Positions 1 to 36,542 of a stretch of DNA of 36,542 nucleotides are shown here, one piece after another. The DNA comes from Candidatus Falkowbacteria bacterium. GTDB lineage: Bacteria > Patescibacteriota > Patescibacteriia > Patescibacteriales > SZUA-104. Every line of letters starts with the position of its first letter. Within the stretch, counting starts at the first letter, position 1. The DNA lies in NCBI GenBank assembly GCA_027020105.1, contig JALUVW010000077.1, positions 1-36,542 on the forward strand. Reading direction: 5' to 3'. A program made the position numbers and the translations under genes. Below the pieces are notes generated by a model. The model was not told the origin of the DNA, did no database searches, and saw only the letters and a list, made by a program, of their open reading frames with translations.

Positions 1-3000
1 GTATCGTGCAGTTTTCCACGCAATTTCCGGAGGCTCCGCAAGCATCGCCCAAATTCGCGGTTGACGGGCATCTGCCGCTGCCGTCACTGCAAACAAAATA
101 ATCTCCCCACGGCTCCCACAATCCATTAGTGGTAACCGGCGGCCAAGGGTTCTCGCAAATAAACACCCACGCGTTGGCTTTGCCTGTATATTTCTCTTCT
201 CCGTCTTCGGCGCTGCCTGAAACATCCGCCGTAGCCGATATTACCGCCTTGTTGTCGGTAATGCCCTGTTGAGCCTCGTATAATTGTTCGTAATTATCCG
301 CCGAAAACGGACTATCCGGGTCAAGATCCACGACCGCGTCATTGTTTGAGTTCCAAAGCCAATCCCATTCGTAAACTCCGGCAACCTCGGACAAGCTTTG
401 TCCGTCGGCGGAAACCGCCCAAGCGGCAAACACCTTGTCTCTGTCTTTTATCGTGTCAAAGCTGTCATCTCCCGAATTGGCGTCATTCTCCTTTATGTCA
501 TCCTTTGTGGTTTTAAACAAATATGAATCGGGCGTAATGTTCACGTGGTCTATTTTGCAAATTCCGCTGTTCGGCGACTGTTCATCTATGGTGGTAAACG
601 ACCAAACGTATCCATAATATTCTTTTCCGTTAAAGGTTCTGTCAATTAAATCCACCGTCCCGCCCTCGCTAACAGTGAGGTTCGTGCCGTTAATATCGCG
701 CCAATCATCCGCCATGCCGATTCCTCTATAATTTAAAACCCCCTCGTTATTATCGTCATCCAAGTTGTTGTCGCCTTTGATAATCACATAATACGCGGTT
801 TTGGCGTCCAATAAATTTTTGGGAGAAAAAGTCAAAGTGGTGTTGCCGTCGGAATTCTGAACGCTGCTTACCGTTCCGGAAATGGCGCAGAAATTGTCCG
901 ACAAAGCTCTTGCGCCGGGAAATATCGGAGACAATATTTTCGCTATAATTCTTTTAATTCCCATCCACGCTTTATCGGCCACTCCCTTGTTGTTAACGGT
1001 TAAATATTCGGTGCCCGGCGGACATAGCCGCTCTCCGTAATTGCCCACCATAATCACATTGCCGTTAAAACTTGATACGTCCATTTTCTGGTTAAAATCA
1101 ACGGTAACCAAAGAGTTTCGGCAAACATTCGCGGCTCCGTTGTCCGGAGAAACGGTTTCAATTTTCGGGCCGGCGGGGCAATAAGTTTCGCCGGCGTCTC
1201 CTTCGCAGCCCACGTCGCAGCATACGTTATCGTCGCATAAATACTCCTCCGGAGCGCAATTCGCGCATAAACTGGCGTCGGCGTCCAAGCACCCCCCTGA
1301 TGCCGTTGAGCAGCAAACCGTTCCGCATTCCTCTTCTTCCGGGCCGCAAACGGTCGGGCAAAAAGTGTTGCCGGGAGGGCCTTCGCAAGCGGTCGGACAA
1401 CACGAAGAGTCGTCGCACAATTCATTGGGAGGAAGGCAGTCCGAGATCTTGTCTCGGCACACGCCGGCCGGATAATCGGCGTCATTCAATTCGCAATATT
1501 TTCCGCTTGTGCCTTCGCAGTTGCACGCCGCGTCGCTCAAAGCTTGGTCCGGCACCCCTCCCACTTCAATCCTGCATCCGGAACATTCGCCGAAACCCGA
1601 TCCGTCATCCGTGGTATCGCTGCCGCATGTCCCCGCGCAAACCAAGCCGGTGCAGCAATCGCGCGCGTCCTGGCCTATTTCACAACAACATTCGCAAGAA
1701 GCTTCGTCGGTCATCTCGCATCTTTCGGACAATGTGTTGCATACCGATCCGGCCAGACAAATGTCCTGATCCACTCCGCAAACCCCCTCCCCGTCGCCGT
1801 CGTTATCGTCAAAACAAACAAAGCCGCTGTCGCAAAGACTGCAGGTATCGGCGGTAACGGAATCAACGCACTTATCGCCGGAAGCCCTTATCCATCCGTC
1901 CGGACACGAAGCGCCGGTATTGATATGCCAAACATTATAAGTATTCAAGCCGTCATTGTATTCGGAACAATATTTAACAACGGTTTTTCCAAAAATATCT
2001 TGAGCGGTTGAGTTCAGGCTGCAACCCCCCTGCGTATTGTCAACGCATTTGTTTAAATTGAGATTATAAGCGCAGGAAGGAGCGGCGCACGCGCCCACGC
2101 CGTCGCAATCAGCGTCCGAACATCCGCCCATATCCACGGTTTCTCCCCCGGGGTAAGGCGAACATCGGCCGGGAGAGTTGGGGCAAAATTCAGTATCTTG
2201 GCATTGGTTTAAATTATAGCCGGAGCATGTGCTCGGCGCCTGACAGGTGCATGTGCCTGGATCGCAGATCAATCCCTGTCCGCAGCTGCCGTCGTCTTCG
2301 CATAAAGAAGTGGAATCATTCAAGTCGCAGCTATCGCCGACATTGCCTCCCGCGTCCGTGCTGAAATCCCACTCGTAAACCGAACTGGAAATATCCACAT
2401 AGCAATCGTCCGTCGTCGCTTCGCATCTTCCCTCCTTGTAGGTTCCGGGCGGACAGCATATTTGCGCTCCGCAGGCGTCATCAGAATTGTCTTGCTCGGT
2501 GCACAAGCCCACCGTAAAATTGATTCCGTTTCCCTCATCACCGCTTTGCGCGACTCTTACCGGACCGCTGACCGCGTTATTGTGAACGGTCGTGTCTATT
2601 CTTTGCGCGTCGCCATCGGGGCCCCAATAAGTTATCGCCGTTCCGCTTTGGTCGTTATTCAAATGAAACCTGACCAAACCGGTGGCTTGCTCCCCGAAAT
2701 ATTCTCCCCATAAAGATATGTCGCTGTTGTTAAGCCCCACCGTGGGCTGAATTTTGCATAAACTCGGTTTAAGGGACAAGCTTTCATCGTATTTAAAAGT
2801 ATTGTCAACGGTTGCCGTGGGAATAATTCCGCTTGAATCAATCGGCCCATCCCATCCTTGAACATCTATGACTATGTAATAATCGGTCAAATTAACCAAC
2901 CCCGGCGGCGCCTTGACTATAATTTGATTATCAGACCACAGGCTGTCGCCGCAAATATCCGGAAAGTCATAACTCGCCTCCACGCCGTCAACGGCGTCGC

Positions 3001-5272
3001 CAAGATTATCGTCAAAATAAACACGGTGAGTCGTTCCTATTTGATCCTTGGTGGCATTGCCGAATCCGCTGCCGTAAATAGTCACGTATTGGCCCTGACT
3101 TCCTTTAATCGGGCTAAAAGAAGTGATTTGCGGGCCGGTTTTCGGTTCCGGCTTCTTCGTGAACCGCAAAAAATTACTGTTCACGTCTATATTGTTTTGT
3201 TTAATCGCCGTAAAGGCGGTGGTTTTTCCCGTTTGCATATTCGGCACATCGGCCGTTCCCTCCGTATCGCCGTTAAATACCGAGTTTAAAGCGTTGATAT
3301 TGTCAACGGCGCTGCCAAATTTCGCCGTGGCGCCGTTTAAGCCTATGCCGTAATAAGTGACGGTATCGTTCATTGCGCCGGCGTCCGGGTCCAACAGGCA
3401 AATCCCCGGGCGTTCAATGCCGTTAACAACAAAATCAAAATCCGGTCCCCGTCCGTCCGCGCTCCGCGTGCTGTCTGAAAATCCGTTATCGGCCGTAACC
3501 GTAATCGTTGTTCCCGGTCCGAGACTTAAACCGTCGGGAACGACAACGACTATTTGGTTGTCGCTCCAGCTACCGGAACAATTCTCGTTTACGGTATCCG
3601 CCAAACTGGCGGTAAACTCATTTACGCCATCGTTAAACACCACCGAACCGCTTCCTTGAATATCGTTAAAATATCGCCCGCCAATAGTCACTAAATTGCC
3701 GCTCGCTCCGTTGGGAGTGCCGGTGTCGCAAGTGGTTCCGCAGTCGCTGTCGTCTCGGCACGGCACGTTATTGTCGTCGTCGCAAAATCCGCCCGAAGGT
3801 TCAACCCAATCAATAATCGGAGCGTTTTGGCAAAGGCAGCAACTTGACACGTCCGCGCCGTATCCGCTCGCGGAACAAGCGTCAAGATCGGAGCCGGCGG
3901 AAGAACAAAATCCGGAAGCGCACAGATCGTCGCTGCAGCTTGTCGCCGGCATATTTTCCGCGTCAATGGCGCACGCCGATCCTTCACAGGCCCCGCATTC
4001 ACCTCCGCAGTCAACGCCCTCTTCTCCGTCGGCCGTGTCTTGGACCCCGTTACAGCAATGCGCCGCCTTAACGGTAATCGTTTTGTTGTCGCCCGCGCTG
4101 CGGCTGTCAATATCATAAGCGGTGGCGGTTATCGTTACCGCGTCTCCCGGAGCGTAACCGCTCGCGTCCCATAAAGTATTGGCGCTAAACGGCGAGTCGC
4201 CGTCGGAATTGACGACGGTGTCAATGCTCGCGCCGTCAGCCGAAAACTCTATGCTGTCCACGCCGCTATCATCGGCGCCGTTCGCCAGTAATTCATTGTC
4301 GGGAACGGCGCATATTTGCCCGAGGCCGAGATTTACCGTGGGGTCTTCGCAATCAATCAAATCTCCCACATTAAACGTGATGGAGCAATCCGTTCCCGAG
4401 CCGGGGCAAGACAGCTGAATGTCGCCCACGCTTAAAATGCCGGCCGGACCGTCAACCGCCGTGACCGTTACTTGCTCTCCGGCGTTGAAACAATTGGTTG
4501 CTCCGCACAAATTGCTTCCGCAATCTCCGTCCGGCGTAAATATGATTCGTTTTCCGTCAACTTCCCTGGTCCCGGGAATAGGATCCCCGTCCCCGTTTGT
4601 TACGGTAAAATTCGTGTCATCAATAAAATTGGTATCGCCGACATACAAATTAAAAGAATACCTGATTTTTATGTTTCTGATCACGTTGACATCGCCGTCG
4701 TTGGGGGAGGTGGAGCTAACGTTAAATTCCGGAGGAAAATCGCAAGAATCGGCGCACCCGAAAGAACAACACACTTCGGTCGCGTCGCAAGTGTAGCTGC
4801 AATCGGTCCATGATTCGTTTACGCAGGTTTGCGTTCCCAGATTGGCGCAGCCGCAAGTCTTGACCGCGCCATTCTCGCATAACCCGCCGGTAGCGGTCAA
4901 TAATTTATTCAGGACAAATGTGGTGGCGCCGAAAGAAAGCAAAATTATCAATAATCCGATTATGGCGCCGGACAACACTTTTCTGGCTTTGTCGATTTTT
5001 TCCATATTGCCGGCGGCGGACATCCAAAGCCAGCCGGCGTATATCGTCAGTCCCAAAGCGATAATACCCAAAAAGCCCAAGGCCACTCTGATAATATTGG
5101 CCGCCAATATCCGCGGATCTTCGCTTCCCAGACCTATGGTATTGCCGATTTCATTCTGCGTCCCGCCCCAAAGCAGATTATCGGCGCTTTGCGCCAAAGC
5201 GAAATTAACCGCGGCGGACATGGCTGTTAACACGAAAAATATGATTATTAAATTTTTTGTTTTTTTCAACAT
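1..5272 (-). CDS. Giant cysteine-rich cell-surface protein, partial (C-terminus lies beyond the left edge). Signal peptide plus two-TM TrbC/VirB2-like pilin-type hairpin, then SbsA/Big_5-like Ig domains, a disintegrin-like Cys motif, three IPT/TIG-like domains, a ~440-aa very Cys-rich region and a further Ig-like domain.
   Basis: It is absent from the ORF track only because it has no stop in the window. Hand translation of the minus strand from ATG 5272 (MLKKTKNLIIIFFVLTAMSAAVNFALAQSADNLLWGGTQNEIGNTIGLGSEDPRILAANIIRVALGFLGIIALGLTIYAGWLWMSAAGNMEKIDKARKVLSGAIIGLLIILLSFG...) stays open for 1,757 codons down to position 2. Recognisable pieces: CCNGVQDTADGEEGVDCGGECGAC (~4050-3980); IPT-like GTPNGASGNLVTIGGRYFND...SWSDNQIVVVVPDGL (~3720-3500); SPIKGSQGQYVTIYGSGFG...LWSDNQIIVKAPPG (~3110-2900); a third IPT-like unit at ~2760-2480; 62 Cys in ~440 aa between ~2460 and ~1140; SbsA_Ig-like ETVSPDNGAANVCRNSLVTVDFNQKMDVSSF (~1175-1060). 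The short ORFs listed at 241-5312 are other-frame or antisense shadows. Confidence 0.85.
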   Translation of the reverse strand, partial: MLKKTKNLIIIFFVLTAMSAAVNFALAQSADNLLWGGTQNEIGNTIGLGSEDPRILAANIIRVALGFLGIIALGLTIYAGWLWMSAAGNMEKIDKARKVLSGAIIGLLIILLSFGATTFVLNKLLTATGGLCENGAVKTCGCANLGTQTCVNESWTDCSYTCDATEVCCSFGCADSCDFPPEFNVSSTSPNDGDVNVIRNIKIRYSFNLYVGDTNFIDDTNFTVTNGDGDPIPGTREVDGKRIIFTPDGDCGSNLCGATNCFNAGEQVTVTAVDGPAGILSVGDIQLSCPGSGTDCSITFNVGDLIDCEDPTVNLGLGQICAVPDNELLANGADDSGVDSIEFSADGASIDTVVNSDGDSPFSANTLWDASGYAPGDAVTITATAYDIDSRSAGDNKTITVKAAHCCNGVQDTADGEEGVDCGGECGACEGSACAIDAENMPATSCSDDLCASGFCSSAGSDLDACSASGYGADVSSCCLCQNAPIIDWVEPSGGFCDDDNNVPCRDDSDCGTTCDTGTPNGASGNLVTIGGRYFNDIQGSGSVVFNDGVNEFTASLADTVNENCSGSWSDNQIVVVVPDGLSLGPGTTITVTADNGFSDSTRSADGRGPDFDFVVNGIERPGICLLDPDAGAMNDTVTYYGIGLNGATAKFGSAVDNINALNSVFNGDTEGTADVPNMQTGKTTAFTAIKQNNIDVNSNFLRFTKKPEPKTGPQITSFSPIKGSQGQYVTIYGSGFGNATKDQIGTTHRVYFDDNLGDAVDGVEASYDFPDICGDSLWSDNQIIVKAPPGLVNLTDYYIVIDVQGWDGPIDSSGIIPTATVDNTFKYDESLSLKPSLCKIQPTVGLNNSDISLWGEYFGEQATGLVRFHLNNDQSGTAITYWGPDGDAQRIDTTVHNNAVSGPVRVAQSGDEGNGINFTVGLCTEQDNSDDACGAQICCPPGTYKEGRCEATTDDCYVDISSSVYEWDFSTDAGGNVGDSCDLNDSTSLCEDDGSCGQGLICDPGTCTCQAPSTCSGYNLNQCQDTEFCPNSPGRCSPYPGGETVDMGGCSDADCDGVGACAAPSCAYNLNLNKCVDNTQGGCSLNSTAQDIFGKTVVKYCSEYNDGLNTYNVWHINTGASCPDGWIRASGDKCVDSVTADTCSLCDSGFVCFDDNDGDGEGVCGVDQDICLAGSVCNTLSERCEMTDEASCECCCEIGQDARDCCTGLVCAGTCGSDTTDDGSGFGECSGCRIEVGGVPDQALSDAACNCEGTSGKYCELNDADYPAGVCRDKISDCLPPNELCDDSSCCPTACEGPPGNTFCPTVCGPEEEECGTVCCSTASGGCLDADASLCANCAPEEYLCDDNVCCDVGCEGDAGETYCPAGPKIETVSPDNGAANVCRNSLVTVDFNQKMDVSSFNGNVIMVGNYGERLCPPGTEYLTVNNKGVADKAWMGIKRIIAKILSPIFPGARALSDNFCAISGTVSSVQNSDGNTTLTFSPKNLLDAKTAYYVIIKGDNNLDDDNNEGVLNYRGIGMADDWRDINGTNLTVSEGGTVDLIDRTFNGKEYYGYVWSFTTIDEQSPNSGICKIDHVNITPDSYLFKTTKDDIKENDANSGDDSFDTIKDRDKVFAAWAVSADGQSLSEVAGVYEWDWLWNSNNDAVVDLDPDSPFSADNYEQLYEAQQGITDNKAVISATADVSGSAEDGEEKYTGKANAWVFICENPWPPVTTNGLWEPWGDYFVCSDGSGRCPSTANLGDACGASGNCVENCTI

Positions 5273-5280
5273 TTTAATTA

Positions 5281-5397
5281 AATCAAAATTTAAAAATCAA
5301 AAATCAAAATGACAATTTAAAGTATAAAATTTATACAGTTTAATAATTTTAAATTCCGCATTGTCATTTTCCATTTTGCTTTTTGGTTTTTACATTT
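5281..5397. repeat. AT-rich inverted-repeat element E1 (heptamer-built arms) between the two giant genes
   Basis: Left arm taaaaatcaaaaatcaaaatgacaat (5291-5316) pairs with right arm attgtcattttccattttgctttttggttttta (5360-5393). The ~43-nt loop is AT-rich. Confidence 0.8.
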
Positions 5398-8016
5398 TTA
5401 TGGGCATTCGCTCCCGGCCGTCAACACCTCTCCGCAACAAGAAGGAAAAGCTTCCGTGGCCGCGCAATTCGGTCCGGCGCTCGGCTTAAAACAGTTTTGG
5501 TATATGTCTTTAACGCCGGAACCGACTTGCGAACGATAACTGGTCGCGTCGGAAAGCATTGAATGGTTAATCCGCGCCACCGTATAATCAGGGTATCCGT
5601 CCAAAGGGGGCGTATCAACGTTTTCTTTGGTAATCCAATAGCCGATCGGTTTGTTGTTGAAATTTCTGATATTTATCAATTTATGCTCAACCTTATTGTC
5701 GCCGTTGGACACCGTCTTGCTGCCGGTTTTCAAACTGTCCGACATCATCACCTTGCTGAAAGAAACCAATACCGGCTCGTTAAGAGAAACCCCCGAATAA
5801 TTATGTTCCGGTGAAATAAGATTGATTTTCGGCGGAGCCAAATCTATCGCGTCGCTAATATAAAACGACCACCGAAAATTATCCCCTCCCGGCCCTCCGG
5901 TATTTTCATTATAAAACGACACGGGAGCGTCGGCTTCTCCGTTTCTGTTGCCGTCCAATGAGTTGGAGGCGGTATCGGCAATTCCTTCCAACGGATAATT
6001 CGCGAGAGGATAATTTACGCCGTCTGAGTTTTGGCAAGCGTAGGAGGTTCCGACACTCGCGCAATTATTGTACGGCGTCTTATAAGCGCAATCGCTGTCG
6101 CCGGCGCATACGTCCAGCCGAGCGGCGACCATATCCACTTTTAAATTGGCGTTCTCCGGCAGGCAGTAAATCTTTTCTCCGCACCCGTTTACTCCGCATT
6201 GGTTGTCGGAGACAAACTCAACCGTTTTATAATTGTTGGAAACCGTAAAGCTGCCGCGAACGCAGACATCCGAACCGCAGTCAAAAAATTCCGAACCCGT
6301 ACAATCGCCGCTTACGCATTTTACGGCTATATAATCCTGCAAACTCTCGGCGTCGCCCGAAACCGTCAAAGGATTTACGGCTTCATTAAAGTTGATTTGT
6401 ATAACGGAGTTTCTCGGCTGATCCTTCTTGTCGTTTACGATGGTCGTCACTTCCCTGTCAGTTCCGCCGGACATGGGCGTTATGTCAATGGCGTCCGTAT
6501 TGCTGGTCGCCAACACAATATTGTTTCCGGAGCTGCCGGCGACTTTGGCGGTCACGAAAATTGAGCTTCCGGAGGTGACAAAACTGCCAAGAAGAGGATT
6601 TTTAACCAAAACGCCGGTAATATTGGACGCGGTCGCGGCCGTGGTTCCGCCAATGGCGATGTCCTCTCCGAAAACATAGGTTATATCGCCCGCGGTCAAT
6701 GTGTCCGCTTTTTGCTCGGCGGTGATGTCAACATTCCAAGAATTGCCGGCGCCGTAAGCGCCGTCGCCGGCAACGGTTAAGGTAAAATAACCCGGGAAAG
6801 TTACGGACGATCCGTTAAACGCGGCGGAACCGAGCAACACGCTTCCTTTGCTTAATTGCGCGGTTGAACCGTCCGATAAAATCGTAACCGTTAAAATTCC
6901 GCTCTCTTGATTGCCGCTGTCGGCAACCGCCTCGGCGTCGTTCCAATCGGCTCCCGACGGATTTTTGCCAACGCTCGCGACAACGGCGGGAACATAAACG
7001 TTCGGCTGGCCAACCACTCTTATGACGCCGCTTGCCGCCACGGCGTCGGTTATCGCGCCAACTTCGTCTTGCTCGTTGTCGGGCACGGGGAAAACGCCGC
7101 CTTCTTTAACTTGCGGCGGAGTCAGGTCCACTTTATTGCTGACTTTAAACTGCCACTCCATATAGTCGGCCGAACAAGTGGAGAAAATGCCGTTATTCGC
7201 GCCGCTCTTATCTCTTTTTTCTATTTCATTGGTTAAATGAACCGTATACCAAATATGCTCCGACGGCGAACCCAAATATTCAGTCGGAATAAAGACAAAA
7301 GTTTTATTGTCATTGGTGGCCACATTCACTTCAAGAACGTTTCCGTCGCAAGGGGGGCCGCAAGCGTCGCCGGCCGCGGTCTTGTAAATTCTGACATTTT
7401 CCGGAATTATATATTCTCCGGCATCGCAAACGCCGTTATTGTTGCCGCCCGCGTCATCGCAAAGAGTTGTCGGGTCAACCTCTTCCTTAAAAGTAATGAT
7501 AATGGCGGTGTTTCTCGGGACTTCTTCCTGGTTCGGCTCCGGATAAACGCTCTCAACCGTGCAACTCCCCAAGGCGCCGAGCCCCGTGCCCGCGTCGGGC
7601 GGACCGGCTCCCGGCCCCGGACCGCCGACTCTGGTCGCTCCCAAAAACTTGCTTAAAATAAACGTAACGATGCCGAACGACAACAAAATAATGGCCAGCC
7701 CGATAACCGCGTTTCTTAAAACTTGCTTGGCTTTTGTTATTCGCGATTCTTCGCCCCCCGAAGTCATCCAAAGAAATCCGGCATACATTATCAGGCCGAC
7801 AGCGATAATACCCAAGAAACCGATAAACACTCTGATTATTTTGGCCGCCAATATTCGCGGATCTTCGCTTCCCAACCCTATGGTGTTGCCGACTTCGTTC
7901 TGCGTCCCGCCCCAGAGCAAATTGTCCGCGCCTTGCGCCAAAGCGAAATTAACCGCGACGGACATGGCTGTCAACACGAAAAATATGACAATTAAATTTT
8001 TTGTTTTTTTTAGCAT
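5398..8016 (-). CDS. Large surface protein (872 aa), paralog of the giant gene. It has the same signal peptide and pilin-type two-TM hairpin, a Gly/Pro linker, several SbsA/Big_5-like Ig domains and Cys-rich segments.
   Basis: ORF-track protein. The N-terminus MLKKTKNLIVIFFVLTAMSVAVNFALAQ...IIRVFIGFLGIIAVGLIMYAGFLWMTSGGEESRITKAKQVLRNAVIGLAIILLSFGIVTFIL is ~75-80% identical to the first ~125 aa of the 1-5272 protein. Big_5-like segments: VESVYPEPNQEEVPRNTAIIITFKEEVDPTTL, DLTPPQV, DQPRNSVIQINFNEAVNPLTV, DLAPPKINLISPEHNYSGVSLNEPVLVSFSKVMMSDSL. Confidence 0.85.
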   Translation of the reverse strand: MLKKTKNLIVIFFVLTAMSVAVNFALAQGADNLLWGGTQNEVGNTIGLGSEDPRILAAKIIRVFIGFLGIIAVGLIMYAGFLWMTSGGEESRITKAKQVLRNAVIGLAIILLSFGIVTFILSKFLGATRVGGPGPGAGPPDAGTGLGALGSCTVESVYPEPNQEEVPRNTAIIITFKEEVDPTTLCDDAGGNNNGVCDAGEYIIPENVRIYKTAAGDACGPPCDGNVLEVNVATNDNKTFVFIPTEYLGSPSEHIWYTVHLTNEIEKRDKSGANNGIFSTCSADYMEWQFKVSNKVDLTPPQVKEGGVFPVPDNEQDEVGAITDAVAASGVIRVVGQPNVYVPAVVASVGKNPSGADWNDAEAVADSGNQESGILTVTILSDGSTAQLSKGSVLLGSAAFNGSSVTFPGYFTLTVAGDGAYGAGNSWNVDITAEQKADTLTAGDITYVFGEDIAIGGTTAATASNITGVLVKNPLLGSFVTSGSSIFVTAKVAGSSGNNIVLATSNTDAIDITPMSGGTDREVTTIVNDKKDQPRNSVIQINFNEAVNPLTVSGDAESLQDYIAVKCVSGDCTGSEFFDCGSDVCVRGSFTVSNNYKTVEFVSDNQCGVNGCGEKIYCLPENANLKVDMVAARLDVCAGDSDCAYKTPYNNCASVGTSYACQNSDGVNYPLANYPLEGIADTASNSLDGNRNGEADAPVSFYNENTGGPGGDNFRWSFYISDAIDLAPPKINLISPEHNYSGVSLNEPVLVSFSKVMMSDSLKTGSKTVSNGDNKVEHKLINIRNFNNKPIGYWITKENVDTPPLDGYPDYTVARINHSMLSDATSYRSQVGSGVKDIYQNCFKPSAGPNCAATEAFPSCCGEVLTAGSECP

Positions 8017-8035
8017 TGAATTTTTAGCATTAAAA

Positions 8036-8232
8036 TTAAAATGTAAATAGCAAAAATCAAAATGACAGTGTAAAATTTAAAATTAATTTTAGAAAATATT
8101 ACATAATCGGATTGCCGGCGCTTCTGATAAGCTTATAGATAAGCTATATTAAACGCGCTAAGGACCGGTAAAATAATTTTGCGTTTTTAATTGTCATTTT
8201 CCATTTTGATATTTAATTTTTAAATTTACATT
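8036..8232. repeat. AT-rich inverted-repeat element E2 (~200 bp, MITE-like), homologous to E6 in the opposite orientation
   Basis: Arms are caaaaatcaaaatgacagtg (8051-8070) and aattgtcattttccattttgatatt (8189-8213). The first ~60 nt and last ~45 nt align at ~90-95% with the reverse complement of 14995-15196. Confidence 0.8.
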
Positions 8233-8259
8233 GACTAATCCACAGTTTTGCTATTTAAT
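8231..8259 (+). promoter_or_regulatory. Candidate sigma70-type promoter for rel
   Basis: TTGACT (8231-8236), 17-nt spacer, TTTAAT (8254-8259), about 75 nt upstream of ATG 8336. Confidence 0.3.
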
Positions 8260-8335
8260 GATATTATACCATAAATAAAACCAAGCCATCAAATTCGGCG
8301 ATACGGAGTTTGCGAGTTAAGCGGCCATAGATTCT

Positions 8336-9805
8336 ATGACTATTGACCAAATCATAAATAAAGTGAAAAAAAACAACCCAAAAGCGGATTTGGACTTGTT
8401 AAGGCTGGCCTATGACTTCGCGCAAAAGGCGCATAAGGGACAAAAAAGGCAGAACGGAGAACCGTACATACAGCACTCGCTGCATACCGCCTTCACTTTG
8501 GCGCAAATAAAAACCGATTTAAACACTATAATAGCGGGTCTTCTTCATGATGTTCCCGAAGACACGAAATACACGCTCGCGGATATAGAAAAAAACTTCG
8601 GCAAGGAGGTGGCCGGCTTGGTCAAGGGAATAACCAAACTAAGCAAAATCAAATACCGCGGAGTGGAAAGGTACGTGGAATCTTTAAAAAAAATGTTTCT
8701 GGCCATGGCCAACGACTTAAGGGTGATTCTTATTAAATTCGCGGACCGACTGCATAATTTAAGAACGCTTGACGCCCTCCCCCCGGAAAAACAGCAAAGA
8801 ATAGCCAGGGAAACGCTGGACATCTACGCTCCCATTGCCGGCCTTCTCGGTATCTGGCGCTTTAAGTGGCAAATGGAGGACTTGTGTTTTAAATATCTTT
8901 ATCCGGATGATTTTAAAAAAATAGAATATAAATACGAAGTGGAAAAAAAAGTTGAACGCAATCAATATATTCAAGGAATAAAAAATATCTTAAGCAAGGA
9001 ACTGAAAAAAGAAGGCATAGAACACACGATAACCGGCCGATTCAAGCACTTATACAGTATTTACAAAAAAATGCAGGCAAAAGACAGGAAATTTGACGAA
9101 ATTTACGATGTGTTCGCCTTGCGCGTTGTCGTAAAAAGCATACCCGATTGCTATAAAACGCTTGGCATAATCCACACGCTTTGGAAGCCCAAGCCGAACA
9201 GATTTAAGGATTATATCGCCTTGCCGAAGCCGAACGGCTACCGTTCTTTGCATACCACCGTCTATGGTCCGAACGGCAAAGCGACGGAGTTCCAAATCAG
9301 AACCGAAGAAATGAACCAAGAAGCCTTATACGGTATTGCCGCCCATTGGTATTATAAGGAAGAAGGAGGGAGCTATGAAAAACACAAATCAAAACAACCG
9401 CGCTGGGTCAAGGAAATTATGGACCTGCAGCTTAACGCGAAAAACTCGCATGACTTTATCAAGCGGGTTAAGTTTGACGTTTTTCACGACCGCATTTTCG
9501 TGTTTTCTCCCAAAGGCGATGTTTATGATTTGCCCGAAGGCGCCACTCCGGTTGATTTCGCTTACGCCGTGCACACCGACATCGGCAACCAGTGTTCGCG
9601 CGCCTTAATCAACGATAAAATATCAACTCTGGACGCGAAACTGAAAAGCGGCGAAGTGGTTGAAATTATTACCGACAAAAACCGCAAATACCCCAATCGC
9701 GACTGGCTTAAATTCGTTAAAACCCAGAAAGCCCGCAACAAAATAAAACAATTTTCAAAAATCTCCAAATTGGAAACAATCAAAAAACTGCTTCCGAAAA
9801 TATAA
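8336..9805 (+). CDS. rel: Bifunctional (p)ppGpp synthetase/hydrolase of the RelA/SpoT (RSH) family. Short form: HD + synthetase + TGS, with no C-terminal ZFD/ACT-RRM region.
   Basis: HD motif LLHDVPEDT; synthetase motifs YRSLHTTV and EFQIRTEEMNQEALYGIAAHWYYKE; TGS-like IFVFSPKGDVYDLPEGATPVDFAYAVHTDIG. The protein is 489 aa and ends ~60 aa after the TGS domain. Confidence 0.9.
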   Translation: MTIDQIINKVKKNNPKADLDLLRLAYDFAQKAHKGQKRQNGEPYIQHSLHTAFTLAQIKTDLNTIIAGLLHDVPEDTKYTLADIEKNFGKEVAGLVKGITKLSKIKYRGVERYVESLKKMFLAMANDLRVILIKFADRLHNLRTLDALPPEKQQRIARETLDIYAPIAGLLGIWRFKWQMEDLCFKYLYPDDFKKIEYKYEVEKKVERNQYIQGIKNILSKELKKEGIEHTITGRFKHLYSIYKKMQAKDRKFDEIYDVFALRVVVKSIPDCYKTLGIIHTLWKPKPNRFKDYIALPKPNGYRSLHTTVYGPNGKATEFQIRTEEMNQEALYGIAAHWYYKEEGGSYEKHKSKQPRWVKEIMDLQLNAKNSHDFIKRVKFDVFHDRIFVFSPKGDVYDLPEGATPVDFAYAVHTDIGNQCSRALINDKISTLDAKLKSGEVVEIITDKNRKYPNRDWLKFVKTQKARNKIKQFSKISKLETIKKLLPKI

Positions 9806-10090
9806 ACAAACCACTTAACCCCTGTTTTCTCCTATTATTCTCCGCAGCTCCTTTACTTTGGCGCCGCTTACTTTCATTTTTTTCCGTTTTTTATTCCGCC
9901 TTTTTTCATATCTCTTCTCTATTTCCTCCTGTCGTTCGTTCAAATTTTGTTTATTCATAGAAAGATGATATAATTAACATAATGCGAATCCGCGAATTAA
10001 CTTATTCCGGCATTCGCAAATTCGTGGAATTCGCGCAGAATTCGTATGTTCGTATTATAATTTTATCATCAATCCAGTCAATAAACAATA

Positions 10091-10780
10091 ATGAAAAAAC
10101 ATTGGTATAAAAAATGGTGGGGAATAATATTGATTACGGTTCTAACGATATTTTTGATAGTTTTAACCGCTTCCGGTTTTTATGTTTACCGCGCCGCCAA
10201 ACGCATAAACGACAACCGATTAAGCCCGCCGGAAAAAATATCAATAGATTATAATAAAATAGACAAACAAACGCGCGCGAAAATTGAAGGCGCGGACAAC
10301 TACTGGATAGGCGCGGCAAACCCCGAGATAACCATTGTTGAATTCGGCGATTTCGCCTGCCACCATACCAAGAAATCGTTTCCGAAGATACGGGAAATCG
10401 GGACAAAGTACAAAAATAATGTTAAAATAATATTCAGGGATATGCCCTTGCAGGAAAATTCCTTGGAATTGTCGCTGGCCGGCCGCTGCGCCGGAGAACA
10501 AGGGCTGTTTTGGCCGATGTATGACAAGCTGTTCCAAAACCAAGGCGTAAGCGGCGCGGACGAACTCATTGAAACGGCAAATCAAATCGGCGCGGACACG
10601 GCCAGATTCGCCGACTGCTTAAAGAGCCAAAAATACATTAAACAAATTCAAAAAAATTTTTCAGACGGAGAAGATCTCGGAGTAAGAGGAACGCCGACAT
10701 GGTTTGTCAACGGCGTTAAAATAGAAGGAGATGTCCCGCTTAGTGTTTGGGAAAATATTATAAACGAATTATTAAAATGA
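10091..10780 (+). CDS. Membrane-anchored DsbA-family thioredoxin-fold protein with a monothiol CHHT active site
   Basis: N-terminal TM helix WWGIILITVLTIFLIVLTASGFYVY. Thioredoxin_4-like core ITIVEFGDFACHHTKKSFP...AGRCAGEQGLFWPMYDKLFQNQ...GVRGTPTWFVNG. The DNA reads ttc gcc tgc cac cat acc, so the usual CxxC is CxxT. Confidence 0.8.
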   Translation: MKKHWYKKWWGIILITVLTIFLIVLTASGFYVYRAAKRINDNRLSPPEKISIDYNKIDKQTRAKIEGADNYWIGAANPEITIVEFGDFACHHTKKSFPKIREIGTKYKNNVKIIFRDMPLQENSLELSLAGRCAGEQGLFWPMYDKLFQNQGVSGADELIETANQIGADTARFADCLKSQKYIKQIQKNFSDGEDLGVRGTPTWFVNGVKIEGDVPLSVWENIINELLK

Positions 10781-10782
10781 CA

Positions 10783-10897
10783 AAAAACTCAAAATGCAAA
10801 GCTCAAAACGCAAAGCTACAGTTAAAAACTAAGAACTATGCGATTTTAAGATTTAAATTGCGGTTTTGAGTTTTGAGTTTTGAGCTTTGAGTTTTAC
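10783..10897. repeat. AT-rich inverted-repeat element E3 (aaaactc-type heptamers), same family as E8
   Basis: Left arm aaaactcaaaatgcaaagctcaaaacgcaaagctacag pairs with right arm gcggttttgagttttgagttttgagctttgagtttt. Confidence 0.8.
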
Positions 10898-10906
10898 TAT
10901 AAAATT

Positions 10907-11461
10907 ATGTATCAAATAAGAGTACACGGCCGGGGCGGGCAAGGAGTCGTCACCGCCGCCGAGCTAATCGCCATCGCCGCTTTTTACGACGGGAAAGTAT
11001 CGCAAGCGTTCCCCTTTTTCGGCGTGGAAAGAACCGGCGCCCCGATTGAATCTTACGCCCGCATTGACGACAAATTTATCAGAACGCGCGAACAAGTTCA
11101 CGCGCCAGATATTTTAATCGTGCAAGACTCCACCTTGCTTGGAGTGACGGATGTGGCAAGGGGAACCAGTAAAAAAACAATAGCCATAGTCAATTCAGCC
11201 AAGGAAAAAGATAAATTGAATATTGACTTGCCGAAAGAAAACATCTTCGTGATTGACGCCACCAAAATCGCCTTGGACAAAATCGGAAAAAATATAGTTA
11301 ACACCACTATTTTGGGGGCTTTCGCCCGCGCCACCGGATTAGTGAGTTTAAATTCGTTAAAACTTGCCATTAAAGAAAAATTCAAGGAAAAGGGCGACAA
11401 AATAATCAATAAAAATATTGAAGCGGTGGAGGTAGCATACAAATCTTCCGCCGAGCTTTAA
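10907..11461 (+). CDS. porG: Pyruvate/2-oxoacid:ferredoxin oxidoreductase, gamma subunit
   Basis: MYQIRVHGRGGQGVVTAAELIAIAAFYDGK... is a typical gamma-subunit N-terminus. ATG 10907 is preferred over the track's TTG 10880, which lies inside repeat E3. Confidence 0.85.
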   Translation: MYQIRVHGRGGQGVVTAAELIAIAAFYDGKVSQAFPFFGVERTGAPIESYARIDDKFIRTREQVHAPDILIVQDSTLLGVTDVARGTSKKTIAIVNSAKEKDKLNIDLPKENIFVIDATKIALDKIGKNIVNTTILGAFARATGLVSLNSLKLAIKEKFKEKGDKIINKNIEAVEVAYKSSAEL

Positions 11462-11474
11462 CATTATATAAACC

Positions 11475-11562
11475 TCTACCGATCTTTAGCTCGCCTTCGC
11501 CAGGTTTTAACCTGCCGAACAGCGGCTAAAGCCGCCCGAACCCTGGCCTGAAGGCCGGTAGA
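11475..11562. repeat. GC-rich palindromic element G1 (ggctaaagccgcc / cgaaccctggcct family)
   Basis: The outer arms pair: tctaccg...gccttcgccaggtt with aaccctggcctgaaggccggtaga. The 26-nt block cgaaccctggcctgaaggccggtaga recurs at 29075-29100 with one mismatch. Confidence 0.7.
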
Positions 11563-11577
11563 ATACAAATTTTACTT

Positions 11578-11847
11578 ATGAAAATAAATATCACGGCCAA
11601 GCCGGGATCAACCCGCAACAACAAAACCGGCGGTTGGCGAACATTTAAGCCAAAAACCGATTTAGACAAATGCATAAGTTGCGGCACTTGCGCCAAAGTC
11701 TGCCCGGAAGGTTGTATTGAAATGAAAAAAATCGCAAAATACGAACAGCTGAAACCGAAAACCGACTATAACTACTGCAAGGGTTGCGGCGTTTGCGCCG
11801 CCGAATGCCCGGTTAAGGCGATTGTTATGGAACTGGATAAAAAATAA
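11578..11847 (+). CDS. porD: PFOR delta subunit (2x[4Fe-4S] ferredoxin)
   Basis: Two cluster motifs: CISCGTCAKVCP and CKGCGVCAAECP. The protein is 89 aa and lies between porG and porA. Confidence 0.85.
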   Translation: MKINITAKPGSTRNNKTGGWRTFKPKTDLDKCISCGTCAKVCPEGCIEMKKIAKYEQLKPKTDYNYCKGCGVCAAECPVKAIVMELDKK

Positions 11848-11851
11848 TTAA

Positions 11852-11966
11852 ATTAAAATGTAAAAATCAAAAATCAAAATGACAATGCAAAATTTAAAAT
11901 TATTAAACTTTAAAAATTTTACACTTTAAATTGTCATTTTGATTTTTGATATTTAATTTTTAAATT
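11852..11966. repeat. AT-rich inverted-repeat element E4 between porD and porA
   Basis: Left arm aaaatgtaaaaatcaaaaatcaaaatgacaatg pairs with right arm aaattgtcattttgatttttgatatttaattttta. Confidence 0.8.
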
Positions 11967-11971
11967 ATTTT

Positions 11972-13159
11972 ATGAATAACAAAAATCAACAAATCCTTGA
12001 GGGTTCCAGGGCGATAGCTTTAACCATTAACAACATTGGGCCGGCTGTCATTTCCGCCTACCCGATCACCCCGCAAACCCATATCGTGGAGGACTTGGCC
12101 AAATTCAAGGCGGACGGAGACGCCGATTACGAATACGCGCGGGCGGAAAGCGAATTCGCGGCGGCCTCTATTGTGGAGGGAGCGAGCGCCGCCGGCGCGC
12201 GCGTCTATACCGCGACCAGTTCGCAAGGACTGCTTTTAATGGCGGAGGTATTGTTTAATATCGCCGGTATGCGCTTGCCGATCGTGGTGACCTGCGCCAA
12301 CCGCGGCGTTTCCGCGCCGATTACGATTTGGAACGACCAGCAAGACGCGATGACCATCCGCGACGCCGGCTGGATACAAATGTTCGCCGAAAACCATCAA
12401 GAAGCGGTTGACCAGCATATTATGGCCTACAAAATCGCCGAGCAAACGAATCTGCCGGTTATGGTCAATATTGACGGCTTTGTTTTAACGCATTCTTACG
12501 AACCGGTTATTATTCCCACCAGAGCGCAAATCAAAAAATACCTGCCGGATTATAAACCTAAAAAGGGACAATATTTGGACCCGGCCAATCCGGTTACCCT
12601 CGGCGCCTTCGCCCGACCCCAGCATTATATGGAAATCCGCCAAGACCTGCATAATGACCTGATGTCCAGTCTCAATTTAATTAACAAAGAGTATATTAAA
12701 TATAGAAAAACAATAAAAACAATGAAGTCCGACATCGGGTGCCCGATGTCGGACTTCGGAGCGGAAAATAACGGCTTAGTTGAATACTACGGCCCCAAAA
12801 AGCCTAAAATCATCTTAGTGGCGATGGGCTCGGTTATCGGAACGATAAAGGAAGTGGCGGATAAAACAAAAGGCGTCGGCGCGCTAAAAATAAAGACTTA
12901 CCGCCCGTTCCCCGAAGACGCGATTTTCAATATTTTAAAAAAGGCCAAATACGTGGCCGTTTTGGACAAATCCATATCGCTGGGGCATATCGGGCCGTTG
13001 GCTTCCGACATTAAATCGGCAATGCAGGGGAAAATCAAGGCTAAAATCCAAAGCTTTATAGTCGGATTGGGAGGACGGGATATTACGAAGGAAATGATTG
13101 GGGGAATTGTTAGGGAAGTTAAGAAAGGGGATGGTGGGGTGAAATTTATCGGGAAATAG
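11972..13159 (+). CDS. porA: PFOR alpha subunit
   Basis: 395 aa. AVISAYPITPQTHIVEDLA...YTATSSQGLLLMAEVLFNIAGMRLPIVV is typical of porA/korA alpha subunits. Confidence 0.9.
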   Translation: MNNKNQQILEGSRAIALTINNIGPAVISAYPITPQTHIVEDLAKFKADGDADYEYARAESEFAAASIVEGASAAGARVYTATSSQGLLLMAEVLFNIAGMRLPIVVTCANRGVSAPITIWNDQQDAMTIRDAGWIQMFAENHQEAVDQHIMAYKIAEQTNLPVMVNIDGFVLTHSYEPVIIPTRAQIKKYLPDYKPKKGQYLDPANPVTLGAFARPQHYMEIRQDLHNDLMSSLNLINKEYIKYRKTIKTMKSDIGCPMSDFGAENNGLVEYYGPKKPKIILVAMGSVIGTIKEVADKTKGVGALKIKTYRPFPEDAIFNILKKAKYVAVLDKSISLGHIGPLASDIKSAMQGKIKAKIQSFIVGLGGRDITKEMIGGIVREVKKGDGGVKFIGK

Positions 13160-13188
13160 AAAGATTTATGAATTAAGATTTATGATTT

Positions 13189-13317
13189 ATGAATAATGGA
13201 AAAATAAAATCATTTACTGATATTAAAGCATGGCAAAAGGGATATCACCCCGACGGCTCCATGCTTCGCGTGGAGCCGTCAAGGGCTTTAAAAAAATTCT
13301 TAAATCATAATTCGTAA
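13189..13317 (+). pseudogene. Remnant of a four-helix-bundle (23S rRNA intervening-sequence-type) protein gene, interrupted by a GC hairpin
   Basis: Translation is MNNGKIKSFTDIKAWQKGYH|PDGSMLRVEPS|RALKKFLNHNS. The first 20 aa match the family's characteristic N-terminus (F-x-D-L/I-x-x-W-Q-K). The middle segment is the hairpin gacggctcca...tggagccgtc. The remnant is 42 codons, against ~120 aa for intact members. Confidence 0.55.
13252..13280. repeat. GC hairpin G2 (GACGGCTCCA-N9-TGGAGCCGTC), upstream flank of the small pilin-type gene
   Basis: 10-bp perfect stem. It is related to the copy at 14101-14154 and shares the GCGTGGAG box with the 51-bp element at 15821-15871 and 30831-30881. Confidence 0.75.
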
Positions 13318-13328
13318 ATCCTAAATCT

Positions 13329-14069
13329 ATGAAAAAAATCCCTAAAATTATAGTATCAACATTCTTAACAATCTTCATCCTCCAAATGATAGGTCTAATA
13401 GTCTTATTGTCCGTTCCCGCGCAAGCGGCTGATGTGAAATTTAAACCTCAAATTGAAGTTCCCGGCTTGGAAAAAGGGCTTAAGGGCAGTAAAGAAGACG
13501 GGTATATAATTGAATCAACCACGATTGGCGAATACATTAAGGCCATCTATAAATACGCCATCGGCGTTGTCGGCATTTTGGCCGCGGTTGTGTTGATGAT
13601 CGGCGGAATCGTCTGGCTCACGGCCGGCGGAAACCAGACCAGAATCGGCGAAGCCAAGGCGTGGATAGGCGCGTCCCTGACCGGCCTGATTATCGCTTTA
13701 ACTTCGTATATGATTTTATGGACGGTTAATCCGGCGCTGGTGCGATTTAAGCCGATAAAAGTGGCGACGGTAACGGAACTAAAAAATGGATGCTGTGAAC
13801 TAAATAACGGAAAAGCGATGAATTCAACAGACACGGACTGCCCGGAAGACGTGGGAGTCTTCAACGACGGTAAAGTGGCAAGCGCCGACGGAAGCGCTTG
13901 CGTTAACAAAGAAACGGTGGTGGACTTAAAAGGATCCGGGCCCGGATGCTGCATCAAGCCCGGACTTTTCGGATATAATTGCGACTATGTCTCTTCTCAA
14001 GATGATTGCGACGATGGATATGAATTCCTTCTTGGCGTAAAATGTGAAGAAATTGATAAATGCCAATAA
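13329..14069 (+). CDS. Small TrbC/VirB2-like (CPR T4SS-pilin-type) protein with a Cys-rich C-terminal domain
   Basis: Signal/TM segment KIIVSTFLTIFILQMIGLIVLLSVPAQA, then IGEYIKAIYKYAIGVVGILAAVVLMIGGIVWLTAGGNQTRIGEAKAWIGASLTGLIIALTSYMILWTVNPALV (TM, GG loop, EAK, TM, INP-LV-like end). A ~100-aa tail with 12 Cys follows. Confidence 0.8.
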   Translation: MKKIPKIIVSTFLTIFILQMIGLIVLLSVPAQAADVKFKPQIEVPGLEKGLKGSKEDGYIIESTTIGEYIKAIYKYAIGVVGILAAVVLMIGGIVWLTAGGNQTRIGEAKAWIGASLTGLIIALTSYMILWTVNPALVRFKPIKVATVTELKNGCCELNNGKAMNSTDTDCPEDVGVFNDGKVASADGSACVNKETVVDLKGSGPGCCIKPGLFGYNCDYVSSQDDCDDGYEFLLGVKCEEIDKCQ

Positions 14070-14100
14070 CCCTGTTTGTTATTTAAAATTATAAAACTCA

Positions 14101-14154
14101 CGACGGATCCATGCTGCGCGTGGAGCCATAGCGCAAAGCGTGGAGCCGTCAAAG
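14101..14154. repeat. GC hairpin G3 (partially duplicated copy of G2), downstream flank of the small pilin-type gene
   Basis: cgacggatccatgctgcgcgtggagcc + atagcgcaaa + gcgtggagccgtcaaag, in the same orientation as G2. Confidence 0.7.
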
Positions 14155-14207
14155 TTGACAAAAAGTTAATCTTTAGTTAATCTTTAGTTAAACTTTAGTT
14201 AAAATTA
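14155..14207 (+). promoter_or_regulatory. Promoter of the first toxin-antitoxin operon, overlapped by four tandem 11-nt repeats (candidate operator)
   Basis: TTGACA (14155-14160), 17-nt spacer, TAATCT (14178-14183). Tandem repeats agttaatcttt / agttaatcttt / agttaaacttt / agttaaaatta span 14164-14207. Confidence 0.55.
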
Positions 14208-14224
14208 ATTAATCTTAAAAATAT

Positions 14225-14440
14225 ATGGAAAATATTATTAACTTAAAAAATTTAAGGGAAAATATGAGCGATTACGCCAAAAAAATCGCGCAAGGACAAA
14301 CTTTCATTGTTTTTAAACAGTCAAAACCGCTGTTTAAAATTTCTCCGGTGGACGAAGAAAGCCGATGGGAAGAAGTAATTGATTTTACTAAAATAAAAAA
14401 AGGAGGAGTTGATATTGATGAAGTGCTGTCCCGCCTGTAA
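14225..14440 (+). CDS. Type II antitoxin, Phd/YefM-like
   Basis: 71 aa. MENIINLKNLRENMSDYAKKIAQGQTFIVFKQSKPLFKISPV resembles Phd/YefM N-terminal domains. It lies directly upstream of a RelE/ParE-like gene. Confidence 0.6.
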   Translation: MENIINLKNLRENMSDYAKKIAQGQTFIVFKQSKPLFKISPVDEESRWEEVIDFTKIKKGGVDIDEVLSRL

Positions 14441-14490
14441 ATTATTCACTTCGTGGATCCCGAGTACTCGCTAACTTGCGAATTATTAAT

Positions 14491-14733
14491 ATGGACAAAA
14501 TATCAAAGGCCCTGAAAAAATTGACTGCTGAAGAGAAAAAAAGAATTAAAATAATTCTTATAAAATTGAAAAAAAACTCTCTTTCCGATTTTGACATTAA
14601 AAAATTAAAAGGGCATAGCGGTATTTACCGGATAAAAAAAGGAAAAATAAGAATTATATATAAAATTGATAAAGACGGAAATAAACGACTCTTAACGATT
14701 GAACGCCGAACCGATAATACTTACAATTTTTAA
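14491..14733 (+). CDS. Type II toxin, RelE/ParE family
   Basis: KKLKGHSGIYRIKKGKIRIIYKIDKDGNKRLLTIERRTDNTY matches the RelE/ParE core pattern (KL-G-x-YR-R-G-YR-IY...R). ATG 14491 is preferred to the track's TTG 14476. Confidence 0.7.
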   Translation: MDKISKALKKLTAEEKKRIKIILIKLKKNSLSDFDIKKLKGHSGIYRIKKGKIRIIYKIDKDGNKRLLTIERRTDNTYNF

Positions 14734-14776
14734 TTAAAATCCCCCGGCCCCCTTTAATAAATGGTGATAAAACGAT

Positions 14777-14992
14777 ATGATTTACTTCACCAAATACGCG
14801 GAAAAAAAATTTGATATACTGAATAAACACAAGGTTTATTTTACGCGCGAACAAGTGGAAGATGCCGTGAAGCTGCCCGACAAACTGGAGAAAAAAGGCA
14901 AATACTTGGCGGCGCGGAAGGATGGAGTGAAGGTGGTTTATATAATAGAAAATGAAATTATAAAAATTATAACCTTTTTTCCTGTAAAATAA
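14777..14992 (+). CDS. DUF4258-like small protein (putative toxin partner of DUF2283)
   Basis: 71 aa. YFTKYAEKKFDILNKHKVYFTREQVEDAV...VKVVYIIENEIIKIITFFPV fits the DUF4258 layout. Confidence 0.5.
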   Translation: MIYFTKYAEKKFDILNKHKVYFTREQVEDAVKLPDKLEKKGKYLAARKDGVKVVYIIENEIIKIITFFPVK

Positions 14993-14994
14993 TG

Positions 14995-15196
14995 GAAAAA
15001 TCAAAAATCAAAATGGAAAATGACAATTAAAAATGCAAAATTATTTTATCGGTTTAAAATATTTTAATATATCTTACCGTATGAGCCGCATTATTTAAGT
15101 AAAACAGGTAATCCAATTGCAATATTCTCTAAAATTAATTTTAAAATTTTACATTGTTATTTTGATTTTTGATTTTTACATTTTGATTTTTATTTT
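14995..15196. repeat. AT-rich inverted-repeat element E6 (~200 bp), inverted homolog of E2, inserted between the DUF4258 and DUF2283 genes
   Basis: Arms are aaaaatcaaaaatcaaaatggaaaatgacaatt and acattgttattttgatttttgatttttacattttgattttt. The ends align with the reverse complement of E2. Confidence 0.8.
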
Positions 15197-15406
15197 ATGT
15201 ATTACGACCCCGAAGCCAATATAATATCATGGGAAATCGCGCGAGGGAAAATCAGCCACGCGCGGGAGTTCGGCAATTTTATAATTCATTTGTCCAAATC
15301 AGGCAAACCGCTATTGATTGAAATACTGGACGCGTCGAGATTCGCGGGGCAATTTAACAAGCTGAAAAACGCGGAGGAATTAAGGAAAGTAGTGGCGGTA
15401 AATTAA
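15197..15406 (+). CDS. DUF2283 (YuzE-like) small protein, putative antitoxin partner of DUF4258
   Basis: MYYDPEANIISWEIARGKISHAREFGNFIIHLSKSGKPLLIEILDAS fits the DUF2283 pattern (YD-x-E-x-D...GxxxGIEILxAS). Confidence 0.6.
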   Translation: MYYDPEANIISWEIARGKISHAREFGNFIIHLSKSGKPLLIEILDASRFAGQFNKLKNAEELRKVVAVN

Positions 15407-15528
15407 AATGTAAAAATATTTTTAAACTTAAGCGACATAACATATGGAGCTAGGGTATTAGAGATTTTAACAAATTTTAAATAAATTCATTTTAAATTTT
15501 ACACTGTCATTTTGATTTTTGATTTTTG
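15404..15528. repeat. AT-rich element E7 (left arm truncated, right arm complete)
   Basis: The left end taaaatgtaaaaat matches the start of E4. The right arm is aaattttacactgtcattttgatttttgatttttg. Confidence 0.6.
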
Positions 15529-15559
15529 AATTATTTATTACAAACTGACAAGAAAAATT

Positions 15560-16546
15560 ATGCCTATGAAGCCAACAATGTCTAAAGTAAAAACAAAACA
15601 ACTATTATCCCCCGGCCATACCGCTTGCGCCGGATGCGGACAAATGATTGCCGCGAGAACCGTTGCCCAAGCGCTGGGACCGAACACTATTATCGCCAAC
15701 GCCACCGGCTGCCTTGAAGTGACGACAACCGCCTATCCTATGAGCTCGTGGGGAATGCCGTGGATACACTCCTTGTTTGAAAACGCGTCCGCCGTCGCCT
15801 CGGGAATAAAAGCGGCGTTGAAATATAAAGAGACTAAGTCTCCAATTGGAGACTTAGTCTCCACGCCTAAAGTTGTCGCCCAAGGCGGAGACGGAGGAAC
15901 TTTTGACATCGGCTTCGGCTTGATTTCCGGAATGTGGGAGCGAGGCGATGATATTCTCTATATCTGTTACGACACCGAAGCGTATTCCAATACCGGCATA
16001 CAAGCCTCCGGCGCCACCCCCTGGGCGGCGTCCACCACCACGACTCCGTCCGGTAAATGTATGAGTAAAACGAAGTCCGGTTTCGGCGGAGCGGATGAAG
16101 ATTGCCCGATTGACGCGATCGGCTCGCATCAAAGAAAAAAGGATATGATCGCCATCGCTTTGGCGCACAGATTGCGTTACGTGGCGCAAAGCACCGCCGG
16201 CTTCCCGGATGATATTGCCGCCAAGGTTAAAAAAGCCTTAACCTTTAAGGGTCCGAAATATATCCAAATTATGGCTCCCTGCGTGCCGGGATGGAAAATA
16301 AGTTCCGCGCAGGCGGTGCGGATAGGAAAATTGGCCGCCCAAACCGGACTTTACCCGCTCCTGGAGTATGAAAACGGACAACTGACGAATGTTCTAAAAG
16401 TCCCGAAACCGCGTCCGAAAGTGGATGAATACCTTAAACTGCAAGGCCGATTCGCGCATCTCTTTAAGAATAAAAGCGGAAAAAAGCAAATTGCCTATAT
16501 ACAAAAATTAGCTGACGGGAATATTGAGAAGTATGGTTTAAAATAG
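15560..16546 (+). CDS. porB: PFOR beta subunit (TPP-binding), carrying an in-frame 51-bp palindromic element
   Basis: Motifs GHTACAGCG, GGDGGTFDIGF and YDTEAYSNTG. Residues KYKETKSPIGDLVSTPK are encoded by 15821-15871. Confidence 0.9.
   Translation: MPMKPTMSKVKTKQLLSPGHTACAGCGQMIAARTVAQALGPNTIIANATGCLEVTTTAYPMSSWGMPWIHSLFENASAVASGIKAALKYKETKSPIGDLVSTPKVVAQGGDGGTFDIGFGLISGMWERGDDILYICYDTEAYSNTGIQASGATPWAASTTTTPSGKCMSKTKSGFGGADEDCPIDAIGSHQRKKDMIAIALAHRLRYVAQSTAGFPDDIAAKVKKALTFKGPKYIQIMAPCVPGWKISSAQAVRIGKLAAQTGLYPLLEYENGQLTNVLKVPKPRPKVDEYLKLQGRFAHLFKNKSGKKQIAYIQKLADGNIEKYGLK
15821..15871. repeat. 51-bp palindromic element, in-frame copy inside porB
   Basis: aaatataaagagactaagtctccaattggagacttagtctccacgcctaaa is the exact reverse complement of 30831-30881. 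The core GAGACTAAGTCTCCAATTGGAGACTTAGTCTC is a perfect 32-nt palindrome. The element is 17 codons and starts in frame (15821-15560 = 261). Confidence 0.95.
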
Positions 16547-16653
16547 TTCAAAACTCAAAACTCAAAGTTCAAAACTACAACTAAAAGTTCAAGGCTATTT
16601 AGTTTTAAGTTTTGAGCTGTGGTTTTGAGCTTTGAGTTTTGAGTTTTGAACTT
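16547..16653. repeat. AT-rich inverted-repeat element E8 (aaaactc family, like E3)
   Basis: Left arm ttcaaaactcaaaactcaaagttcaaaactacaac pairs with right arm gttttgagctgtggttttgagctttgagttttgagttttgaa. Confidence 0.8.
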
Positions 16654-16655
16654 CA

Positions 16656-16690
16656 TAAAAAACGCTTCGGTAAAACCGAAGCGTTTTTAT
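16656..16690. terminator. Bidirectional rho-independent terminator between convergent porB and rpoC
   Basis: aaaaa-ACGCTTCGG-taaaa-CCGAAGCGT-ttttatt: a 9-bp GC-rich stem flanked by an A-run and a T-run. Confidence 0.8.
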
Positions 16691-16717
16691 TATTAAATTT
16701 TTCAACTTGAACCGTCC

Positions 16718-19700
16718 TTAATCCTTTTCCCCTTTATACCCCGTTCCAACCGGAATCAAGCGGCCGATGATGACATTTTCCTTAAGTCCTTTCAAGTGGT
16801 CAACTTTGCCGTTAATCGCGGCTTCAATCAATACGCGCGCGGTTTCCTGGAACGAGGAGGCCGATAAGAAGCTGTCTGTCGTAAGCGACGCCTTGCTTAT
16901 GCCCATCAACAAATTTTCCGCTTTAGCTTCTTTTTTGTTATTCTTTCTCGCCTCTTCATTCGCTTTGTCAAAAACCGCCTTCTCAACAACTTCTCCGGAC
17001 AAAAGATCGGTTTCTCCCGCGTCTTGAATATAGACGCGCGAAAACATCTGCTTGGCGATAATCTCAATATGCTTATCGTTTAACGGCTGCCCTTGAGAGG
17101 AATAAACGTATTGAATTTCCTTAATGATGTATTTCTGCGTTTCCAGTTTTCCCCGCAAGCCGTACAGCTGCTGCAAGTCAAAACTGCCTTCGGTTAACTG
17201 GTCTCCCTTTTTAACCTTGTCGCCATTCTCAACCAAGATGGCGAATCCTTTCGGCACGACATACTCCCTCACCTTTTTCGCCTTGCTCGTTATTTTGACA
17301 TACTTGTTCCCCACCTCAACCTTGCCGGCTTTTTTGGCCTTCTGCGTCTTTCCTCCCAAAGAAAACAAGCCATCTCCTTTTTTAACCTCATCGCCGGTTT
17401 TAACCAAAACTTCCGGTTTGCCTTTTTTCGCTTTTCCGTCGTTGTCTTTTAGCGCTTCCTTGGCGAATTCATCAAAGTAATATTTTGACGATTCCGCGCC
17501 GTCATAATAAATTTTTAATATTTTGGCTTGCGGATTGGCAACGGCCATTTTTCCGGTTCCGTCCGAAATCACTCTTTGAGCTTCTTCTATCGCGATTTCT
17601 CCGTCAACATCGGCGATAAACGCCCTCTTCTTTGGCGGACGAGCTTCAAATATTTCTTCAACTCTGGGAAGCCCTTGAGTGATGTCTTCGGAGCCGGCAA
17701 CGCCTCCGGTGTGGAATGTTCTCATCGTCAACTGCGTGCCGGGCTCTCCGATTGATTGGGCGGCGATAATGCCGGCCGCCGTACCGACTTTTACCGGCTG
17801 ATTATACCCCAAATCATAACCATAGCACTTGACGCAAACGCCTCTGTTTAACTTGCAGTTTAAGACCGATCTGATGCTTACCTCTTCTATATTCTCTTTT
17901 TTCAGTTTTTCGGCCAAGTCTTCGGTAACCAGCTCTCCTTTTTTGGCCAAAACCTTGCCTTTGCCGTTTTTTAAATCATCGGCCAAGAATCGCCCGACTA
18001 TTCTTTTTGTTATTTCGTATCCAGCTTCCTCGCTTTCTTTTTTCGTGATGACAAGCCCCTCCGCCGTTCCGCAATCCTCGGACAACACCACCACGTCTTG
18101 GGCCACGTCAACCAAGCGTCTGGTCAAATAACCGGCGTTAGCCGTTCTGAGGGCCGTGTCCGACAATCCTTTTCTTGTCGCGTGAGTTGAAATAAAGTAT
18201 TCCAAAACATCAAACCCGCGCTTGAAATTTCCTCTTACGGGCAATTCAATAATGTCGCCGGACGGCGAAGTAACCAATCCCTTCATTCCCAAAATCTGGG
18301 TCAGCTGGGTCCATGATCCGCGGGCGCCGGATTCAATCATTGAGTAAACCGGACCGTCTTTGGGCAAGCCCGCCTTGCAAATATTGGTAACCTTGTCCTT
18401 TACCTCCGTCCACAATTCAATAACCTTGGCGTACCGTTCGCTTTCGGTCAATAAGCCCTCGTCGTATTGTTCTTGTATGCTTTCAACCTGCCTGCTCGCC
18501 TCTTTGATTAGTTCGTCTTTTTCGCTGAATTCCGGCAAATCGTTCATTCCCCATGAAAGGCCGCTCTGGGTTATGTATTTAAAGCTTTCATTTTTCAATT
18601 CATCAACGAATCGCACCGTCGTGTCTTCCCCGTAAAGCCGCAAACATTCTTTTACCAGGCGCTTTAATTCTCCCTTGTCCACAACTTCGTTGATATACCG
18701 CAATTTTTCCGGCAAAATATCGTTAAAAATTATCCTGCCAACCGTCGTATCAATCAGCCCGTGCTTTTTGAACCGAACTTTTATCAAATCATGAAGCTTG
18801 ATTTTCCGCGCGCCATAGGCGAATTTCGCCTCAAGCGGAGAAGAAAAATATTTTAAGTTTTTACCGTTGCCGCCTCCCGTTCCGGCGCCGGCCGGCAAAT
18901 TGGTCAAATAATGCCCTCCCCAAACAATGTCTTGGCTGGGGGCCACCACCGGATCGCCGGTGGCCGGCTTTAGCAAATTGTGCGAAGACAGCATAATGTC
19001 TTTCGCTTCCTGAACCGCCTCGTCGGTCAAAGGCACGTGCACGGCCATTTGATCACCGTCAAAATCGGCGTTAAAGGCGGTACAAACCAAAGGATGGATT
19101 TGAATGGCCTTTCCTTCAATTAAAATCGGCTGAAAAGCCTGTATGCCGAGGCGGTGCAAAGTGGGGGCGCGATTAAGCATAACGTAAGCGCCTTTGATTA
19201 TATCTTCCAAAATATCCCAAACTTGCGTGTCCCCCTGTTCAATAAAGCGGGAAGCGCTTCTGACATTATGGACAATCTCTCGGCTGATAAGCTTGCTGAT
19301 GATAAACGGCTTAAACAGTTCCAGCGCCATTGTTTTGGGCAGGCCGCATTGGTTTAATTTTAGTTTCGGGTTAACGACGATGACGCTTCTGCCGGAGTAA
19401 TCAATTCTTTTTCCGAGCAAGTTCTGGCGAAAACGCCCTTGCTTACCTTTGAGCGAATCGGCCAATGATTTTAATTGCCTTTTTTGTCCGGTGGAAGCGG
19501 CCACTGTCTTTGAATGCCGCGCCGAATTGTCAATCAAAGCGTCAACCGCCTCTTGCAGCATTCTTTTTTCATTGCGGCAAATAACTTCCGGAGCGTTTAG
19601 TTCCATAAGCTGTTTAAGCCGGTTATTGCGGTTAATTACTCGGCGGTACAAGTCGTTTAAATCCGAAGTGGCGAATCTGCCCCCATCCAAAGCGACCATC

Positions 19701-20674
19701 GGCCTAAGATCCGGCGGTATGACCGGAATAACGGTTAAAATCATCCATTCCGGCCTTATTCCGTTAGCTTTTAAACTTTTAAACAATTTCAGCCGCCTGG
19801 TTAGTTTTTCTTTCTTGGAATCAATCGCCGTTTCCAATTCGTTTTCAATGTCCTTGATTGTTTTATCCACGTCCACTCTTTCCAGCAGTTTTCTGATGGC
19901 CTCGGCTCCGATGCCCGCTTCAAAAATATGGCCGTACTTTAAGCTTAAATTTTGGTACTCGTTTTCCGAAATTATGGCCATCGGCCTCAAATCCCTCAAC
20001 TCCCGTTGCGCCTGCTCAAACGCTTGATCCAAACTGTTTTTCTTTTCGTTGTGCGCCTTTTTTAAAGAGTCTATTTCTTTGGCCAAAATTTCTTCAACTT
20101 CGCTCGCTTCCCTTCCCTCTCGCGTTAATTTTCCTTTTTTGTTTTTTATTTCGCTTATTTGGCGGCTTAACTCCGCGGCCATGGCCTTGCTCTTCGCCTT
20201 ATATTCGTCTTTAATTTGATTAATGGTCGCGTTTTTTAATTCCTCGTTTAAATCGGTAATGATAAAGCTGGCGAAATAAACCACTTTTTCCAAGGCATGC
20301 ATGGACAAATTCAAAATCAATCCGATTTTTGATGAAATTCCGCGCAAAAACCAAATATGAGTGGTCGGACTCTCCAAAGAAATATGCCCCATACGCTCGC
20401 GGCGCACCATGGAATGGGTTACTTCCACTCCGCACTTATCGCAAATGATGCCCTTATAGCGGATTTTTTTATACTTGCCGCAATAACATTCCCAATCTTT
20501 TGACGGACCGAAAATTTTCTCGCAAAAGAGACCGTCTTTTTCCGGTTTTTGCGTGCGGTAATTAATGGTTTCCGGACGCTTAACCTCGCCGTGCGACCAT
20601 GATAAAATTTCATCAGGCGAAGCCAGTTTGAGTTTTATGGCGTTAAAATCTGTTATTCTTGTGGGATTAAACAT
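16718..20674 (-). CDS. rpoC: DNA-directed RNA polymerase subunit beta-prime
   Basis: 1318 aa. Catalytic NADFDGDQMAVHVPL, Zn-finger CYCGKYKKIRYKGIICDKCGVEV, and typical N- and C-terminal regions. Confidence 0.98.
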   Translation of the reverse strand: MFNPTRITDFNAIKLKLASPDEILSWSHGEVKRPETINYRTQKPEKDGLFCEKIFGPSKDWECYCGKYKKIRYKGIICDKCGVEVTHSMVRRERMGHISLESPTTHIWFLRGISSKIGLILNLSMHALEKVVYFASFIITDLNEELKNATINQIKDEYKAKSKAMAAELSRQISEIKNKKGKLTREGREASEVEEILAKEIDSLKKAHNEKKNSLDQAFEQAQRELRDLRPMAIISENEYQNLSLKYGHIFEAGIGAEAIRKLLERVDVDKTIKDIENELETAIDSKKEKLTRRLKLFKSLKANGIRPEWMILTVIPVIPPDLRPMVALDGGRFATSDLNDLYRRVINRNNRLKQLMELNAPEVICRNEKRMLQEAVDALIDNSARHSKTVAASTGQKRQLKSLADSLKGKQGRFRQNLLGKRIDYSGRSVIVVNPKLKLNQCGLPKTMALELFKPFIISKLISREIVHNVRSASRFIEQGDTQVWDILEDIIKGAYVMLNRAPTLHRLGIQAFQPILIEGKAIQIHPLVCTAFNADFDGDQMAVHVPLTDEAVQEAKDIMLSSHNLLKPATGDPVVAPSQDIVWGGHYLTNLPAGAGTGGGNGKNLKYFSSPLEAKFAYGARKIKLHDLIKVRFKKHGLIDTTVGRIIFNDILPEKLRYINEVVDKGELKRLVKECLRLYGEDTTVRFVDELKNESFKYITQSGLSWGMNDLPEFSEKDELIKEASRQVESIQEQYDEGLLTESERYAKVIELWTEVKDKVTNICKAGLPKDGPVYSMIESGARGSWTQLTQILGMKGLVTSPSGDIIELPVRGNFKRGFDVLEYFISTHATRKGLSDTALRTANAGYLTRRLVDVAQDVVVLSEDCGTAEGLVITKKESEEAGYEITKRIVGRFLADDLKNGKGKVLAKKGELVTEDLAEKLKKENIEEVSIRSVLNCKLNRGVCVKCYGYDLGYNQPVKVGTAAGIIAAQSIGEPGTQLTMRTFHTGGVAGSEDITQGLPRVEEIFEARPPKKRAFIADVDGEIAIEEAQRVISDGTGKMAVANPQAKILKIYYDGAESSKYYFDEFAKEALKDNDGKAKKGKPEVLVKTGDEVKKGDGLFSLGGKTQKAKKAGKVEVGNKYVKITSKAKKVREYVVPKGFAILVENGDKVKKGDQLTEGSFDLQQLYGLRGKLETQKYIIKEIQYVYSSQGQPLNDKHIEIIAKQMFSRVYIQDAGETDLLSGEVVEKAVFDKANEEARKNNKKEAKAENLLMGISKASLTTDSFLSASSFQETARVLIEAAINGKVDHLKGLKENVIIGRLIPVGTGYKGEKD

Positions 20675-20729
20675 AATAAATAAATTTCTAAATTATAATT
20701 TCTAAAAAAATTATAATGACAAAATCCTA

Positions 20730-20820
20730 ACGACAAATCAGGTTCAAACGACTTAATGTTAAAAACTTAAGCGTTTGTATTTTTGATTTGGCGTTTTAGC
20801 TTTGGATTTAAAAAATTTAA
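20730..20820. repeat. AT-rich inverted-repeat element E13 in the rpoB-rpoC spacer
   Basis: Left arm aaaatcctaacgacaaatcaggttcaaacg pairs imperfectly with right arm cgtttgtatttttgatttggcgttttagctttggattt. Confidence 0.6.
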
Positions 20821-20826
20821 AAATTT

Positions 20827-23800
20827 CTATTTGTCTTTTTTCTCAACTTCCTCTTTTTTTTCCTCTTCTTTTTCGTCTTCACCGTCTTTCTTTTCGTCTT
20901 CGTCAACCTCTTCTTTTCCGCCCAACAATTCCACGTCCAAGCCCAAGCCCTTCAATTCCCGCACCAAAACATTAAACGATTCCGGTATATTCAACTTTTT
21001 TATCGGTTCGCCTTTGATAATTGATTCATACGCCTTGCTTCTTCCCGGAACATCATCCGACTTAATGGTTAAAATCTCCTGCAAGGAATGGGCGGCGCCA
21101 TACGCTTCCAACGCCCATACTTCCATTTCTCCGAATCTCTGTCCGCCGAACTGGGCTTTGCCGCCAAGCGGCTGTTGGGTAATAAGAGAATACGGACCGA
21201 TTGACCTTTGGTGAATCTTATCTTCAACCATATGATTCAGTTTTAGTATGTACTTATACCCGACCGTAACTTCGTTGTCATAGCGTTCGCCGGTTTTACC
21301 GTTATACAAAACAACTTTTCCGCTTTCCGGCATTTTCGCTTTCCTCAACTCTTCCTTAATGCGCTTTTCCGGTATGCCGTTAAGGGGCGGGGTAACGACT
21401 TTATAGCCCAATTTTTTCGCGGCAAGCCCCAAATGAGTTTCCAAAAGCTGGCCCAAGTTCATACGCGATACAACTCCCAAAGGGGATAAAATCACGTCAA
21501 TCGGCGTGCCGTCTTCCATATACGGCATATCTTCCACCGGAACGATTATGGAAACAACTCCCTTGTTTCCGTGGCGGCCGGCCAATTTGTCTCCCACTTG
21601 AACCTTGCGCAGATTGGCCACCGAGACCTGAATGGACTTGATGACGCCGGCGGCCAGCTTATCGCCGTCTTTGCGGGAAAATATTTTAACGTCAACGACT
21701 TTGCCGTGTTCGCCGTGTTCCAAATAAAGGGACGAATCGCGAACATCCTTGGCCTTTTCTCCGAATATCGCCCTTAAAAGTTTTTCCTCGGCCGATAGCT
21801 CCGTTTCGCCCTTGGGAGTGATTTTCCCCACTAAAATATCTCCGGACGACACCTTGGCGCCGATGCGAATAATGCCTTCTTCGTCCAAATCTTTTAATTT
21901 TTCTTCTCCGATATTCGGAATATCATTGGTAACTTCTTCCGGGCCCAGTTTGGTTTCTCTTACGTCAATAATGTAATCCTCTATGTGAATTGAAGAATAA
22001 ACATCATCGCGAACCAATCTTTCGGAAATGATAATGGCGTCCTCGTAGTTATACCCTTCCCATGTCATAAAGGCCACCAGCACGTTCTTTCCCAAGGCCA
22101 ACTCGCCCTTGTCAATGGCCGAAGAATCCGTCAATACCTGCCCCTTCTTAACCTTGTCCCCCTTGTTGACAATGGGGCGTTGGTTAATGCAGGTGGAAGC
22201 GTTTGACCGTAAAAATTTGGTCAACGGATATTTTTTCACGTTCCCTTTTTTGTCTTGAATTTCAATCACGGTTCCGTCAACGCGCTTTACCTCGCCGTCA
22301 TCCTCGGCCAAGATGATAAGCCCCGAATCTTCCGCCGCTCTGGCTTCAATTCCGGTTCCGACAATGGGCGATTCGTTGGTGATCAACGGCACCGCCTGTC
22401 TTTGCATATTTGTTCCCATCAAGGCCCTTTGTCCGTCATCATGTTCCATAAAAGGAATTAAAGCGGTGGCAACCGATATGATTTGATGTGCCGCGACGCC
22501 GTAAAAATCAATTTTAACCACATCCTCCGTGTCCGGTTGGCCGTACTTTCTTACTTCGCATTTATCCACCAAGAAATAGCCGTTATCGTCAATCGGGGTA
22601 ACCGCCGTGGCGGTAATGTATTTTTCTTCCGTAAAAGCGTCCAAATAAACTATTTCGTCCGTAACCACCGGTTTAATCAATATTTCCGCGTCTCCCAATT
22701 CTTCTTTCAGTTTTTTGGCCATTTTATCATTAATGACCTCGCCCGCCTTGATGATTGTTTCTCCGCCGTTCTCTTTATCGTTTTTGGGCTTTTTAACGTC
22801 TTCTCTGACAATTTTACCGACTAATTTTTCGGTGTCGTTCGCGGGAATTTTATTAAGCACCCTCCTGTACGGAGATTCCAGGAATCCGTAATCGTTTAAT
22901 CTGGCGTAACTGGCCAAATGGCCCACAAGTCCGATATTCGGCCCTTCCGGAGTGGCGATGGGGCAAATACGGCCATAATGCGAAGTGTGCACGTCGCGCA
23001 CGTCAAAACCGGCGCGTTCGCGAGTCAATCCTCCGGGACCCATGGCCGATAGCCGGCGTTTATGCTCCAATTCGGCCAGCGGGTTTGTCTGGTCCATAAA
23101 CTGGGAAAGCTGCGAAGACATAAAAAACTCTTTGACCACGCCTATAACCGGCCTGGCGTTAATCAGTTTGTTCGGGGACAGCTCGCCGATATCCGCCGTG
23201 CTCATTCTGTCGCGGATAATCCTTTCCATACGCACGAGCCCGATCCTGAATTTGTTTTGAATAAGCTCGCCGATCGCCCTGACCCGACGATTGCCAAGAT
23301 GATCAATATCGTCCTCATCTTCTTGCGTAATGTTTAATCTGATTACCTCCTTGACAACGGCGACCAAGTCCTCTTTTCTTAAAACGCGGTTCTCTTTGGT
23401 GTTCGGTATGTCAAAACCGAATTTCCTGTTCAGCTTATAGCGGCCGACTCTGTCAAAATCATAACGGTCAAACCTGAAAAACATGGAATGAATTAATTGT
23501 CTGGCATTGTCCGTCGTGGCCAAATCGCCCGGCCTGATTCTTTTATAAACCTCTTTTAAGCCCTCTTCCTCGTTTTTGGCCAAGTCCTTATTGATGGTGG
23601 CGTCAATATAGCCGAGCTCGTCGCCTTCGCTTTTAATGTCAACGTCTTTGAACGCTTCTCTGATTTCGTCATCGCTTGAATAGCCGAAAACCCTTAGAAG
23701 CGAGGTAACCGCCACCTTTCTTTTTCGGTCAATCCTGACCCAAATCACCTTATTGGAATCGGTTTCAATTTCCAGCCAAGCGCCGCGGTTGGGAATAACC

Positions 23801-24267
23801 TTCGCTCCGTACAGCTTTCTCCCTTTGACGAATTCCGAAGTAAAAATAACGCCGGCGCTTCTGATAAGCTGGGAAACAACCACTCTCTCAATGCCGTTAA
23901 CGATGAAAGTTCCGTTTTTGGTCATTAAGGGAAAATCCCCCAAAAACACCTCGCTGGTGGAGACGCTTCCGTTTCTTTTGTTGACCAATCTCACGTTTAC
24001 CCTTAAAGGCGCTTCATAAGTAACGTTCTTGGCCTTGCTTTCGGCCTCATTAAACTTGGGCTCGTCCAAATAATAATCCTCAAAATACAATTCCATATCA
24101 CGGCCGGTAAAATCAACAATCGGCGATATTTCGTCAAACAAATCGGACAAACCGTGCTTCAAAAACCAATCATAAGATCTTTTTTGGATTTCAATTAAGT
24201 CGGGCAAAGGCGCGGCCATTTTTGCCTCTGAAAAATGTTTGCGTTCAGTTGTTTTTGTGTTGGGCAT
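20827..24267 (-). CDS. rpoB: DNA-directed RNA polymerase subunit beta
   Basis: 1146 aa. Motifs [22 protein letters not shown] and [11 protein letters not shown], plus an acidic Lys/Glu-rich C-terminal tail. Confidence 0.98.
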
Positions 24268-24377
24268 ATATGAATAGGCTAATTAAAATAAAAAATTATA
24301 AAATTAAGCAATATTAAGCAATTTAAAGACTTAAAGAACGGACGGCCAATGGCTTTATATATTGTCGTTTCGGCAAC

Positions 24378-24405
24378 AAAAAACCTCAAGATTGTTTATC
24401 TTGAG
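24378..24405 (-). terminator. Rho-independent terminator ~110 nt upstream of the rpoB start
   Basis: The minus strand reads CTCAAGAT-aaaca-ATCTTGAG-G-TTTTTT: an 8-bp stem (24385-24392 / 24398-24405) followed by a U-run (24378-24383). Confidence 0.65.
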
Positions 24406-24756
24406 TAATTTTTAATTATTTGGTTAAGAGAGTTTGTTTGCGCGAAGTTAGGTTTGCCACTGAATTTAATAAAGTAAATTATAAATTAAAAAGCATGAAG
24501 ATTTTTTGTTTATGATGCGCGAGACGCGCGAGGCGCCATAAACCGCTTCCCGATAATTCACCGTGCCAATCCGCTTATTTTAAAGTCGCGGTCCGCTCGC
24601 GATTAAATCGTTACCCAGGCGTTTCCTCCGGTTAAAAATAAAAAAACGGCATAAAATTTCACGCTTTTCCGCGTGATTTCTCCGTTTCGTTTCATTAATG
24701 ATTTCAATATTAAAAATATTACTTTTTCGCAAAATAATAATTTTACTTGTTTTCTA

Positions 24757-24785
24757 ATACTAACAACAAATAAACCGCTTGTCAA
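24757..24785 (-). promoter_or_regulatory. Near-consensus sigma70-type promoter pointing toward rpoB
   Basis: On the minus strand: TTGACA (24785-24780), 17-nt spacer agcggtttatttgttgt, TAGTAT (24762-24757). Confidence 0.5.
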
Positions 24786-24960
24786 GCCCTGCGCGCTCTA
24801 TTTTGAAAAATTCAATATTTTTATTGCTTTTTGTTTAATATTAGGGAAATATATTTTATCGTTTCGTTGTTTTATTGCCAAACGGTTTGATTATTGTTTG
24901 AGTTATCCACAACTTTGTTTCATAATTTAGGCAACGGATAATTAACCGAATATCACTATT

Positions 24961-25025
24961 GCCCCCGTGGGGGCGAACACCGTTCGCCCCCACTAACCGT
25001 CGCCCCGATTGCGGGCGGTTCCGGG
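24961..25025. repeat. GC-rich hairpin cluster G4 downstream of murE
   Basis: GGGGGCGAAC-acc-GTTCGCCCCC (10-bp stem) and CGCCC-cgattg-CGGGCG. Confidence 0.6.
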
Positions 25026-25058
25026 TTTGTGATTTTCCCCAAGCACCGATTACAAATT

Positions 25059-26474
25059 TCAAATTACCGAATCTTTCTCCCAATTCTCCAATAACCCCCT
25101 GACAACCGCGCGGTCGTCCCAAGTAATCTTTTCGCCATCCGCCGCGCAAATCGCCTGTTCGCTGCCTTTGCCCGTTATCAAAACAATATCGTTTTCTTGG
25201 GCAAGAGCTAACGCCGTTTTAATCGCCTCGCGGCGATCCGCGATTTTAAACAAATCTTTGTTTAATTTTTTCCCTTTGTCCAACGCCCCTTCGGCGACTT
25301 GATCAATAATAACCAGCGGATCTTCGTCGTACGGGTCTTCGTTCGTAACAATAACGAAATCCGCGTTTTCTCCGGCCAATTCTCCAAGCCGCGGCCTGCG
25401 GGCGATATCGCGCCCGCCGCCGGTTGAGCCCAGAACATGGATTACTTTTTTATGCGGAATCAATTTTATCGTTTTGTACAGTTTTTCCACGGCGTTCGGC
25501 TCAAAAGCGTAATCAACAATTACCGTGAACGGCTGGCCTTCGTCTATTTTTTCCAAACGCCCGGCCACGCCTTCAATTTTTTCCAGCCCGTTTTTAATGT
25601 CTTTCTCGGAAAATCCTTGCGATAAAGCGACGCATACCGCCGTCATCGCGTTGACAACGTTAAAATCGCCCAAAAGACGCAATCTCACCTTTGTCTTGTT
25701 AAACGTGAATGTCGTGCCGTCCTTATCGGCTTCAACGCGTTGATAGCTTACCGTCTCAACGCCGTTCTTGTTTTTTCCGTCAAACTTGCTCCCCTCCTCG
25801 GTATAGGCGAATTTTCGTTCGCTCCAAAAATTTAAAAAATAATCGGCGTGATCATCGTCCGCGTTCGCTATTATTGTTTTTTTGACCCTGTTTAAATCCG
25901 TTTTTTTAAGGCCGCTTATTTTCCTATGGATAAATTTTTTGTCGTCCGCGTATTTTATTCCGCACCTTTTTAAATGCGCGAACAATTTTCCTTTGGCTTT
26001 TTTATAATTTTCAAAGCCGCCGTGCGAATCAATATGCTCCGGATAAAGTCCGGTAAAAACCAAAATATCGTAATTGATAAATCTGTGCCTGAACTGTTTT
26101 ACGCCCTCGGAGGTTGTTTCCACGATAGCGTATTGGCACTTGTGTTTAACCATTTTTTTTAATATTTTTTGCGTAAAAAAACGCCCCACCATAGTCATTT
26201 TTTTGTCATTCAGCCACTCCTTCTCCCCGTCGTTAAACATGGCGGTGGAAGTAAAACCGACTTTGCATCCGGCCTCCTCCAATGTTTTCGCGATCAGATA
26301 AACACTGGTGGTTTTTCCGGTCGTGCCGGTAACGCCGATAACGATTAATTTTTCCGAAGGCCGCCCGTACGCCAAAGAAGCGAGCCAGCTTAAAGTAAAA
26401 TGATAAATGGGCTGGAGGTTTTTGAATAATTTTTTAGGAATATATTTTTTTATAATATTTAAAATTTTTTCCAT
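25059..26474 (-). CDS. murE: Mur ligase family protein, MurE-type (UDP-MurNAc-L-Ala-D-Glu:diamino acid ligase)
   Basis: P-loop GVTGTTGKTT. Also ETTSEG, NYDILVFTGLYPEHID, LGDFNVVNA, VDYAFEPNA and GKGSE. 471 aa. Confidence 0.75.
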   Translation of the reverse strand: MEKILNIIKKYIPKKLFKNLQPIYHFTLSWLASLAYGRPSEKLIVIGVTGTTGKTTSVYLIAKTLEEAGCKVGFTSTAMFNDGEKEWLNDKKMTMVGRFFTQKILKKMVKHKCQYAIVETTSEGVKQFRHRFINYDILVFTGLYPEHIDSHGGFENYKKAKGKLFAHLKRCGIKYADDKKFIHRKISGLKKTDLNRVKKTIIANADDDHADYFLNFWSERKFAYTEEGSKFDGKNKNGVETVSYQRVEADKDGTTFTFNKTKVRLRLLGDFNVVNAMTAVCVALSQGFSEKDIKNGLEKIEGVAGRLEKIDEGQPFTVIVDYAFEPNAVEKLYKTIKLIPHKKVIHVLGSTGGGRDIARRPRLGELAGENADFVIVTNEDPYDEDPLVIIDQVAEGALDKGKKLNKDLFKIADRREAIKTALALAQENDIVLITGKGSEQAICAADGEKITWDDRAVVRGLLENWEKDSVI

Positions 26475-26483
26475 AAATACAAA

Positions 26484-26697
26484 GTTTAAAAATCAAAAAT
26501 CAAAATGACAGTTTAAAACGCAAAGCTTAAAAAAACTTTATAGAGCTTAATATATTTTACAGAATAAGTCGTGTTGTCGGGTGAAATCGGCAGAAACTTC
26601 CCGCTAAAGCGGGAAAGGTTGTATCGCGGTGAAAATTTTTAAATTTTTAAACTTTACATTGTCATTTTAATTTTTGATTTTTACATTTTGATTTTTT
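26484..26697. repeat. AT-rich inverted-repeat element E9 with a ~130-nt loop
   Basis: Arms are gtttaaaaatcaaaaatcaaaatgacagtt and actttacattgtcattttaatttttgatttttacattttgatttttt. The loop contains the hairpin cttcccgctaaagcgggaag. Confidence 0.8.
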
Positions 26698-27718
26698 AAA
26701 ACGTTCTCCTGACTCTCCTCACCATCTTATAAACATTATACCACCCCTCGTCAAAAACCAAATCAAAGGTCCCCGGATAATTTGCCGTTCTGCCGCCGAA
26801 TCCCTTCTTAAATCTTGTTACCCCCGGCCATCTCTCTTCGTCTATGCCGTAGAGGTCGTAATATTTATACCCTGATTTTTTCGCCAATTTCATCACGTGC
26901 CATTGAAGTAAATACGAAGCCATCGCGTTGCGATACTCCGAGCCGGACGCGCCATGCGTATAGGTCGCGGTATCGCCGAAAAACGAAACAATGCCGGCGG
27001 CAATCGGCCTTTTTTTGTATTCGGCGATAAATAGTTTTATCGCCAAAGCGGGCCCCGCGGATTCGCGAACTCGCGAATCCTCGTCCCCTCCGGCCAGCAT
27101 CGCCTTATAATAATCCCTGCCGTGAGTGCGGAAATTGTCCCTCTCGCTTGTTTCTCCAAGCAGCCGCCAAAAATCTTCAAAACGATCAACTCCGGCTTCA
27201 ACAACCTTCACGCCCTTTTTTTCCGCCAATCTAATATTGTATCTGGTTTTTTGGCGCATATTCTTCAAAATATCCTCTTCCGGCTTGGCCAAATTCAATA
27301 TCAATGTCTTGCTTGGCTGAACATCAAGGGTCTTGTTTAGCTTGTAGCTTGTAGCTTGTAGCTTGTAGGAAGCGGGCGGGTCAAACCTTAAAAACATAAT
27401 ACCCTCGTTTTCCGCGATATTCTTAATTTCATTAAACAAGCTTTCTAAAATTAGTTGATAATTGACGGTTGATAATTGATAATTGAATACCGGCCCCCGC
27501 GGGCAATAAAAATAATATTTGCCTATCGGCAACTGCTTTTTGATGATAGTGGCGGCGGCGACCAGTTTACCGTCATCCAAAACACCCAGACGCCAAACAT
27601 CCCCGCTCACCTTTTTGTGAAACTCGCCCCATTCCCAAGACTGCAAAAACTGGCTGTGCTTTTGCGCCGCGACAAAATTATTATACTGTTTTTTATCCGT
27701 AATGTTGATTACTCGCAT
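26696..27718 (-). CDS. FemAB-family peptidoglycan interpeptide-bridge aminoacyltransferase (FemX/MurM-like), with two in-frame heptamer arrays
   Basis: FLQSWEWGEFHKK, YFYCPRGPVF, RYNIRLAEKKGV, YYDLYGI and RFKKGFGG are typical of FemAB proteins. Low-complexity NYQLSTVNYQLI and ASYKLQATSYKL are encoded by tandem 7-mers. Confidence 0.8.
   Translation of the reverse strand: MRVINITDKKQYNNFVAAQKHSQFLQSWEWGEFHKKVSGDVWRLGVLDDGKLVAAATIIKKQLPIGKYYFYCPRGPVFNYQLSTVNYQLILESLFNEIKNIAENEGIMFLRFDPPASYKLQATSYKLNKTLDVQPSKTLILNLAKPEEDILKNMRQKTRYNIRLAEKKGVKVVEAGVDRFEDFWRLLGETSERDNFRTHGRDYYKAMLAGGDEDSRVRESAGPALAIKLFIAEYKKRPIAAGIVSFFGDTATYTHGASGSEYRNAMASYLLQWHVMKLAKKSGYKYYDLYGIDEERWPGVTRFKKGFGGRTANYPGTFDLVFDEGWYNVYKMVRRVRRTF
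27339..27368. repeat. Tandem heptamer array (agcttgt x4) inside the FemAB-family gene
   Basis: agcttgt agcttgt agcttgt agcttgt agg encodes ...ASYKLQATSYKL.... A related caagctacaagcta lies in the intergenic spacer at 31588-31601. Confidence 0.9.
27455..27489. repeat. Tandem heptamer array (ttgataa-type x5) inside the FemAB-family gene
   Basis: ttgataa ttgacgg ttgataa ttgataa ttgaata encodes ...FNYQLSTVNYQLI.... Confidence 0.9.
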
Positions 27719-27747
27719 ATATTTTACTTTAAGTTCCCGCGGATATT

Positions 27748-27860
27748 AGGGGGGGATAAACACCCCCTTGATAAAGGAACCTGCCTTCCGTAGAGACGAG
27801 GCACTGCCTCGTCTCTACGGCGAAGGAAGGGTTGGCCCCGCCTTTCGCGAAAGGCGGGGT
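27748..27860. repeat. GC-rich palindrome cluster G5 upstream of the FemAB-family gene
   Basis: Three palindromes: gggggataaacaccccc; a 33-nt palindrome CCGTAGAGACGAGGCAcTGCCTCGTCTCTACGG (27788-27820); and a perfect 24-nt palindrome CCCCGCCTTTCGCGAAAGGCGGGG (27836-27859). Confidence 0.85.
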
Positions 27861-27940
27861 TGGGGAATTATTAATTTTTAATTTTAATTGGAAATTGAAA
27901 ATCATTACTTGTTTGAAAATTGAAAATTTCGCTATCACTC

Positions 27941-27968
27941 TTGCATTATTTTTAGATTAGTGTATAAT
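27941..27968 (+). promoter_or_regulatory. Strong sigma70-type promoter of an orphan small transcription unit
   Basis: TTGCAT (27941-27946), 16-nt spacer ending in TG, TATAAT (27963-27968). Confidence 0.6.
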
Positions 27969-27974
27969 AAGGAT

Positions 27975-28113
27975 TGAAATTCACAAAAAGGAGGTGATGC
28001 CTTTGAGGGCACGCATAGTCGATAATCATAATTAAAACACAATCGACAGGTCCCGGCCCTATCTTAATCTCTTGTGAATCCAATACCTGTTAAGAGATAA
28101 GATAGGGCCTTTT
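27975..28113 (+). ncRNA. Candidate ~140-nt structured small RNA, or a leader with a 10-12 codon mini-ORF
   Basis: It is bounded by the promoter at 27941-27968 and the terminator at 28055-28119. It contains AAAGGAGGTGAT (27987-27998) and the hairpin GTCGAT-N18-ATCGAC. The 5' segment ATTCACAA and the upstream ACAGGT are each complementary to the terminator loop (TTGTGAAT, ACCTGT). No downstream plus-strand gene follows. Confidence 0.4.
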
Positions 28114-28119
28114 AATTTT
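28055..28119 (+). terminator. Rho-independent terminator with a long stem
   Basis: GGCCCTATCTTAATCTCTT (28055-28073) pairs with AAGAGATAAGATAGGGCC (28092-28109) with one bulge, followed by TTTTAATTTT. Confidence 0.75.
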
Positions 28120-28261
28120 AAATCAACAACTCCGTATCGCGCCCGAGAACATGGCGCGGACCGTGATATTATCCGGCCAAGTCATTTTTCTCGACCAAAA
28201 ATCTTATATAAAAATATCGGAAATAACAAATATTCTAAAATTCTCAACTCTCAATTCCGGC

Positions 28262-28843
28262 TCATCGCTTGCCCAGCTCTTTCAGCGCCGCTTTTATTCT
28301 CTCGCCGCTGTCTTTTATTTTCGCGTCAACGGCGCGCAAAGCGTCCCGCGCCTGAGCCATTGAATATCCCAAAGCCATTAAAGCGTCAATCTCGTCTCCG
28401 CTGACATTTCCGCTTTCCGCCGTCCGCTTTCCGCCGTCCGCCGTCGCGCCGATTTTCTCCCTTAATTCAAGAACAACCCTTTCCGCCGTTTTCCTGCCTA
28501 TGCCCGACACCTTGGTGAGCAGAGCCGAGTCTCCGCGCGCGATTGAATCCTTGATATCGGCAACCGAGGCGATAGCCAAAACGCCCAAAGCCGACTTTGG
28601 CCCGATTCCGGAAATAGACAATAGCAGTTCAAACATCTCCAAATCTTCCAGCGACTTAAACCCGTACAAATCCAAAGAATCCTCGCGCACGTATTGGTGC
28701 GTGTAAACTTCCACATCCTGATTAATATCAAAATCCGCGCACATCGCGGAATTAACAAAAACCCGATAACCGACATTATTCACTTCAACGATAACATACC
28801 CTTGGCCCTTATTTAATATTTTGCCGCGAAGGAATGAAATCAT
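28262..28843 (-). CDS. ruvA: Holliday junction branch-migration complex subunit RuvA
   Basis: MISFLRGKILNKGQGYVIVEVNNVGYRVFV; HhH motifs ISGIGPKSALGVLA and VSGIGRKTAERVVLEL; C-terminal domain III. Confidence 0.95.
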   Translation of the reverse strand: MISFLRGKILNKGQGYVIVEVNNVGYRVFVNSAMCADFDINQDVEVYTHQYVREDSLDLYGFKSLEDLEMFELLLSISGIGPKSALGVLAIASVADIKDSIARGDSALLTKVSGIGRKTAERVVLELREKIGATADGGKRTAESGNVSGDEIDALMALGYSMAQARDALRAVDAKIKDSGERIKAALKELGKR

Positions 28844-28859
28844 AAATAAAATTCATAAA

Positions 28860-28945
28860 TCCAAAGCTCAAATGACAAATCAAATCCAAATTATTAAATG
28901 ATTAAATTCAGGCATTCCGTCATTTGAGCTTGATTTGTCATTAAG
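28860..28945. repeat. AT-rich inverted-repeat element E11 (aaatgac/aaatcaa heptamers)
   Basis: agctcaaatgac (28865-28876) pairs with gtcatttgagct (28919-28930). aatgacaaatcaa pairs with ttgatttgtcatt. Confidence 0.75.
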
Positions 28946-28994
28946 ATTTCGGCATTAAAATTTTTGATTAACTATATAAAAATTTCTGAAGTTT

Positions 28995-29100
28995 CCCCCG
29001 GCCCCTCCCCTCGCGAGAGGAGGGGCGGGGTTCGGGCGGCTTTAGCCGCGTACCGTTACGAAGCTAAAGCTTCACGAACCCTGGCCTAAAGGCCGGTAGA
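28995..29100. repeat. GC-rich palindromic element G6 (same family as G1)
   Basis: cccccggcccctcccctcgcgagaggaggggcgggg, then ttcgggcggctttagccgcg (an inverted copy of the G1 core), then cgaaccctggcctaaaggccggtaga. Confidence 0.75.
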
Positions 29101-29160
29101 AACCGCTTAAATATCTAATTAAATATCTAAAACTTGCTATTTTATTTAATCTGATAATCG

Positions 29161-29312
29161 CCAAATTCAAAATTACAAATTCCAAATAAATTCAAAGCGC
29201 TAAATTAAAAATTTAAAACAGTTTTGAATCCCCGATCAAGTTAAGGATAAGTTTTGAAAATTTAAATTTGTGATTTATTTGGAATTTGTGATTTTGAATT
29301 TGGAATTTAGTT
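29161..29312. repeat. AT-rich inverted-repeat element E12 (caaattc-type heptamers), abutting the U32 gene stop
   Basis: Left arm caaattcaaaattacaaattccaaataaattcaa (29162-29195). Right arm aaatttgtgatttatttggaatttgtgattttgaatttggaattt (29263-29308). Confidence 0.85.
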
Positions 29313-29313
29313 A

Positions 29314-30747
29314 TTACATTTTTCTCCTAACAACGCTAAACTCCGGAATCTCAACATTACTCTCAATAACCACAACCTTCCCCTGTCCTCCGTGCGCTTC
29401 TTCCAGCTCTTCGCCCGTTTCCGCGTCAACCATGCTTTTCAGCTTCATCTTTATTATATCATATCCCGGCATAATAATCTCAATCCTGTCTCCAACCTTT
29501 AAAGTATTATGAATTTTAATATTAACGGAATGCTTTGTTTTTTTATTTTTGCCCGCCCCTCGGAGCCTTGGCGCGGCGGGGCGTTTTGCTGTTTTTTCGC
29601 CGATAACCGCCCCGCAAAACTCCCACTCCGGCGTTTTATGCGAATTGTCCAAGTTCTGCGCCATTTTTCCGTTCCCGAACATAAATCCCTCCGTATATCC
29701 CCGATGATATAATTTCTCATCCAATTCTTTGTGCAGAAAATCTATATCCCCCTCGTAGAGACGAGGCAGTGCCTCGTCTCGGCGGCGGCAAGACGAACAA
29801 CGGAGACGAGGCAGTGCCTCGTCTCTACAAACTGCGTCTATCGCTTTTCTGTAAGCCCCGACCACGCAAGCCAAATAATAAACGCTCTTGGCCCTGCCCT
29901 CAATTTTAAACGAAGAAATGCCGGCGTCAACCATTTCCGGAATTCTTTTTATCAAGCACAAATCATTGGAATTCAAGATATACGACCCATGCTCCTCCTC
30001 AACCAACTCCAACGCCTCATCTCTGCCTTCCGCTTTTATAAATATCTCTTGGCTGTAATTTTGAACATTTGGATTTTGAATTTTGAATTTATTTGGAATT
30101 TGTAATTTTGAATTTGTAATTTTCGCGTTATACTTCCACCTGCACGGCTGAACGCAGTCGCCTAGATTGGCGCTCCTTCCCGTAAACAATTTTGACAAAA
30201 AACATCGCCCGGAATAAGCCATGCACATCGCGCCATGAACAAACGCCTCTATTTCCAGTTTCGGGTTGCTTTTCTTGATTTCTTTAATTTCGCGAATCGT
30301 TGTTTCCCGCCCCAACACAATCCGTTTAAATCCCTGTTCAAACCAAAACTTAGCCGCCTCCTTATTCACGCAGTTCGCCTGCGTTGACAAATGCATTTTA
30401 GCGCTCGGCCAAACCTTTCTAATCGCCATCATAACGCCCGGATCCGAAACAATAAACCCGTCCGGCTTTGCTTTTTTCAGCTCTCTGACATACGCCGGCA
30501 ATTTTTTGAAGTGTTTGTTGTGGGCGAAAATATTTATTGTTACGTAAACCTTTTTATTGATATTGTGGGCGTATTCAATCGCCTTCTTCAAGCTTTTGAC
30601 ATCAAAATCATTTATCCTTACTCGCAGGGAAAAATCCGGAATGCCCGCGTACACCGCGTCCGCCCCGAACGCGAAAGCCGTTTTCATTTTTTCAAAATTT
30701 CCGGCCGGCGCTATTAATTCCGGTTTTTCGTTTTTTTTATTGTTCAT
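29314..30747 (-). CDS. Peptidase U32 family protein (YegQ/TrhP/RlhA-like), carrying several in-frame repeat-element insertions
   Basis: KPELIAPAGNFEKMKTAFAFGADAVYAG, EAFVHGAMCMAYSGRCFLS, CVQPCRWKY and SFKIEGRAKSVYY. The start at ATG 30747 (MNNKKNEKPELIAPAG) is preferred to the track's 30813. Confidence 0.85.
   Translation of the reverse strand: MNNKKNEKPELIAPAGNFEKMKTAFAFGADAVYAGIPDFSLRVRINDFDVKSLKKAIEYAHNINKKVYVTINIFAHNKHFKKLPAYVRELKKAKPDGFIVSDPGVMMAIRKVWPSAKMHLSTQANCVNKEAAKFWFEQGFKRIVLGRETTIREIKEIKKSNPKLEIEAFVHGAMCMAYSGRCFLSKLFTGRSANLGDCVQPCRWKYNAKITNSKLQIPNKFKIQNPNVQNYSQEIFIKAEGRDEALELVEEEHGSYILNSNDLCLIKRIPEMVDAGISSFKIEGRAKSVYYLACVVGAYRKAIDAVCRDEALPRLRCSSCRRRDEALPRLYEGDIDFLHKELDEKLYHRGYTEGFMFGNGKMAQNLDNSHKTPEWEFCGAVIGEKTAKRPAAPRLRGAGKNKKTKHSVNIKIHNTLKVGDRIEIIMPGYDIIKMKLKSMVDAETGEELEEAHGGQGKVVVIESNVEIPEFSVVRRKM
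29755..29828. repeat. Two copies of the GTAGAGACGAGGCA-TGCCTCGTCTCTAC palindrome inside the U32 gene
   Basis: gtagagacgaggcagtgcctcgtctc (29755-29780) and gagacgaggcagtgcctcgtctctac (29803-29828) encode ...RDEALPRLRCSSCRRRDEALPRLY.... The same palindrome lies in an intergenic spacer at 27788-27820. Confidence 0.9.
30083..30116. repeat. Single arm of the E12 AT-rich element inside the U32 coding sequence
   Basis: ttgaatttatttggaatttgtaattttgaatttg is the exact 34-nt reverse complement of 29162-29195. It encodes part of KITNSKLQIPNKFKIQNPNVQNY. Confidence 0.9.
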
Positions 30748-30830
30748 AAAGAGATTATCGCCTAATGGGGCTGTTGCCGAATGCCGTTGCGAGTAAAATT
30801 TTTGAATCCCCAATCAAGTTTTTAGGCGTG

Positions 30831-30881
30831 GAGACTAAGTCTCCAATTGGAGACTTAGTCTCTTTATATTTGCAAAAAGAC
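30831..30881. repeat. 51-bp palindromic element, intergenic copy (exact inverted copy of 15821-15871)
   Basis: tttaggcgtggagactaagtctccaattggagacttagtctctttatattt. Confidence 0.95.
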
Positions 30882-30908
30882 TAAAATTTCAGCCGTGACG
30901 GTATTCGG

Positions 30909-30968
30909 CGACAGCCCCCTAATACCGAAGAACCCCGACGGAGCCGGAACTCCGTCGGCAACGGGAGC
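30909..30968. repeat. Two GC hairpins just downstream of the translin-family gene
   Basis: CGGTATT-N15-AATACCG (30909-30937) and CCGACGGAG-ccggaa-CTCCGTCGG (30945-30968). No U-run follows on the minus strand, so terminator function is uncertain. Confidence 0.5.
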
Positions 30969-30970
30969 GA

Positions 30971-31540
30971 CTATTTTCTCAGTTTTATTTCATAATCAAT
31001 CTGCTCTATCTTTCTCAAGTTTGTTTTTGCCTGATCAAACTTCGTCCTTAAATAGCCGGTGATGTCAAACTCCGCCAATTCCGCCATTATTTCATTAATG
31101 GCTTTTTTGATTTTTTCAACTTCTTCCAAATTTCCCGCGGACGCCTGATTGACCGCCCGCCGCACAAGCTCGCCGGTTAAGTCGCAAATGCCGCCCAGCA
31201 AACTGTCAATATCCATTTTGGTTTTGCTGATTTTATCCACCTTCTTGCCGGTCATTACGCGATAAAACATTTTTGCCTCAACATACTCTTCCGCCGCCGC
31301 CTTGTACGCCCCCTCTTCGGACAAGCGGCTATGGCCGAATTTTTTCTCCAAATCCGCGAGCGCGCGCTCGGCGCCATCCAATAACTCGGACGCTTTTTTG
31401 ACGTCCGTTCTGTGCAAAGAAAAAATAACTCTTTTGGAGTCGTGCAAAATAATATTGGACGCGCCGATTATTTGTCTCCTCTCCTCCGTCCGCTTGTCAT
31501 ATTTTTTCTTTAAATTTTGAATGAATTTTTTGTTAATCAT
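30971..31540 (-). CDS. Translin-family protein (COG2178-type predicted nucleic-acid-binding protein)
   Basis: SKRVIFSLHRTDVKKASELLDGAERALADL...AAAEEYVEAKMFY...LLGGICDLTGELVRRAV...GNLEEVEKIKKAINEIMAELAEFDITGYLRTKFDQAK follows the archaeal/CPR translin-like pattern (HR-D, QEYVEA, GL-D-GEL-R, LR-K-D). Confidence 0.6.
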   Translation of the reverse strand: MINKKFIQNLKKKYDKRTEERRQIIGASNIILHDSKRVIFSLHRTDVKKASELLDGAERALADLEKKFGHSRLSEEGAYKAAAEEYVEAKMFYRVMTGKKVDKISKTKMDIDSLLGGICDLTGELVRRAVNQASAGNLEEVEKIKKAINEIMAELAEFDITGYLRTKFDQAKTNLRKIEQIDYEIKLRK

Positions 31541-31603
31541 AATTTAAAATATGATTTACGGCTCGCGACTTAATCAGGTTAATGCCGCAAGCTACAAGCT
31601 AAA

Positions 31604-33325
31604 TTACTTTTTCATCTCAGCCACTCTGAACACTTCTTCCACGCTGGTAATGCCGTCAACGGCCTTTAGAAGCCCGTCTTGCACCATGGTAATCATTCCG
31701 TTTTTGACGGCCGCTTCCGCCATATCATACTCGCTTAACTTTCCCGATAAAATTATCTCTTCAATATTTTTGTCAATCGTCATAATTTCATAAATGCCGA
31801 TTCGCCCCTTATAACCGATGCCTTGGCACACTTCGCATCCCGCGCCTTTGTAAAATTTCAAATTATCAAAATCAACGGATTTTTTTTCTTCTTCGGGCAA
31901 TTTTTCCAAAACCTCCTTGACGCGCGCCATCATTTCTTCGTCCAATTCCTCTTCACGCTTGCATTTTTCGCATAATCTCCTTACCAATCTCTGTCCGATA
32001 ATGGCGTTAAGCGCCGGCGCGAGCAAAAACGGCTTGGCGCCCATTGATAAAAATCTGGGCACGGTGCCGGCGGCGTTGTTGGTGTGAATGGTGGACAAAA
32101 CCAAATGCCCCGTAAGCGCGGCTTGAATGGAAATTTCGGCCGTTTCCAAATCCCTGATTTCGCCAACCATGACTATGTCGGGATCTTGGCGGACGATTGA
32201 GCGCAGTCCTTGGGCGAAAGTGTATTTCTCGCTGGTTTGCGACTGGTTTACTCCCTCCAATTGATATTCAATCGGATCCTCAATGGTGATAATCTTTGTC
32301 TCGGGGCTGTTCAATTTCTTTAAAATGGCGTAAAGAGTGGTGGTTTTGCCCGAGCCGGTCGGTCCGGTGGTGATAATCATTCCGTTGGGCCGCTCAACTT
32401 CTCTTTTCAGCTGTTCAAAGGCTTTGCTGCGGATGCCCAGCTCCTCAAACCCCAGGCCGACCGAACTGGAACGGAGCAATCTCATTACTATGCTTTCGCC
32501 GTAAGCCGTGGGCAAAAAAGACGCCCTGATGTCAATGCGGTCGTCTTTCATAAAGATGGACATACGGCCGTCCTGCGGCTTGTTGGAAATGTTTATTTTC
32601 ACCTTCGTTAAAATTTTAAACCGCAAAACTATCTTGCTCCACAATTCTTTTTTTATGGACGCCACGTCATGCAAAACGCCGTCTATCCTGAACCTTACTT
32701 TTATGTCTTTTTCTTCCACCTCAATATGGATATCCGACGCCCCGATCTTAATCGCGGCGGCCATAATCACGGTTACTATGTCGGTTACCTGCTCCGCGCT
32801 TTTAATCTGTTCTTGCACGTCCGCAAAGCTTGAAAATTTTTCGCTGTATTTGTTGAGATCCTCTTCGGCGATATTTATCCCTCTGATAATTTTTCTCGGT
32901 TTCGGCAGCGCCTTGTAAATATTCAAAGCGTGCTTTAAGCTGTTGTCGGAAATTAAATAAAGCGCGCCGCGCGAATGATATTTTTCTTGCAGCTCGTTTA
33001 ATAAATTACGCACGGCCGGATCGTCGTAGTTCACCGTCCCCAAACGAATGTCCTTGCCGTCATAAAAAAAACAAACGGTTGACAACTTAACGGCATCTTC
33101 CTCGCTTATCAGCGACAAAGCTTCGGGGCTGATGGAAAAATTGGTCAAGTTAATATAGGGCGCGCCCAGATCGGCCGCCTTCATTTCGGTCAAACGCTCT
33201 ATTTCCTTTATTTTTATCTCTTTCGTTTTATGGGCGAATTTAGCTTGAGCGCTATCATCGTCAGAGCCTGAACTTCCGGCCGTCCGGCCGATTAAATCTT
33301 CAATTGATTGCATACCTTGTGACAT
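31604..33325 (-). CDS. pilB: GspE/PilB-family type II/IV secretion (type IV pilus assembly) ATPase
   Basis: Walker A GPTGSGKTTTLYA, IITIEDPIEY, VGEIRDLETA, LTGHLVLSTIHTN, and tetracysteine CEKCK...CEVCQGIGYKGRIGIYE. Confidence 0.9.
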   Translation of the reverse strand: MSQGMQSIEDLIGRTAGSSGSDDDSAQAKFAHKTKEIKIKEIERLTEMKAADLGAPYINLTNFSISPEALSLISEEDAVKLSTVCFFYDGKDIRLGTVNYDDPAVRNLLNELQEKYHSRGALYLISDNSLKHALNIYKALPKPRKIIRGINIAEEDLNKYSEKFSSFADVQEQIKSAEQVTDIVTVIMAAAIKIGASDIHIEVEEKDIKVRFRIDGVLHDVASIKKELWSKIVLRFKILTKVKINISNKPQDGRMSIFMKDDRIDIRASFLPTAYGESIVMRLLRSSSVGLGFEELGIRSKAFEQLKREVERPNGMIITTGPTGSGKTTTLYAILKKLNSPETKIITIEDPIEYQLEGVNQSQTSEKYTFAQGLRSIVRQDPDIVMVGEIRDLETAEISIQAALTGHLVLSTIHTNNAAGTVPRFLSMGAKPFLLAPALNAIIGQRLVRRLCEKCKREEELDEEMMARVKEVLEKLPEEEKKSVDFDNLKFYKGAGCEVCQGIGYKGRIGIYEIMTIDKNIEEIILSGKLSEYDMAEAAVKNGMITMVQDGLLKAVDGITSVEEVFRVAEMKK

Positions 33326-33462
33326 ACGCGTTTAAAATTCGTGATTCGCGATTAGAAATTAAAATCGCGTTTTATTTCAAAATTTCTAATTTTAAATTAT
33401 GAATTGCCGATAATTTAATTATATCAAACTGTCCGAAATATACAAACAAGGCCGTTTTACCC

Positions 33463-33495
33463 AAAACTGCCGCCAAATAACGTGTTTGGCGGCAG
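33463..33495 (-). terminator. Rho-independent terminator after the membrane-protein gene
   Basis: The minus strand reads CTGCCGCCAAA-cacgtta-TTTGGCGGCAG-TTTT (11-bp stem, 33467-33495). Confidence 0.65.
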
Positions 33496-33523
33496 CGGCG
33501 CGAATTCTAATTGTCGGGGGCGG

Positions 33524-34504
33524 CTATCCGGAAATAGCTCCTTTCACGTTATTCGCCATTCTGATTATTTTACTGGTTCCGCCCTTGCCGATTAACCGAA
33601 GGAACAAAGCCGTCCAAGACGATATTTGAAAAACGGAAAGCGCGGCTCCGCTCAACATAATGATTCCCAAGAGCAAAAGAAGGGCCAAGGCGACCATAAG
33701 CCAGAAACCGGCGATTACCGACACCTGATAAACGACCATAACCAAGAACATAAATGGTATGGTTAACGTCAAGACAACCAAGACCACCGCCAAGCCGACA
33801 AGAAGATTGATAAAAAACAGAATAACGGCCATTTCCAAGCTTATCAGCCAATTATCAATAAATAATCGCCATCCGTTTTTTACGGACTCAACAAAACCGT
33901 TTTTCTTGATTACCGTATAGGCCACGGCGTACTTGATAATAAAAGACAAGGACAGGGCGACAATAATGGAAACAATGAAAGCGATCGTAAATATAGGCCA
34001 AGGGACGCTCGCGACGGCCAATACTCCGACCATAATAAAAATCAAATAAACCAAAAATTTAACAATTAAATTCAAGCCGAGCACCGGCCAAAATTTTTCC
34101 GTTCCCACGGCTATTCCGGTCTTGAAATCGGCCTTTTTGTTGGTCAAGTGTTTGGCGGAATTATCCACCAATGCGGCCTGTGAAACAACGGACAGCCAAA
34201 TTAAAAAAGCGATAATGATTAAAATGGCCAAAAACACCATTGATAAAACCAATAAAGACAACGGGTCGTTTCTCATAATTTCTCCAATATTGACGAGCGT
34301 TTGGCCGCTGAAAACGCCTGTTTCGGCGATTTTGTTAATCCCGGGAAAAATTTGTTGTTCGGAATCGCCGGAAAATCCCCTGAACAACACATTGTATTCG
34401 CCGCCCGCCCCGACAAGAGCGGCAAAAAGGCCGAAAAACCATAAGTATTTATGGCGCCAAGTCGCCTTCCACGCTTGGCTTAAGATTGTTTTATACAAAG
34501 ACAT
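33524..34504 (-). CDS. Polytopic integral membrane protein of unknown function
   Basis: About 6-7 hydrophobic helices (for example LWFFGLFAALVGAGG, LLVLSMVFLAILIIIAFLIWLSVV, LVYLIFIMVGVLAVASV, LVGLAVVLVVLTLTIPFMFLVMVV). Probable start is MSLYKTIL at 34504. Confidence 0.6.
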   Translation of the reverse strand: MSLYKTILSQAWKATWRHKYLWFFGLFAALVGAGGEYNVLFRGFSGDSEQQIFPGINKIAETGVFSGQTLVNIGEIMRNDPLSLLVLSMVFLAILIIIAFLIWLSVVSQAALVDNSAKHLTNKKADFKTGIAVGTEKFWPVLGLNLIVKFLVYLIFIMVGVLAVASVPWPIFTIAFIVSIIVALSLSFIIKYAVAYTVIKKNGFVESVKNGWRLFIDNWLISLEMAVILFFINLLVGLAVVLVVLTLTIPFMFLVMVVYQVSVIAGFWLMVALALLLLLGIIMLSGAALSVFQISSWTALFLRLIGKGGTSKIIRMANNVKGAISG

Positions 34505-34745
34505 AAATTTTCCTCCCTTAACGCAATTCATCATATTGCGCCAAAGATATTCTTTTTTAGAAAATAAATAATTTTAATATCGCTTTATTGTGTTTATTAT
34601 AGCACACCCAAAACCAAACATCAAATGCCGTTTTTCTGGCGCCATATTTGAATTGCCAATTCCTTAAAAACAAAAAAAGAGATCCGCGCGGGGCTGTCGC
34701 CAAGCCCATACATCTCTTAACCAACGATTTGACGAAAACCGTTTG

Positions 34746-34827
34746 TGCAGGTGGAGAGACTCGAACTCTCACGCCTCGCGGCACTTGGTCCTAAGCCAAG
34801 CGTGTATACCAATTTCACCACACCTGC
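34746..34827 (-). tRNA. tRNA-Leu (anticodon UAG)
   Basis: The reverse complement folds as GCAGGTG-TG-GTG-AAATTGGTATA-CAC-G-CTTGG-CTTAGGA-CCAAG-TGCCGCGAGGCGT-GAGAG-TTCGAGT-CTCTC-CACCTGC-A. It has a 7-bp acceptor stem, anticodon TAG, a 13-nt class II variable arm and a TTCGAGT T-loop. CCA is not encoded. Confidence 0.9.
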
Positions 34828-34870
34828 GCGTGTATTGCGTTTTTTATAAATCACAATTTTGAAATTTCTC

Positions 34871-34960
34871 GTAGAGCGACCGAGGCGCGGCAAATTTTCA
34901 CGGACGGCCGCGGCGCGCGGGCGGCGGCTAAGGCCGCCGGAACCCGAGCCGTAAATCCCG
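34871..34960. repeat. GC-rich element G8, related to both the gtagag...gaggc and ggctaaggccgcc families
   Basis: gtagagcgaccgaggcgcggc ... gggcggcggctaaggccgccggaacccgagccgtaaat. Confidence 0.5.
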
Positions 34961-34986
34961 ATGGAATGTTTGTTTCAAACGCAAAA

Positions 34987-36542
34987 TCAAACCCATGTCA
35001 CGCAAGCGATTTTGTCGTCCGGCTCTTTAAAACGCATCAGGCGGACTCCCATGGTGTCGCGTCCGGACTGGTTTACCGTCTTAAACGGCAAACGAATAAC
35101 CTGTCCTTTTTCCGAAATCATAATCAAATCCTTGTCTTTCATCGTTTCCGCGTTAACAATAAAAGCGTTGGTCAATTTGCCGGTCTTCGCCGCCACTTTG
35201 GCCGTTTTTATTCCGGATCCGCCGCGTCCTTGCGTTTTGTACATATTGATGGGCGTGCGCTTCCCGAACCCTTTCTCCATTATGGACAAAATTTGATATT
35301 TTTTCAACTTGTTCTTGTCGTTCTTGACCACTCCCATGCCGACAAGCTTATCGTCTTTCTTCAGCCGTATTCCGCGAACCCCGGCCGCGCTTCGCCCCAT
35401 ATCGCGCACGTCCTTTTCCCTAAATCTGATTGCCTGCCCGCCGGCGGTAACGAGAAATATGTGATCGTCTCCGCGGGTCGGCTTTACCCATGTCAGCTTG
35501 TCGTCATCTTTGATTTTAATGGCGATGAGCCCGGAACGGCGAACATTGGCGAACGCCTCCAATTTAACCTTTTTAACCAGCCCTTCTTCCGTGGCGAAGA
35601 ATAAAAATTTCCTGTTGGCGATTTTGTCCAGAGGGAGCACGCTGGTCACTTTTTCTTCGCTGGTCAGTTGCAAAAAATTAACGATTGCTTGTCCCTTGGC
35701 CGTTCTTGACGCTTGCGGAATTTCATAAGCTTTAAGCTGAAAGACCCTTCCCTTTGTCGTGAAAAACAAAACATCGGTATGCGCCATGGTGGTAAACATA
35801 AATTCAACCGTATCCTCTTCCTTGGTGGAGAGTCCGATTACGCCTTTGCCGCCGCGCGCCTGCGTCTTGAAAGTGTCGGGCGACAAACGCTTGATATAAC
35901 CGTCGCGCGTCATCATCACCATCGTTTCTTCGTTCGGAACCAAATCTTCCGCGGAAAAATCTTTAACGCCGTGGGATATCACTCGCGTTTTGCGTTCATC
36001 GCCGAACTTGTCGTTCAAAGCGTTGATTTCTTCTTTGATAATATTAAATATTTTCTTTTTGGATTTTAATATCGCTTCCAATTCTTTGATTAGCTTCTTT
36101 TTTTCCTTTAACTCGGTTTCTATCTTCATCCTTTCCAGATTGGCCAAGTTCTGCAAACGCATTTCCAGGATTGCCACCGCCTGCCTTTCGGTTAACTTGA
36201 ATTTCTTCATTAAATTCGTTTTGGCGATATCCTTGTCTTTTGACGCTTTAATGGTTTTAATAACAGCGTCAATTTTATTTAAGGCAATCATTAATCCCTC
36301 TAAAATATGCGCCCTGTCCCGCGCCTTATCCAAATCAAATTGCGTGCGACGCTTAATCACAATCTCCCGATGCTTAATGTATTCTTCCAAAATGGTTTTT
36401 AAGTTTAAAACTTTTGGTTGAATGCCGTCGGTAAGCGCCAACATATTAACATGAAACGTTTCCTGCAGCTGCGTGTGCTTGTACAAACTGTTCAAAATCT
36501 TCTTGGGATAGGCGTCTTTTTTTAAGTCAATGGTAACGCGCA
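34987..36542 (-). CDS. gyrA: DNA gyrase subunit A, C-terminal ~518 codons (N-terminus lies beyond the right edge)
   Basis: The frame stays open upstream of the track's start to the window edge (RVTIDLKKDAYPKKILNSLYKHTQLQETFHVNMLAL). Also LTERQAVAILEMRLQNLANLE, and repeated beta-pinwheel blades (GYIKR...GGKG, the GyrA-box-like QGRGGSGIK). Confidence 0.95.
   Translation of the reverse strand, partial: RVTIDLKKDAYPKKILNSLYKHTQLQETFHVNMLALTDGIQPKVLNLKTILEEYIKHREIVIKRRTQFDLDKARDRAHILEGLMIALNKIDAVIKTIKASKDKDIAKTNLMKKFKLTERQAVAILEMRLQNLANLERMKIETELKEKKKLIKELEAILKSKKKIFNIIKEEINALNDKFGDERKTRVISHGVKDFSAEDLVPNEETMVMMTRDGYIKRLSPDTFKTQARGGKGVIGLSTKEEDTVEFMFTTMAHTDVLFFTTKGRVFQLKAYEIPQASRTAKGQAIVNFLQLTSEEKVTSVLPLDKIANRKFLFFATEEGLVKKVKLEAFANVRRSGLIAIKIKDDDKLTWVKPTRGDDHIFLVTAGGQAIRFREKDVRDMGRSAAGVRGIRLKKDDKLVGMGVVKNDKNKLKKYQILSIMEKGFGKRTPINMYKTQGRGGSGIKTAKVAAKTGKLTNAFIVNAETMKDKDLIMISEKGQVIRLPFKTVNQSGRDTMGVRLMRFKEPDDKIACVTWV

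Follow-up and report, generated by a model that had tools for sequence, protein, structure and literature searches.

A VirB2/TrbC-like pilin hairpin fused to a giant cysteine-rich ectodomain in a two-gene cassette of Patescibacteria

The 36,542-nt stretch of a Candidatus Falkowbacteria contig analysed here (JALUVW010000077.1; hereafter, the window) contains the first 88% of a gene for a giant protein, G, in which a hairpin module apparently derived from VirB2/TrbC conjugative pilins is followed by some 1,875 residues of Ig-like and Cys-rich sequence. A medium-sized partner, M, is encoded upstream of G, in tandem, and carries a closely similar hairpin in front of an unrelated ectodomain. Comparison with other genomes indicates that this fusion is a conserved two-gene design and not a one-off.

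Translation of window positions 1–5272 revealed no stop codon on the minus strand from the ATG at 5272 to the left window edge, i.e., 1,757 codons, just as the first-pass annotation of the sequence had described. That annotation had also pointed out that the largest gene was missing from the mechanical list of open reading frames, which is indeed the case, because the frame runs off the window edge. Assuming that roughly 4% of random codons are stops, we estimate the chance probability of such an open run at about e^-70. The full gene could be recovered from an independent ENA assembly (ERZ27262676, contig k141_417824), whose first 8,334 bases show one mismatch to the window and which is identical to it across the hairpin–ectodomain junction. 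The complete protein (P0016, 100% identical) is 2,004 aa long and ends in ...ELEVEVLPSC; its final 247 codons, two fn3 domains included, lie beyond the left window edge.

The G+C content had been put at ~55% for this gene against ~30–40% for its neighbours. Our measurements did not bear out these figures, as we found 0.52–0.54 for bases 1001–5000, 0.48 for bases 1–1000 and 0.33–0.51 elsewhere in the window. The excess is located at codon position 2 (0.48 in G vs 0.30–0.47 in the neighbours) and is an effect of amino-acid composition, not of foreign DNA; since the GC3 of G (0.57) is like that of the neighbouring genes (0.48–0.60), the DNA is native. The local GC excess flagged initially is also the sole observation in favour of an artefact, be it a chimeric assembly or the fusion of a small pilin gene to the next gene through a sequencing error. 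We assign this explanation a vanishingly small probability, in view of the identical junction in the independent assembly, a 79%-identical orthologue that is also 2,004 aa long, the same join in 91 long homologues and 58 cassettes, and the agreement in GC3; the independent assembly, GC3 and equal-length orthologue rule out a chimera or foreign DNA in particular. Judged from these sequences, the frame is a real gene of a Candidatus Falkowbacteria-like Patescibacterium. The features of the gene and its surroundings, in window coordinates, are as follows.

1–5272, minus strand: G gene, codons 1–1757 of 2,004 (translation and independent assembly)
5192–5272, minus strand: putative signal peptide, aa 1–27, with n-region MLKKTKN, hydrophobic core and FALA|QS (hydropathy)
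5111–5191, minus strand: acidic, presumably extracellular segment before helix 1, aa 28–54, ending in a conserved GLG..DPR (sequence)
4898–5110, minus strand: VirB2/TrbC-type hairpin, with helix 1 at aa 55–84 (5021–5110), basic loop at aa 85–102 (4967–5020) and helix 2 at aa 103–125 (4898–4966)
4739–4879, minus strand: membrane-proximal Cys-rich linker, aa 132–178, 10 Cys (composition)
4523–4726, minus strand: Big_5 (bacterial Ig-like) domain, aa 183–250 (Pfam)
3713–4060, minus strand: Cys-rich module, aa 405–520, containing CCNGVQDTADGEEGVDCGGECGAC (sequence; without a Pfam match)
2513–3712, minus strand: IPT/TIG-type Ig-like region, aa 521–920 (TIG matches)
1205–2524, minus strand: large Cys-rich block, aa 917–1356, 63 Cys, 14.3% (composition)
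983–1171, minus strand: second Big_5 domain, aa 1368–1430, 47.9 bits (Pfam)
2–535, minus strand: beta-sandwich (Ig-like) domain, aa about 1580–1757, then a C-x-N-P-W-P...Y-Y-C-R-D region (AF2; runs past the window edge)
5273–5397, minus strand: intergenic region with a promoter-like site for G; GGAAAATGACAAT at 5360–5372 (sequence)
5398–8016, minus strand: M partner, 872 aa, with the shared signal peptide and hairpin, then Big_5 and an unrelated ectodomain
10091–10780, plus strand: membrane-anchored DsbA/MdbA-like thioredoxin-fold protein (Thioredoxin_4, 85 bits; DSBA, 69 bits)
13329–14069, plus strand: third hairpin protein, 246 aa, with a T4SS_pilin module and a Cys-rich tail of ~100 aa (Pfam)

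Both hydropathy and an AF2 model confirmed the N-terminal layout proposed at first pass, namely a signal peptide with a FALA-Q site, a transmembrane segment, a loop and a second transmembrane segment. The signal peptide would be cleaved after FALA: the A-x-A|Q site is kept across the module family and, in a profile alignment, coincides with the PAAAQS segment of VirB2, which contains the Ala47|Gln48 cleavage site. In the AF2 model the helices span residues 53–84 and 90–127, with pLDDT values of 85–93. The loop, SAAGNMEKIDKARKVLSG, is positively charged (four K+R vs two D+E), and there are two hydropathy peaks. These features fit a predicted topology in which both termini lie outside and the loop faces the cytoplasm, in line with the earlier proposal that a two-helix hairpin would place the whole ectodomain outside the cell.

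The proposed kinship with VirB2/TrbC pilins is supported at the level of the hairpin family. When the family profile was aligned with seven annotated VirB2/TrbC proteins from MPF_T plasmids, hhalign returned a match over 69 columns (94.4%, E 9.1e-8) in which the signal-peptidase site, the DP motif and the G-x-x-WM motif were all in register. All 39 aligned relatives matched the Pfam family T4SS_pilin (PF18895), with E values of at most 0.01 and down to 3.1e-12; 13 of the 39 also matched TrbC (PF04956; best 2.6e-6), and precomputed PF18895 matches exist on most long homologues. The hairpin modules of M (31.0 bits) and of the 246-aa protein (26.8–28.1 bits) also scored above the PF18895 gathering cut-off of 26.6 bits, whereas G itself stayed below it, reaching 16.7 bits with its first 130 aa and 11.7 bits with the whole protein; the expected HMM similarity was thus borne out for the relatives and the paralog but not for the target taken singly. 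The nearest relatives of the module alone are free-standing pilins of 123–212 aa, 40–57% identical, from arrays of 8–9 genes. Searching the AF2 hairpin against the PDB with Foldseek, a method that in our view discriminates short hairpins poorly, returned generic helical hairpins only; none of the first 50 matches was a pilin and none had E <0.26, and a PDB sequence-profile search did not retrieve the solved VirB2/TraA pilins.

As in other members of the superfamily, the signal peptide of G is followed by two hydrophobic helices with a short positive loop. Departures from the superfamily are that the mature protein is not small (about 7–10 kDa), as 1,875 residues come after helix 2, and that the gene does not lie in a T4SS cluster beside virB3/virB4: we recognised no T4SS gene in the window or within 10 kb of the cassettes of three relatives (L003–L005).

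The part of G beyond the hairpin is a rod of ~1,875 aa consisting of Big_5, TIG, a further beta-sandwich and two fn3 domains, with Cys-rich blocks between them. The linker that follows the hairpin is Cys-rich or else G/P-rich in relatives. The SbsA/Big_5-like domains recognised at first pass were recovered with 71 bits over three stretches. Among three suggested IPT/TIG-like domains, one scored above the cut-off (aa 714–806, 30 bits), a second fell just below it (aa 520–601, 19.4 vs 20.9 bits) and the third was undetected; the stretch at aa 521–920 is nonetheless the most conserved of the ectodomain in the conservation profile. The block of ~440 aa credited with 62 Cys was found to contain 63 (aa 917–1356), out of 116 in the whole protein; it gave no family match in Pfam or NCBIfam and is covered by about 65–80% of the homologues. 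The Cys blocks presumably form disulfides and would be displayed outside the cell.

A disintegrin- or Myxococcus-repeat-like motif had also been suggested, but this found no HMM support at that site (PF13948, TIGR04201 or TIGR02232). Pfam gave no match in aa 395–520 at E up to 1, and the sole NCBIfam match nearby, to TIGR04201, was weak (E 0.026; 14.7 bits vs a cut-off of 25) and concerned aa 503–519 instead of the flagged motif. As for the C-terminal region, where we considered an enzyme or lectin domain, AF2 and Foldseek yielded Ig-like folds only. The beta-sandwich was modelled with pLDDT values of 75–96, whereas the last ~70 residues of the C-terminal region and two loops were poorly modelled; the best Foldseek matches of the beta-sandwich were phi29 capsid protein chains, antibody-type variable domains and chaperone-usher chaperone–subunit complexes. 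The C-x-N-P-W-P...Y-Y-C-R-D region is conserved, with invariant columns. No enzyme domain was found in G by Pfam, NCBIfam or AF2 with Foldseek; domain searches identified no SLH or other wall-binding domain and no host-binding domain of known specificity; and neither sequence inspection nor domain searches found an LPXTG motif, transmembrane segment, charged tail or T1SS signal at the C-terminus.

About 50 bases ahead of the G start codon resemble those ahead of the M start codon. The shared upstream element GGAAAATGACAAT was rejected as a cassette-specific regulator: it occurs ahead of porA, murE and the porB region too and is a general promoter-like element. The DsbA/MdbA-like protein may help the Cys-rich ectodomains to form their disulfides; the MdbA-like family is CPR-enriched (bioRxiv 10.1101/335083).

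M and G are 76% identical over aa 1–128, and the first 250 nt of the two genes are about 93% identical by our count. The tandem occurs in at least 58 species-level genomes of Patescibacteria, with M ranging from 570 to 1,055 aa and G from 1,540 to >3,400 aa, and all 91 long homologues bear the N-terminal module. In a genome scan with a module profile built from nine closer sequences, 62 of the best GTDB species loci had an intact 3' end, and 54 of these 62 showed tails longer than 300 aa. Members of the family come from Falkow-, Uhr-, Magasanik-, Kuenen- and Kerfeldbacteria as well as the wider Parcubacteria group; complete genomes with the cassette include CP129471.1 and OW818634.1. In the searched library, 82,142 proteins match the module. 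Natural tandem multi-hairpin proteins (concatemers) exist as well, and at least four assemblies contain the cassette (or part of it) plus an array of 7–9 free pilins. Each locus has a single cassette, which adjoins relA both in the window and in the three relatives L003–L005; in the relatives, ybeY, ftsA and ftsZ come next. At present the long homologues go by the names 'Ig-like', 'IPT/TIG' or 'fn3 domain-containing' alone, so that surveys in which pilins are expected to be small will misinterpret them.

Per-residue identities derived from BLAST show stronger conservation in the hairpin (0.53–0.56) than anywhere else in G (0.14–0.47 for the ectodomain). M and G are distinct orthologous lineages, but their modules are more alike within a genome (0.59 identical) than across genomes (0.48). 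Among five parts of the module, the segment at aa 28–54 has the greatest same-genome excess, 0.57 vs 0.36 across genomes. By these comparisons the hairpin of G appears to co-evolve with that of M, although gene conversion alone, without functional coupling, could lie behind the same-genome likeness.

Our preferred reading, which we hold to be reasonably likely, is that G serves for attachment at the cell surface, where a pilin-derived module holds it and probably also mediates its assembly, and that it forms a long contact fibre toward host cells. The protein would be exported by Sec and lose its signal peptide after FALA, upon which the two-helix hairpin, a homologue of VirB2/TrbC pilins, would enter the membrane such that its two ends remain outside and its basic loop faces the cytoplasm. 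This would leave the rod of Ig-like domains and disulfide-rich blocks exposed outside the cell. We take the hairpin to be a specific membrane assembly module and more than a passive anchor, because it is better conserved than any other part of G, resembles its counterpart in M of the same genome and recurs in multi-hairpin proteins. Besides tethering the M and G ectodomains, the hairpins most likely dock them, either to each other or to the machinery dealing with the free-standing VirB2-like pilins that other loci of these genomes encode. The ectodomain seems adhesin-like, as it contains only Ig-like and Cys-rich modules and no enzyme fold, and most likely constitutes the fibre itself.

A bolder proposal, tentative and on the unlikely side, is that the Falkow-, Uhr-, Magasanik- and Kuenenbacteria group builds a monoderm structure of the VirB2 type, either a filament or a membrane lattice. 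M and G would be dedicated subunits of it, each with an adhesin of its own in the form of a C-terminal extension (500–3,300 aa), and free pilin arrays and multi-hairpin concatemers would enter the same polymer. If so, a 'pilin-borne adhesin' system would take the place of separate T4SS tip adhesins such as VirB5 and PrgB. Both termini of VirB2-type pilins face outward in the F-pilus structure, so a C-terminal extension is topologically allowed, and M and G might be true minor or tip pilins whose hairpins are extracted from the membrane and co-polymerise with free VirB2-like pilins. The resulting T4SS-type pilus would be decorated or capped by the ectodomains, acting as adhesins in the manner of VirB5 or PrgB. 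The homology to VirB2, the very strong conservation of the hairpin, the fact that the module's closest relatives are free pilins of 8–9-gene arrays that coexist with cassettes in the same genomes, and the concatemers, which suggest side-by-side packing, would all agree with such a pilus. So would a survey of 3,035 genomes in which no adhesin was tied to the T4SS of Patescibacteria and no PrgB-like adhesin was present (PMC12102498). We nevertheless deem it unlikely. The cassette has no recognisable T4SS gene alongside, the C-terminal extension rules out the head-to-tail cyclisation used by VirB2 and TrbC, and an ectodomain of 200 kDa per subunit is hard to fit into a helical lattice, so that only sparse or tip incorporation is conceivable; moreover, a 2025 review treats a pilus made of such pilins in Patescibacteria only as a possibility (PMC12857230).

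A structural instead of an adhesive role, with M and G as hairpin-tethered building blocks of an S-layer-like envelope coat, strikes us as distinctly unlikely. It could account for the two co-evolving partners, for the single cassette per locus within a conserved relA/ftsA/ftsZ housekeeping neighbourhood in many species, and for the Big_5 score of 71 bits in G, Big_5 being the Ig domain of the SbsA S-layer type. A high Cys content such as that of G (116) is atypical of S-layer proteins, however, and Big_5 is all that G has in common with them, wall-binding domains such as SLH being absent from our domain searches. The elongated multi-Ig build fits fibres better than lattices, and the ectodomain varies between species from about 1,400 to >3,300 aa. 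On the other side, S-layer proteins have been predicted in Patescibacteria (bioRxiv 10.1101/2024.05.28.596244), and in Paceibacterales, genes with a T4SS_pilin domain belong to the unknown genes with the highest expression (PMC10936435). Very improbable, to our mind, is a polyprotein precursor, cut at the ...ATGG end of the module to give a small pilin plus a giant protein that is either released or has an anchor of its own. Although this module end (L..ATGG) resembles the VirB2 C-terminus (T.TGG), TrbC-type pilins are trimmed C-terminally by a signal-peptidase-like enzyme and the multi-hairpin proteins might be precursors too, no protease gene is conserved beside the cassette in the flanks of three relatives, ATGG shows only loose conservation, with G/P-rich linkers often in its place, and the hhalign match stops short of it.

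We found no description of a fusion between a pilin hairpin and a giant ectodomain in the searchable literature, so the initial impression of an uncharacterised architecture holds, but not that of an unusual one, the design being common. The one Patescibacterium amenable to genetic manipulation cannot live as an epibiont without its T4SS genes and its arrays of VirB2-like pilins (PMC10633639). Our data would add that a large branch of the phylum has the pilin module permanently fused to very large, Ig-like, disulfide-rich ectodomains, away from T4SS genes. M and G together offer concrete, very large surface-protein candidates for the host-contact structures of uncultured episymbionts. We expect both to be findable by mass spectrometry and taggable for cryo-ET, which would make the oligomerisation of pilin hairpins and their entry into filaments testable, and the family may be regarded as a natural experiment on the cargo capacity of a VirB2-type pilin.

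Among known systems, the 'Mbov_0395 family pilin-like conjugal transfer protein' of Mycoplasma ICEs (NF045849) resembles G in having a short two-helix pilin-like module and in belonging to a wall-less/monoderm lineage, but the matches were weak (E 1.3e-4 and 8e-6; 21.6 and 25.4 bits vs a cut-off of 40), and proteins of that family, unlike G, are small and ICE-encoded. The Pam pili of CPR bacteria (bioRxiv 10.64898/2026.03.03.709456) are likewise Sec-exported, Ig-fold surface structures specific to Patescibacteria that are thought to be a host-contact apparatus. They are ruled out as the same system, as fold and assembly differ: Pam pilins rely on donor-strand exchange and membrane-anchored chaperones, without a VirB2-type hairpin, and occur mainly in Saccharimonadia and Microgenomatia (bioRxiv 10.64898/2026.03.03.709456), whereas the G family is found in other groups. 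With giant Ig adhesins such as SiiE, SasG and the 7,651-aa adhesin of Mobiluncus (PMC6272769, PMC4458895, PMC10619420), G shares a long extracellular Ig rod, the lack of an enzyme domain and a presumed role in attachment. Unlike them, G combines an N-terminal pilin-type hairpin and large Cys-rich blocks (116 Cys) with an ...LPSC end devoid of a sorting signal. The adhesins named are retained through a C-terminal LPXTG–sortase link, or through T1SS secretion and outer-membrane retention. The closest parallel is with VirB2/TrbC and the free PF18895 pilins, which have in common with G the A-x-A|Q signal site, the acidic segment ending in DP, two hydrophobic helices, a short basic loop (about seven residues longer in the G family than in VirB2) and the G-x-x-WM motif. 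G differs from the VirB2/TrbC pilins in lying outside a T4SS operon and in that cyclisation is impossible; and, while classical pilins measure about 70–130 aa and end right after helix 2, G continues for 1,875 aa more.

The minus-strand frame that opens at ATG 5272 is a real gene. It runs for 1,757 sense codons to the left edge of the window (minus-strand translation of 1-5272), as the first-pass annotation had claimed, and it is absent from the ORF track solely because the frame leaves the window. On an ENA contig (ERZ27262676 k141_417824, hereafter L001), located by exact look-up of the neighboring 872-aa protein, the frame reaches a stop, yielding a product of 2,004 aa. A protein search returned a 100% identical full product (P0016) and a 79% identical orthologue, also 2,004 aa long. 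The reverse complement of window 1-8334 differs from L001 1-8334 by one mismatch, so the junction between hairpin and ectodomain is covered by an independently assembled contig. That the long frame is an artefact is, in our judgment, next to inconceivable.

The GC content of bases 1001-5000, inside the giant gene, is 0.52-0.54, compared with 0.33-0.51 in the rest of the window; the gene is indeed GC-richer, but the contrast first proposed (55% vs 30-40%) was overstated. Since it is codon position 2 that carries the excess (0.48 vs 0.30-0.47) and GC3 (0.57) resembles that of the neighbors (0.48-0.60), the bias comes from the protein's high content of Gly, Ala, Cys, Thr and Ser. As GC3 is inside the neighbors' range, an origin in foreign DNA or in a chimera was rejected.

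The protein begins with the following elements, encoded on the minus strand:
aa 1-27: signal peptide (MLKKTKN, hydrophobic core, FALA↓QS)
aa 28-54: acidic segment

Hydropathy maxima follow at about residues 55-85 and 97-127, separated by a loop with four K/R vs two D/E, and in an AlphaFold2 model built from 39 relatives the helices span 53-84 and 90-127 (pLDDT 85-93 at these). The predicted layout, a putatively cleaved signal (FALA-Q) and then TM-loop-TM, is thus confirmed. The target alone scores 16.7 bits against PF18895 (T4SS_pilin), under the 26.6-bit cut-off; the module of the upstream 872-aa paralog (M; 5398-8016, minus strand), 76% identical to that of the giant (G) over aa 1-128, scores 31.0 bits, above it. 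PF18895 was matched by all 39 aligned relatives and TrbC (PF04956) also by 13 of them. Foldseek of the hairpin model against the PDB gave generic helical hairpins only, and a PDB sequence-profile search with the hairpin gave nothing. We also compared the module profile with one of seven annotated VirB2/TrbC proteins of MPF_T plasmids, pTi VirB2 among them. The two aligned over 69 columns (hhalign; 94.4% probability, E 9.1e-8), with the A-x-A↓Q site, the DP before helix 1, helix 1, G-x-x-WM and helix 2 in register. VirB2 itself is cleaved at Ala47↓Gln48. This match supports, at the sequence level, homology between the module and VirB2-type pilins. Taken by itself, the module is closest to free-standing pilins (123-212 aa) in arrays of 8-9 genes, one of these arrays near dnaA; such arrays have already been described for Patescibacteria (PMC12102498).

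The remainder of the giant consists of Ig-like and Cys-rich modules:
aa 132-178: Cys-rich linker, 10 Cys
aa 183-250: Big_5 domain
aa ~330-385: Big_7-like, weak match
aa 405-520: Cys-rich module
aa 520-601: TIG, 19.4 bits (cut-off 20.9)
aa 714-806: TIG, 30 bits
aa 917-1356: large Cys block, 63 Cys
aa 1368-1430: second Big_5 domain
aa ~1580-1770: conserved beta-sandwich region (conservation and AlphaFold2 model)
aa ~1830-2000: two fn3 domains, beyond the window

Both the Big_5-like domains and the Cys-rich block of ~440 aa had been correctly recognized. Of three IPT/TIG-like domains claimed, one exceeds the cut-off, one falls just short and the third was not detected, while the Myxococcus/disintegrin-like motif found no HMM support in Pfam or NCBIfam. 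The AlphaFold2 model of aa 1440-1830 was confident solely for the beta-sandwich, whose best PDB matches were phi29 capsid protein chains, antibody-type variable domains and chaperone-usher chaperone-subunit complexes. Neither the domain searches nor this model revealed an enzyme or lectin family, and the C-terminus (...LPSC) lacks a sorting signal.

The fusion of module and giant ectodomain proved recurrent. A full-length search gave 91 clusters (969-3,054 aa), all with the module at the N-terminus; they are named 'Ig-like', 'IPT/TIG', 'fn3' or 'LamG domain-containing', never 'pilin'. The module profile matched 82,142 cluster representatives in a 1.84-billion-protein library; among the best 138 new matches, 75 had at least two tandem hairpins, 47 had one N-terminal hairpin and a tail >300 aa, and nine were short. 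Scanning the GTDB species genomes yielded 524 stretches that matched, the top one from Candidatus Falkowbacteria SZUA-104 (module 90% identical). Among the best 62 loci with a complete 3' end, the tail exceeded 300 aa in 54 and 1,200 aa in 37, and seven were free pilins.

The M+G cassette, M (570-1,055 aa) followed on the same strand by G (1,540 to >3,400 aa), is conserved, occurring in 58 genomes. Here, as on three long contigs (L003-L005), the pair adjoins a divergent relA/spoT; on those contigs TSP3-repeat proteins, ybeY, ftsA and ftsZ lie downstream of it. In L003-L005 one to three TSP3_bac (bacterial thrombospondin type-3) repeat proteins follow the giant; in L001 (10296-12541, downstream of the giant) small paralogous multi-pass membrane proteins and Lys/Glu-rich proteins take their place. 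Cassette-bearing GTDB records are often titled 'uncultured Gammaproteobacteria' (L013, L018, L023 and others), with one 'Bacillota' and one 'Candidatus Nanoarchaeia' (among L043 and L061); the gene content is of Patescibacteria type, so the records are probably mislabelled.

Three results argue against the hairpin being a passive anchor only. It is the best-conserved stretch of the giant, with a mean identity to 89 homologues of 0.53-0.56 at aa 41-120 vs 0.14-0.47 along the ectodomain. Excluding its own genome, the nearest module was another M for 53 of 58 Ms and another G for 51 of 58 Gs, so that M and G form separate orthologous lineages; M-G module identity is nonetheless 0.59 within a genome vs 0.48 across genomes, and the difference peaks in the extracellular stretch that precedes helix 1 (0.57 vs 0.36). 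In the window (7627-8074 vs 4882-5330), the first ~250 nt of the M and G genes and ~50 nt upstream are ~93% identical by our own count and identity then drops, a pattern suggestive of gene conversion or of a 5' end duplicated recently. The likeness could be explained by gene conversion or equally by co-evolution for a common partner. Finally, natural proteins exist with 2 to 17 hairpins, linkers of ~10-30 aa and a signal peptide on the first unit only (P0110, P0108 and P0113, among P0107-P0244). We found no description of these 'polypilins'; their existence suggests that hairpins pack side by side.

We propose that the giant would be exported by Sec and cleaved after Ala27, and that the hairpin loop would be cytoplasmic and the ectodomain outside (positive-inside rule and known VirB2/TraA topology), with disulfides formed outside the cell. 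The giant's most likely role is that of a long fibre for contact or attachment, its hairpin probably serving specific lateral assembly. The window also encodes a candidate helper for this disulfide formation:
10091-10780, plus strand: membrane-anchored DsbA/MdbA-like (Thioredoxin_4) protein (family search)
The gene lies 2 kb from those of the Cys-rich surface proteins, and its product has C-H-H-T at the expected catalytic C-x-x-C position (FGDFACHHTKK). The MdbA-like family is enriched in CPR bacteria (bioRxiv 10.1101/335083).

Other roles can be weighed against such a fibre. M and G could be true minor or tip pilins of a T4SS pilus, a reading in keeping with the VirB2 likeness and with assemblies (MFGB01, JAZDLN01, PKTH01) that combine a full cassette with a nine-gene free-pilin array (CAYNBD01 has a truncated cassette and a seven-gene array). 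The cassette is located outside T4SS clusters, no recognizable T4SS gene lying within 10 kb of the pair in the window or L003-L005; we consider this role unlikely. An S-layer-like coat seems to us distinctly improbable. We give very little credence to the giant being a polyprotein that is cleaved where the module ends, at ...ATGG.

Some further elements of the window deserve mention. A third T4SS_pilin-module protein (13329-14069, plus strand; 246 aa), of intermediate size, carries a Cys-rich extension of ~100 aa; its flanking genes (11972-13159, 15560-16546) presumably encode pyruvate:ferredoxin oxidoreductase subunits. A PilB-like T2SSE ATPase (409 bits) lies beside a multi-pass membrane protein of 336 aa that matches DUF7544 weakly (31604-34534, minus strand), so the organism also has type IV pilus machinery; VirB4 is missing from the window. 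GAGACGAGGCAGTGCCTCGTCTC, a perfect palindrome of 23 nt, is present three times (0 expected by chance): once between genes, upstream of a FemAB-family gene (27793-27815), and twice in frame (29758-29780, 29803-29825), encoding repeated RDEALPRL, inside ORF 29314-30813, which we take to be a U32-family peptidase. The FemAB-family gene (minus strand) contains short direct repeats in its coding sequence (27338-27365, 27452-27486): TAGCTTGTAGCTTG twice and TAGTTGATAATTGA / TAATTGATAATTGA, encoding SYKLQATSYKL and NYQLSTVNYQL. GGAAAATGACAAT and near variants precede several unrelated genes (5360-5372, 8190-8202, 11874-11942, 15015-15027, 26658-26670); there are 10 matches vs 2.5 expected, a count attained by 1 of 100 shuffles. 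The motif includes a -35-like ATGACA and probably represents a promoter element of general use.

Patescibacteria are already known to have free VirB2-like pilins and arrays of them (PMC12102498, PMC12857230), which are essential in Southlakia (PMC10633639); in Paceibacterales, T4SS_pilin genes show high expression (PMC10936435). A fusion of pilin hairpin and giant ectodomain was undescribed in the searchable full texts, which include few subscription journals, so that absence is no proof; the proteins themselves are already public under generic names. Pam pili, a donor-strand system, differ from the module-bearing M and G (bioRxiv 10.64898/2026.03.03.709456). What we regard as new is that a pilin of VirB2 type and a giant surface protein of Ig type are combined, an architecture that is widespread and not specific to this window.

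Follow-up and report, generated by a model that had tools for sequence, protein, structure and literature searches.

How do two neighboring genes come to open with closely similar sequences and then continue into very different proteins? The question is posed by genes A and B of Candidatus Falkowbacteria, which lie head-to-tail on the minus strand with a spacer of 125 nt between them, within the window (the whole stretch of DNA analyzed here, 36,542 nucleotides long). The original prediction offered two readings of this pattern: gene conversion or recombination that keeps a shared membrane anchor homogeneous, or cassette-like exchange of ectodomains that would yield a variable surface repertoire. 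On the evidence presented below, the two genes quite probably encode modular VirB2-like pilins that have been inherited vertically as a tandem pair since ancient times, with their modules homogenized by gene conversion.

Architecture of the gene pair

1–5272, minus strand: gene A, whose pilin module precedes a Cys-rich ectodomain of 1876 aa containing Big_5, TIG and fn3 domains (translation, Pfam, orthologs in 63 genomes)
5398–8016, minus strand: gene B, 872 aa, whose pilin module precedes a beta-rich ectodomain of 744 aa containing two Big_5 domains

Gene A is truncated by the window edge, with 1757 of its 2004 codons inside the window; the full-length protein of 2004 aa was read from locus L001 (3063–9077). 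The ectodomains do differ in length, as had been noticed, with that of A being longer than the window shows (1876 aa versus 744 aa in B). In an independent assembly of this organism 1 of 8334 positions is different, in a contig from another sample 2 of 2755 are, and the B-A arrangement is identical in three independent assemblies or samples. As the independent assembly and the contig from the other sample agree almost fully, the 5′ repeat common to the two genes is not an assembly artefact.

Over residues 1–128, the two proteins are identical at 97 of 128 positions (76%; E = 7e-58, BLASTP), with 55 of the 60 initial residues being the same, which bears out the predicted minus-strand tandem of paralogs with a common anchor and different heads. 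Past residue 128, i.e., after the second membrane helix, BLASTP recovers weak Big_5-type similarities only, and no match at 1e-5 was obtained when each of the two ectodomains was searched by blastp against the family of the other. At the DNA level, a repeat search delineates the shared part as 5021–5273 against 7765–8017, a stretch of 253 nt that is 86% identical with exact runs of 15–25 nt. Pfam Big_5 Ig-like domains are present in both heads, with TIG and fn3 domains additionally in A; both heads are beta-rich and contain many Cys residues. The AF2 model of B has a mean pLDDT of 74, and Foldseek searches with full-length B returned generic Ig-like matches alone (the BIg domains of LdtMt2, as well as CopC and cadherins), which suggest no specific function. 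A recent whole-gene duplication was considered and rejected, as the heads of A and B are unrelated in sequence and each is ancient.

The shared N-terminus as a VirB2-like pilin module

4889–5272, minus strand: pilin module of A, codons 1–128, in which a signal peptide and a short outer segment precede a membrane hairpin of two helices (BLASTP against B, PF18895, a sub-threshold NCBIfam pilin-like match)
7633–8016, minus strand: pilin module of B, codons 1–128, with helices at 53–85 and 90–127/129 (PF18895, AF2 models)

Going by its sequence, the N-terminal module of A and B is a VirB2-like T4SS_pilin (PF18895) module. Scanned alone, the B module scores 31.0 bits against a PF18895 gathering cut-off of 26.6, and all 64 aligned modules and small pilins, the A module included, match the family at E <= 0.01; TrbC/VirB2 is additionally matched by 14 of these 64. 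Full-length B reaches only 22.5 bits and full-length A gives no match to PF18895 at E <= 0.01, with the module accounting for only the first 6–15% of the 872-aa and 2004-aa proteins. The layout of PF18895, namely a signal peptide and two hydrophobic helices with a short basic loop, is also that of the module: its n-region reads MLKKTK, a cleavage-type motif is present as ALA-Q, and the loop is TSGGEESRITKAKQVLRN. The Sec-type signal peptide of ~28 residues would be followed by ~35 outer residues and then by a pair of membrane helices with a short, positively charged loop between them; the helical hairpin is modeled at a pLDDT above 90 (AF2). Given the predicted topology of this hairpin, all of A and B beyond helix 2 would lie outside the cell.

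The nearest stand-alone relatives of the module are ~130-aa pilins that are up to 53–59% identical, and an exhaustive phmmer search shows this module at the N-terminus of patescibacterial proteins that vary widely in length and architecture. This search was used in place of a word-indexed protein search, which, with the 129-aa module as the query, returned small pilins only and missed the query's own protein. A Foldseek search of PDB with the module alone retrieved generic helical hairpins, none at E <= 0.001, without specifically recovering VirB2 or TraA, and profile searches of PDB sequences likewise gave no specific VirB2 or TraA match, one of them returning nothing at all.

The heads are stable orthologs

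A relative of B is encoded in 490 species-level genomes, with 529 B homologs that are mostly full-length, and the two genes stand in tandem in 63 of the 80 best loci. In 63/63 genomes, a B-type head is followed by an A-type head, with the ectodomains being orthologous, alignable over most or all of their length and devoid of cross-hits between the head types. The gene order relA / B / A / TSP3_bac is seen in several related loci.

These observations bear on the possibility that a fixed export-anchor module receives exchangeable ectodomains, resulting in antigenic variation through a variable surface repertoire. The abrupt boundary between the shared and unshared parts would fit such cassettes, as would the range of lengths and architectures that the module heads across Patescibacteria. 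Nevertheless, when related genomes were compared for the presence, absence or shuffling of heads, all 63 were found to hold the same two heads in the same order, and the three independent assemblies or samples agree on that arrangement. Moreover, the ectodomain dN/dS between this organism and L008, its closest relative, is about 0.12, pointing to purifying selection, with no window near or above 1, and the repeat search of the window detected neither silent cassettes nor additional copies of head sequence. A single conserved orthologous pair is also the outcome that the original prediction had named as counting against its reading. Cassette-like exchange, the second of the two originally proposed readings, is thus refuted at the depth sampled and appears scarcely credible as an explanation for the pair.

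A recently converted tract at the 5′ ends

5021–5272, minus strand: recently converted 5′ tract in A, nt 1–252, with a core from nt 1 to ~180 that is 90% identical to B (repeat search, site patterns, max chi-square, NJ trees)
7765–8016, minus strand: the partner of this tract in B (same evidence)

The N-terminus is indeed shared, and its similarity is not uniform: A and B are 90% identical in nt 1–189 as against about 60% in nt 190–384, with the corresponding figures for orthologs being 86% and 83–84%. The dS comparison of the anchor with the sequence downstream that was originally suggested gives, from only ~43 synonymous sites, a paralog dS of 0.42 in the 5′ tract versus ~2.7 (saturated) in the hairpin part; ortholog dS, at 0.66–0.69, is above the paralog value for the tract. 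Site patterns concur, with 0 paralog-fixed sites before nt 177 and 16 in nt 190–384, and with lineage-specific bases that are common to A and B of each genome at nt 13, 14, 42, 78, 81, 150 and 174. The max chi-square breakpoint falls at nt 252 in this organism (p < 0.001), and in L008 a breakpoint is significant at the same level. In the N-region NJ tree, A and B of this genome group together (bootstrap 0.90) and a five-sequence clade without L005_B is recovered (bootstrap 0.97); this conflicts with the hairpin-region NJ tree, in which A and B form separate clades (0.97 each). Taken together, these patterns support concerted evolution by gene conversion between the 5′ modules of A and B.

Alternatively, no recombination might have occurred, with the 5′ 180 nt having remained alike through strong purifying selection on the signal peptide, the 5′ structure of the mRNA or translation initiation. 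This would be compatible with the very low paralog dN in codons 1–63 (0.035), with the position of both genes downstream of copies of the same AT-rich leader repeat and with the export route that A and B probably have in common. Yet, across genomes, no part of the module is less conserved than the N region (36–38% identity versus 56–59% for the hairpin), the synonymous sites of the tract are alike too, and the lineage-specific substitutions shared within a genome are accompanied by the clustering of A with B. Further, the same region is not homogenized in L005 and L006. The conflicting trees largely refute this alternative, and we regard it as very unlikely.

The 5′ modules are direct repeats 2744 nt apart and, under gene conversion, serve as substrates for non-reciprocal homologous recombination. 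In this lineage, such an event overwrote the sequence from the start codon to about nt 180–250, so that the recent tract takes in only the signal peptide and the residues leading up to the first membrane helix. The hairpin-coding part and the heads kept their separate histories. The direction of conversion was probably from A to B, in an ancestor common to this organism and Falkowbacteria SZUA-104, with further exchange likely to have followed that ancestral conversion. An exact-match scan of metagenome contigs with a 24-mer common to both 5′ tracts returned only the known SZUA-104-like contig, and no recombinant molecules were directly observed.

Module similarity across the family

13329–14069, plus strand: third pilin-module protein, 246 aa, PF18895 and a Cys-rich tail

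The modules of A and B are more alike within a genome than between genomes in 62/63 genomes, which extends to the whole family the case for the conversion reading of the original prediction. The within-genome identity is 0.51 for the N region and 0.68 for the hairpin, as against 0.36 and 0.56 between genomes, and between genomes the A-to-A identity of the modules equals that of A to B. This within-genome excess rises with genome divergence. Elsewhere in the family, it is different sub-segments that have diverged little at synonymous sites: in L018 and L019, for instance, the hairpin has a pS of 0.22–0.25. Clade-wide, episodic conversion of varying sub-segments probably keeps the modules within a genome more similar than those of separate genomes. 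In most genomes, synonymous sites have reached saturation in both modules (median pS 0.66), so that in these the excess is visible only at the amino-acid level, and there it could in part stem from co-adaptation to a shared partner or from lineage-specific composition rather than DNA exchange.

Indeed, co-adaptation to a lineage-specific partner, be it the small major pilins, the assembly platform or each other, might be proposed as the main cause, with conversion being occasional. It would account for an amino-acid excess in 62/63 genomes in the face of mostly saturated synonymous sites, and Patescibacteria are known to encode arrays of small VirB2-like pilins that are essential in one cultivated species (PMC12102498, PMC10633639). 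Against this, the recent signal is plainly at the DNA level in this organism, L008, L018/L019 and L026. Moreover, this genome's third protein with a pilin module has not been homogenized with either A or B (38% identity across 55 aa), as would be expected from recombination that depends on proximity more than from a compatibility constraint acting genome-wide. Co-adaptation as the main cause is hence an unlikely alternative to gene conversion between the adjacent modules.

A dispersed AT-rich palindromic repeat

5273–5397: B-A spacer, made up wholly of a single copy of a dispersed, palindromic AT-rich repeat with the core TGTCATTTTGATTTTTG and its complement
8029–8227: 5′ leader of B, with two arms of the repeat (8029–8090 and 8164–8226) around a ~75-nt unique segment
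8263–8292, minus strand: best sigma-70-like promoter match upstream of B, TTGATG, 18-nt spacer, TG-TATAAT (putative, by match to the consensus)

An AT-rich hairpin had been singled out as sitting exactly at the junction of the two genes. The palindrome is present at 5273–5397, where its RNA fold has an energy of −18.8 kcal/mol (z = −1.8), but it is not specific to the junction: the core motif of the repeat has 18 matches in the window versus 0.55 expected, all between genes or at gene ends, and inverted arm pairs occur in at least five spacers, with both A and B lying behind copies. It is absent from L008, which is 80% identical and has a B-A spacer of 58 nt, and outside the loci of this organism (L001, L002) the exact core was found at a single site only, in L013. 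An Rfam scan yielded no family for the hairpin, its sole match in the window being a tRNA. By these features, the hairpin qualifies as a lineage-specific, dispersed palindromic intergenic repeat of a REP- or MITE-like kind. A junction-specific terminator or regulator was rejected, given that the repeat is dispersed and missing in the nearest relative. The segment 8029–8227 in the B leader looks like an insertion relative to L008, and the sequence around the putative B promoter is conserved in that relative.

Comparison with known systems and possible function

VirB2-like pilins (PF18895 T4SS_pilin / PF04956 TrbC) have been described in Patescibacteria (Microb Genom 2025, PMC12102498), and in Ca. 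S. epibionticum such pilin subunits are essential (PMC10633639). The described forms are small and stand-alone, often in arrays near virB4, with a within-array identity of 25% on average and 54% at most (PMC12102498). The first 128 residues of A and B resemble them in matching PF18895 and in possessing the signal peptide, two membrane helices and short basic loop. They differ in that A and B reach 872 and 2004 aa, as opposed to ~100–140 aa, in that the pair has no adjoining T4SS genes and in that its modules are 76% identical through conversion.

A parallel might also be struck with PilB and PilC of Streptococcus sanguinis, modular type IV pilins that combine a small pilin module with a bulky functional one (PNAS 2021, PMC8179133). 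Both systems have a pilin carrier, a short linker and a bulky, probably adhesive module, with two different heads per organism. However, PilB and PilC have a class III signal peptide, prepilin peptidase cleavage and a single N-terminal helix, whereas A and B have a Sec-type signal peptide and a VirB2-type hairpin, show no class III signal peptide (a short leader with a final Gly, ahead of a hydrophobic helix with Glu5) of the kind seen with the IPR012902 module and give no type IV pilin Pfam match. The resemblance is one of design alone, the incorporation of A and B into a filament being only predicted.

The variable lipoprotein families of mycoplasmas and the opa genes of Neisseria have conserved 5′ ends and undergo concerted evolution by gene conversion. 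Like A and B, they pair a homogenized 5′ part with a divergent remainder, and within-genome paralogs cluster in the converted tract. Their divergent parts, in contrast, are strain-variable and furnish phase or antigenic variation, whereas the heads of A and B are stable orthologs under purifying selection. PrgB-type adhesins of Gram-positive conjugative T4SS are comparable as large, Ig-like-rich surface proteins of a monoderm-type envelope with an MPF-FATA T4SS; A and B differ in that they are unrelated to them in sequence, lack an LPXTG wall anchor and are not linked to a T4SS locus. PrgB-like adhesins are reported not to have been found in Patescibacteria (PMC12102498).

A and B may be cell-surface or adhesion proteins of an episymbiotic cell, with the pilin module either anchoring them in the membrane or inserting them into a VirB2-type filament. 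A more specific proposal, that they are adhesin-bearing minor subunits of the patescibacterial VirB2-type pilus ("modular T4SS pilins"), is doubtful. No T4SS components were found among the larger ORFs of the window that were scanned or read, the genes called in a 4.6-kb extension carry no T4SS Pfam annotation, and no T4SS genes (VirB4, VirB6) lie within +/-10 kb of the pair in L088 or L089; since none are near the pair, here or in those two loci, a pilus-subunit role goes unsupported. If true, the proposal would supply the adhesin missed by T4SS surveys of Patescibacteria, and the concerted evolution of the modules would reflect both proteins fitting the same filament or assembly platform.

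Attachment to other microbes is the way of life of Patescibacteria and, to our knowledge, how it is achieved has been worked out largely in a few cultivated Saccharibacteria only. As a conserved pair of giant Ig-like surface proteins on a VirB2-type pilin module, A and B are concrete candidates for host-contact proteins, possibly as modular T4SS pilus subunits. Such a conserved pair of modular VirB2-type pilins appears to have no earlier description, while the evolutionary mechanism is a classical one. The pair would offer a clean example of partial gene conversion, in which a leader/anchor of 180–250 nt is homogenized and the adjoining functional domains keep their orthologous histories, and trees or orthology calls based on the N-terminus of such proteins will mislead. 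As a minor observation, assemblers tend to break contigs at these 5′ repeats.

A tandem pair joining one pilin-type module to two heads

The two genes lie head-to-tail:
5398-8016, minus strand: gene B, encoding 872 aa
5272 down to 1 and past the window edge, minus strand: gene A, starting 125 nt after B

In full, gene A encodes 2004 aa. This length comes from L001 (ENA ERZ27262676 k141_417824), which was assembled independently from the same organism and has a single mismatch to the window over 8334 overlapping positions. A second-sample contig, whose ends adjoin both 5' repeats, has 2 mismatches over 2755 positions; this concordance establishes that the duplicated 5' end is real and excludes an assembly artefact. 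The original observation of similar N-termini followed by an abrupt loss of similarity is borne out by BLASTP, in which residues 1-128 of A and B share 97/128 identities (E = 7e-58; 55 in the first 60), with only faint Ig-domain echoes beyond. An A7-A8 run stands at the start of each gene (B: ATGCTAAAAAAAAC; A: ATGTTGAAAAAAAC), and 'ATGCTAAAAA' is duplicated 14 nt upstream of the B start (8017-8035 and 7995-8016), making an out-of-frame 6-codon mini-ORF that overlaps the B start codon.

The shared 128 residues can be assigned to a VirB2-like "T4SS_pilin" module, an assignment that rests on HMM matches, since no specific hit to a solved VirB2 or TraA pilin came from Foldseek or from searches of PDB sequences. 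PF18895 is matched by all 64 modules and small pilins in the alignment, with the B module alone scoring 31 bits (cut-off 26.6); 14 also match TrbC/VirB2, and NCBIfam yields sub-threshold matches to a pilin-like conjugal transfer family. In the AlphaFold models a signal-peptide helix leads into a poorly ordered stretch, after which come two long helices (53-85 and 90-127/129), both with pLDDT >90 in the module-only model. VirB2/TraA pilins have an established topology with the loop inside and both termini outside; the n-region MLKKTK, the ALA-Q motif and the basic loop TSGGEESRITKAKQVLRN agree with it, which would place everything past helix 2 outside the cell. The nearest stand-alone relatives are pilins of ~130 aa (identity up to 53-59%), and an exhaustive search finds the module at the head of proteins of very many different lengths and, within some, 2-17 times in tandem. 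Certain patescibacterial polypeptides (P0257, P0245, P0275, P0281) carry 10-17 tandem pilin modules each, e.g., 17 matched stretches in 1775 aa.

The head of B is almost wholly beta-strand with two Big_5 Ig-like domains, and that of A combines Big_5, TIG and fn3 domains with long Cys-rich stretches; Foldseek recovers generic Ig-like folds and nothing beyond. As context only, a DsbA-like oxidoreductase gene close by (10091-10780) is compatible with disulfide-rich exported proteins. GC reaches 0.51-0.54 in ectodomain-coding stretches (1001-5000 and 6001-8000), versus 0.33-0.50 in most of the window; since both genes go far back in the clade, the amino acids they encode (Gly, Ala, Asp, Cys) are a likelier cause than recent transfer.

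Conservation of the pair across related genomes

The B family is large and uniform, with 529 matches, the best 120 of which are nearly all full-length, 43-80% identical and annotated with PF18895 and Big_5; relatives turned up in 490 of the species-representative genomes scanned. The window belongs to Patescibacteria; its nearest genome record is the Candidatus Falkowbacteria MAG SZUA-104, whose B protein is 80% identical. The tandem comparison covers the 63 of the 80 best loci where both genes could be delimited, and in every one B (830-1013 aa) is followed by a gene that opens with the pilin module and, when complete, usually encodes 1400-3470 aa. Each of the 63 B heads aligns to this organism's B head over essentially its full length (31-79% identity), and each A head to its counterpart (29-79%), the latter alignment spanning most of the length in most genomes and being shorter where A is truncated or highly divergent; no cross-match between the two head families was found at 1e-5 in these genomes. 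A divergently oriented relA/spoT lies upstream of the pair in the window and related loci, and in the latter a TSP3_bac protein gene lies downstream. For the heads, comparison of this organism with SZUA-104 gives a dS of ~1.0-1.1 and a dN/dS of ~0.12, with no 150-codon head window near neutrality. The cassette-like exchange of ectodomains on a fixed anchor, proposed as a source of a variable surface repertoire, is refuted by this single conserved orthologous pair, the very result named beforehand as fatal to it: comparison for head presence and shuffling returned the same two heads in the same order in 63/63.

Elsewhere among related loci, a gene of ~345-360 aa follows B instead of A in L088 (12810-13859, recA), L021, L030, L055, L059, L062 and L077. 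In the more distantly related L006, both B and A have directly upstream a gene for a 129-aa protein of PF05635 (23S rRNA intervening-sequence protein; 6623-7012 and 9727-10116), and the near-identical 3' flanks of the two copies imply that the region upstream of both paralogs was also duplicated or converted.

Gene conversion in the shared module

At the nucleotide level A and B are ~90% identical over nt 1-189 (the N region), ~60% over nt 190-384 (the hairpin region, with the two membrane helices) and at random level past nt 384.

Divergence within the module (Nei-Gojobori)
Paralogs A versus B, codons 1-63: dS 0.42, dN 0.035
Paralogs A versus B, codons 64-128: dS ~2.7 (saturated), dN 0.37
Orthologs, this organism versus SZUA-104, codons 1-63: dS 0.66-0.69, dN ~0.05

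Codons 1-63 are thus closer between the paralogs than to either ortholog. In a six-sequence alignment (A and B of this organism, SZUA-104 and the related locus L005), no site before nt 177 splits the three B from the three A sequences, 16 sites within nt 190-384 split all B from all A, and at nt 13, 14, 42, 78, 81, 150 and 174 A and B have a common base within each genome that differs between genomes. Maximum chi-square detects a breakpoint in this organism (nt 252) and one in SZUA-104 (nt 189), each at p < 0.001, and finds none in L005. NJ trees of the N region unite A and B of this organism (bootstrap 0.90) and group both paralogs of this organism and SZUA-104 with L005 A, without L005 B (0.97), separate A and B clades being supported at 0.01 or less; those of the hairpin region recover an A clade and a B clade (0.97 each) and ortholog pairs at 0.94-1.0. 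The two sets of trees conflict cleanly. The anchor is therefore homogenised by gene conversion in part only: the earlier suggestion of an anchor kept alike holds for nt 1 to ~189 but not for the hairpin region, where dS is saturated and the paralogs form separate clades. In the simplest reading, overwriting of the B 5' end by the A type would date to the ancestor that this organism shares with SZUA-104, more exchange probably following within each lineage. Selection alone cannot explain the likeness of the N regions, since no part of the module is less conserved across genomes (36-38% identity versus 56-59% for the hairpin). Partial conversion between tandem paralogs is itself a classical phenomenon.

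Among the 63 genomes, this organism and SZUA-104 are extreme in N-region A/B identity (92% and 89%, median 50%), and in 62/63 A and B are more alike within the genome than between genomes: 0.51 versus 0.36 in the N region and 0.68 versus 0.56 in the hairpin. An A module resembles the A modules of other genomes no more than it does their B modules. With growing genome divergence, within-genome identity stays flat whereas cross-genome paralog identity drops along with ortholog identity, a hallmark of concerted evolution that is slow and episodic; the within-genome excess is about zero in the closest genome pairs. A recent tract is seen in the hairpin of L018 and L019 (pS 0.22-0.25, 87-88% nucleotide identity), and pS is low in the pre-hairpin segment of L026, L036 and L064. 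Since synonymous sites are saturated in most genomes (median pS 0.66), there is room for a reading in which part of the amino-acid-level excess may reflect co-adaptation to a partner that both modules share, and not exchange of DNA. Against this acting as a genome-wide constraint, a third pilin-module protein in the window (13329-14069) is only 38% identical to B over 55 residues, which points to recombination that depends on the proximity of the tandem pair.

Possible functions of the pair

What emerges is two conserved exported proteins that join a common pilin-type module to distinct Ig-like heads and whose 5' modules have undergone conversion. The heads would lie on the cell surface and might mediate contact, with the module serving as a simple hairpin membrane anchor or, alternatively, as a carrier inserted into a VirB2-type filament of small pilins. 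The carrier option has a parallel in type IV pili, for which "modular pilins" are on record (PMC8179133), and would fit both the abundance of VirB2-like pilins in Patescibacteria, where no T4SS adhesin is recognised (PMC12102498), and the essential pilin subunits of a cultivated Saccharibacterium (PMC10633639). However, inspection of three loci found no T4SS genes close to the pair, and such large heads would hardly fit along a filament shaft. Known Pfam families cover the A and B proteins, whose automatic annotation reads "pilin" or "Ig-like domain-containing". In the literature searched, both a conserved gene pair that fuses VirB2-type pilin modules to giant ectodomains and the clade-wide concerted evolution of such paired modules appear to be undescribed.

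Dispersed repeats in the window

An AT-rich hairpin had been noted at the junction of the paralogs, and a palindrome does fill the 125-nt B-A spacer; its RNA fold is only modestly better than shuffled (z = -1.8), and it matches no Rfam family. It is not specific to the junction: its core TGTCATTTTGATTTTTG is matched 18 times in the window (0.55 expected).

Occurrences of the AT-rich repeat
5273-5397, 8029-8227, 11846-11970, 26475-26695: spacers with paired inverted arms
14985-15540: several copies
10782-10903, 16545-16652: variant forms

Among 87 loci the exact core occurs only in L001 and L002, loci of this organism, and at one L013 site; at the repeat positions SZUA-104 shows a plain spacer of 58 nt and, for B, a short leader. 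Thus, given its dispersed copies and near-confinement to this organism, the spacer hairpin is a lineage-specific REP- or MITE-like element, present by chance and outside the paralog system.

Variants of an AT-rich repeat also occur within the U32 peptidase coding sequence (30043-30122; protein stretch 'KLQIPNKFKIQNPNVQNY'), which suggests that the dispersed repeats of this genome insert into genes too. A GC-rich palindrome (CGTAGAGACGAGGCACTGCCTCGTCTCTACGGCG) occurs three times (27789-27822, 29754-29787 and 29799-29832); two copies lie within the same U32 peptidase gene (29314-30813), whose protein has a duplicated 'RDEALPRL', and look like in-frame palindromic insertions into coding sequence. 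A separate 39-nt repeat (GCTAAAGCCGCCCGAACCCTGGCCTGAAGGCCGGTAGAA) is found in or near intergenic regions at 11525-11563, 29063-29101 and 34927-34965 (69-100% identity). A 51-nt palindromic element (…GAGACTAAGTCTCCAATTGGAGACTTAGTCTC…) is present as exact reverse complements at 15821-15871, inside the PFOR beta-subunit gene (15560-16546) and read in frame as …KETKSPIGDLVSTPK…, and at 30821-30871, a short way upstream of the gene for the U32 peptidase. A stretch at 13329-15540 with GC down to 0.33 interrupts the PFOR gene cluster (10880-16546); it holds the third pilin-module protein mentioned above (246 aa, with a tail rich in Cys), several AT-rich repeat copies and four small ORFs of 69-85 aa (14225-15406).

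Follow-up and report, generated by a model that had tools for sequence, protein, structure and literature searches.

Intergenic heptamer hairpins in a Candidatus Falkowbacteria contig as probable gene-less copies of PF05635 cassettes

Intervening sequences (IVSs) encoding S23p (23S_rRNA_IVP) lie in the 23S and 16S rRNA of Coxiella and Leptospira, and by report in CPR rRNA genes as well. Avd, a protein of the same fold family (PF05635), is the accessory protein of diversity-generating retroelements, which are reportedly common in CPR; by published accounts it is a basic pentamer and binds nucleic acid. In the Coxiella 23S IVS, two to three tandem GACAGAT units are found just upstream of the S23p ATG, where RNase III cleavage takes place at the first unit (PMC4990558). 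Heptamer arrays have also been described in cyanobacteria (STRR-type), Xanthomonas (GGGAATC), Beggiatoaceae (TAACTGA) and Geobacter with 'no mechanism evident' (PMC4692102, PMC4679880, PMC2700814), where the Xanthomonas arrays include 70-75 convergent inverted pairs (PMC4692102). Small palindromic repeats (Correia/CREE, ERIC, RUP, BOX, Nezha, Rickettsia RPE) form a further point of comparison.

Here we analyze a 36,542-nt stretch of a Candidatus Falkowbacteria contig (the window), in which many intergenic spacers carry hairpins with tandem 7-nt units in their arms. The family to which these hairpins belong resembles rRNA IVSs in enclosing a PF05635 ORF within a stem of terminal inverted repeats, in occurring in ORF-less and decaying-ORF versions, and in a sporadic distribution suggestive of horizontal transfer. 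Gene-carrying members further match the Coxiella IVS in having tandem heptamers immediately before the start of the ORF, the place at which RNase III cuts in Coxiella (PMC4990558, PMC11270868). Unlike rRNA IVSs, the window elements are located between protein-coding genes rather than in rRNA helices, are numerous in a genome, fall into several families, and have arms of 45-60 nt composed nearly entirely of tandem units. No rRNA is present in the window, where a tRNA is the sole Rfam match, and the loop gene seen in relatives is represented in the window only by a 20-codon remnant. With small palindromic repeats and MITEs the window elements share short, multi-copy, non-coding structure, terminal inverted repeats, presence or absence at orthologous sites and kinship to a longer gene-carrying element; like Rickettsia RPEs, one arm is inserted in frame in a gene, here that of the U32 peptidase. 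In contrast to MITEs, whose autonomous parent encodes a transposase, the partner gene specifies a four-helix-bundle PF05635 protein that is not a known transposase, and the terminal repeats consist of 7- or 9-nt units in tandem. The likeness to Avd extends to a weak PF22296 (bAvd-like) match. Unlike diversity-generating retroelements, the gene-carrying cassettes stand alone between tandem-unit inverted repeats; no reverse transcriptase was found among the window genes or beside the cassettes examined, and no template/variable repeat pair adjoins those cassettes.

Inverted repeats in the window

An earlier note on this DNA had reported thirteen hairpins occupying nearly every spacer, an observation that is real but overstated. 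Inspection of the 18 spacers within 5281-29312 reveals nine clear AT-rich inverted repeats with long, 7-nt periodic arms, two to three degenerate versions and six spacers with none, and five more spacers beyond 29.3 kb are all devoid of such an element (Table 1). The hairpin at 28857-28945 is likewise real, while those proposed at 15404, 20730 and 27880 are weaker than claimed. Ungapped inverted-repeat scores were compared with dinucleotide-preserving shuffles of the same spacer, and the nine clear elements, plainly non-random, yield z = 6.6 to 21. The 5' edge of an arm falls at or a few nucleotides from the upstream stop codon and the 3' edge at most ~11 nt from the next start. Predicted stems comprise 28-72 pairs, with MFE z reaching -18.

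The A-rich arm precedes the T-rich arm in all window elements, as described earlier, whereas relatives also contain T-first families and 9-nt units. Several families exist, so that the heptamer does differ between some loci, but not, as the earlier note had it, from locus to locus. Family A (core AAAATCAAAAATCAAAATGACA) is common to six or seven window loci, where this 22-mer occurs 10 times (<=3 mismatches) at six loci versus 0 expected, and a second family (B) is defined by a 26-mer in both arms of two loci.

Table 1. Hairpin elements and weaker candidates in the window
Position	Strand	Type	Arms or repeat	Ungapped z	Setting and remarks
5278..5397		Family-A hairpin, no ORF	5285-5331, 5345-5391	6.6	Between two Big_5 surface-protein genes (- strand)
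8028..8232		Family-A hairpin	8031-8089, 8170-8228	13.8	Divergent spacer, Big_5 gene/relA; unique 80-nt loop
10781..10900		Family-B hairpin, units AAAACTC/AAAGCTC	10784-10895	8.8	dsbA/porC spacer; 9-nt-unit family there in L119, third family in L243
11846..11970		Family-A element, canonical ~125-nt		15.1	Occupies the whole porD-porA spacer, from stop to start
13161..13328	+	Family-C hairpin, units AGATTTA/TGAATTA	13162-13328	9.8	Encloses decayed PF05635 gene
14989..15198		Family-A hairpin		7.8	Inserted between toxin-like small ORF and DUF2283 partner
15404..15535		Degenerate family-A element	A-rich stub 15404-15420; good T-rich arm 15490-15532	0.1	Exact 22-mer at 15505-15526, - strand
16545..16652		Family-B hairpin		21.2	Convergent porB/rpoC spacer; 45 pairs, -59 kcal/mol; conventional GC-stem terminator-like hairpin next (16658-16688)
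20700..20815		Degenerate gapped hairpin, AA....A heptamer units		0.3	rpoC-rpoB spacer; MFE z = -3.9, 32 pairs; different 70-nt heptamer hairpin there in L243
26475..26695		Family-A hairpin		9.5	femAB/murE-like gene spacer; unique loop with small GC hairpin
27866..27930		Weak candidate, few AATTTTT/TTGAAAA units, direct or weakly inverted			Little complementarity; no standout in shuffle test of spacers
28857..28945		Hairpin of another family (AAAGCTCAAATGACAAATCAAATCC)			ruvA-U32 spacer, directly past ruvA start codon (ruvA on - strand); 28 pairs; units permuted between arms; 1-mismatch copy in L092
29161..29303		Family-D hairpin, units CCAAATT/CAAAATT		15.7	Arms 97% complementary; related arms in L019, L002

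PF05635 gene cassettes with the same arms

Other genomes contain a full cassette in which a left arm of tandem 7-nt units (9-nt in some clades) is followed by a PF05635 gene of ~115-128 aa and a right arm reverse-complementary to the left; the whole exactly fills the gap between a host gene's stop codon and the start codon of the next gene. The product is a four-helix bundle (23S rRNA-IVP, Avd-like; IVP below). Full cassettes (L203, L213, L222 and L066) have a left end to which all family-A arms of the window align, and the homology takes in the ATG and first ~10 codons of the gene, ATGGAAAATGACAATGTAAAGTTTAAAA. For the element at 5278, the reverse complement of the right arm (...AAAATGGAAAATGACAATGCGGAATTTAAAA) matches this ORF start. 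The cognate protein of family A has 123 aa and is matched by 3663 cluster representatives, of which the best 120 are 80-89% identical and derive from Doudna-, Wolfe-, Harrison-, Terry-, Yanofsky- and Moranbacteria. The exact family-A 22-mer is found in more than 117 stretches, mostly Patescibacteria MAGs; together with the 80-89% protein identity across CPR phyla, this points to recent horizontal spread.

A direct remnant of the gene is retained at 13161-13328, where the arms enclose the first 20 codons of a decayed PF05635 gene (13189-13248, hmmsearch E = 0.0027) as the beginning of ORF 13189-13317 (MNNGKIKSFTDIKAWQKGYH), and a GC-rich REP-like hairpin replaces the remainder. In L119, an intact IVP gene of 126 aa lies between the same arms (PF05635, E = 7e-38). 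For the window element the direction from cassette to gene-less copy is shown; it is likely for the 9-nt family and putative for family A. A direct tie to an IVP gene is confined to families A and C, and families B, D, E and F are linked to it through their shared design and related arms in other genomes.

To a large extent, inverted arms accompany the IVP gene. The flank inverted-repeat score has a median of 17.5 for 13 distinct IVP genes and 7 for 1238 control ORFs (p = 4e-6), for which the 99th percentile is 13.3. Unit types are shared within IVP clades, and mean arm similarity is 24.9 for protein identities >80% and 14.4 for identities of 60-80%, with a baseline of 7.7. Taken globally, arm similarity does not correlate significantly with protein identity (Mantel r = 0.076, p = 0.13). 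Exceptions to the rule are IVP genes with direct arms or without inverted ones (L031, L232, L236, L199).

We consider it probable that the window hairpins are non-autonomous, MITE-like, gene-less copies of small selfish IVS-like cassettes. Loss of the gene from a cassette would leave two arms, as in the window. Transcription of a cassette would be supplied by read-through from the host operon, which is probable because cassettes are nearly always co-oriented with both neighbours (~13 of 16 in CPR, 9 of 10 in cyanobacteria). In RNA, the arms would form a long AU-rich stem open to RNase III cleavage as in rRNA IVSs, and by this analogy RNase III would probably cleave transcripts of the window elements. 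Stem mismatches fall in the last 2-3 nt of most units and could blunt RNase III. Such cutting would render insertion inside an operon tolerable. The cassettes encode no transposase or other known mobility enzyme, and we know of no catalytic or transposase activity for PF05635. The conserved terminal units are probably what the multimeric protein of the cassette recognises.

Alternative origins of the hairpins

Host selection is the alternative that survives best, and we regard it as unlikely. Here the hairpins would be regulatory RNA structures, either RNase III processing sites or mRNA stabilisers, maintained by the host between cistrons. The long stems with their low MFE are consistent with this, as are the exact stop-to-start placement, por operon included, and the RNase III cleavage of the analogous Coxiella IVS stem. 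The state of orthologous junctions argues against it. Comparison of these spacers in relatives, as the earlier note had advised, reveals presence and absence at two junctions. The porD/porA junction measures -12 to +7 nt in ~33 of 54 relatives and is empty in L176 (PorA 84% identical; TAAatatatATG), whereas the window has family A there, L119 a full cassette of 9-nt units, and L120, L125 and L149 have 9-nt copies without an ORF. At orfC/DUF2283, L243 has a junction of 12 nt, the window one of 204 nt, and L121 an IVP gene. At element sites, close relatives are either empty (TAA, 2 to 12 nt, ATG) or occupied by other families, and at 81-85% PorA identity the orthologous junctions are empty or hold unrelated families. 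The junctions (TAA / T-rich / ATG) are AT-rich, and no target-site duplication is separable from background. Identical arms together with a conserved gene in distant phyla also speak against maintenance by the host. The earlier idea of a selfish hairpin element is supported by this polymorphism, and by multi-copy families with exact 22-mers in more than 100 other stretches and homology to the ends of gene-carrying cassettes.

Pairing between arms was examined in 46 family-A copies by comparing own-arm pairs with arms shuffled between copies. Paired cells amount to 75% within a copy versus 78% in the shuffles, the covariation score lies below every shuffle, and compensatory changes are absent. 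No G-U asymmetry separates the sense from the antisense folds. That is to say, own arms pair no better than foreign ones, and the lack of covariation across the 46 copies indicates that arm complementarity reflects a shared terminal-repeat consensus. This runs counter both to host selection and to the earlier proposal that complementary arms are selected for or locally generated.

A purely local origin, in which replication slippage produces the tandem heptamers in AT-rich spacers, one arm is templated by the other through intrastrand template switching (quasi-palindrome correction) and nothing moves, appears quite improbable. It would account for the tandem-unit build of the arms, for the difference in unit number between Coxiella strains and for close relatives with different units in the same spacer, and slippage was proposed for the heptamer excess in the Xanthomonas study. 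Arm-on-arm copying is contradicted by own arms that are no more alike than those of different copies. Nor does a local process fit arms that take in the start of a conserved gene (its ATG and the codons just after it), an exact 22-mer and ~125-nt consensus common to more than 100 stretches of many lineages, or the near-identical strain L242, which has no indels in 14.8 kb.

We consider it very unlikely that the hairpins are intrinsic or bidirectional terminators, or terminator-promoter modules, fitted to an AT-rich intergenic style. The A-rich then T-rich order of arms in the window recalls the A-tract/hairpin/T-tract of bidirectional terminators, and some T-rich arms contain TTGTCA-N17-TAAATT (e.g. 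5315-5287, upstream of the Big_5 gene). The -10-like hexamer, however, is not kept from copy to copy, and the T-first polarity in relatives is at odds with the terminator order. None of the arms matches the terminator pattern of a GC stem and T run or is among the 14 terminator-like sites in 5000-17000, and the GC-stem hairpin at 16658-16688, missed by the scan, adjoins its element and lies outside it. The earlier statement that these are not simple terminators thus holds, all the more as elements are situated between por genes whose stop and start codons ancestrally overlap.

Movement in trans by a Y1 (HUH) transposase, as for REP/BIME- or IS200/IS605-type hairpins, is the most doubtful reading: Y1_Tnp genes adjoin IVP genes in two relatives, L222 (3117-3818) and L243 (12071-12613), but the former has its own GC-rich hairpins (CTTACGAGGTTCGACCTCGTAAG) without heptamer arms, the spacer upstream of the latter contains GC-rich GGAGTT/CATGGAG-type hairpins, no further homologue of the L222 protein occurs in ~1.6 Mb of loci (L243 not among them), and arms of 45-60 nt of tandem units are unlike REPs.

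Heptamer arrays in other bacteria

The arrays described elsewhere resemble those of the window: 3-14 tandem 7-nt units lie in spacers, frequently right next to start codons, also within operons and at times as inverted pairs, with a patchy phylogeny. They differ in unit sequence, and many are single rather than paired. Two convergent 7-nt arrays close together in a spacer, the published Xanthomonas arrangement (PMC4692102), are also found here, with an unrelated unit sequence. We propose that intergenic heptamer arrays are linked to PF05635 genes, a tie not made in the reports of these arrays (PMC4692102, PMC4679880, PMC2700814). The link was checked on plasmids of Nostocales, other cyanobacteria and Riemerella, where inverted heptamer arrays flank PF05635 genes in Nostocales and Riemerella too, and among cultured organisms the same cassette design is present in Nostoc, Trichormus, Aulosira, Picosynechococcus, Geminocystis, Stanieria and Riemerella. 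On pNPUN01, the inverted-repeat score is 16 for the IVP gene and 26 for its upstream neighbour, compared with <=9 for the other 39 CDS.

Inverted repeats in the intergenic spacers

The window genes encode T4SS_pilin-type proteins, FemAB and a translin, and the genome belongs to the Patescibacteria (CPR); among named taxa, its PorA is closest, at ~76% identity, to those of Ca. Falkowbacteria, Parcubacteria and 'Patescibacteria group'. Coding DNA has a G+C content of ~45-54%, element-bearing spacers 11-33% and other spacers up to 53%. A repeat finder and Tandem Repeats Finder recovered the period-7 arms of long AT-rich inverted repeats at most positions where the earlier note had described hairpins with tandem-heptamer arms. 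The best ungapped inverted repeat of each of 23 spacers was then compared with dinucleotide-preserving shuffles of the same spacer, and nine spacers are outstanding, with z of 6.6 to 21 (5274, 8017, 10781, 11848, 13160, 14993, 16547, 26475 and 28844). Only half an element is present at 15404, the hairpin between rpoC and rpoB is degenerate with gaps, and that at 27880 is marginal. Six spacers between 5281 and 29312 hold no inverted repeat, nor do any of the five past 29.3 kb, so that the observation stands as real and non-random while its claimed extent, nearly every spacer, was too strong. The claim of a heptamer unique to each locus was likewise overstated: AAAATCAAAAATCAAAATGACA, the family-A 22-mer, occurs 10 times with up to three mismatches at six loci (none expected), and a 26-mer of a second family is found in both arms at 10784 and at 16545.

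Complementarity of the arms had been taken to imply selection for, or local generation of, a hairpin. Explicit pair counting in 46 canonical family-A copies reveals no covariation between arms: 75% of cells pair, compared with 78% when partners are shuffled among copies, and the covariation score lies under all 500 shuffles. RNAalifold returns no consensus structure for these copies. Pairing comes from invariant A/T tracts, with the final 2-3 nt of every unit variable and mostly unpaired. Folding is better in the sense strand for four elements and in the antisense strand for six, which gives no signal. With neither covariation nor folding asymmetry, there is no evidence of compensatory upkeep of the hairpin, and selection for it is not supported. 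Arm complementarity is instead inherited from the consensus of a terminal repeat. That the elements are not simple terminators is borne out by a promoter and terminator scan, in which none of the arms resembles a terminator; some arms contain promoter-like hexamers, without conservation.

IVP genes and the family-A hairpins

In L119, the locus from the closest relative (~83% nucleotide identity across relA-dsbA-porCDA), orthologous spacers also hold tandem-unit inverted repeats, whose units differ and can be 9 nt. L119 arms matching window 13161-13328 enclose a 126-aa ORF of PF05635, 23S_rRNA_IVP (E = 7e-38; hereafter IVP), with an additional weak bAvd-like match. The window copy retains only the first 20 IVP codons, MNNGKIKSFTDIKAWQKGYH (hmmsearch E = 0.0027), followed by a GC-rich REP-like hairpin. 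Loops of the window elements are unique, and a gene remnant is present at 13161 only. Across all loci examined, the flank inverted-repeat score has a median of 17.5 for 13 distinct PF05635 genes, versus a median of 7 and a 99th percentile of 13.3 for 1238 ORFs of similar size (p = 4e-6). Control ORFs with high scores are few, and these are housekeeping genes (YbeY, S8, S13, SSB), each between two family-A hairpins; family A therefore also invades ribosomal-protein operons.

An IVP gene flanked by family A at a locus of another genome (L066) led to the cognate 123-aa protein. This protein has 3663 cluster representatives. Identity is 80-89% for the best 120, which come from many CPR phyla, and housekeeping proteins of the carrier lineages are far less conserved, which makes recent horizontal spread likely. 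The prediction that genes for the 123-aa IVP carry family-A arms was confirmed, and the ORF starts with ATGGAAAATGACAATGTAAAGTTTAAAAATGAA. All window family-A arms, read in the A-rich sense, align to the left end of the cassette through the ATG and ~10 codons, beyond which similarity ends. The family-A hairpins of the window are thus two cassette termini minus the gene. The comparisons show the identity of the elements, for which the best explanation is that they derive from IVS-like PF05635 cassettes as MITE-like copies lacking the gene, IVS being the intervening sequences of rRNA.

The exact family-A 22-mer is present in more than 117 stretches of a species-representative genome collection. 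Among the matches listed, carriers are nearly all Patescibacteria MAGs from many candidate phyla, and the few others are bins with the putative labels Pacearchaeota, Omnitrophota and others; one locus, L033, has a complete hairpin of the same design. Matches in Flavobacterium (L013) and the cyanobacterial Oscillatoriales (L034) were rejected as chance or coding. The 117 loci contain 75 paired hairpins, with a modal distance of 48-55 nt between cores, and ~100 solo or degenerate arms. The canonical element is ~125 nt long, in a layout identical to window 11846-11970.

Unit types go with protein clades. The 9-nt unit RRGAYNNTT accompanies a clade (65-97% identity) seen in four distinct genomic settings, TAGCYNN a second clade, AATTTYN a third that includes L243 (another related locus), and AAAATNN the 123-aa clade. 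In quantitative terms, the link is clear only for proteins that share at least 60% identity, where arm scores are 14.4-24.9 versus a baseline of 7.7; a global Mantel test of protein versus arm similarity is not significant. The association shows that arms and IVP gene are inherited or moved together, and we infer that the protein recognises its own repeat unit. IVP genes are co-oriented with both neighbours in ~13 of 16 CPR and 9 of 10 cyanobacterial cases, which suggests that the cassette relies on host read-through transcription.

Junction turnover and occurrence in other bacteria

Orthologous spacers do vary in the presence of elements, and three junctions differ in state among close relatives (Table). 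Turnover between relatives with 81-85% protein identity and the presence of identical ends in distant genomes are the pattern of mobile elements that compete for the few permissive sites a compact genome offers. At the compared junctions no target-site duplication was definable, and strain L242, 99.93% identical and free of indels, is hence uninformative on polymorphism. A Y1 transposase was considered as mobiliser of the hairpins and rejected. Two further contigs, L203 and L210, share an upstream gene and IVP cassette followed by hisS in one and secDF in the other, the cassette being located at the rearrangement breakpoint.

Table. Gene order, junction states and repeats of the window and of loci from other genomes (L numbers)
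Feature	Window	Other loci	Empty state
Gene order, start	two large Big_5 surface proteins (-), relA, dsbA, porC, porD, porA, pilin-like gene		
Gene order, middle	two toxin-antitoxin-like pairs, porB, rpoC/rpoB (-), murE-like gene, femAB		
Gene order, end	ruvA, U32 peptidase, translin, T2SSE ATPase, tRNA-Leu, gyrA		
porD-porA junction	124-nt family-A element	L119: full 9-nt-unit cassette; L120, L125, L149: gene-less 9-nt copies; L243: AATTTTT-unit hairpin	-12 to +7 nt in ~33/54 relatives, including L176 (84% PorA identity; TAAatatatATG)
toxin-like ORF-DUF2283 junction	204 nt	L121: IVP gene	12 nt in L243
porA-pilin junction	clade-4 IVP remnant	L243: intact IVP of another clade; L119: clade-4 IVP upstream of pilin gene, there after an extra ATPase gene	none seen
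Insert between porA and porB (~2.4 kb)	13329-15406	arrangement kept in L243, partly in L119	
Perfect palindrome in porA	12724-12757	L119 6744-6795	
32-nt perfect palindrome GAGACTAAGTCTCCAATTGGAGACTTAGTCTC	15829-15862 (inside porB); 30831-30862 (U32-translin spacer)		
U32 peptidase gene	29314-30813		
U32 insertion 1	30057-30123		
U32 insertion 2, GC palindrome pair GTAGAGACGAGGCAGTGCCTCGTCTC	29755-29828; pair also at 27788-27820		
Hairpin repeat GACGGCTCCATGCTTCGCGTGGAGCCGTC	13245-13275; 14100-14152	L119 9887-10040; L243 11456-12070	
In-frame right arm of 9-nt-unit cassette		L119 5938-6000	
Long non-coding stretches	24268-25058 (791 nt); 27719-28261 (543 nt)		

A tblastn search of plasmids with IVP returned 39 records, mostly Nostocales. 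Among cultured strains, the gene lies with inverted CAGGAGT/CAGAATT units in Nostoc punctiforme, Trichormus and Aulosira, with GGGAACA, GGGAAAA or AGGAGAT in other cyanobacteria and with AAGGTTY in Riemerella; the exceptions have direct arrays or no arrays. On 50 kb of plasmid pNPUN01, the IVP gene scores 16, the CDS just upstream 26 and the remaining 39 CDS at most 9, and gene-less inverted heptamer pairs are present too. Three cyanobacterial plasmids (L236, L237, L238) carry PF05635 four-helix-bundle genes within CRISPR-cas operons (cas6-cas4, cas10-cmr3 and adjoining cas4), a placement that probably explains the family's 'cas-associated' flag in surveys.

The 23S IVS of Coxiella has a terminal stem of 28 bp, and 2-3 tandem GACAGAT units immediately precede its S23p ATG; RNase III cuts this IVS at the first unit, and it has been called selfish, though without demonstrated mobility (PMC4990558). 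By analogy, transcripts of the window hairpins may be processed by RNase III. CPR rRNA insertions contain IVP ORFs (PMC11270868), and PF05635 is also the family of the DGR protein Avd (PMC10053308). Published accounts of inverted GGGAATC array pairs in Xanthomonas, of heptamer arrays in Nostoc, Beggiatoaceae and Bacteroidetes and of heptanucleotide elements in Geobacter mention neither a mechanism nor PF05635 (PMC4692102, PMC4679880, PMC2700814). In full-text literature searches, we found no paper that connects tandem-unit inverted repeats with PF05635 genes outside rRNA and none that describes mRNA spacers holding IVP cassettes or their gene-less copies.

Derivation from IVP cassettes would provide a concrete origin for a striking CPR trait, hairpins that fill the scarce non-coding gaps even within essential operons, and would carry the 'intervening sequence' concept beyond rRNA into mRNA spacers. 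It also offers a testable role for a very large function-unassigned family, the four-helix-bundle/S23p proteins related to Avd of the DGRs, and suggests a common explanation for intergenic heptamer arrays that have stood for decades without a mechanism in several phyla. As markers of operon junctions, the elements may also shape mRNA processing in unculturable organisms. Further generalization is tentative, and we think it rather unlikely to hold: PF05635 genes with inverted 7- or 9-nt tandem arrays might form an unrecognised cross-phylum class of mobile cassette, in which a multimeric protein recognises its own unit and mobility perhaps follows a new, possibly RNA-mediated route. rRNA IVSs would then be a special case, and the heptamer arrays of cyanobacteria (STRR-type), Xanthomonas, Beggiatoaceae, Bacteroidota and Geobacter would be footprints or gene-less copies.

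In-frame inserts, GC-rich palindromes and leaders

Elements can mislead gene calling: translated arms appear as N-terminal extensions or in-frame inserts. In L119, the right arm of the 9-nt-unit cassette is in frame and apparently forms a 21-aa N-terminal extension of PorA (MIKNKSKKSQRSSQRSQESQESQRSQ-ILEGS...). Two in-frame insertions interrupt the U32 peptidase gene, the first a single inverted family-D heptamer arm (35 nt identical to 29161-29195; translated KITNSKLQIPNKFKIQNPNVQNY) and the second a GC palindrome pair. These recall the Rickettsia palindromic elements, which are in-frame. The GC-rich palindrome in porA is also an in-frame insert (peptide ...KSDIGCPMSDF...), and L119 carries a perfect palindrome of its own at roughly this codon; the site recurs with unrelated sequence.

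The insert between porA and porB, which interrupts the por operon, holds two small toxin-antitoxin-like pairs (Phd-like with a RelE-sized ORF; a 71-aa ORF with DUF2283) besides a T4SS-pilin-like gene. Both long non-coding stretches contain GC-rich hairpins and have no Rfam match at the gathering threshold; across the whole window the tRNA is the only such match. Most start codons have no visible upstream Shine-Dalgarno-like sequence (for example 8336, 11972, 15560, 24267 (-) and 26474 (-)), and several promoter-like hexamers in T-rich arms would leave leaders very short or absent. The body of the decayed IVP gene has given way to a GC-rich hairpin repeat, GACGGCTCCATGCTTCGCGTGGAGCCGTC, which is found again downstream of the pilin-like gene. 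Many copies adjoin a Y1_Tnp gene in L243, and the repeat may thus represent a REP/RAYT-like system.

What the first reader, a model, noticed from the sequence alone, without database searches (positions are those of the whole stretch)
15821..15871. Exact 51-bp palindromic element inserted in frame in porB, with a twin in an intergenic spacer
Positions 15821-15871 are the perfect reverse complement of 30831-30881, which lies in the spacer upstream of the U32 gene.
- Core: a perfect 32-nt palindrome, GAGACTAAGTCTCCAATTGGAGACTTAGTCTC.
- In porB: the element starts on a codon boundary and adds exactly 17 codons (KYKETKSPIGDLVSTPK).
- Position: just before the conserved TPP-binding GGDGGTFDIGF.

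This is the same behaviour as Rickettsia palindromic elements, selfish DNA that is tolerated as peptide insertions in essential proteins. Here it appears in a very different lineage, and the perfect identity implies very recent mobility.
Basis: seen in the sequence. Interest (0 to 1): 0.75.

Follow-up and report, generated by a model that had tools for sequence, protein, structure and literature searches.

The report
Tiny palindromic jumping element inside porB
A 32-base DNA palindrome in an essential metabolic gene (porB) belongs to a dispersed repeat family of ultrasmall Patescibacteria that often sits in frame inside housekeeping genes and is linked to a hairpin-cutting transposase, so it resembles REP/RAYT elements and the Rickettsia palindromic elements in a new lineage.

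Summary
The repeat is real. An independent assembly, 99.9% identical, carries both copies.

The family unit is not 51 bp. It is the 32-nt palindrome GAGACTAAGTCTC-CAATTG-GAGACTTAGTCTC, usually preceded by AAA. It occurs at about 30 non-orthologous sites in Falkowbacteria-like genomes.

- **In-frame copies:** more than half the sites lie inside long ORFs (TopA, PheS, LysS, AspS, UvrC, AckA and others). All use the only stop-free frame, reading (K)ETKSPIGDLVS.
- **PorB:** the element lies in a hypervariable helix-to-strand loop. KYK and the final K align with native residues, so "17 added codons" is wrong. The loop is 7-8 residues longer than minimal loops.
- **Transposase link:** in related genomes, IS200-like Y1 transposase genes carry and are flanked by these hairpins. 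Their best structural match is the E. coli REP-associated transposase.
- **Age:** cores stay identical between orthologous sites whose flanks are only 68-92% identical, so perfect identity does not prove recent movement.

Verdict: a new REP/REPIN-RAYT-like variant with Rickettsia-element-like in-frame behaviour. No transposase gene lies in the window, and mobility itself was not shown.

The parts
15830..15861 (.). 32-nt perfect palindrome (core) inside porB: two 13-nt sub-palindromes GAGACTAAGTCTC / GAGACTTAGTCTC around CAATTG. In the porB frame it encodes ETKSPIGDLVS (residues 91-101).
   Evidence: As single-stranded DNA it folds into a 14-bp hairpin, -13.2 kcal/mol, z = -6.6. Frames 2 and 3 contain TAG/TAA (read directly from the sequence).
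15821..15871 (+). 51-nt segment identical (as reverse complement) to 30821-30871: 9 nt AAATATAAA (KYK), the core, then 10 nt CACGCCTAAA ((S)TPK).
   Evidence: KYK and the final K align with native PorB residues of homologues.
15560..16546 (+). Host gene porB (pyruvate:ferredoxin oxidoreductase beta subunit, 328 aa), intact. The element lies in the loop between helix 76-93 and strand 104-110, upstream of the GDG motif.
   Evidence: Pfam PF02775. PDB 9bt4_C, E 2.4e-87, with a 7-residue gap at the loop. AF2 secondary structure.
30831..30862 (.). Second copy of the 32-nt core, intergenic.
30821..30871 (-). Twin of the 51-nt segment, in opposite orientation, in the Translin-U32 spacer. On the + strand it reads as hairpin + TTTATATTT (terminator-like), but the flanking genes are on the - strand.
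30767..30792 (+). Left arm of a larger inverted repeat that encloses the twin. L040:1077-1102 (downstream of uvrB in another genome) has a related arm next to a core.
   Evidence: The whole 30750-30940 stretch folds at -43 kcal/mol, z = -8.4.
30893..30918 (-). Right arm of the larger inverted repeat around the twin (GGGGCTGTCGCCGAATACCGTCACGG on the - strand).
29314..30747 (-). U32 peptidase gene downstream of the twin. Its start is the ATG at 30747; the listed TTG ORF start at 30813 is over-extended.
   Evidence: The identical 477-aa product P0241 was called in an independent assembly.
30971..31540 (-). Translin-like gene upstream of the twin.
   Evidence: Pfam PF01997.

Best explanation
**What it is.** The porB segment is one copy of a very short, non-autonomous palindromic repeat family of Falkowbacteria-like Patescibacteria. 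It resembles a miniature REPIN, that is, a pair of inverted REP hairpins.
- The unit is two inverted 13-nt mini-hairpins (GAGACTNAGTCTC) around CAATTG, 32 nt in all.
- An A-rich tag (usually AAA) lies on one side. A few variable, G-rich bases lie on the other.

**How it most likely spreads (inferred).** On single-stranded DNA the element folds into a hairpin. An IS200/IS605-type HUH tyrosine (Y1) transposase of the RAYT kind, encoded elsewhere in the genome, recognises and cuts it.

**Why genic copies look the way they do.** Only one of the three reading frames of the palindrome lacks a stop codon, and that frame is the same on both strands. Copies that land in genes therefore survive only in that frame and only in permissive surface loops. 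There they add the turn-forming peptide ETKSPIGDLVS.

**In PorB.** The copy occupies a helix-to-strand loop that is hypervariable in this phylum, on the N-terminal side of the strand that ends in the TPP-binding GDG motif. The enzyme is therefore probably unaffected.

**The 51-nt identity.** The two window copies share 9 + 10 extra bases that no other family member shares. One was therefore copied from the other, or both from a third copy. This happened either by ectopic gene conversion or templated repair between two cores, or by transposition of an over-long unit. The ends fall in sequence resembling the native loop (TATAAAGA on the left, CCTAAA on the right).

**Shown and inferred.**
- Shown: family membership, the single in-frame reading, the loop position, the association with the transposase gene, and the fold of that protein.
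- Inferred: that this transposase moves the element, the cleavage and target site, and the direction of copying.
For: 1. **Dispersed family.** The exact core occurs at 41 places (30 non-orthologous sites with at least 20 nt of flank), including at least 10 sites in Falkowbacteria MAG SZUA-104. All have unrelated flanks.
2. **Tag.** Positions -3 to -1 are A in 21, 26 and 26 of 30 sites. Position +1 is a pyrimidine in 25 of 30.
3. **Doublet unit.** The 13-mer occurs almost only in pairs. Changes in the two 13-mer loops are compensatory (TGA/TCA in L014, L023, L053).
4. **In-frame genic copies.** About 16 of 30 sites lie in ORFs of 200-784 aa, always reading ETKSPIGDLVS. Pfam places them within or between domains of TopA, PheS, LysS, UvrC, an IscS-like protein, AspS, GH57, AckA and a HypF-like protein. 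A paralogous domain in the same L004 protein lacks 13 residues at that spot.
5. **PorB.** None of the 29 aligned PorB homologues has the peptide. Other lineages carry other repeats or palindromes in the same loop. A relative at about 85% nt identity lacks the core at both window sites.
6. **Transposase link.**
   - L027:6204-6836 is a 210-aa Pfam Y1_Tnp protein (27.4 bits, cut-off 23). Hairpins with the same 13-mer flank it on both sides, and two more lie in frame inside it.
   - Its homologue in L032 (43% identical, E 1e-58) comes from a sample rich in exact cores. It has a degenerate core 20 nt upstream, a variant core 28 nt downstream and a variant in frame inside.
   - L057 carries the exact core in frame. 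L058, L059 and L069 carry 13-CAATTG-13 palindromes inside or next to the gene.
   - The family has 404 homologues, most with PF01797. The HUH motif (N.NHYH) and a Tyr (Y-V/I-N.N) are invariant.
   - An AF2 model (pLDDT 87.8) best matches 4er8_A, the E. coli REP-associated tyrosine transposase bound to a REP hairpin (E 3.6e-6, TMt 0.71). IS608 and ISDra2 TnpA follow.
7. **Not an artefact.** Independent assemblies agree.
Against: - No transposase gene lies in the window or in the 30-kb ENA contig, so the link is by family, not by genome.
- The RAYT-like proteins score far below NCBIfam's RAYT cut-off (25 bits against 80). Their sequence-level PDB matches are not significant.
- The classical REP tag GTAG is absent.
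- No empty/filled pair at high nucleotide identity was found, so the exact inserted length, the target and any duplication are undefined. The bases to the right of the core are not conserved even within one genome.
- L070, a seventh transposase locus, showed no such palindrome. L057 has no other core within 10 kb on either side.
- Cores remain 32/32 identical between diverged orthologous sites. That fits selection for a host function, or homogenisation, as well as it fits selfish spread.
- No excision or insertion polymorphism was observed, so mobility itself is inferred from distribution.
Confidence: 0.65

Rival explanations
1. One reading: a discrete 51-bp mobile element that transposed very recently into porB and added exactly 17 codons.
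For: - 51/51 identity with sharp boundaries, starting on a codon boundary.
- One other copy (L040:1143) shares the AAATATAAA left flank and has a related right flank, CGCGTCCAAT against CACGCCTAAA. A longer sub-family unit is therefore possible.
- A relative at 85% nt identity lacks both copies.
Against: - About 28 other non-orthologous copies share only the core plus AAA.
- Removing 17 codons would leave AAL|VVAQ, with no loop at all. Every aligned homologue has at least 9 residues there, starting with D/K-Y/Q-K and ending with K.
- L056 has the native sequence GAT TAT AAA GAA at the same place.
- Core identity is family-wide and persists across species.
Confidence: 0.15
2. A host-functional structured element, kept by selection rather than by selfish spread. 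Candidates are a terminator, an mRNA-stabilising hairpin, or a binding site for a dimeric protein.
For: - The core is perfectly conserved at orthologous sites whose flanks are 68-92% identical.
- The intergenic twin scores as terminator-like on the + strand and sits in a large hairpin just upstream of U32.
- L040:1143 lies between convergent genes in terminator orientation.
- REPs are credited with such roles in the literature (PMC3733652).
Against: - More than half of the copies lie inside coding sequences of unrelated housekeeping genes, where a terminator would be harmful.
- The twin's T-run is on the non-transcribed strand for both neighbouring genes.
- Single 13-mers are rare, so a simple protein-binding or uptake motif is unlikely.
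- No Rfam family matches.
Confidence: 0.15
3. A protein-level module: ETKSPIGDLVS is a selected functional peptide shared by many proteins.
For: The same 11 residues recur in many proteins.
Against: - The DNA is identical at every synonymous site across unrelated genes, and the same DNA occurs in intergenic copies.
- The sequence is a perfect palindrome.
- The host proteins share no function, and the sites are variable loops.
Confidence: 0.02
4. An assembly artefact or chimera created by a palindromic repeat.
For: A short-k Logan contig breaks inside the element.
Against: - Two further assemblies agree, and one spans both copies with 99.9% identity.
- porB is colinear with its homologues on both sides of the element.
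- Dozens of contigs from different studies span the same core.
Confidence: 0.01

Closest known systems
REP / REPIN elements with their RAYT transposases (Proteobacteria; Nunvar 2010, Bertels & Rainey 2011 PMC3116915, Di Nocera 2013 PMC3733652)
   Same: - Short (20-40 nt) palindromes dispersed in many copies.
- The replicative-looking unit is an inverted doublet that forms a hairpin.
- Copies flank an IS200-like Y1 transposase gene. That protein's model best matches the E. coli RAYT-REP complex 4er8.
- The transposase gene is syntenic between genomes: PMT_2 - RAYT - GT4 in both L032 and L057.
- The core stays conserved over long divergence.
   Different: - No GTAG tag; the tag is AAA.
- The doublet is only 32 nt and perfectly palindromic.
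- About half of the copies are intragenic and in frame, whereas REPs are by definition mostly extragenic.
- The transposase gene itself carries a copy in frame.
- The lineage is Patescibacteria.
- The protein fails NCBIfam's RAYT cut-off.
Rickettsia palindromic elements (RPE)
   Same: A selfish-looking palindromic repeat found in frame inside genes for functional, often essential proteins of a small-genome, host-dependent bacterium. It adds a peptide at tolerant sites (RPE behaviour as summarised in PMC3733652).
   Different: - RPEs are about 100-150 bp, by my recollection.
- They carry a CGTC tag and have no associated transposase (PMC3733652).
- Here the unit is 32-35 nt with no sequence similarity, and a candidate transposase exists.
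IS200/IS605 insertion sequences and their hairpin-only derivatives (PATEs)
   Same: An HUH Y1 transposase acting on DNA hairpins. A short conserved motif lies 5' of the hairpin, like the target or left cleavage site of IS608 (TTAC) (established knowledge). IS608 and ISDra2 TnpA are the next-best structural matches.
   Different: There are no distinct left and right ends and no tnpB. The element is a single symmetrical hairpin. The transposase genes look single-copy and syntenic rather than multi-copy.
MITEs (for example Correia, RUP, Nezha)
   Same: Non-autonomous, dispersed, able to form hairpins, sometimes in frame in genes.
   Different: MITEs are 70-300 bp with terminal inverted repeats and target-site duplications made by DDE transposases (PMC3733652). 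Here no consistent target duplication was seen, and the size is 32-35 nt.

Membership tests
REP/REPIN-RAYT system | Short (about 20-40 nt) palindromic repeat present in many dispersed copies per genome | tested here: met
   32-nt palindrome. At least 10 sites in the incomplete MAG SZUA-104, 30 non-orthologous sites overall, and 2 in this 36.5-kb window.
REP/REPIN-RAYT system | REPs organised as inverted doublets that form a hairpin (REPIN) | tested here: met
   The 13-mer GAGACTNAGTCTC occurs almost only as inverted pairs 6 nt apart. The hairpin folds at -13.2 kcal/mol. Loop changes are compensatory.
REP/REPIN-RAYT system | Conserved GTAG tetranucleotide at one end | tested here: not met
   The flank logo shows AAA at -3 to -1 and no GTAG. 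A different palindrome family in the same window does carry GTAG.
REP/REPIN-RAYT system | Predominantly extragenic location | tested here: not met
   About 16 of 30 sites lie inside long ORFs. Ten were verified by Pfam to lie within or between domains.
REP/REPIN-RAYT system | Cognate Y1 (IS200-like) transposase gene flanked by the repeats | tested here: met
   Met in related genomes: L027, L032 and L058 have same-family hairpins within 30 nt of the gene. L027, L032, L057, L058 and L059 have one in frame inside it. Not testable for the window's own genome, because no such gene lies in the window.
REP/REPIN-RAYT system | Transposase belongs to the RAYT clade | tested here: inconclusive
   Pfam Y1_Tnp passes (27.4 bits against 23). 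NCBIfam REP_Tyr_transpos gives 25 bits against a cut-off of 80. The Foldseek top hit is RAYT 4er8_A, E 3.6e-6. No phylogeny was made.
REP/REPIN-RAYT system | Transposase binds and cleaves the hairpin; the element excises and inserts | not testable with these tools
   Needs biochemistry or population read data.
Rickettsia palindromic elements | Sequence family of about 100-150 bp with a CGTC tag, in Rickettsia | tested here: not met
   The unit is 32-35 nt with no CGTC tag, in Patescibacteria. RPE features are from PMC3733652 and from memory.
Rickettsia palindromic elements | In-frame insertion in genes for functional proteins (behaviour, not membership) | tested here: met
   PorB, TopA, PheS, LysS, AspS, UvrC, AckA and others remain open and keep their domains.
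MITE | Terminal inverted repeats plus a target-site duplication, 70-300 bp | tested here: not met
   The whole unit is one 32-nt palindrome. No consistent duplication appears in 30 flank pairs.
Intrinsic terminator | G+C-rich hairpin followed by a U-run on the transcribed strand at a gene's 3' end | tested here: not met
   At the twin the T-run is on the + strand, while both neighbouring genes are on the - strand. The porB copy is inside a gene. Some family copies (L040:1143) do fit.

The most novel reading that the evidence does not exclude
Patescibacteria carry REPIN-RAYT-type systems whose hairpins have adapted to live inside coding sequences.
- The 32-nt doublet has a single stop-free frame that encodes a turn-forming peptide.
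- It colonises loops of essential enzymes, and it sits in frame in a conserved loop of its own transposase gene.
- Its core stays identical between species whose genes have diverged by 15-30%.

Together these would make it a long-lived, vertically inherited intragenic replicator. It could be a general source of the loop insertions seen in proteins of this phylum. The PorB loop would be a hotspot that different palindrome families have hit independently.
Probability: 0.4. Interest if true: 0.8.

Novelty: new variant of a known kind. Interest (0 to 1): 0.68.

Why it matters
- **Reach of a known system.** REP/REPIN-RAYT systems are known mainly from Proteobacteria and as extragenic DNA. In-frame palindromic insertions in essential genes are the hallmark of Rickettsia. 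Finding both features together in ultrasmall, host-dependent Patescibacteria would link two classic puzzles. No paper on this turned up in seven full-text searches.
- **A testable candidate enzyme.** RPE-like behaviour would gain a candidate enzyme that can be tested.
- **Protein insertions in this phylum.** It offers a DNA-level explanation for many lineage-specific loop insertions in proteins of this phylum.
- **Practical uses.** The element is a warning for annotation and for structure prediction. It is also a marker for strain typing and for contig breaks in metagenome assemblies.

Tried and rejected
- **Target-site duplication.** TAAA flanks the window copies on both sides, but the other 28 sites show no consistent duplication.
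- **DNA-uptake or single protein-binding motif.** The 13-mer is almost never single.
- **Native-flank hypothesis** (the 51-mer's flanks were copied from porB to the spacer). This is weakened because L040:1143, at a non-orthologous site, shares AAATATAAA and an outer arm with the twin. The direction of copying remains open.
- **Phage origin.** The viral-contig scan found only unrelated tandem repeats.
- **Known RNA family.** Rfam finds only a tRNA in the window.
- **Look-up of the exact PorB product.** Not on record. I reached the independent assembly through RpoC and U32 instead.
- **Sequence-only PDB searches with the transposase.** Not significant, singly or as a profile. Only the fold search was informative.
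- **Orientation of genic copies.** The A-tag is on the coding strand in about 10 and opposite in 3. This is a trend only, not significant.
- **PorB structure model.** Quality is mediocre (mean pLDDT 66), so I used it only for secondary structure.

Full report
**1. The observation**

Positions 15821-15871 read AAATATAAA-GAGACTAAGTCTCCAATTGGAGACTTAGTCTC-CACGCCTAAA. The identity stops sharply on both sides. The 32-nt centre is a perfect palindrome at 15830-15861 and 30831-30862. No shuffle of the window gave a match, even with three mismatches allowed.

The first copy lies in porB (15560-16546, 328 aa, Pfam TPP_enzyme_C). It starts on a codon boundary and reads KYKETKSPIGDLVSTPK, four residues before GGDGGTFDIGF. 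The second copy lies in the 223-nt spacer between a Translin-like gene and the U32 peptidase gene. The U32 start is the ATG at 30747.

Other assemblies of the same organism support this:
- An ENA contig (k141_233474, 99.9% identical) contains both 51-mers.
- A Logan contig, 100% identical, ends at 15842 inside the element, as short-k assemblies do at repeats.

This is not an artefact.

**2. The repeat family**

I scanned one genome per species, and JGI/ENA metagenomes, for the pair of 13-mers.
- The exact CAATTG-centred core occurs at 41 places, including at least 10 sites in the Falkowbacteria MAG SZUA-104.
- After merging orthologous sites, 30 sites with at least 20 nt of flank remain.
- All have unrelated flanks, so the shared unit is the 32-nt core, not 51 bp.
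- One side carries A at positions -3, -2 and -1 in 21, 26 and 26 of 30 sites. The other side starts with a pyrimidine (25 of 30) followed by a few G-rich, non-conserved bases.
- The 13-mer GAGACTNAGTCTC is almost never found singly.
- When its central base changes, the partner changes in a complementary way (L014, L023, L053). The long hairpin (-13.2 kcal/mol as DNA) is therefore what is preserved.
- Other lineages have variants with other spacers (GTTTAC, CAAGTG) or other stems (GGGACT...GTCCC).

**3. Behaviour in genes**

Frames 2 and 3 of the core contain TAG and TAA. Because the core is a palindrome, the single open frame is the same on both strands.
- About 16 of the 30 sites lie in ORFs of 200-784 aa, always reading (K)ETKSPIGDLVS.
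- Pfam places ten of them within or between domains of DNA topoisomerase I, PheS, LysS, AspS (GAD domain), UvrC, an IscS-like aminotransferase, a GH57 enzyme, acetate kinase and a HypF-like protein.
- In one protein (L004), a paralogous copy of the same domain lacks 13 residues exactly there.

**4. The PorB site**

I aligned 29 homologues of 69-85% identity. The stretch between AAL-[D/K]-[Y/Q]-K and K-[V/I]-VAQGGDGG is hypervariable in length.
- The shortest loops have 9 residues (KQKGDTKTK).
- The closest relatives have 15-19 residues made of other repeats, for example the heptamer AAATCCG repeated five times in L054. Others carry other palindromes (P0023, P0078, P0102, P0112).
- The window's KYK and final K align with native residues. 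L056 has GAT TAT AAA GAA where the window has AAA TAT AAA GAG.
- The element therefore did not simply add 17 codons. Against minimal loops, or against the solved PFOR beta subunit 9bt4_C, the excess is 7-8 residues.
- The model places residues 94-103 in a loop between helix 76-93 and strand 104-110. That is the N-terminal end of the strand whose C-terminal end carries the GDG motif. In alpha/beta folds this end usually faces away from the cofactor. That last point is inference, not a test.
- A relative at about 85% nucleotide identity (L061; PorB P0004, U32 P0242) lacks the core at both sites.

**5. The twin**

The twin is nested in a larger inverted repeat (30767-30792 against 30893-30918). 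The whole stretch folds at -43 kcal/mol with z = -8.4.

A copy downstream of uvrB in another genome (L040:1143) shares one outer arm, the core and the AAATATAAA flank. It is 78% identical over 112 nt, at a non-orthologous place. The left flank may therefore belong to a longer sub-family unit or reflect a target preference.

The 10 nt to the right (CACGCCTAAA) are shared only by the two window copies, so the two are directly related by a copying event. I cannot decide between ectopic gene conversion or templated repair ending in microhomology, and transposition of an over-long unit.

The bases just to the right of the core differ between otherwise conserved orthologous sites: CGGG against CAAT, and CGCG against CGTA. 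This would fit short conversion tracts.

**6. Link to a transposase**

- In L027, three single hairpins and one doublet surround a 210-aa ORF (6204-6836). It is a Pfam Y1_Tnp (IS200-like) protein, 27.4 bits against a cut-off of 23. Its only NCBIfam hit is REP_Tyr_transpos, below cut-off.
- Hairpins lie 15 nt upstream and 10 nt downstream of that ORF, and two more lie in frame inside it.
- A homologue (43% identical, E 1e-58) lies in L032, from the sample richest in exact cores. It has a degenerate core 20 nt upstream, a variant core 28 nt downstream and a CTATTG variant in frame.
- The family has 404 database homologues, mostly PF01797 and named Patescibacteria. Two are called RayT by JGI. The HUH motif and a Tyr motif are invariant.
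- L057 carries the exact core in frame, and its gene is syntenic with L032. L058, L059 and L069 carry 13-CAATTG-13 palindromes inside or beside the gene. L070 shows none.
- An AF2 model (pLDDT 87.8) has as best PDB match 4er8_A, the E. coli REP-associated tyrosine transposase bound to a REP hairpin (E 3.6e-6, TMt 0.71). IS608 and ISDra2 TnpA follow.

**7. Age**

At 12 pairs of orthologous filled sites the flanks are 68-92% identical. The core is 32/32 identical in ten pairs and 30/32 in two, where the difference is a swap of the two loop bases. The core is thus conserved or homogenised far beyond its coding surroundings. Perfect identity is a property of the family, not proof of a recent jump.

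**8. Comparison and verdict**

By architecture and by its associated enzyme, this works like a REP/REPIN-RAYT system (definitions from PMC3116915 and PMC3733652). By its effect on proteins, it works like the Rickettsia palindromic elements.

It fails two classical REP criteria, the GTAG tag and an extragenic location. It is not an RPE or a MITE.

Seven full-text searches found no description of such elements in Patescibacteria or the Candidate Phyla Radiation (one search concerned RPEs only).

I rate it a new variant of a known kind. Mobilisation by the Y1 transposase, the cleavage and target site, and the origin of the 51-nt identity are inferred, not shown.

Noticed in passing
window 27795-27813, 29760-29778, 29805-29823; L049:1126-1144: A second palindrome family, GTAGAGACGAGGCA(C/G)TGCCTCGTCTCTAC. 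It carries the classical REP GTAG tag and the same GAGAC/GTCTC foot. Two copies lie in frame inside the U32 gene (RDEALPRL twice) and one is intergenic. The same element sits in frame in a protein of another genome.
   Followed up: partly
window 5275-5399, 8029-8090, 8153-8227, 11846-11970, 14985-15053, 15116-15204, 15466-15540, 26472-26534, 26621-26703; also 30043-30122: An abundant AT-rich repeat family (AAAATCAAAAATCAAAATGACAA...) fills most intergenic spacers, often as inverted pairs. A related unit lies in frame inside U32 (IQIPNKFKIQNPNVQNY).
   Followed up: no
window 11525-11563, 29063-29101, weaker 34927-34965: A 39-nt motif with two small hairpins followed by GGTAGAA, 90% identical between two intergenic sites, with a compensatory change in the first stem. 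It could be another GTAG-type REP or a small structured RNA.
   Followed up: no
window 10880-16546; L056: The por operon is split. porG, a small ORF (probably porD) and porA are followed by about 2.4 kb holding a T4SS-pilin-like gene, a Phd-like antitoxin gene and a DUF2283 gene, and only then by porB. A relative's locus has a similar layout, with a pilin-like gene and small ORFs before porB.
   Followed up: no
window about 27986-27996 against L060:10339-10458: The otherwise 99.9% identical ENA assembly has about 109 extra bases here, bounded by the direct repeat CACCTCCTTTTT. This is an indel polymorphism within the population: either a deletion between direct repeats or a small insertion.
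   Followed up: partly
PorB homologues P0002-P0112 (alignment A1); L054:146-1144: The PorB loop before the GDG strand is a hotspot. Different lineages carry different repeats or palindromes there. A second variable site follows TTTTPSGKC (window residues about 166-181, CMSKTKSGFGGADEDC).
   Followed up: partly
L027:6204-6836, L032:1312-1977, L057:10001-10711, L058:1545-2258, L059:10001-10717, L069:3276-3950: The RAYT-like transposase genes each carry a palindrome in frame at the same variable loop (model residues about 61-69, low pLDDT). The palindrome sequence differs between lineages. It may be a master copy or an autoregulatory site.
   Followed up: partly
L027:6161-6189: The hairpin upstream of the L027 transposase gene also forms the in-frame C-terminal end of the preceding 442-aa flavoprotein-like ORF (...GTHLETKSPSGIMEQI*).
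   Followed up: no
window 5021-5273 and 7765-8017: A 253-nt direct repeat, 86% identical. One copy covers the 5' end of the 872-aa pilin/Ig-like gene. The other lies 2.7 kb away and may be a remnant of a paralogue.
   Followed up: no
L015 and L002 host proteins: Other recurrent peptide inserts occur in the same proteins (SPLIKGVGG, PPTPFIKGA, LLSRCGGDYQGG / LLPRCGGGYQGG). They suggest further in-frame repeat families in these genomes.
   Followed up: no

What the first reader, a model, noticed from the sequence alone, without database searches (positions are those of the whole stretch)
29545..30124. U32-family gene carries at least three repeat-derived in-frame insertions, including a 34-nt arm complementary to its own 3' flank
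Three insertions lie inside the U32 coding sequence:
1. 30083-30116 is an exact 34-nt inverted copy of the left arm of element E12 (29162-29195), which lies just past the stop codon. It encodes KITNSKLQIPNKFKIQNPNVQNY between the conserved CRWKY and GSYILNS blocks.
2. 29755-29828 holds two copies of the palindrome GTAGAGACGAGGCAgTGCCTCGTCTCTAC, also found in an intergenic spacer at 27788-27820. They encode RDEALPRLRCSSCRRRDEALPRLY.
3. 29545-29600 is a further GC-rich stretch (KRPAAPRLRGAGKNKK).

The frame stays open throughout. The mRNA could also form a 34-bp duplex between the coding region and the 3' UTR ~900 nt away. That duplex is a potential RNase III substrate or translational control element.
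Basis: seen in the sequence. Interest (0 to 1): 0.65.

Follow-up and report, generated by a model that had tools for sequence, protein, structure and literature searches.

The report
Selfish hairpin repeats inside U32 gene
A tRNA-hydroxylase-like (U32 family) gene of a Patescibacteria (CPR) bacterium stays intact although three surface loops carry extra DNA; two pieces are copies of small mobile hairpin repeats that litter this genome, a known phenomenon (as in Rickettsia) seen here in a new lineage.

Summary
The 477-aa U32 gene (29314-30747, minus strand) is 69 aa longer than its shortest syntenic ortholog (408 aa). The excess lies in three loops (29 + 21 + 19 aa).

- **Insert 1 (30040-30126)** is the A-rich arm of a ~115-130-nt AT-rich hairpin element. 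Its terminal 25-mer occurs exactly in more than 119 metagenome contigs.
- **Insert 2 (29755-29828)** is a 74-nt REP doublet with GTAG...CTAC feet, a "double-foot" REP. This type is linked to RAYT transposases and is already known to sit in frame inside genes.
- **Insert 3 (about 29536-29592)** is a real lineage-specific insertion, but I could not show that it derives from a repeat.

Across 120 orthologs the same three loops vary in length and hold different repeat types. The gene is under purifying selection (dN/dS 0.11-0.19), and AlphaFold2 gives these segments low confidence.

At least three other genes in the window (PFOR alpha, PFOR beta, FemAB-like) carry in-frame palindromes.

The 35-nt complementarity to the 3' flank is exact, and a naked 1-kb RNA folds into that duplex. 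However, both copies sit near the family consensus and the pairing is absent from orthologs, so it is most likely a by-product.

Verdict: a new member of a known kind, of moderate interest.

The parts
29314..30747 (-). U32-family gene (477 aa), TrhP-like. It has Peptidase_U32 and Peptidase_U32_C domains and the Fe-S cysteine motifs CMAYSGRC and CVQPC.
   Evidence: ORF. Pfam PF01136 at 276 bits and PF16325 at 37.8 bits. Best NCBIfam match is TrhP at 384 bits, below the 534-bit cut-off. dN/dS against orthologs is 0.11-0.19.
30040..30126 (-). Insert 1: 29 extra codons (residues 208-236, AKITNSKLQIPNKFKIQNPNVQNYSQEIF). It lies just after the last Fe-S cysteine, between two beta strands.
   Evidence: Absent from L126 and from 12 of 120 orthologs; site length ranges from 1 to 47 aa. 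AF2 pLDDT is below 50 at residues 213-232, between strands E206-211 and E234-239.
30053..30122 (-). The 70-nt part of insert 1 that is the A-rich arm, from the terminus to the start of the loop, of the AT-rich hairpin element family. It has no self-structure.
   Evidence: It starts with the 25-mer AAATTACAAATTCAAAATTACAAAT, found exactly in more than 119 metagenome contigs. It has 2 mismatches in 45 to the family consensus. MFE is 0 kcal/mol.
30082..30116 (.). The 35 nt that are exactly complementary to 29162-29196, the distal arm of the flank element.
29162..29308 (.). The distal arm is 29162-29218 and the proximal arm is 29261-29308.
   Evidence: RNA fold -39.5 kcal/mol, z -6.3. Arm relationships (I13, D3). 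A related contig, L174, has the same family element directly after its U32 stop.
29755..29828 (-). Insert 2: a 74-nt REP doublet (REPIN-like). Its layout is GTAG foot, 23-nt palindromic core, 22-nt spacer, 23-nt core, CTAC foot. It encodes (C)RDEALPRLRCSSCRRRDEALPRLY between two helices.
   Evidence: The 33-bp hairpin folds at -53.8 kcal/mol, z -7.6. AF2 pLDDT is below 50 at residues 310-327, between H289-307 and H327-345. L126 lacks it.
27790..27818 (.). Intergenic single copy of the same double-foot REP: GTAGAGACGAGGCACTGCCTCGTCTCTAC.
   Evidence: Fold -36.8 kcal/mol, z -6.8.
24967..24993 (.). A second double-foot REP type, GTGG...CCAC (GTGGGGGCGAACACCGTTCGCCCCCAC), in an intergenic position.
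29536..29592 (-). Insert 3: about 19 extra codons (TAKRPAAPRLRGAGKNKKT) in a loop of the C-terminal beta domain. It is GC-rich and its origin is unassigned.
   Evidence: L126 has 14 aa here against 33 in the window; the site ranges from 14 to 47 aa in orthologs. There is no repeat match and the fold z-score is 0.4. AF2 pLDDT is below 50 at residues 389-401.
15821..15871 (+). The same phenomenon in another gene. A 51-nt palindromic element lies in frame in the PFOR beta-subunit gene (KYKETKSPIGDLVSTPK). It is 100% identical, in inverted orientation, to the intergenic copy at 30821-30871 just upstream of U32.
   Evidence: (I10). It aligns as a gap against PDB 9bt4_C.
12724..12757 (+). The same phenomenon: a perfect 16-bp hairpin in frame in the PFOR alpha-subunit gene (KSDIGCPMSDFG).
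   Evidence: It aligns as a gap against PDB 9bt4_B.
27047..27091 (-). The same phenomenon: a palindrome in frame in the FemAB-like gene (GGDEDSRVRESAGPA). Orthologs vary in length at this site.

Best explanation
The U32 (TrhP-like) gene is a functional gene. Three structurally permissive surface loops have been colonised by small non-coding hairpin repeats that populate this Patescibacteria genome. Only insertions that keep the frame, avoid stop codons and encode hydrophilic or disordered peptides survive selection.

**Insert 2** is a doublet of a GTAG...CTAC 'double-foot' REP. This class of hairpin is thought to be mobilised on single-stranded DNA by REP-associated tyrosine transposases (RAYT / TnpA_REP, subclass 2.4). 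It is read in one of the two stop-free frames; the third frame contains the TAG of the foot.

**Insert 1** is one arm of a ~115-130-nt AT-rich hairpin (MITE-like) element. Only the A-rich arm is kept, in sense orientation. The T-rich arm would give stop codons in two frames and a hydrophobic peptide in the third.

**Insert 3** is an older or unrelated loop expansion.

The exact complementarity between insert 1 and the 3' flank is a side effect of two near-consensus copies of one family lying near each other.

What is shown and what is inferred:
- Shown: insertion status, family membership of inserts 1 and 2, recurrence at the same loops, purifying selection, and loop location in a model.
- Inferred: RAYT-mediated spread in this genome, translation of the inserts, and loss of the second arm.
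For: **Insertion status**
- 477 aa against 408 aa in the compact syntenic locus L126. The excess is exactly 29 + 21 + 19 aa at three sites.
- Among 120 orthologs these sites range over 1-47, 10-46 and 14-47 aa, while the flanks are invariant.

**Insert 2 is a REP**
- It has GTAG/CTAC feet, a 14-bp stem and an intergenic twin.
- Its architecture matches the 'double foot' REPs of TnpA_REP subclass 2.4. These are reported to insert in frame in genes (PMC6006769). Intragenic GTAG REP dimers encoding 20-30 aa have also been described (PMC3733652).
- The same outer stem GTAGAGACG/CGTCTCTAC, with compensated inner stems, occurs in more than 120 genomes of several phyla. 30 of 130 copies lie in stop-free stretches of at least 250 aa, and never in the TAG frame.
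- Orthologs L124, L125 and L174 carry GTAGAGACG REPs at site 3 instead of site 2.

**A RAYT is present in relatives**
- The contig of ortholog P0007 (L002) encodes a RAYT directly upstream of its U32 gene (NHIH, WQ, YITDNP motifs; Pfam Y1_Tnp 28.2 bits; NCBIfam REP_Tyr_transpos 70 bits). The gene has its own 29-nt double-foot REP inserted in frame and a partial copy upstream.
- About 3000 homologs were found. Many of the best-scoring ones that carry a source name come from Patescibacteria, and some are named RayT.

**Insert 1 belongs to a family**
- The 25-mer terminus occurs in more than 119 metagenome contigs. Upstream flanks are unrelated.
- Where a copy lies in a long ORF, the A-rich strand is the sense strand in 22 cases against 2.

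**The gene is functional**
- dN/dS is 0.11-0.19 and every column invariant in the 30-sequence alignment is kept.
- The three inserts coincide with AF2 low-confidence connectors between secondary-structure elements.

**The phenomenon is genome-wide**
- In-frame palindromes occur in the PFOR alpha, PFOR beta and FemAB-like genes.
- An independent assembly (L003, 99.9% identical) carries the same inserts.
Against: - No RAYT gene lies in the 36.5-kb window, and the rest of the genome is not available. Mobilisation in this organism is inferred from relatives.
- No target-site duplication or parent transposase was found for the AT-rich family, so how a single arm entered the gene is unknown.
- Insert 3 matches no repeat.
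- Translation of the inserts is inferred from frame preservation, not observed.
- The window and L002 share the first ~31 nt of insert 1 at the same codon position (30/31 identical, although dS is 1.69). A simple single-insertion history does not explain this.
Confidence: 0.8

Rival explanations
1. The insert-1 copy and the distal arm of the 3'-flank element form a ~35-bp long-range duplex in the U32(-ruvA) transcript. This duplex is selected as an RNase III site or a translational control element.
For: The complementarity is exact over 35 nt. The duplex energy is -45.4 kcal/mol, against -38.9 for the proximal arm. The MFE and partition function of the naked 1-kb RNA pair the CDS copy with the distal arm: 33.8 expected base pairs against 0 for the local pairing. 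No terminator-like site separates the stop codon from the element. U32-ruvA adjacency is conserved, so both are probably on one transcript.
Against: Both partners lie near the consensus of a family present in more than 119 contigs, so complementarity needs no special selection. Orthologs L001 and L002 have no CDS/flank complementarity. The proximal arm is ~65 nt away in untranslated RNA and would pair first during transcription, whereas the CDS copy is translated. The duplex is AU-rich. The REP doublet inside the CDS (33 bp, -53.8 kcal/mol) is a better dsRNA substrate, and nobody would argue that it is there for that reason.
Confidence: 0.07
2. The inserted peptides have been exapted. The loops were extended because the extra, mostly hydrophilic or charged segments serve the enzyme (partner or RNA binding), with repeats merely providing the raw material.
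For: The same three loops are extended in most orthologs. Insert 1 sits right after the Fe-S cysteine motif. Inserts 2 and 3 are rich in Arg and Lys, which could contact RNA in a tRNA-modifying enzyme (inference).
Against: Sequence, length and repeat class at each site differ between close relatives, and 408-420-aa orthologs lack the inserts altogether. AF2 confidence is below 50 in all three. Unrelated genes in the same genome show the same thing.
Confidence: 0.08
3. Artefact or decay. The segments are metagenome mis-assemblies at repeats, or the gene is a pseudogene whose open frame is coincidental.
For: The window comes from an uncultured organism, and repeats are classic sites of assembly error.
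Against: An independent ENA assembly (L003) is 99.9% identical across the gene and carries all three inserts. All three inserts are multiples of 3 and stop-free. dN/dS is 0.11-0.19. Orthologs from many samples show the same pattern.
Confidence: 0.03

Closest known systems
Intragenic GTAG-tagged REPs / REPINs and their RAYT (TnpA_REP) transposases, especially the 'double-foot' REPs of subclass 2.4 (PMC6006769; PMC3733652; PMC3116915)
   Same: Insert 2 has the GTAG 5' foot and CTAC 3' foot, a fully paired GC-rich stem, a short loop and doublet organisation forming a long hairpin. It has an intergenic twin and is inserted in frame, encoding ~25 aa. The literature describes dimers encoding 20-30 aa inside genes, and REPs inside RAYT genes that keep the frame. 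A related contig carries exactly such a RAYT, with its own REP inserted in frame.
   Different: The host is a Patescibacteria (Falkowbacteria-like) bacterium, a lineage not covered in those surveys. The RAYT of this organism was not seen. The host gene here is a TrhP-like U32 enzyme, not one of the DNA-repair genes highlighted before.
Rickettsia palindromic elements (RPE) in protein-coding genes (Ogata et al. 2000, 2002, as cited in PMC10969869 and PMC3733652)
   Same: Palindromic selfish repeats are inserted in frame into many unrelated housekeeping genes. They are compatible with protein fold and function and encode extra surface peptides. The same gene can be hit more than once.
   Different: There is no evidence of sequence relationship. 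The host phylum differs. RPEs are inserted as whole ~100-150-bp palindromes, whereas insert 1 here is only one arm and insert 2 is a short REP doublet.
Bacterial MITEs (e.g. Nezha, Correia/NEMIS, ERIC; review PMC10969869)
   Same: The AT-rich family is 115-130 nt long, has inverted arms and defined termini, has no coding capacity, is present in many copies and is mostly intergenic.
   Different: No target-site duplication and no parent IS were found. The arms are built from ~7-nt A-rich periods. The copy in U32 is a half element.
Cyanobacterial small dispersed repeats (SDR; Elhai et al. 2008). Recalled from memory; only cited as ref. 43 in PMC3116915, and the paper itself was not held.
   Same: Very small hairpin repeats that can nest inside other sequences, including conserved ones.
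   Different: This is not tested here. It is a lead, not a comparison.

Membership tests
Peptidase U32 family (TrhP/RlhA/UbiU-type Fe-S enzymes) | Peptidase_U32 domain and U32 C-terminal domain above the Pfam cut-offs | tested here: met
   PF01136 at 276 bits (cut-off 22.4) and PF16325 at 37.8 bits (cut-off 28.2). Foldseek finds the U32 structure 5d88 and the U32 C-domain 4he6.
Peptidase U32 family (TrhP/RlhA/UbiU-type Fe-S enzymes) | Equivalog-level assignment to TrhP | tested here: not met
   NF011996 scores 384 bits against a cut-off of 534. The gene is therefore 'TrhP-like', not TrhP.
REP / REPIN (GTAG-tagged, double-foot type) | GT[AG]G tetranucleotide at the 5' foot of the hairpin, and C[TC]AC at the 3' end for the double-foot type | tested here: met
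   GTAG at 29755 and CTAC ending at 29828. The intergenic copy at 27790-27818 has both feet. The definition is taken from PMC6006769.
REP / REPIN (GTAG-tagged, double-foot type) | Fully paired basal stem of 7-20 nt, GC-rich, with a loop of 2-5 nt | tested here: met
   The single copy has a 14-bp stem and a 1-3-nt loop, -36.8 kcal/mol, z -6.8. The doublet has a 33-bp stem, -53.8 kcal/mol.
REP / REPIN (GTAG-tagged, double-foot type) | Two REPs forming one larger hairpin (REPIN) | tested here: met
   26-nt arms at 29755-29780 and 29803-29828 are 96% complementary with 22 nt between them.
REP / REPIN (GTAG-tagged, double-foot type) | High copy number in the genome, mainly extragenic | tested here: inconclusive
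   Only 36.5 kb is available. It holds 3 copies of this core (1 intergenic, 2 in the CDS) plus one GTGG...CCAC type. Across other phyla, 77% of GTAGAGACG copies lie outside stop-free stretches of 250 aa or more.
REP / REPIN (GTAG-tagged, double-foot type) | Cognate RAYT gene in the same genome, flanked by the REP | not testable with these tools
In the related contig L002 a RAYT lies next to U32 with its own double-foot REP inside the gene and a partial copy upstream. RAYT homologs are common in Patescibacteria.
Rickettsia palindromic elements (RPE) | Sequence membership in RPE families 1-10 of Rickettsia | not tested
   No RPE sequences were at hand. The host is Patescibacteria and the sequences are of a different type. 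This is treated as a functional analogy only.
Rickettsia palindromic elements (RPE) | In-frame insertion in unrelated housekeeping genes at positions compatible with the fold | tested here: met
   U32, PFOR alpha, PFOR beta and FemAB-like genes.
MITE (for the AT-rich hairpin family of insert 1) | Terminal inverted repeats, 70-300 bp, non-coding, multicopy | tested here: met
   31 full-length copies of 90-170 nt with inverted ends. More than 119 contigs carry the exact terminal 25-mer.
MITE (for the AT-rich hairpin family of insert 1) | Target-site duplications and a related autonomous IS whose transposase recognises the ends | tested here: not met
   No direct repeat was seen in the 12-nt flanks of 31 full-length copies. 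No parent IS was identified.

The most novel reading that the evidence does not exclude
Repeat copies embedded in coding loops may not be dead fossils. They may be active members of the repeat populations, kept near the family consensus by re-insertion or gene conversion. The evidence for this is that 30 of 31 nt are shared with an ortholog at dS 1.69, and that a PFOR-beta insert is 100% identical to an intergenic copy.

In CPR bacteria, a few permissive loops per protein would then be re-colonised again and again by unrelated hairpin families. The embedded hairpins, and their pairing with flank copies, would tie expression of housekeeping genes (here U32-ruvA) to RNase III or ribosome-pausing effects.
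Probability: 0.12. Interest if true: 0.6.

Novelty: new member of a known kind. Interest (0 to 1): 0.38.

Why it matters
This extends the 'selfish DNA inside protein-coding genes' phenomenon, known from Rickettsia RPEs and from intragenic REPs in Proteobacteria and others, to Patescibacteria (CPR).

- **Annotation and structure prediction.** CPR proteins often look longer and more 'decorated' than their homologs. Part of that may be hairpin repeats sitting in loops.
- **Protein engineering.** The three loops of the U32/TrhP-like fold are naturally mapped as sites that tolerate insertions.
- **Repeat biology.** A widespread GTAGAGACG double-foot REP family and an abundant AT-rich hairpin family appear not to have been described for this lineage, and are pointed out here.
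- **Metagenome scans.** Exact long-range complementarity between a gene and its flank can arise without any function.

Tried and rejected
- A PDB sequence search with the U32 protein found nothing. Structure comparison only recovered the generic TIM-barrel/U32 fold.
- Rfam at gathering thresholds found only one tRNA in the window and no family for any repeat.
- The promoter/terminator scan gave no more sites than shuffles, and no terminator between the U32 stop and the flank element.
- tblastn with the L002 RAYT found no RAYT in the window.
- A literature search for the strings GTAGAGACG and CGTCTCTAC returned only unrelated primer sequences. The Elhai 2008 paper on SDRs is not held.
- A search for papers linking CPR or Patescibacteria with RAYT, REPIN or MITE listed only general REP/RAYT/MITE papers among its top 15 results, none mentioning CPR or Patescibacteria.
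- I looked for target-site duplications around full-length AT-rich elements and saw none.
- I looked for any copy of insert 3 in the window and in 1.7 Mb of fetched loci. Only A/T-run flank matches turned up.
- I considered introns, inteins and translational bypass. These are rejected because all inserts are multiples of three and stop-free, and the REP is never in the frame containing TAG. That pattern is expected only if the inserts are translated.
- I considered in-situ growth of low-complexity linkers. This is rejected for inserts 1 and 2 because of exact identity to dispersed copies. It remains possible for insert 3.
Full report
**1. Observation**

The gene is an intact 477-codon ORF on the minus strand, 29314-30747. 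It carries Pfam Peptidase_U32 (276 bits) and Peptidase_U32_C. Its best NCBIfam match is the tRNA U34 hydroxylase TrhP, below the equivalog cut-off.

- **Inverted copy.** 30083-30116 is the exact reverse complement of 29162-29195, extendable to 35 nt. No shuffle of the window gives such a match.
- **Palindrome.** The core GAGACGAGGCANTGCCTCGTCTC occurs at 29758 and 29803 in the CDS and at 27793 in an intergenic spacer. The chance expectation is 0.
- **GC-rich stretch.** The stretch encoding KRPAAPRLRGAGKNKK lies at 29539-29586.

Two corrections apply. First, the arm complementary to the CDS copy is the distal arm of the flank hairpin. The arm beside the stop codon (29261-29308) is a same-sense, diverged copy. 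Second, the two palindrome copies share one GTAG foot and one CTAC foot and fold as a single 33-bp hairpin (-53.8 kcal/mol, z -7.6).

**2. These are insertions**

The closest homologs are U32 proteins of Falkowbacteria and other Patescibacteria, 405-511 aa long. In alignments of 30 and of 120 orthologs the conserved blocks are nearly invariant. Three internal sites, plus the N-terminus, vary in length:

| Site | Position | Length range |
|---|---|---|
| 1 | after CRWKY | 1-47 aa |
| 2 | after AYRKAID | 10-46 aa |
| 3 | after WEFCG | 14-47 aa |

The syntenic locus L126 (U32-ruvA-FemAB-Mur ligase, with genes abutting or overlapping) encodes a 408-aa protein without any insert. The window protein exceeds it by 29 + 21 + 19 = 69 aa, at 30040-30126, around 29755-29828 and around 29536-29592.

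An AlphaFold2 model built on the ortholog alignment (pTM 0.78) gives pLDDT below 50 at residues 213-232, 310-327 and 389-401. Each segment is a connector between secondary-structure elements.

The conserved part is under purifying selection (dN/dS 0.11-0.19 against four orthologs; the fifth comparison, with L126, was saturated at synonymous sites). An independent assembly (L003, 99.9% identical) has the same inserts. The gene is therefore real and was functional at least until recently.

**3. Insert 2 is a double-foot REP doublet**

The unit GTAGAGACGAGGCA-N-TGCCTCGTCTCTAC begins with GTAG and ends with CTAC. Quentin et al. (PMC6006769) define REPs by a GT[AG]G guide tetranucleotide at the foot of a fully paired stem. 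They describe 'double foot' REPs (GT[AG]G ... [quoted passage not shown] These REPs are found inserted in the RAYT genes themselves without breaking the frame. Di Nocera et al. (PMC3733652) list intragenic GTAG REPs in several species; more than half are dimers or grouped repeats encoding 20-30 aa. REP doublets forming hairpins are the REPINs of Bertels and Rainey (PMC3116915).

- **Distribution.** They come from Bacteroidota, Cyanobacteria, Chloroflexota, Spirochaetota, Omnitrophota and others.
- **Not chance.** In most hits the inner 10-11 nt are themselves perfectly palindromic but differ between genomes, so the matches are not chance.
- **Position relative to genes.** 30 of 130 copies lie in stop-free stretches of at least 250 aa, compared with 258 of 357 random positions. 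They use only the two frames that avoid the TAG of the foot.
- **Same REP, different site.** Within the U32 orthologs, L124 has a perfect GTAGAGACGCGCCGCGGCGCGTCTCTAC at site 3 (VETRRGASLR). L125 has a decayed copy there. The closer relative L174 has a doublet there. The same REP family has therefore entered different loops of this gene in different lineages.
- **A RAYT in a relative.** Contig L002 (ortholog P0007) encodes a RAYT directly upstream of its U32. It has NHIH, WQ and YITDNP motifs, Pfam Y1_Tnp above cut-off, and NCBIfam REP_Tyr_transpos at 70 bits. It carries a 29-nt double-foot REP (GTAGGAACAGGGCACTGCCCTGTTCCTAC) in frame between the HuH and Tyr motifs, and a partial copy upstream.
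- **RAYTs in Patescibacteria.** The search returned about 3000 homologs of this RAYT. Many of the best-scoring ones that carry a source name are from Patescibacteria, and some sources call them RayT.
- **Gap in the evidence.** No RAYT lies in the window itself.

**4. Insert 1 is one arm of an AT-rich hairpin element**

Nearly every spacer of the window holds an AT-rich imperfect palindrome with ~60-nt arms. The U32 copy starts with AAATTACAAATTCAAAATTACAAAT.

Their upstream flanks are unrelated, so it marks the element's terminus.
- Full-length copies are 90-170 nt hairpins. I saw no target-site duplication.
- Only 22 of 121 copies lie in long stop-free stretches on the A-rich strand, and 2 on the T-rich strand. 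This fits a translation filter: the A-rich strand reads K/N/Q/I/T/S/P, while the T-rich arm gives stop codons in two frames and hydrophobic residues in the third (read directly from the sequence).
- The U32 copy (30053-30122) covers the arm from its terminus to the start of the loop and has no self-structure.

**5. The complementarity to the 3' flank**

The CDS copy differs from the family consensus at 2 of 45 positions, and the distal flank arm matches the consensus core. The proximal arm has 6 mismatches. One caveat: the first 25 nt of that consensus are fixed by the query.

A closer relative (L174; its ruvA product is 84.5% identical to the window's RuvA) has an element of this family directly after its U32 stop. 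Its arm is identical to the window's CDS copy. L001 and L002 show no CDS/flank complementarity.

Thermodynamically the long-range duplex is favoured in a naked 1-kb RNA: -45.4 against -38.9 kcal/mol, and the MFE uses it. My reasons are that the pairing is not conserved, needs no selection to arise, competes with a nearby untranslated partner, and involves a translated segment.

**6. Insert 3**

This is an insertion relative to short orthologs. It has no other copy anywhere I could search and folds no better than shuffles. Its origin is open.

**7. The phenomenon is genome-wide**

- A 51-nt palindromic element in the PFOR beta gene (15821-15871) is 100% identical to the intergenic copy at 30821-30871.
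- A perfect 16-bp hairpin sits in the PFOR alpha gene (12724-12757).
- Both of these align as gaps against PDB 9bt4.
- The FemAB-like gene has a palindrome at a site where its orthologs also vary.

Unrelated repeat classes occupy the same loops of U32 in different lineages. The hot spots are therefore better explained by what the protein tolerates than by DNA target preference (inference).

**8. Unexplained**

The window and L002 share the first 31 nt of insert 1 at the same codon position, with 30 of 31 identical. The genes overall are 71% identical in nucleotides and dS is 1.69. The probability of such a match under uniform divergence is about 2e-4. This needs re-insertion at the same spot or gene conversion from genomic copies. 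I could not decide between the two.

**9. Verdict**

The insertion reading is supported for all three segments, and a repeat origin for two of them. The regulatory duplex is probably a by-product. This is a new member of a known kind (RPE-like and intragenic-REP-like selfish DNA in coding genes), found in a lineage where I found no report of it in one literature search.

Noticed in passing
window 15821-15871 and 30821-30871: A 51-nt palindromic element (AAATATAAAGAGACTAAGTCTCCAATTGGAGACTTAGTCTCCACGCCTAAA) is 100% identical between an in-frame position in the PFOR beta-subunit gene and the spacer just upstream of U32, in opposite orientation. This suggests a very recent copy event.
   Followed up: partly
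window 27985-27997 versus L003 10338-10459: The near-identical assembly L003 has 121 extra nt here, flanked by a 13-nt direct repeat AAAAAGGAGGTGA (a Shine-Dalgarno-like sequence followed by a short ORF). This is an indel polymorphism between two otherwise 99.9% identical sequences.
   Followed up: partly
window 29224-29240 and 30802-30818: The 17-mer TTGAATCCCC(G/A)ATCAAG occurs only twice in the window, as direct repeats on either side of the U32 gene. One copy is in the loop of the flank hairpin and one is ~55 nt upstream of the start codon. Three of 100 shuffles gave 2 or more matches.
   Followed up: no
L002 421-1023: A RAYT (REP-associated tyrosine transposase) gene lies directly upstream of the U32 ortholog. 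It has a 29-nt double-foot REP inserted in frame (VGTGHCPVPT) between the HuH and Tyr motifs, and a partial copy ~35 nt upstream of its start.
   Followed up: yes
L001 4290-4370 (N-terminus of ortholog P0002); also P0014, P0025, P0030: An N-terminal insertion of a small GC hairpin (27 nt) is flanked by an 18-nt direct duplication of the target (KPELIA...KPELIA). Similar ELLAP...ELLAP duplications occur in other orthologs. Such a long target duplication is unusual and hints at a different insertion mechanism.
   Followed up: no
Genome-contig loci L004-L123: The outer stem GTAGAGACG/CGTCTCTAC is conserved across Bacteroidota, Cyanobacteria, Chloroflexota and other phyla. The inner 4-5 bp vary with perfect compensation, and total length is fixed at 28-29 nt. 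This implies recognition of the foot by a conserved protein.
   Followed up: partly
window 5021-5273 and 7765-8017: 253 nt at the 5' end of the 872-aa gene (5398-8016, minus strand) are 86% identical to a stretch at 5021-5273, which lies in a region (1-5273) with no ORF longer than 156 aa listed (ORFs that run off a window end are not listed). This may be a paralogous N-terminus (signal peptide/TM) shared with a gene running off the window's start; I did not establish a reading frame there.
   Followed up: no
window 27719-27880 and 28996-29101: The spacers contain chains of different GC-rich palindromes, for example CCCCGCCTTTCGCGAAAGGCGGGG at 27836-27859. A 39-nt repeat also occurs at 11525, 29063 and 34927. 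The same spacers in L126 are absent or a few nt long.
   Followed up: no
window 27335-27373 and 27449-27484: The FemAB-like gene contains short tandem codon-level repeats (SYKLQATSYKL from CTACAAG x4; NYQLSTVNYQL) where orthologs have unrelated sequence of nearly the same length.
   Followed up: partly
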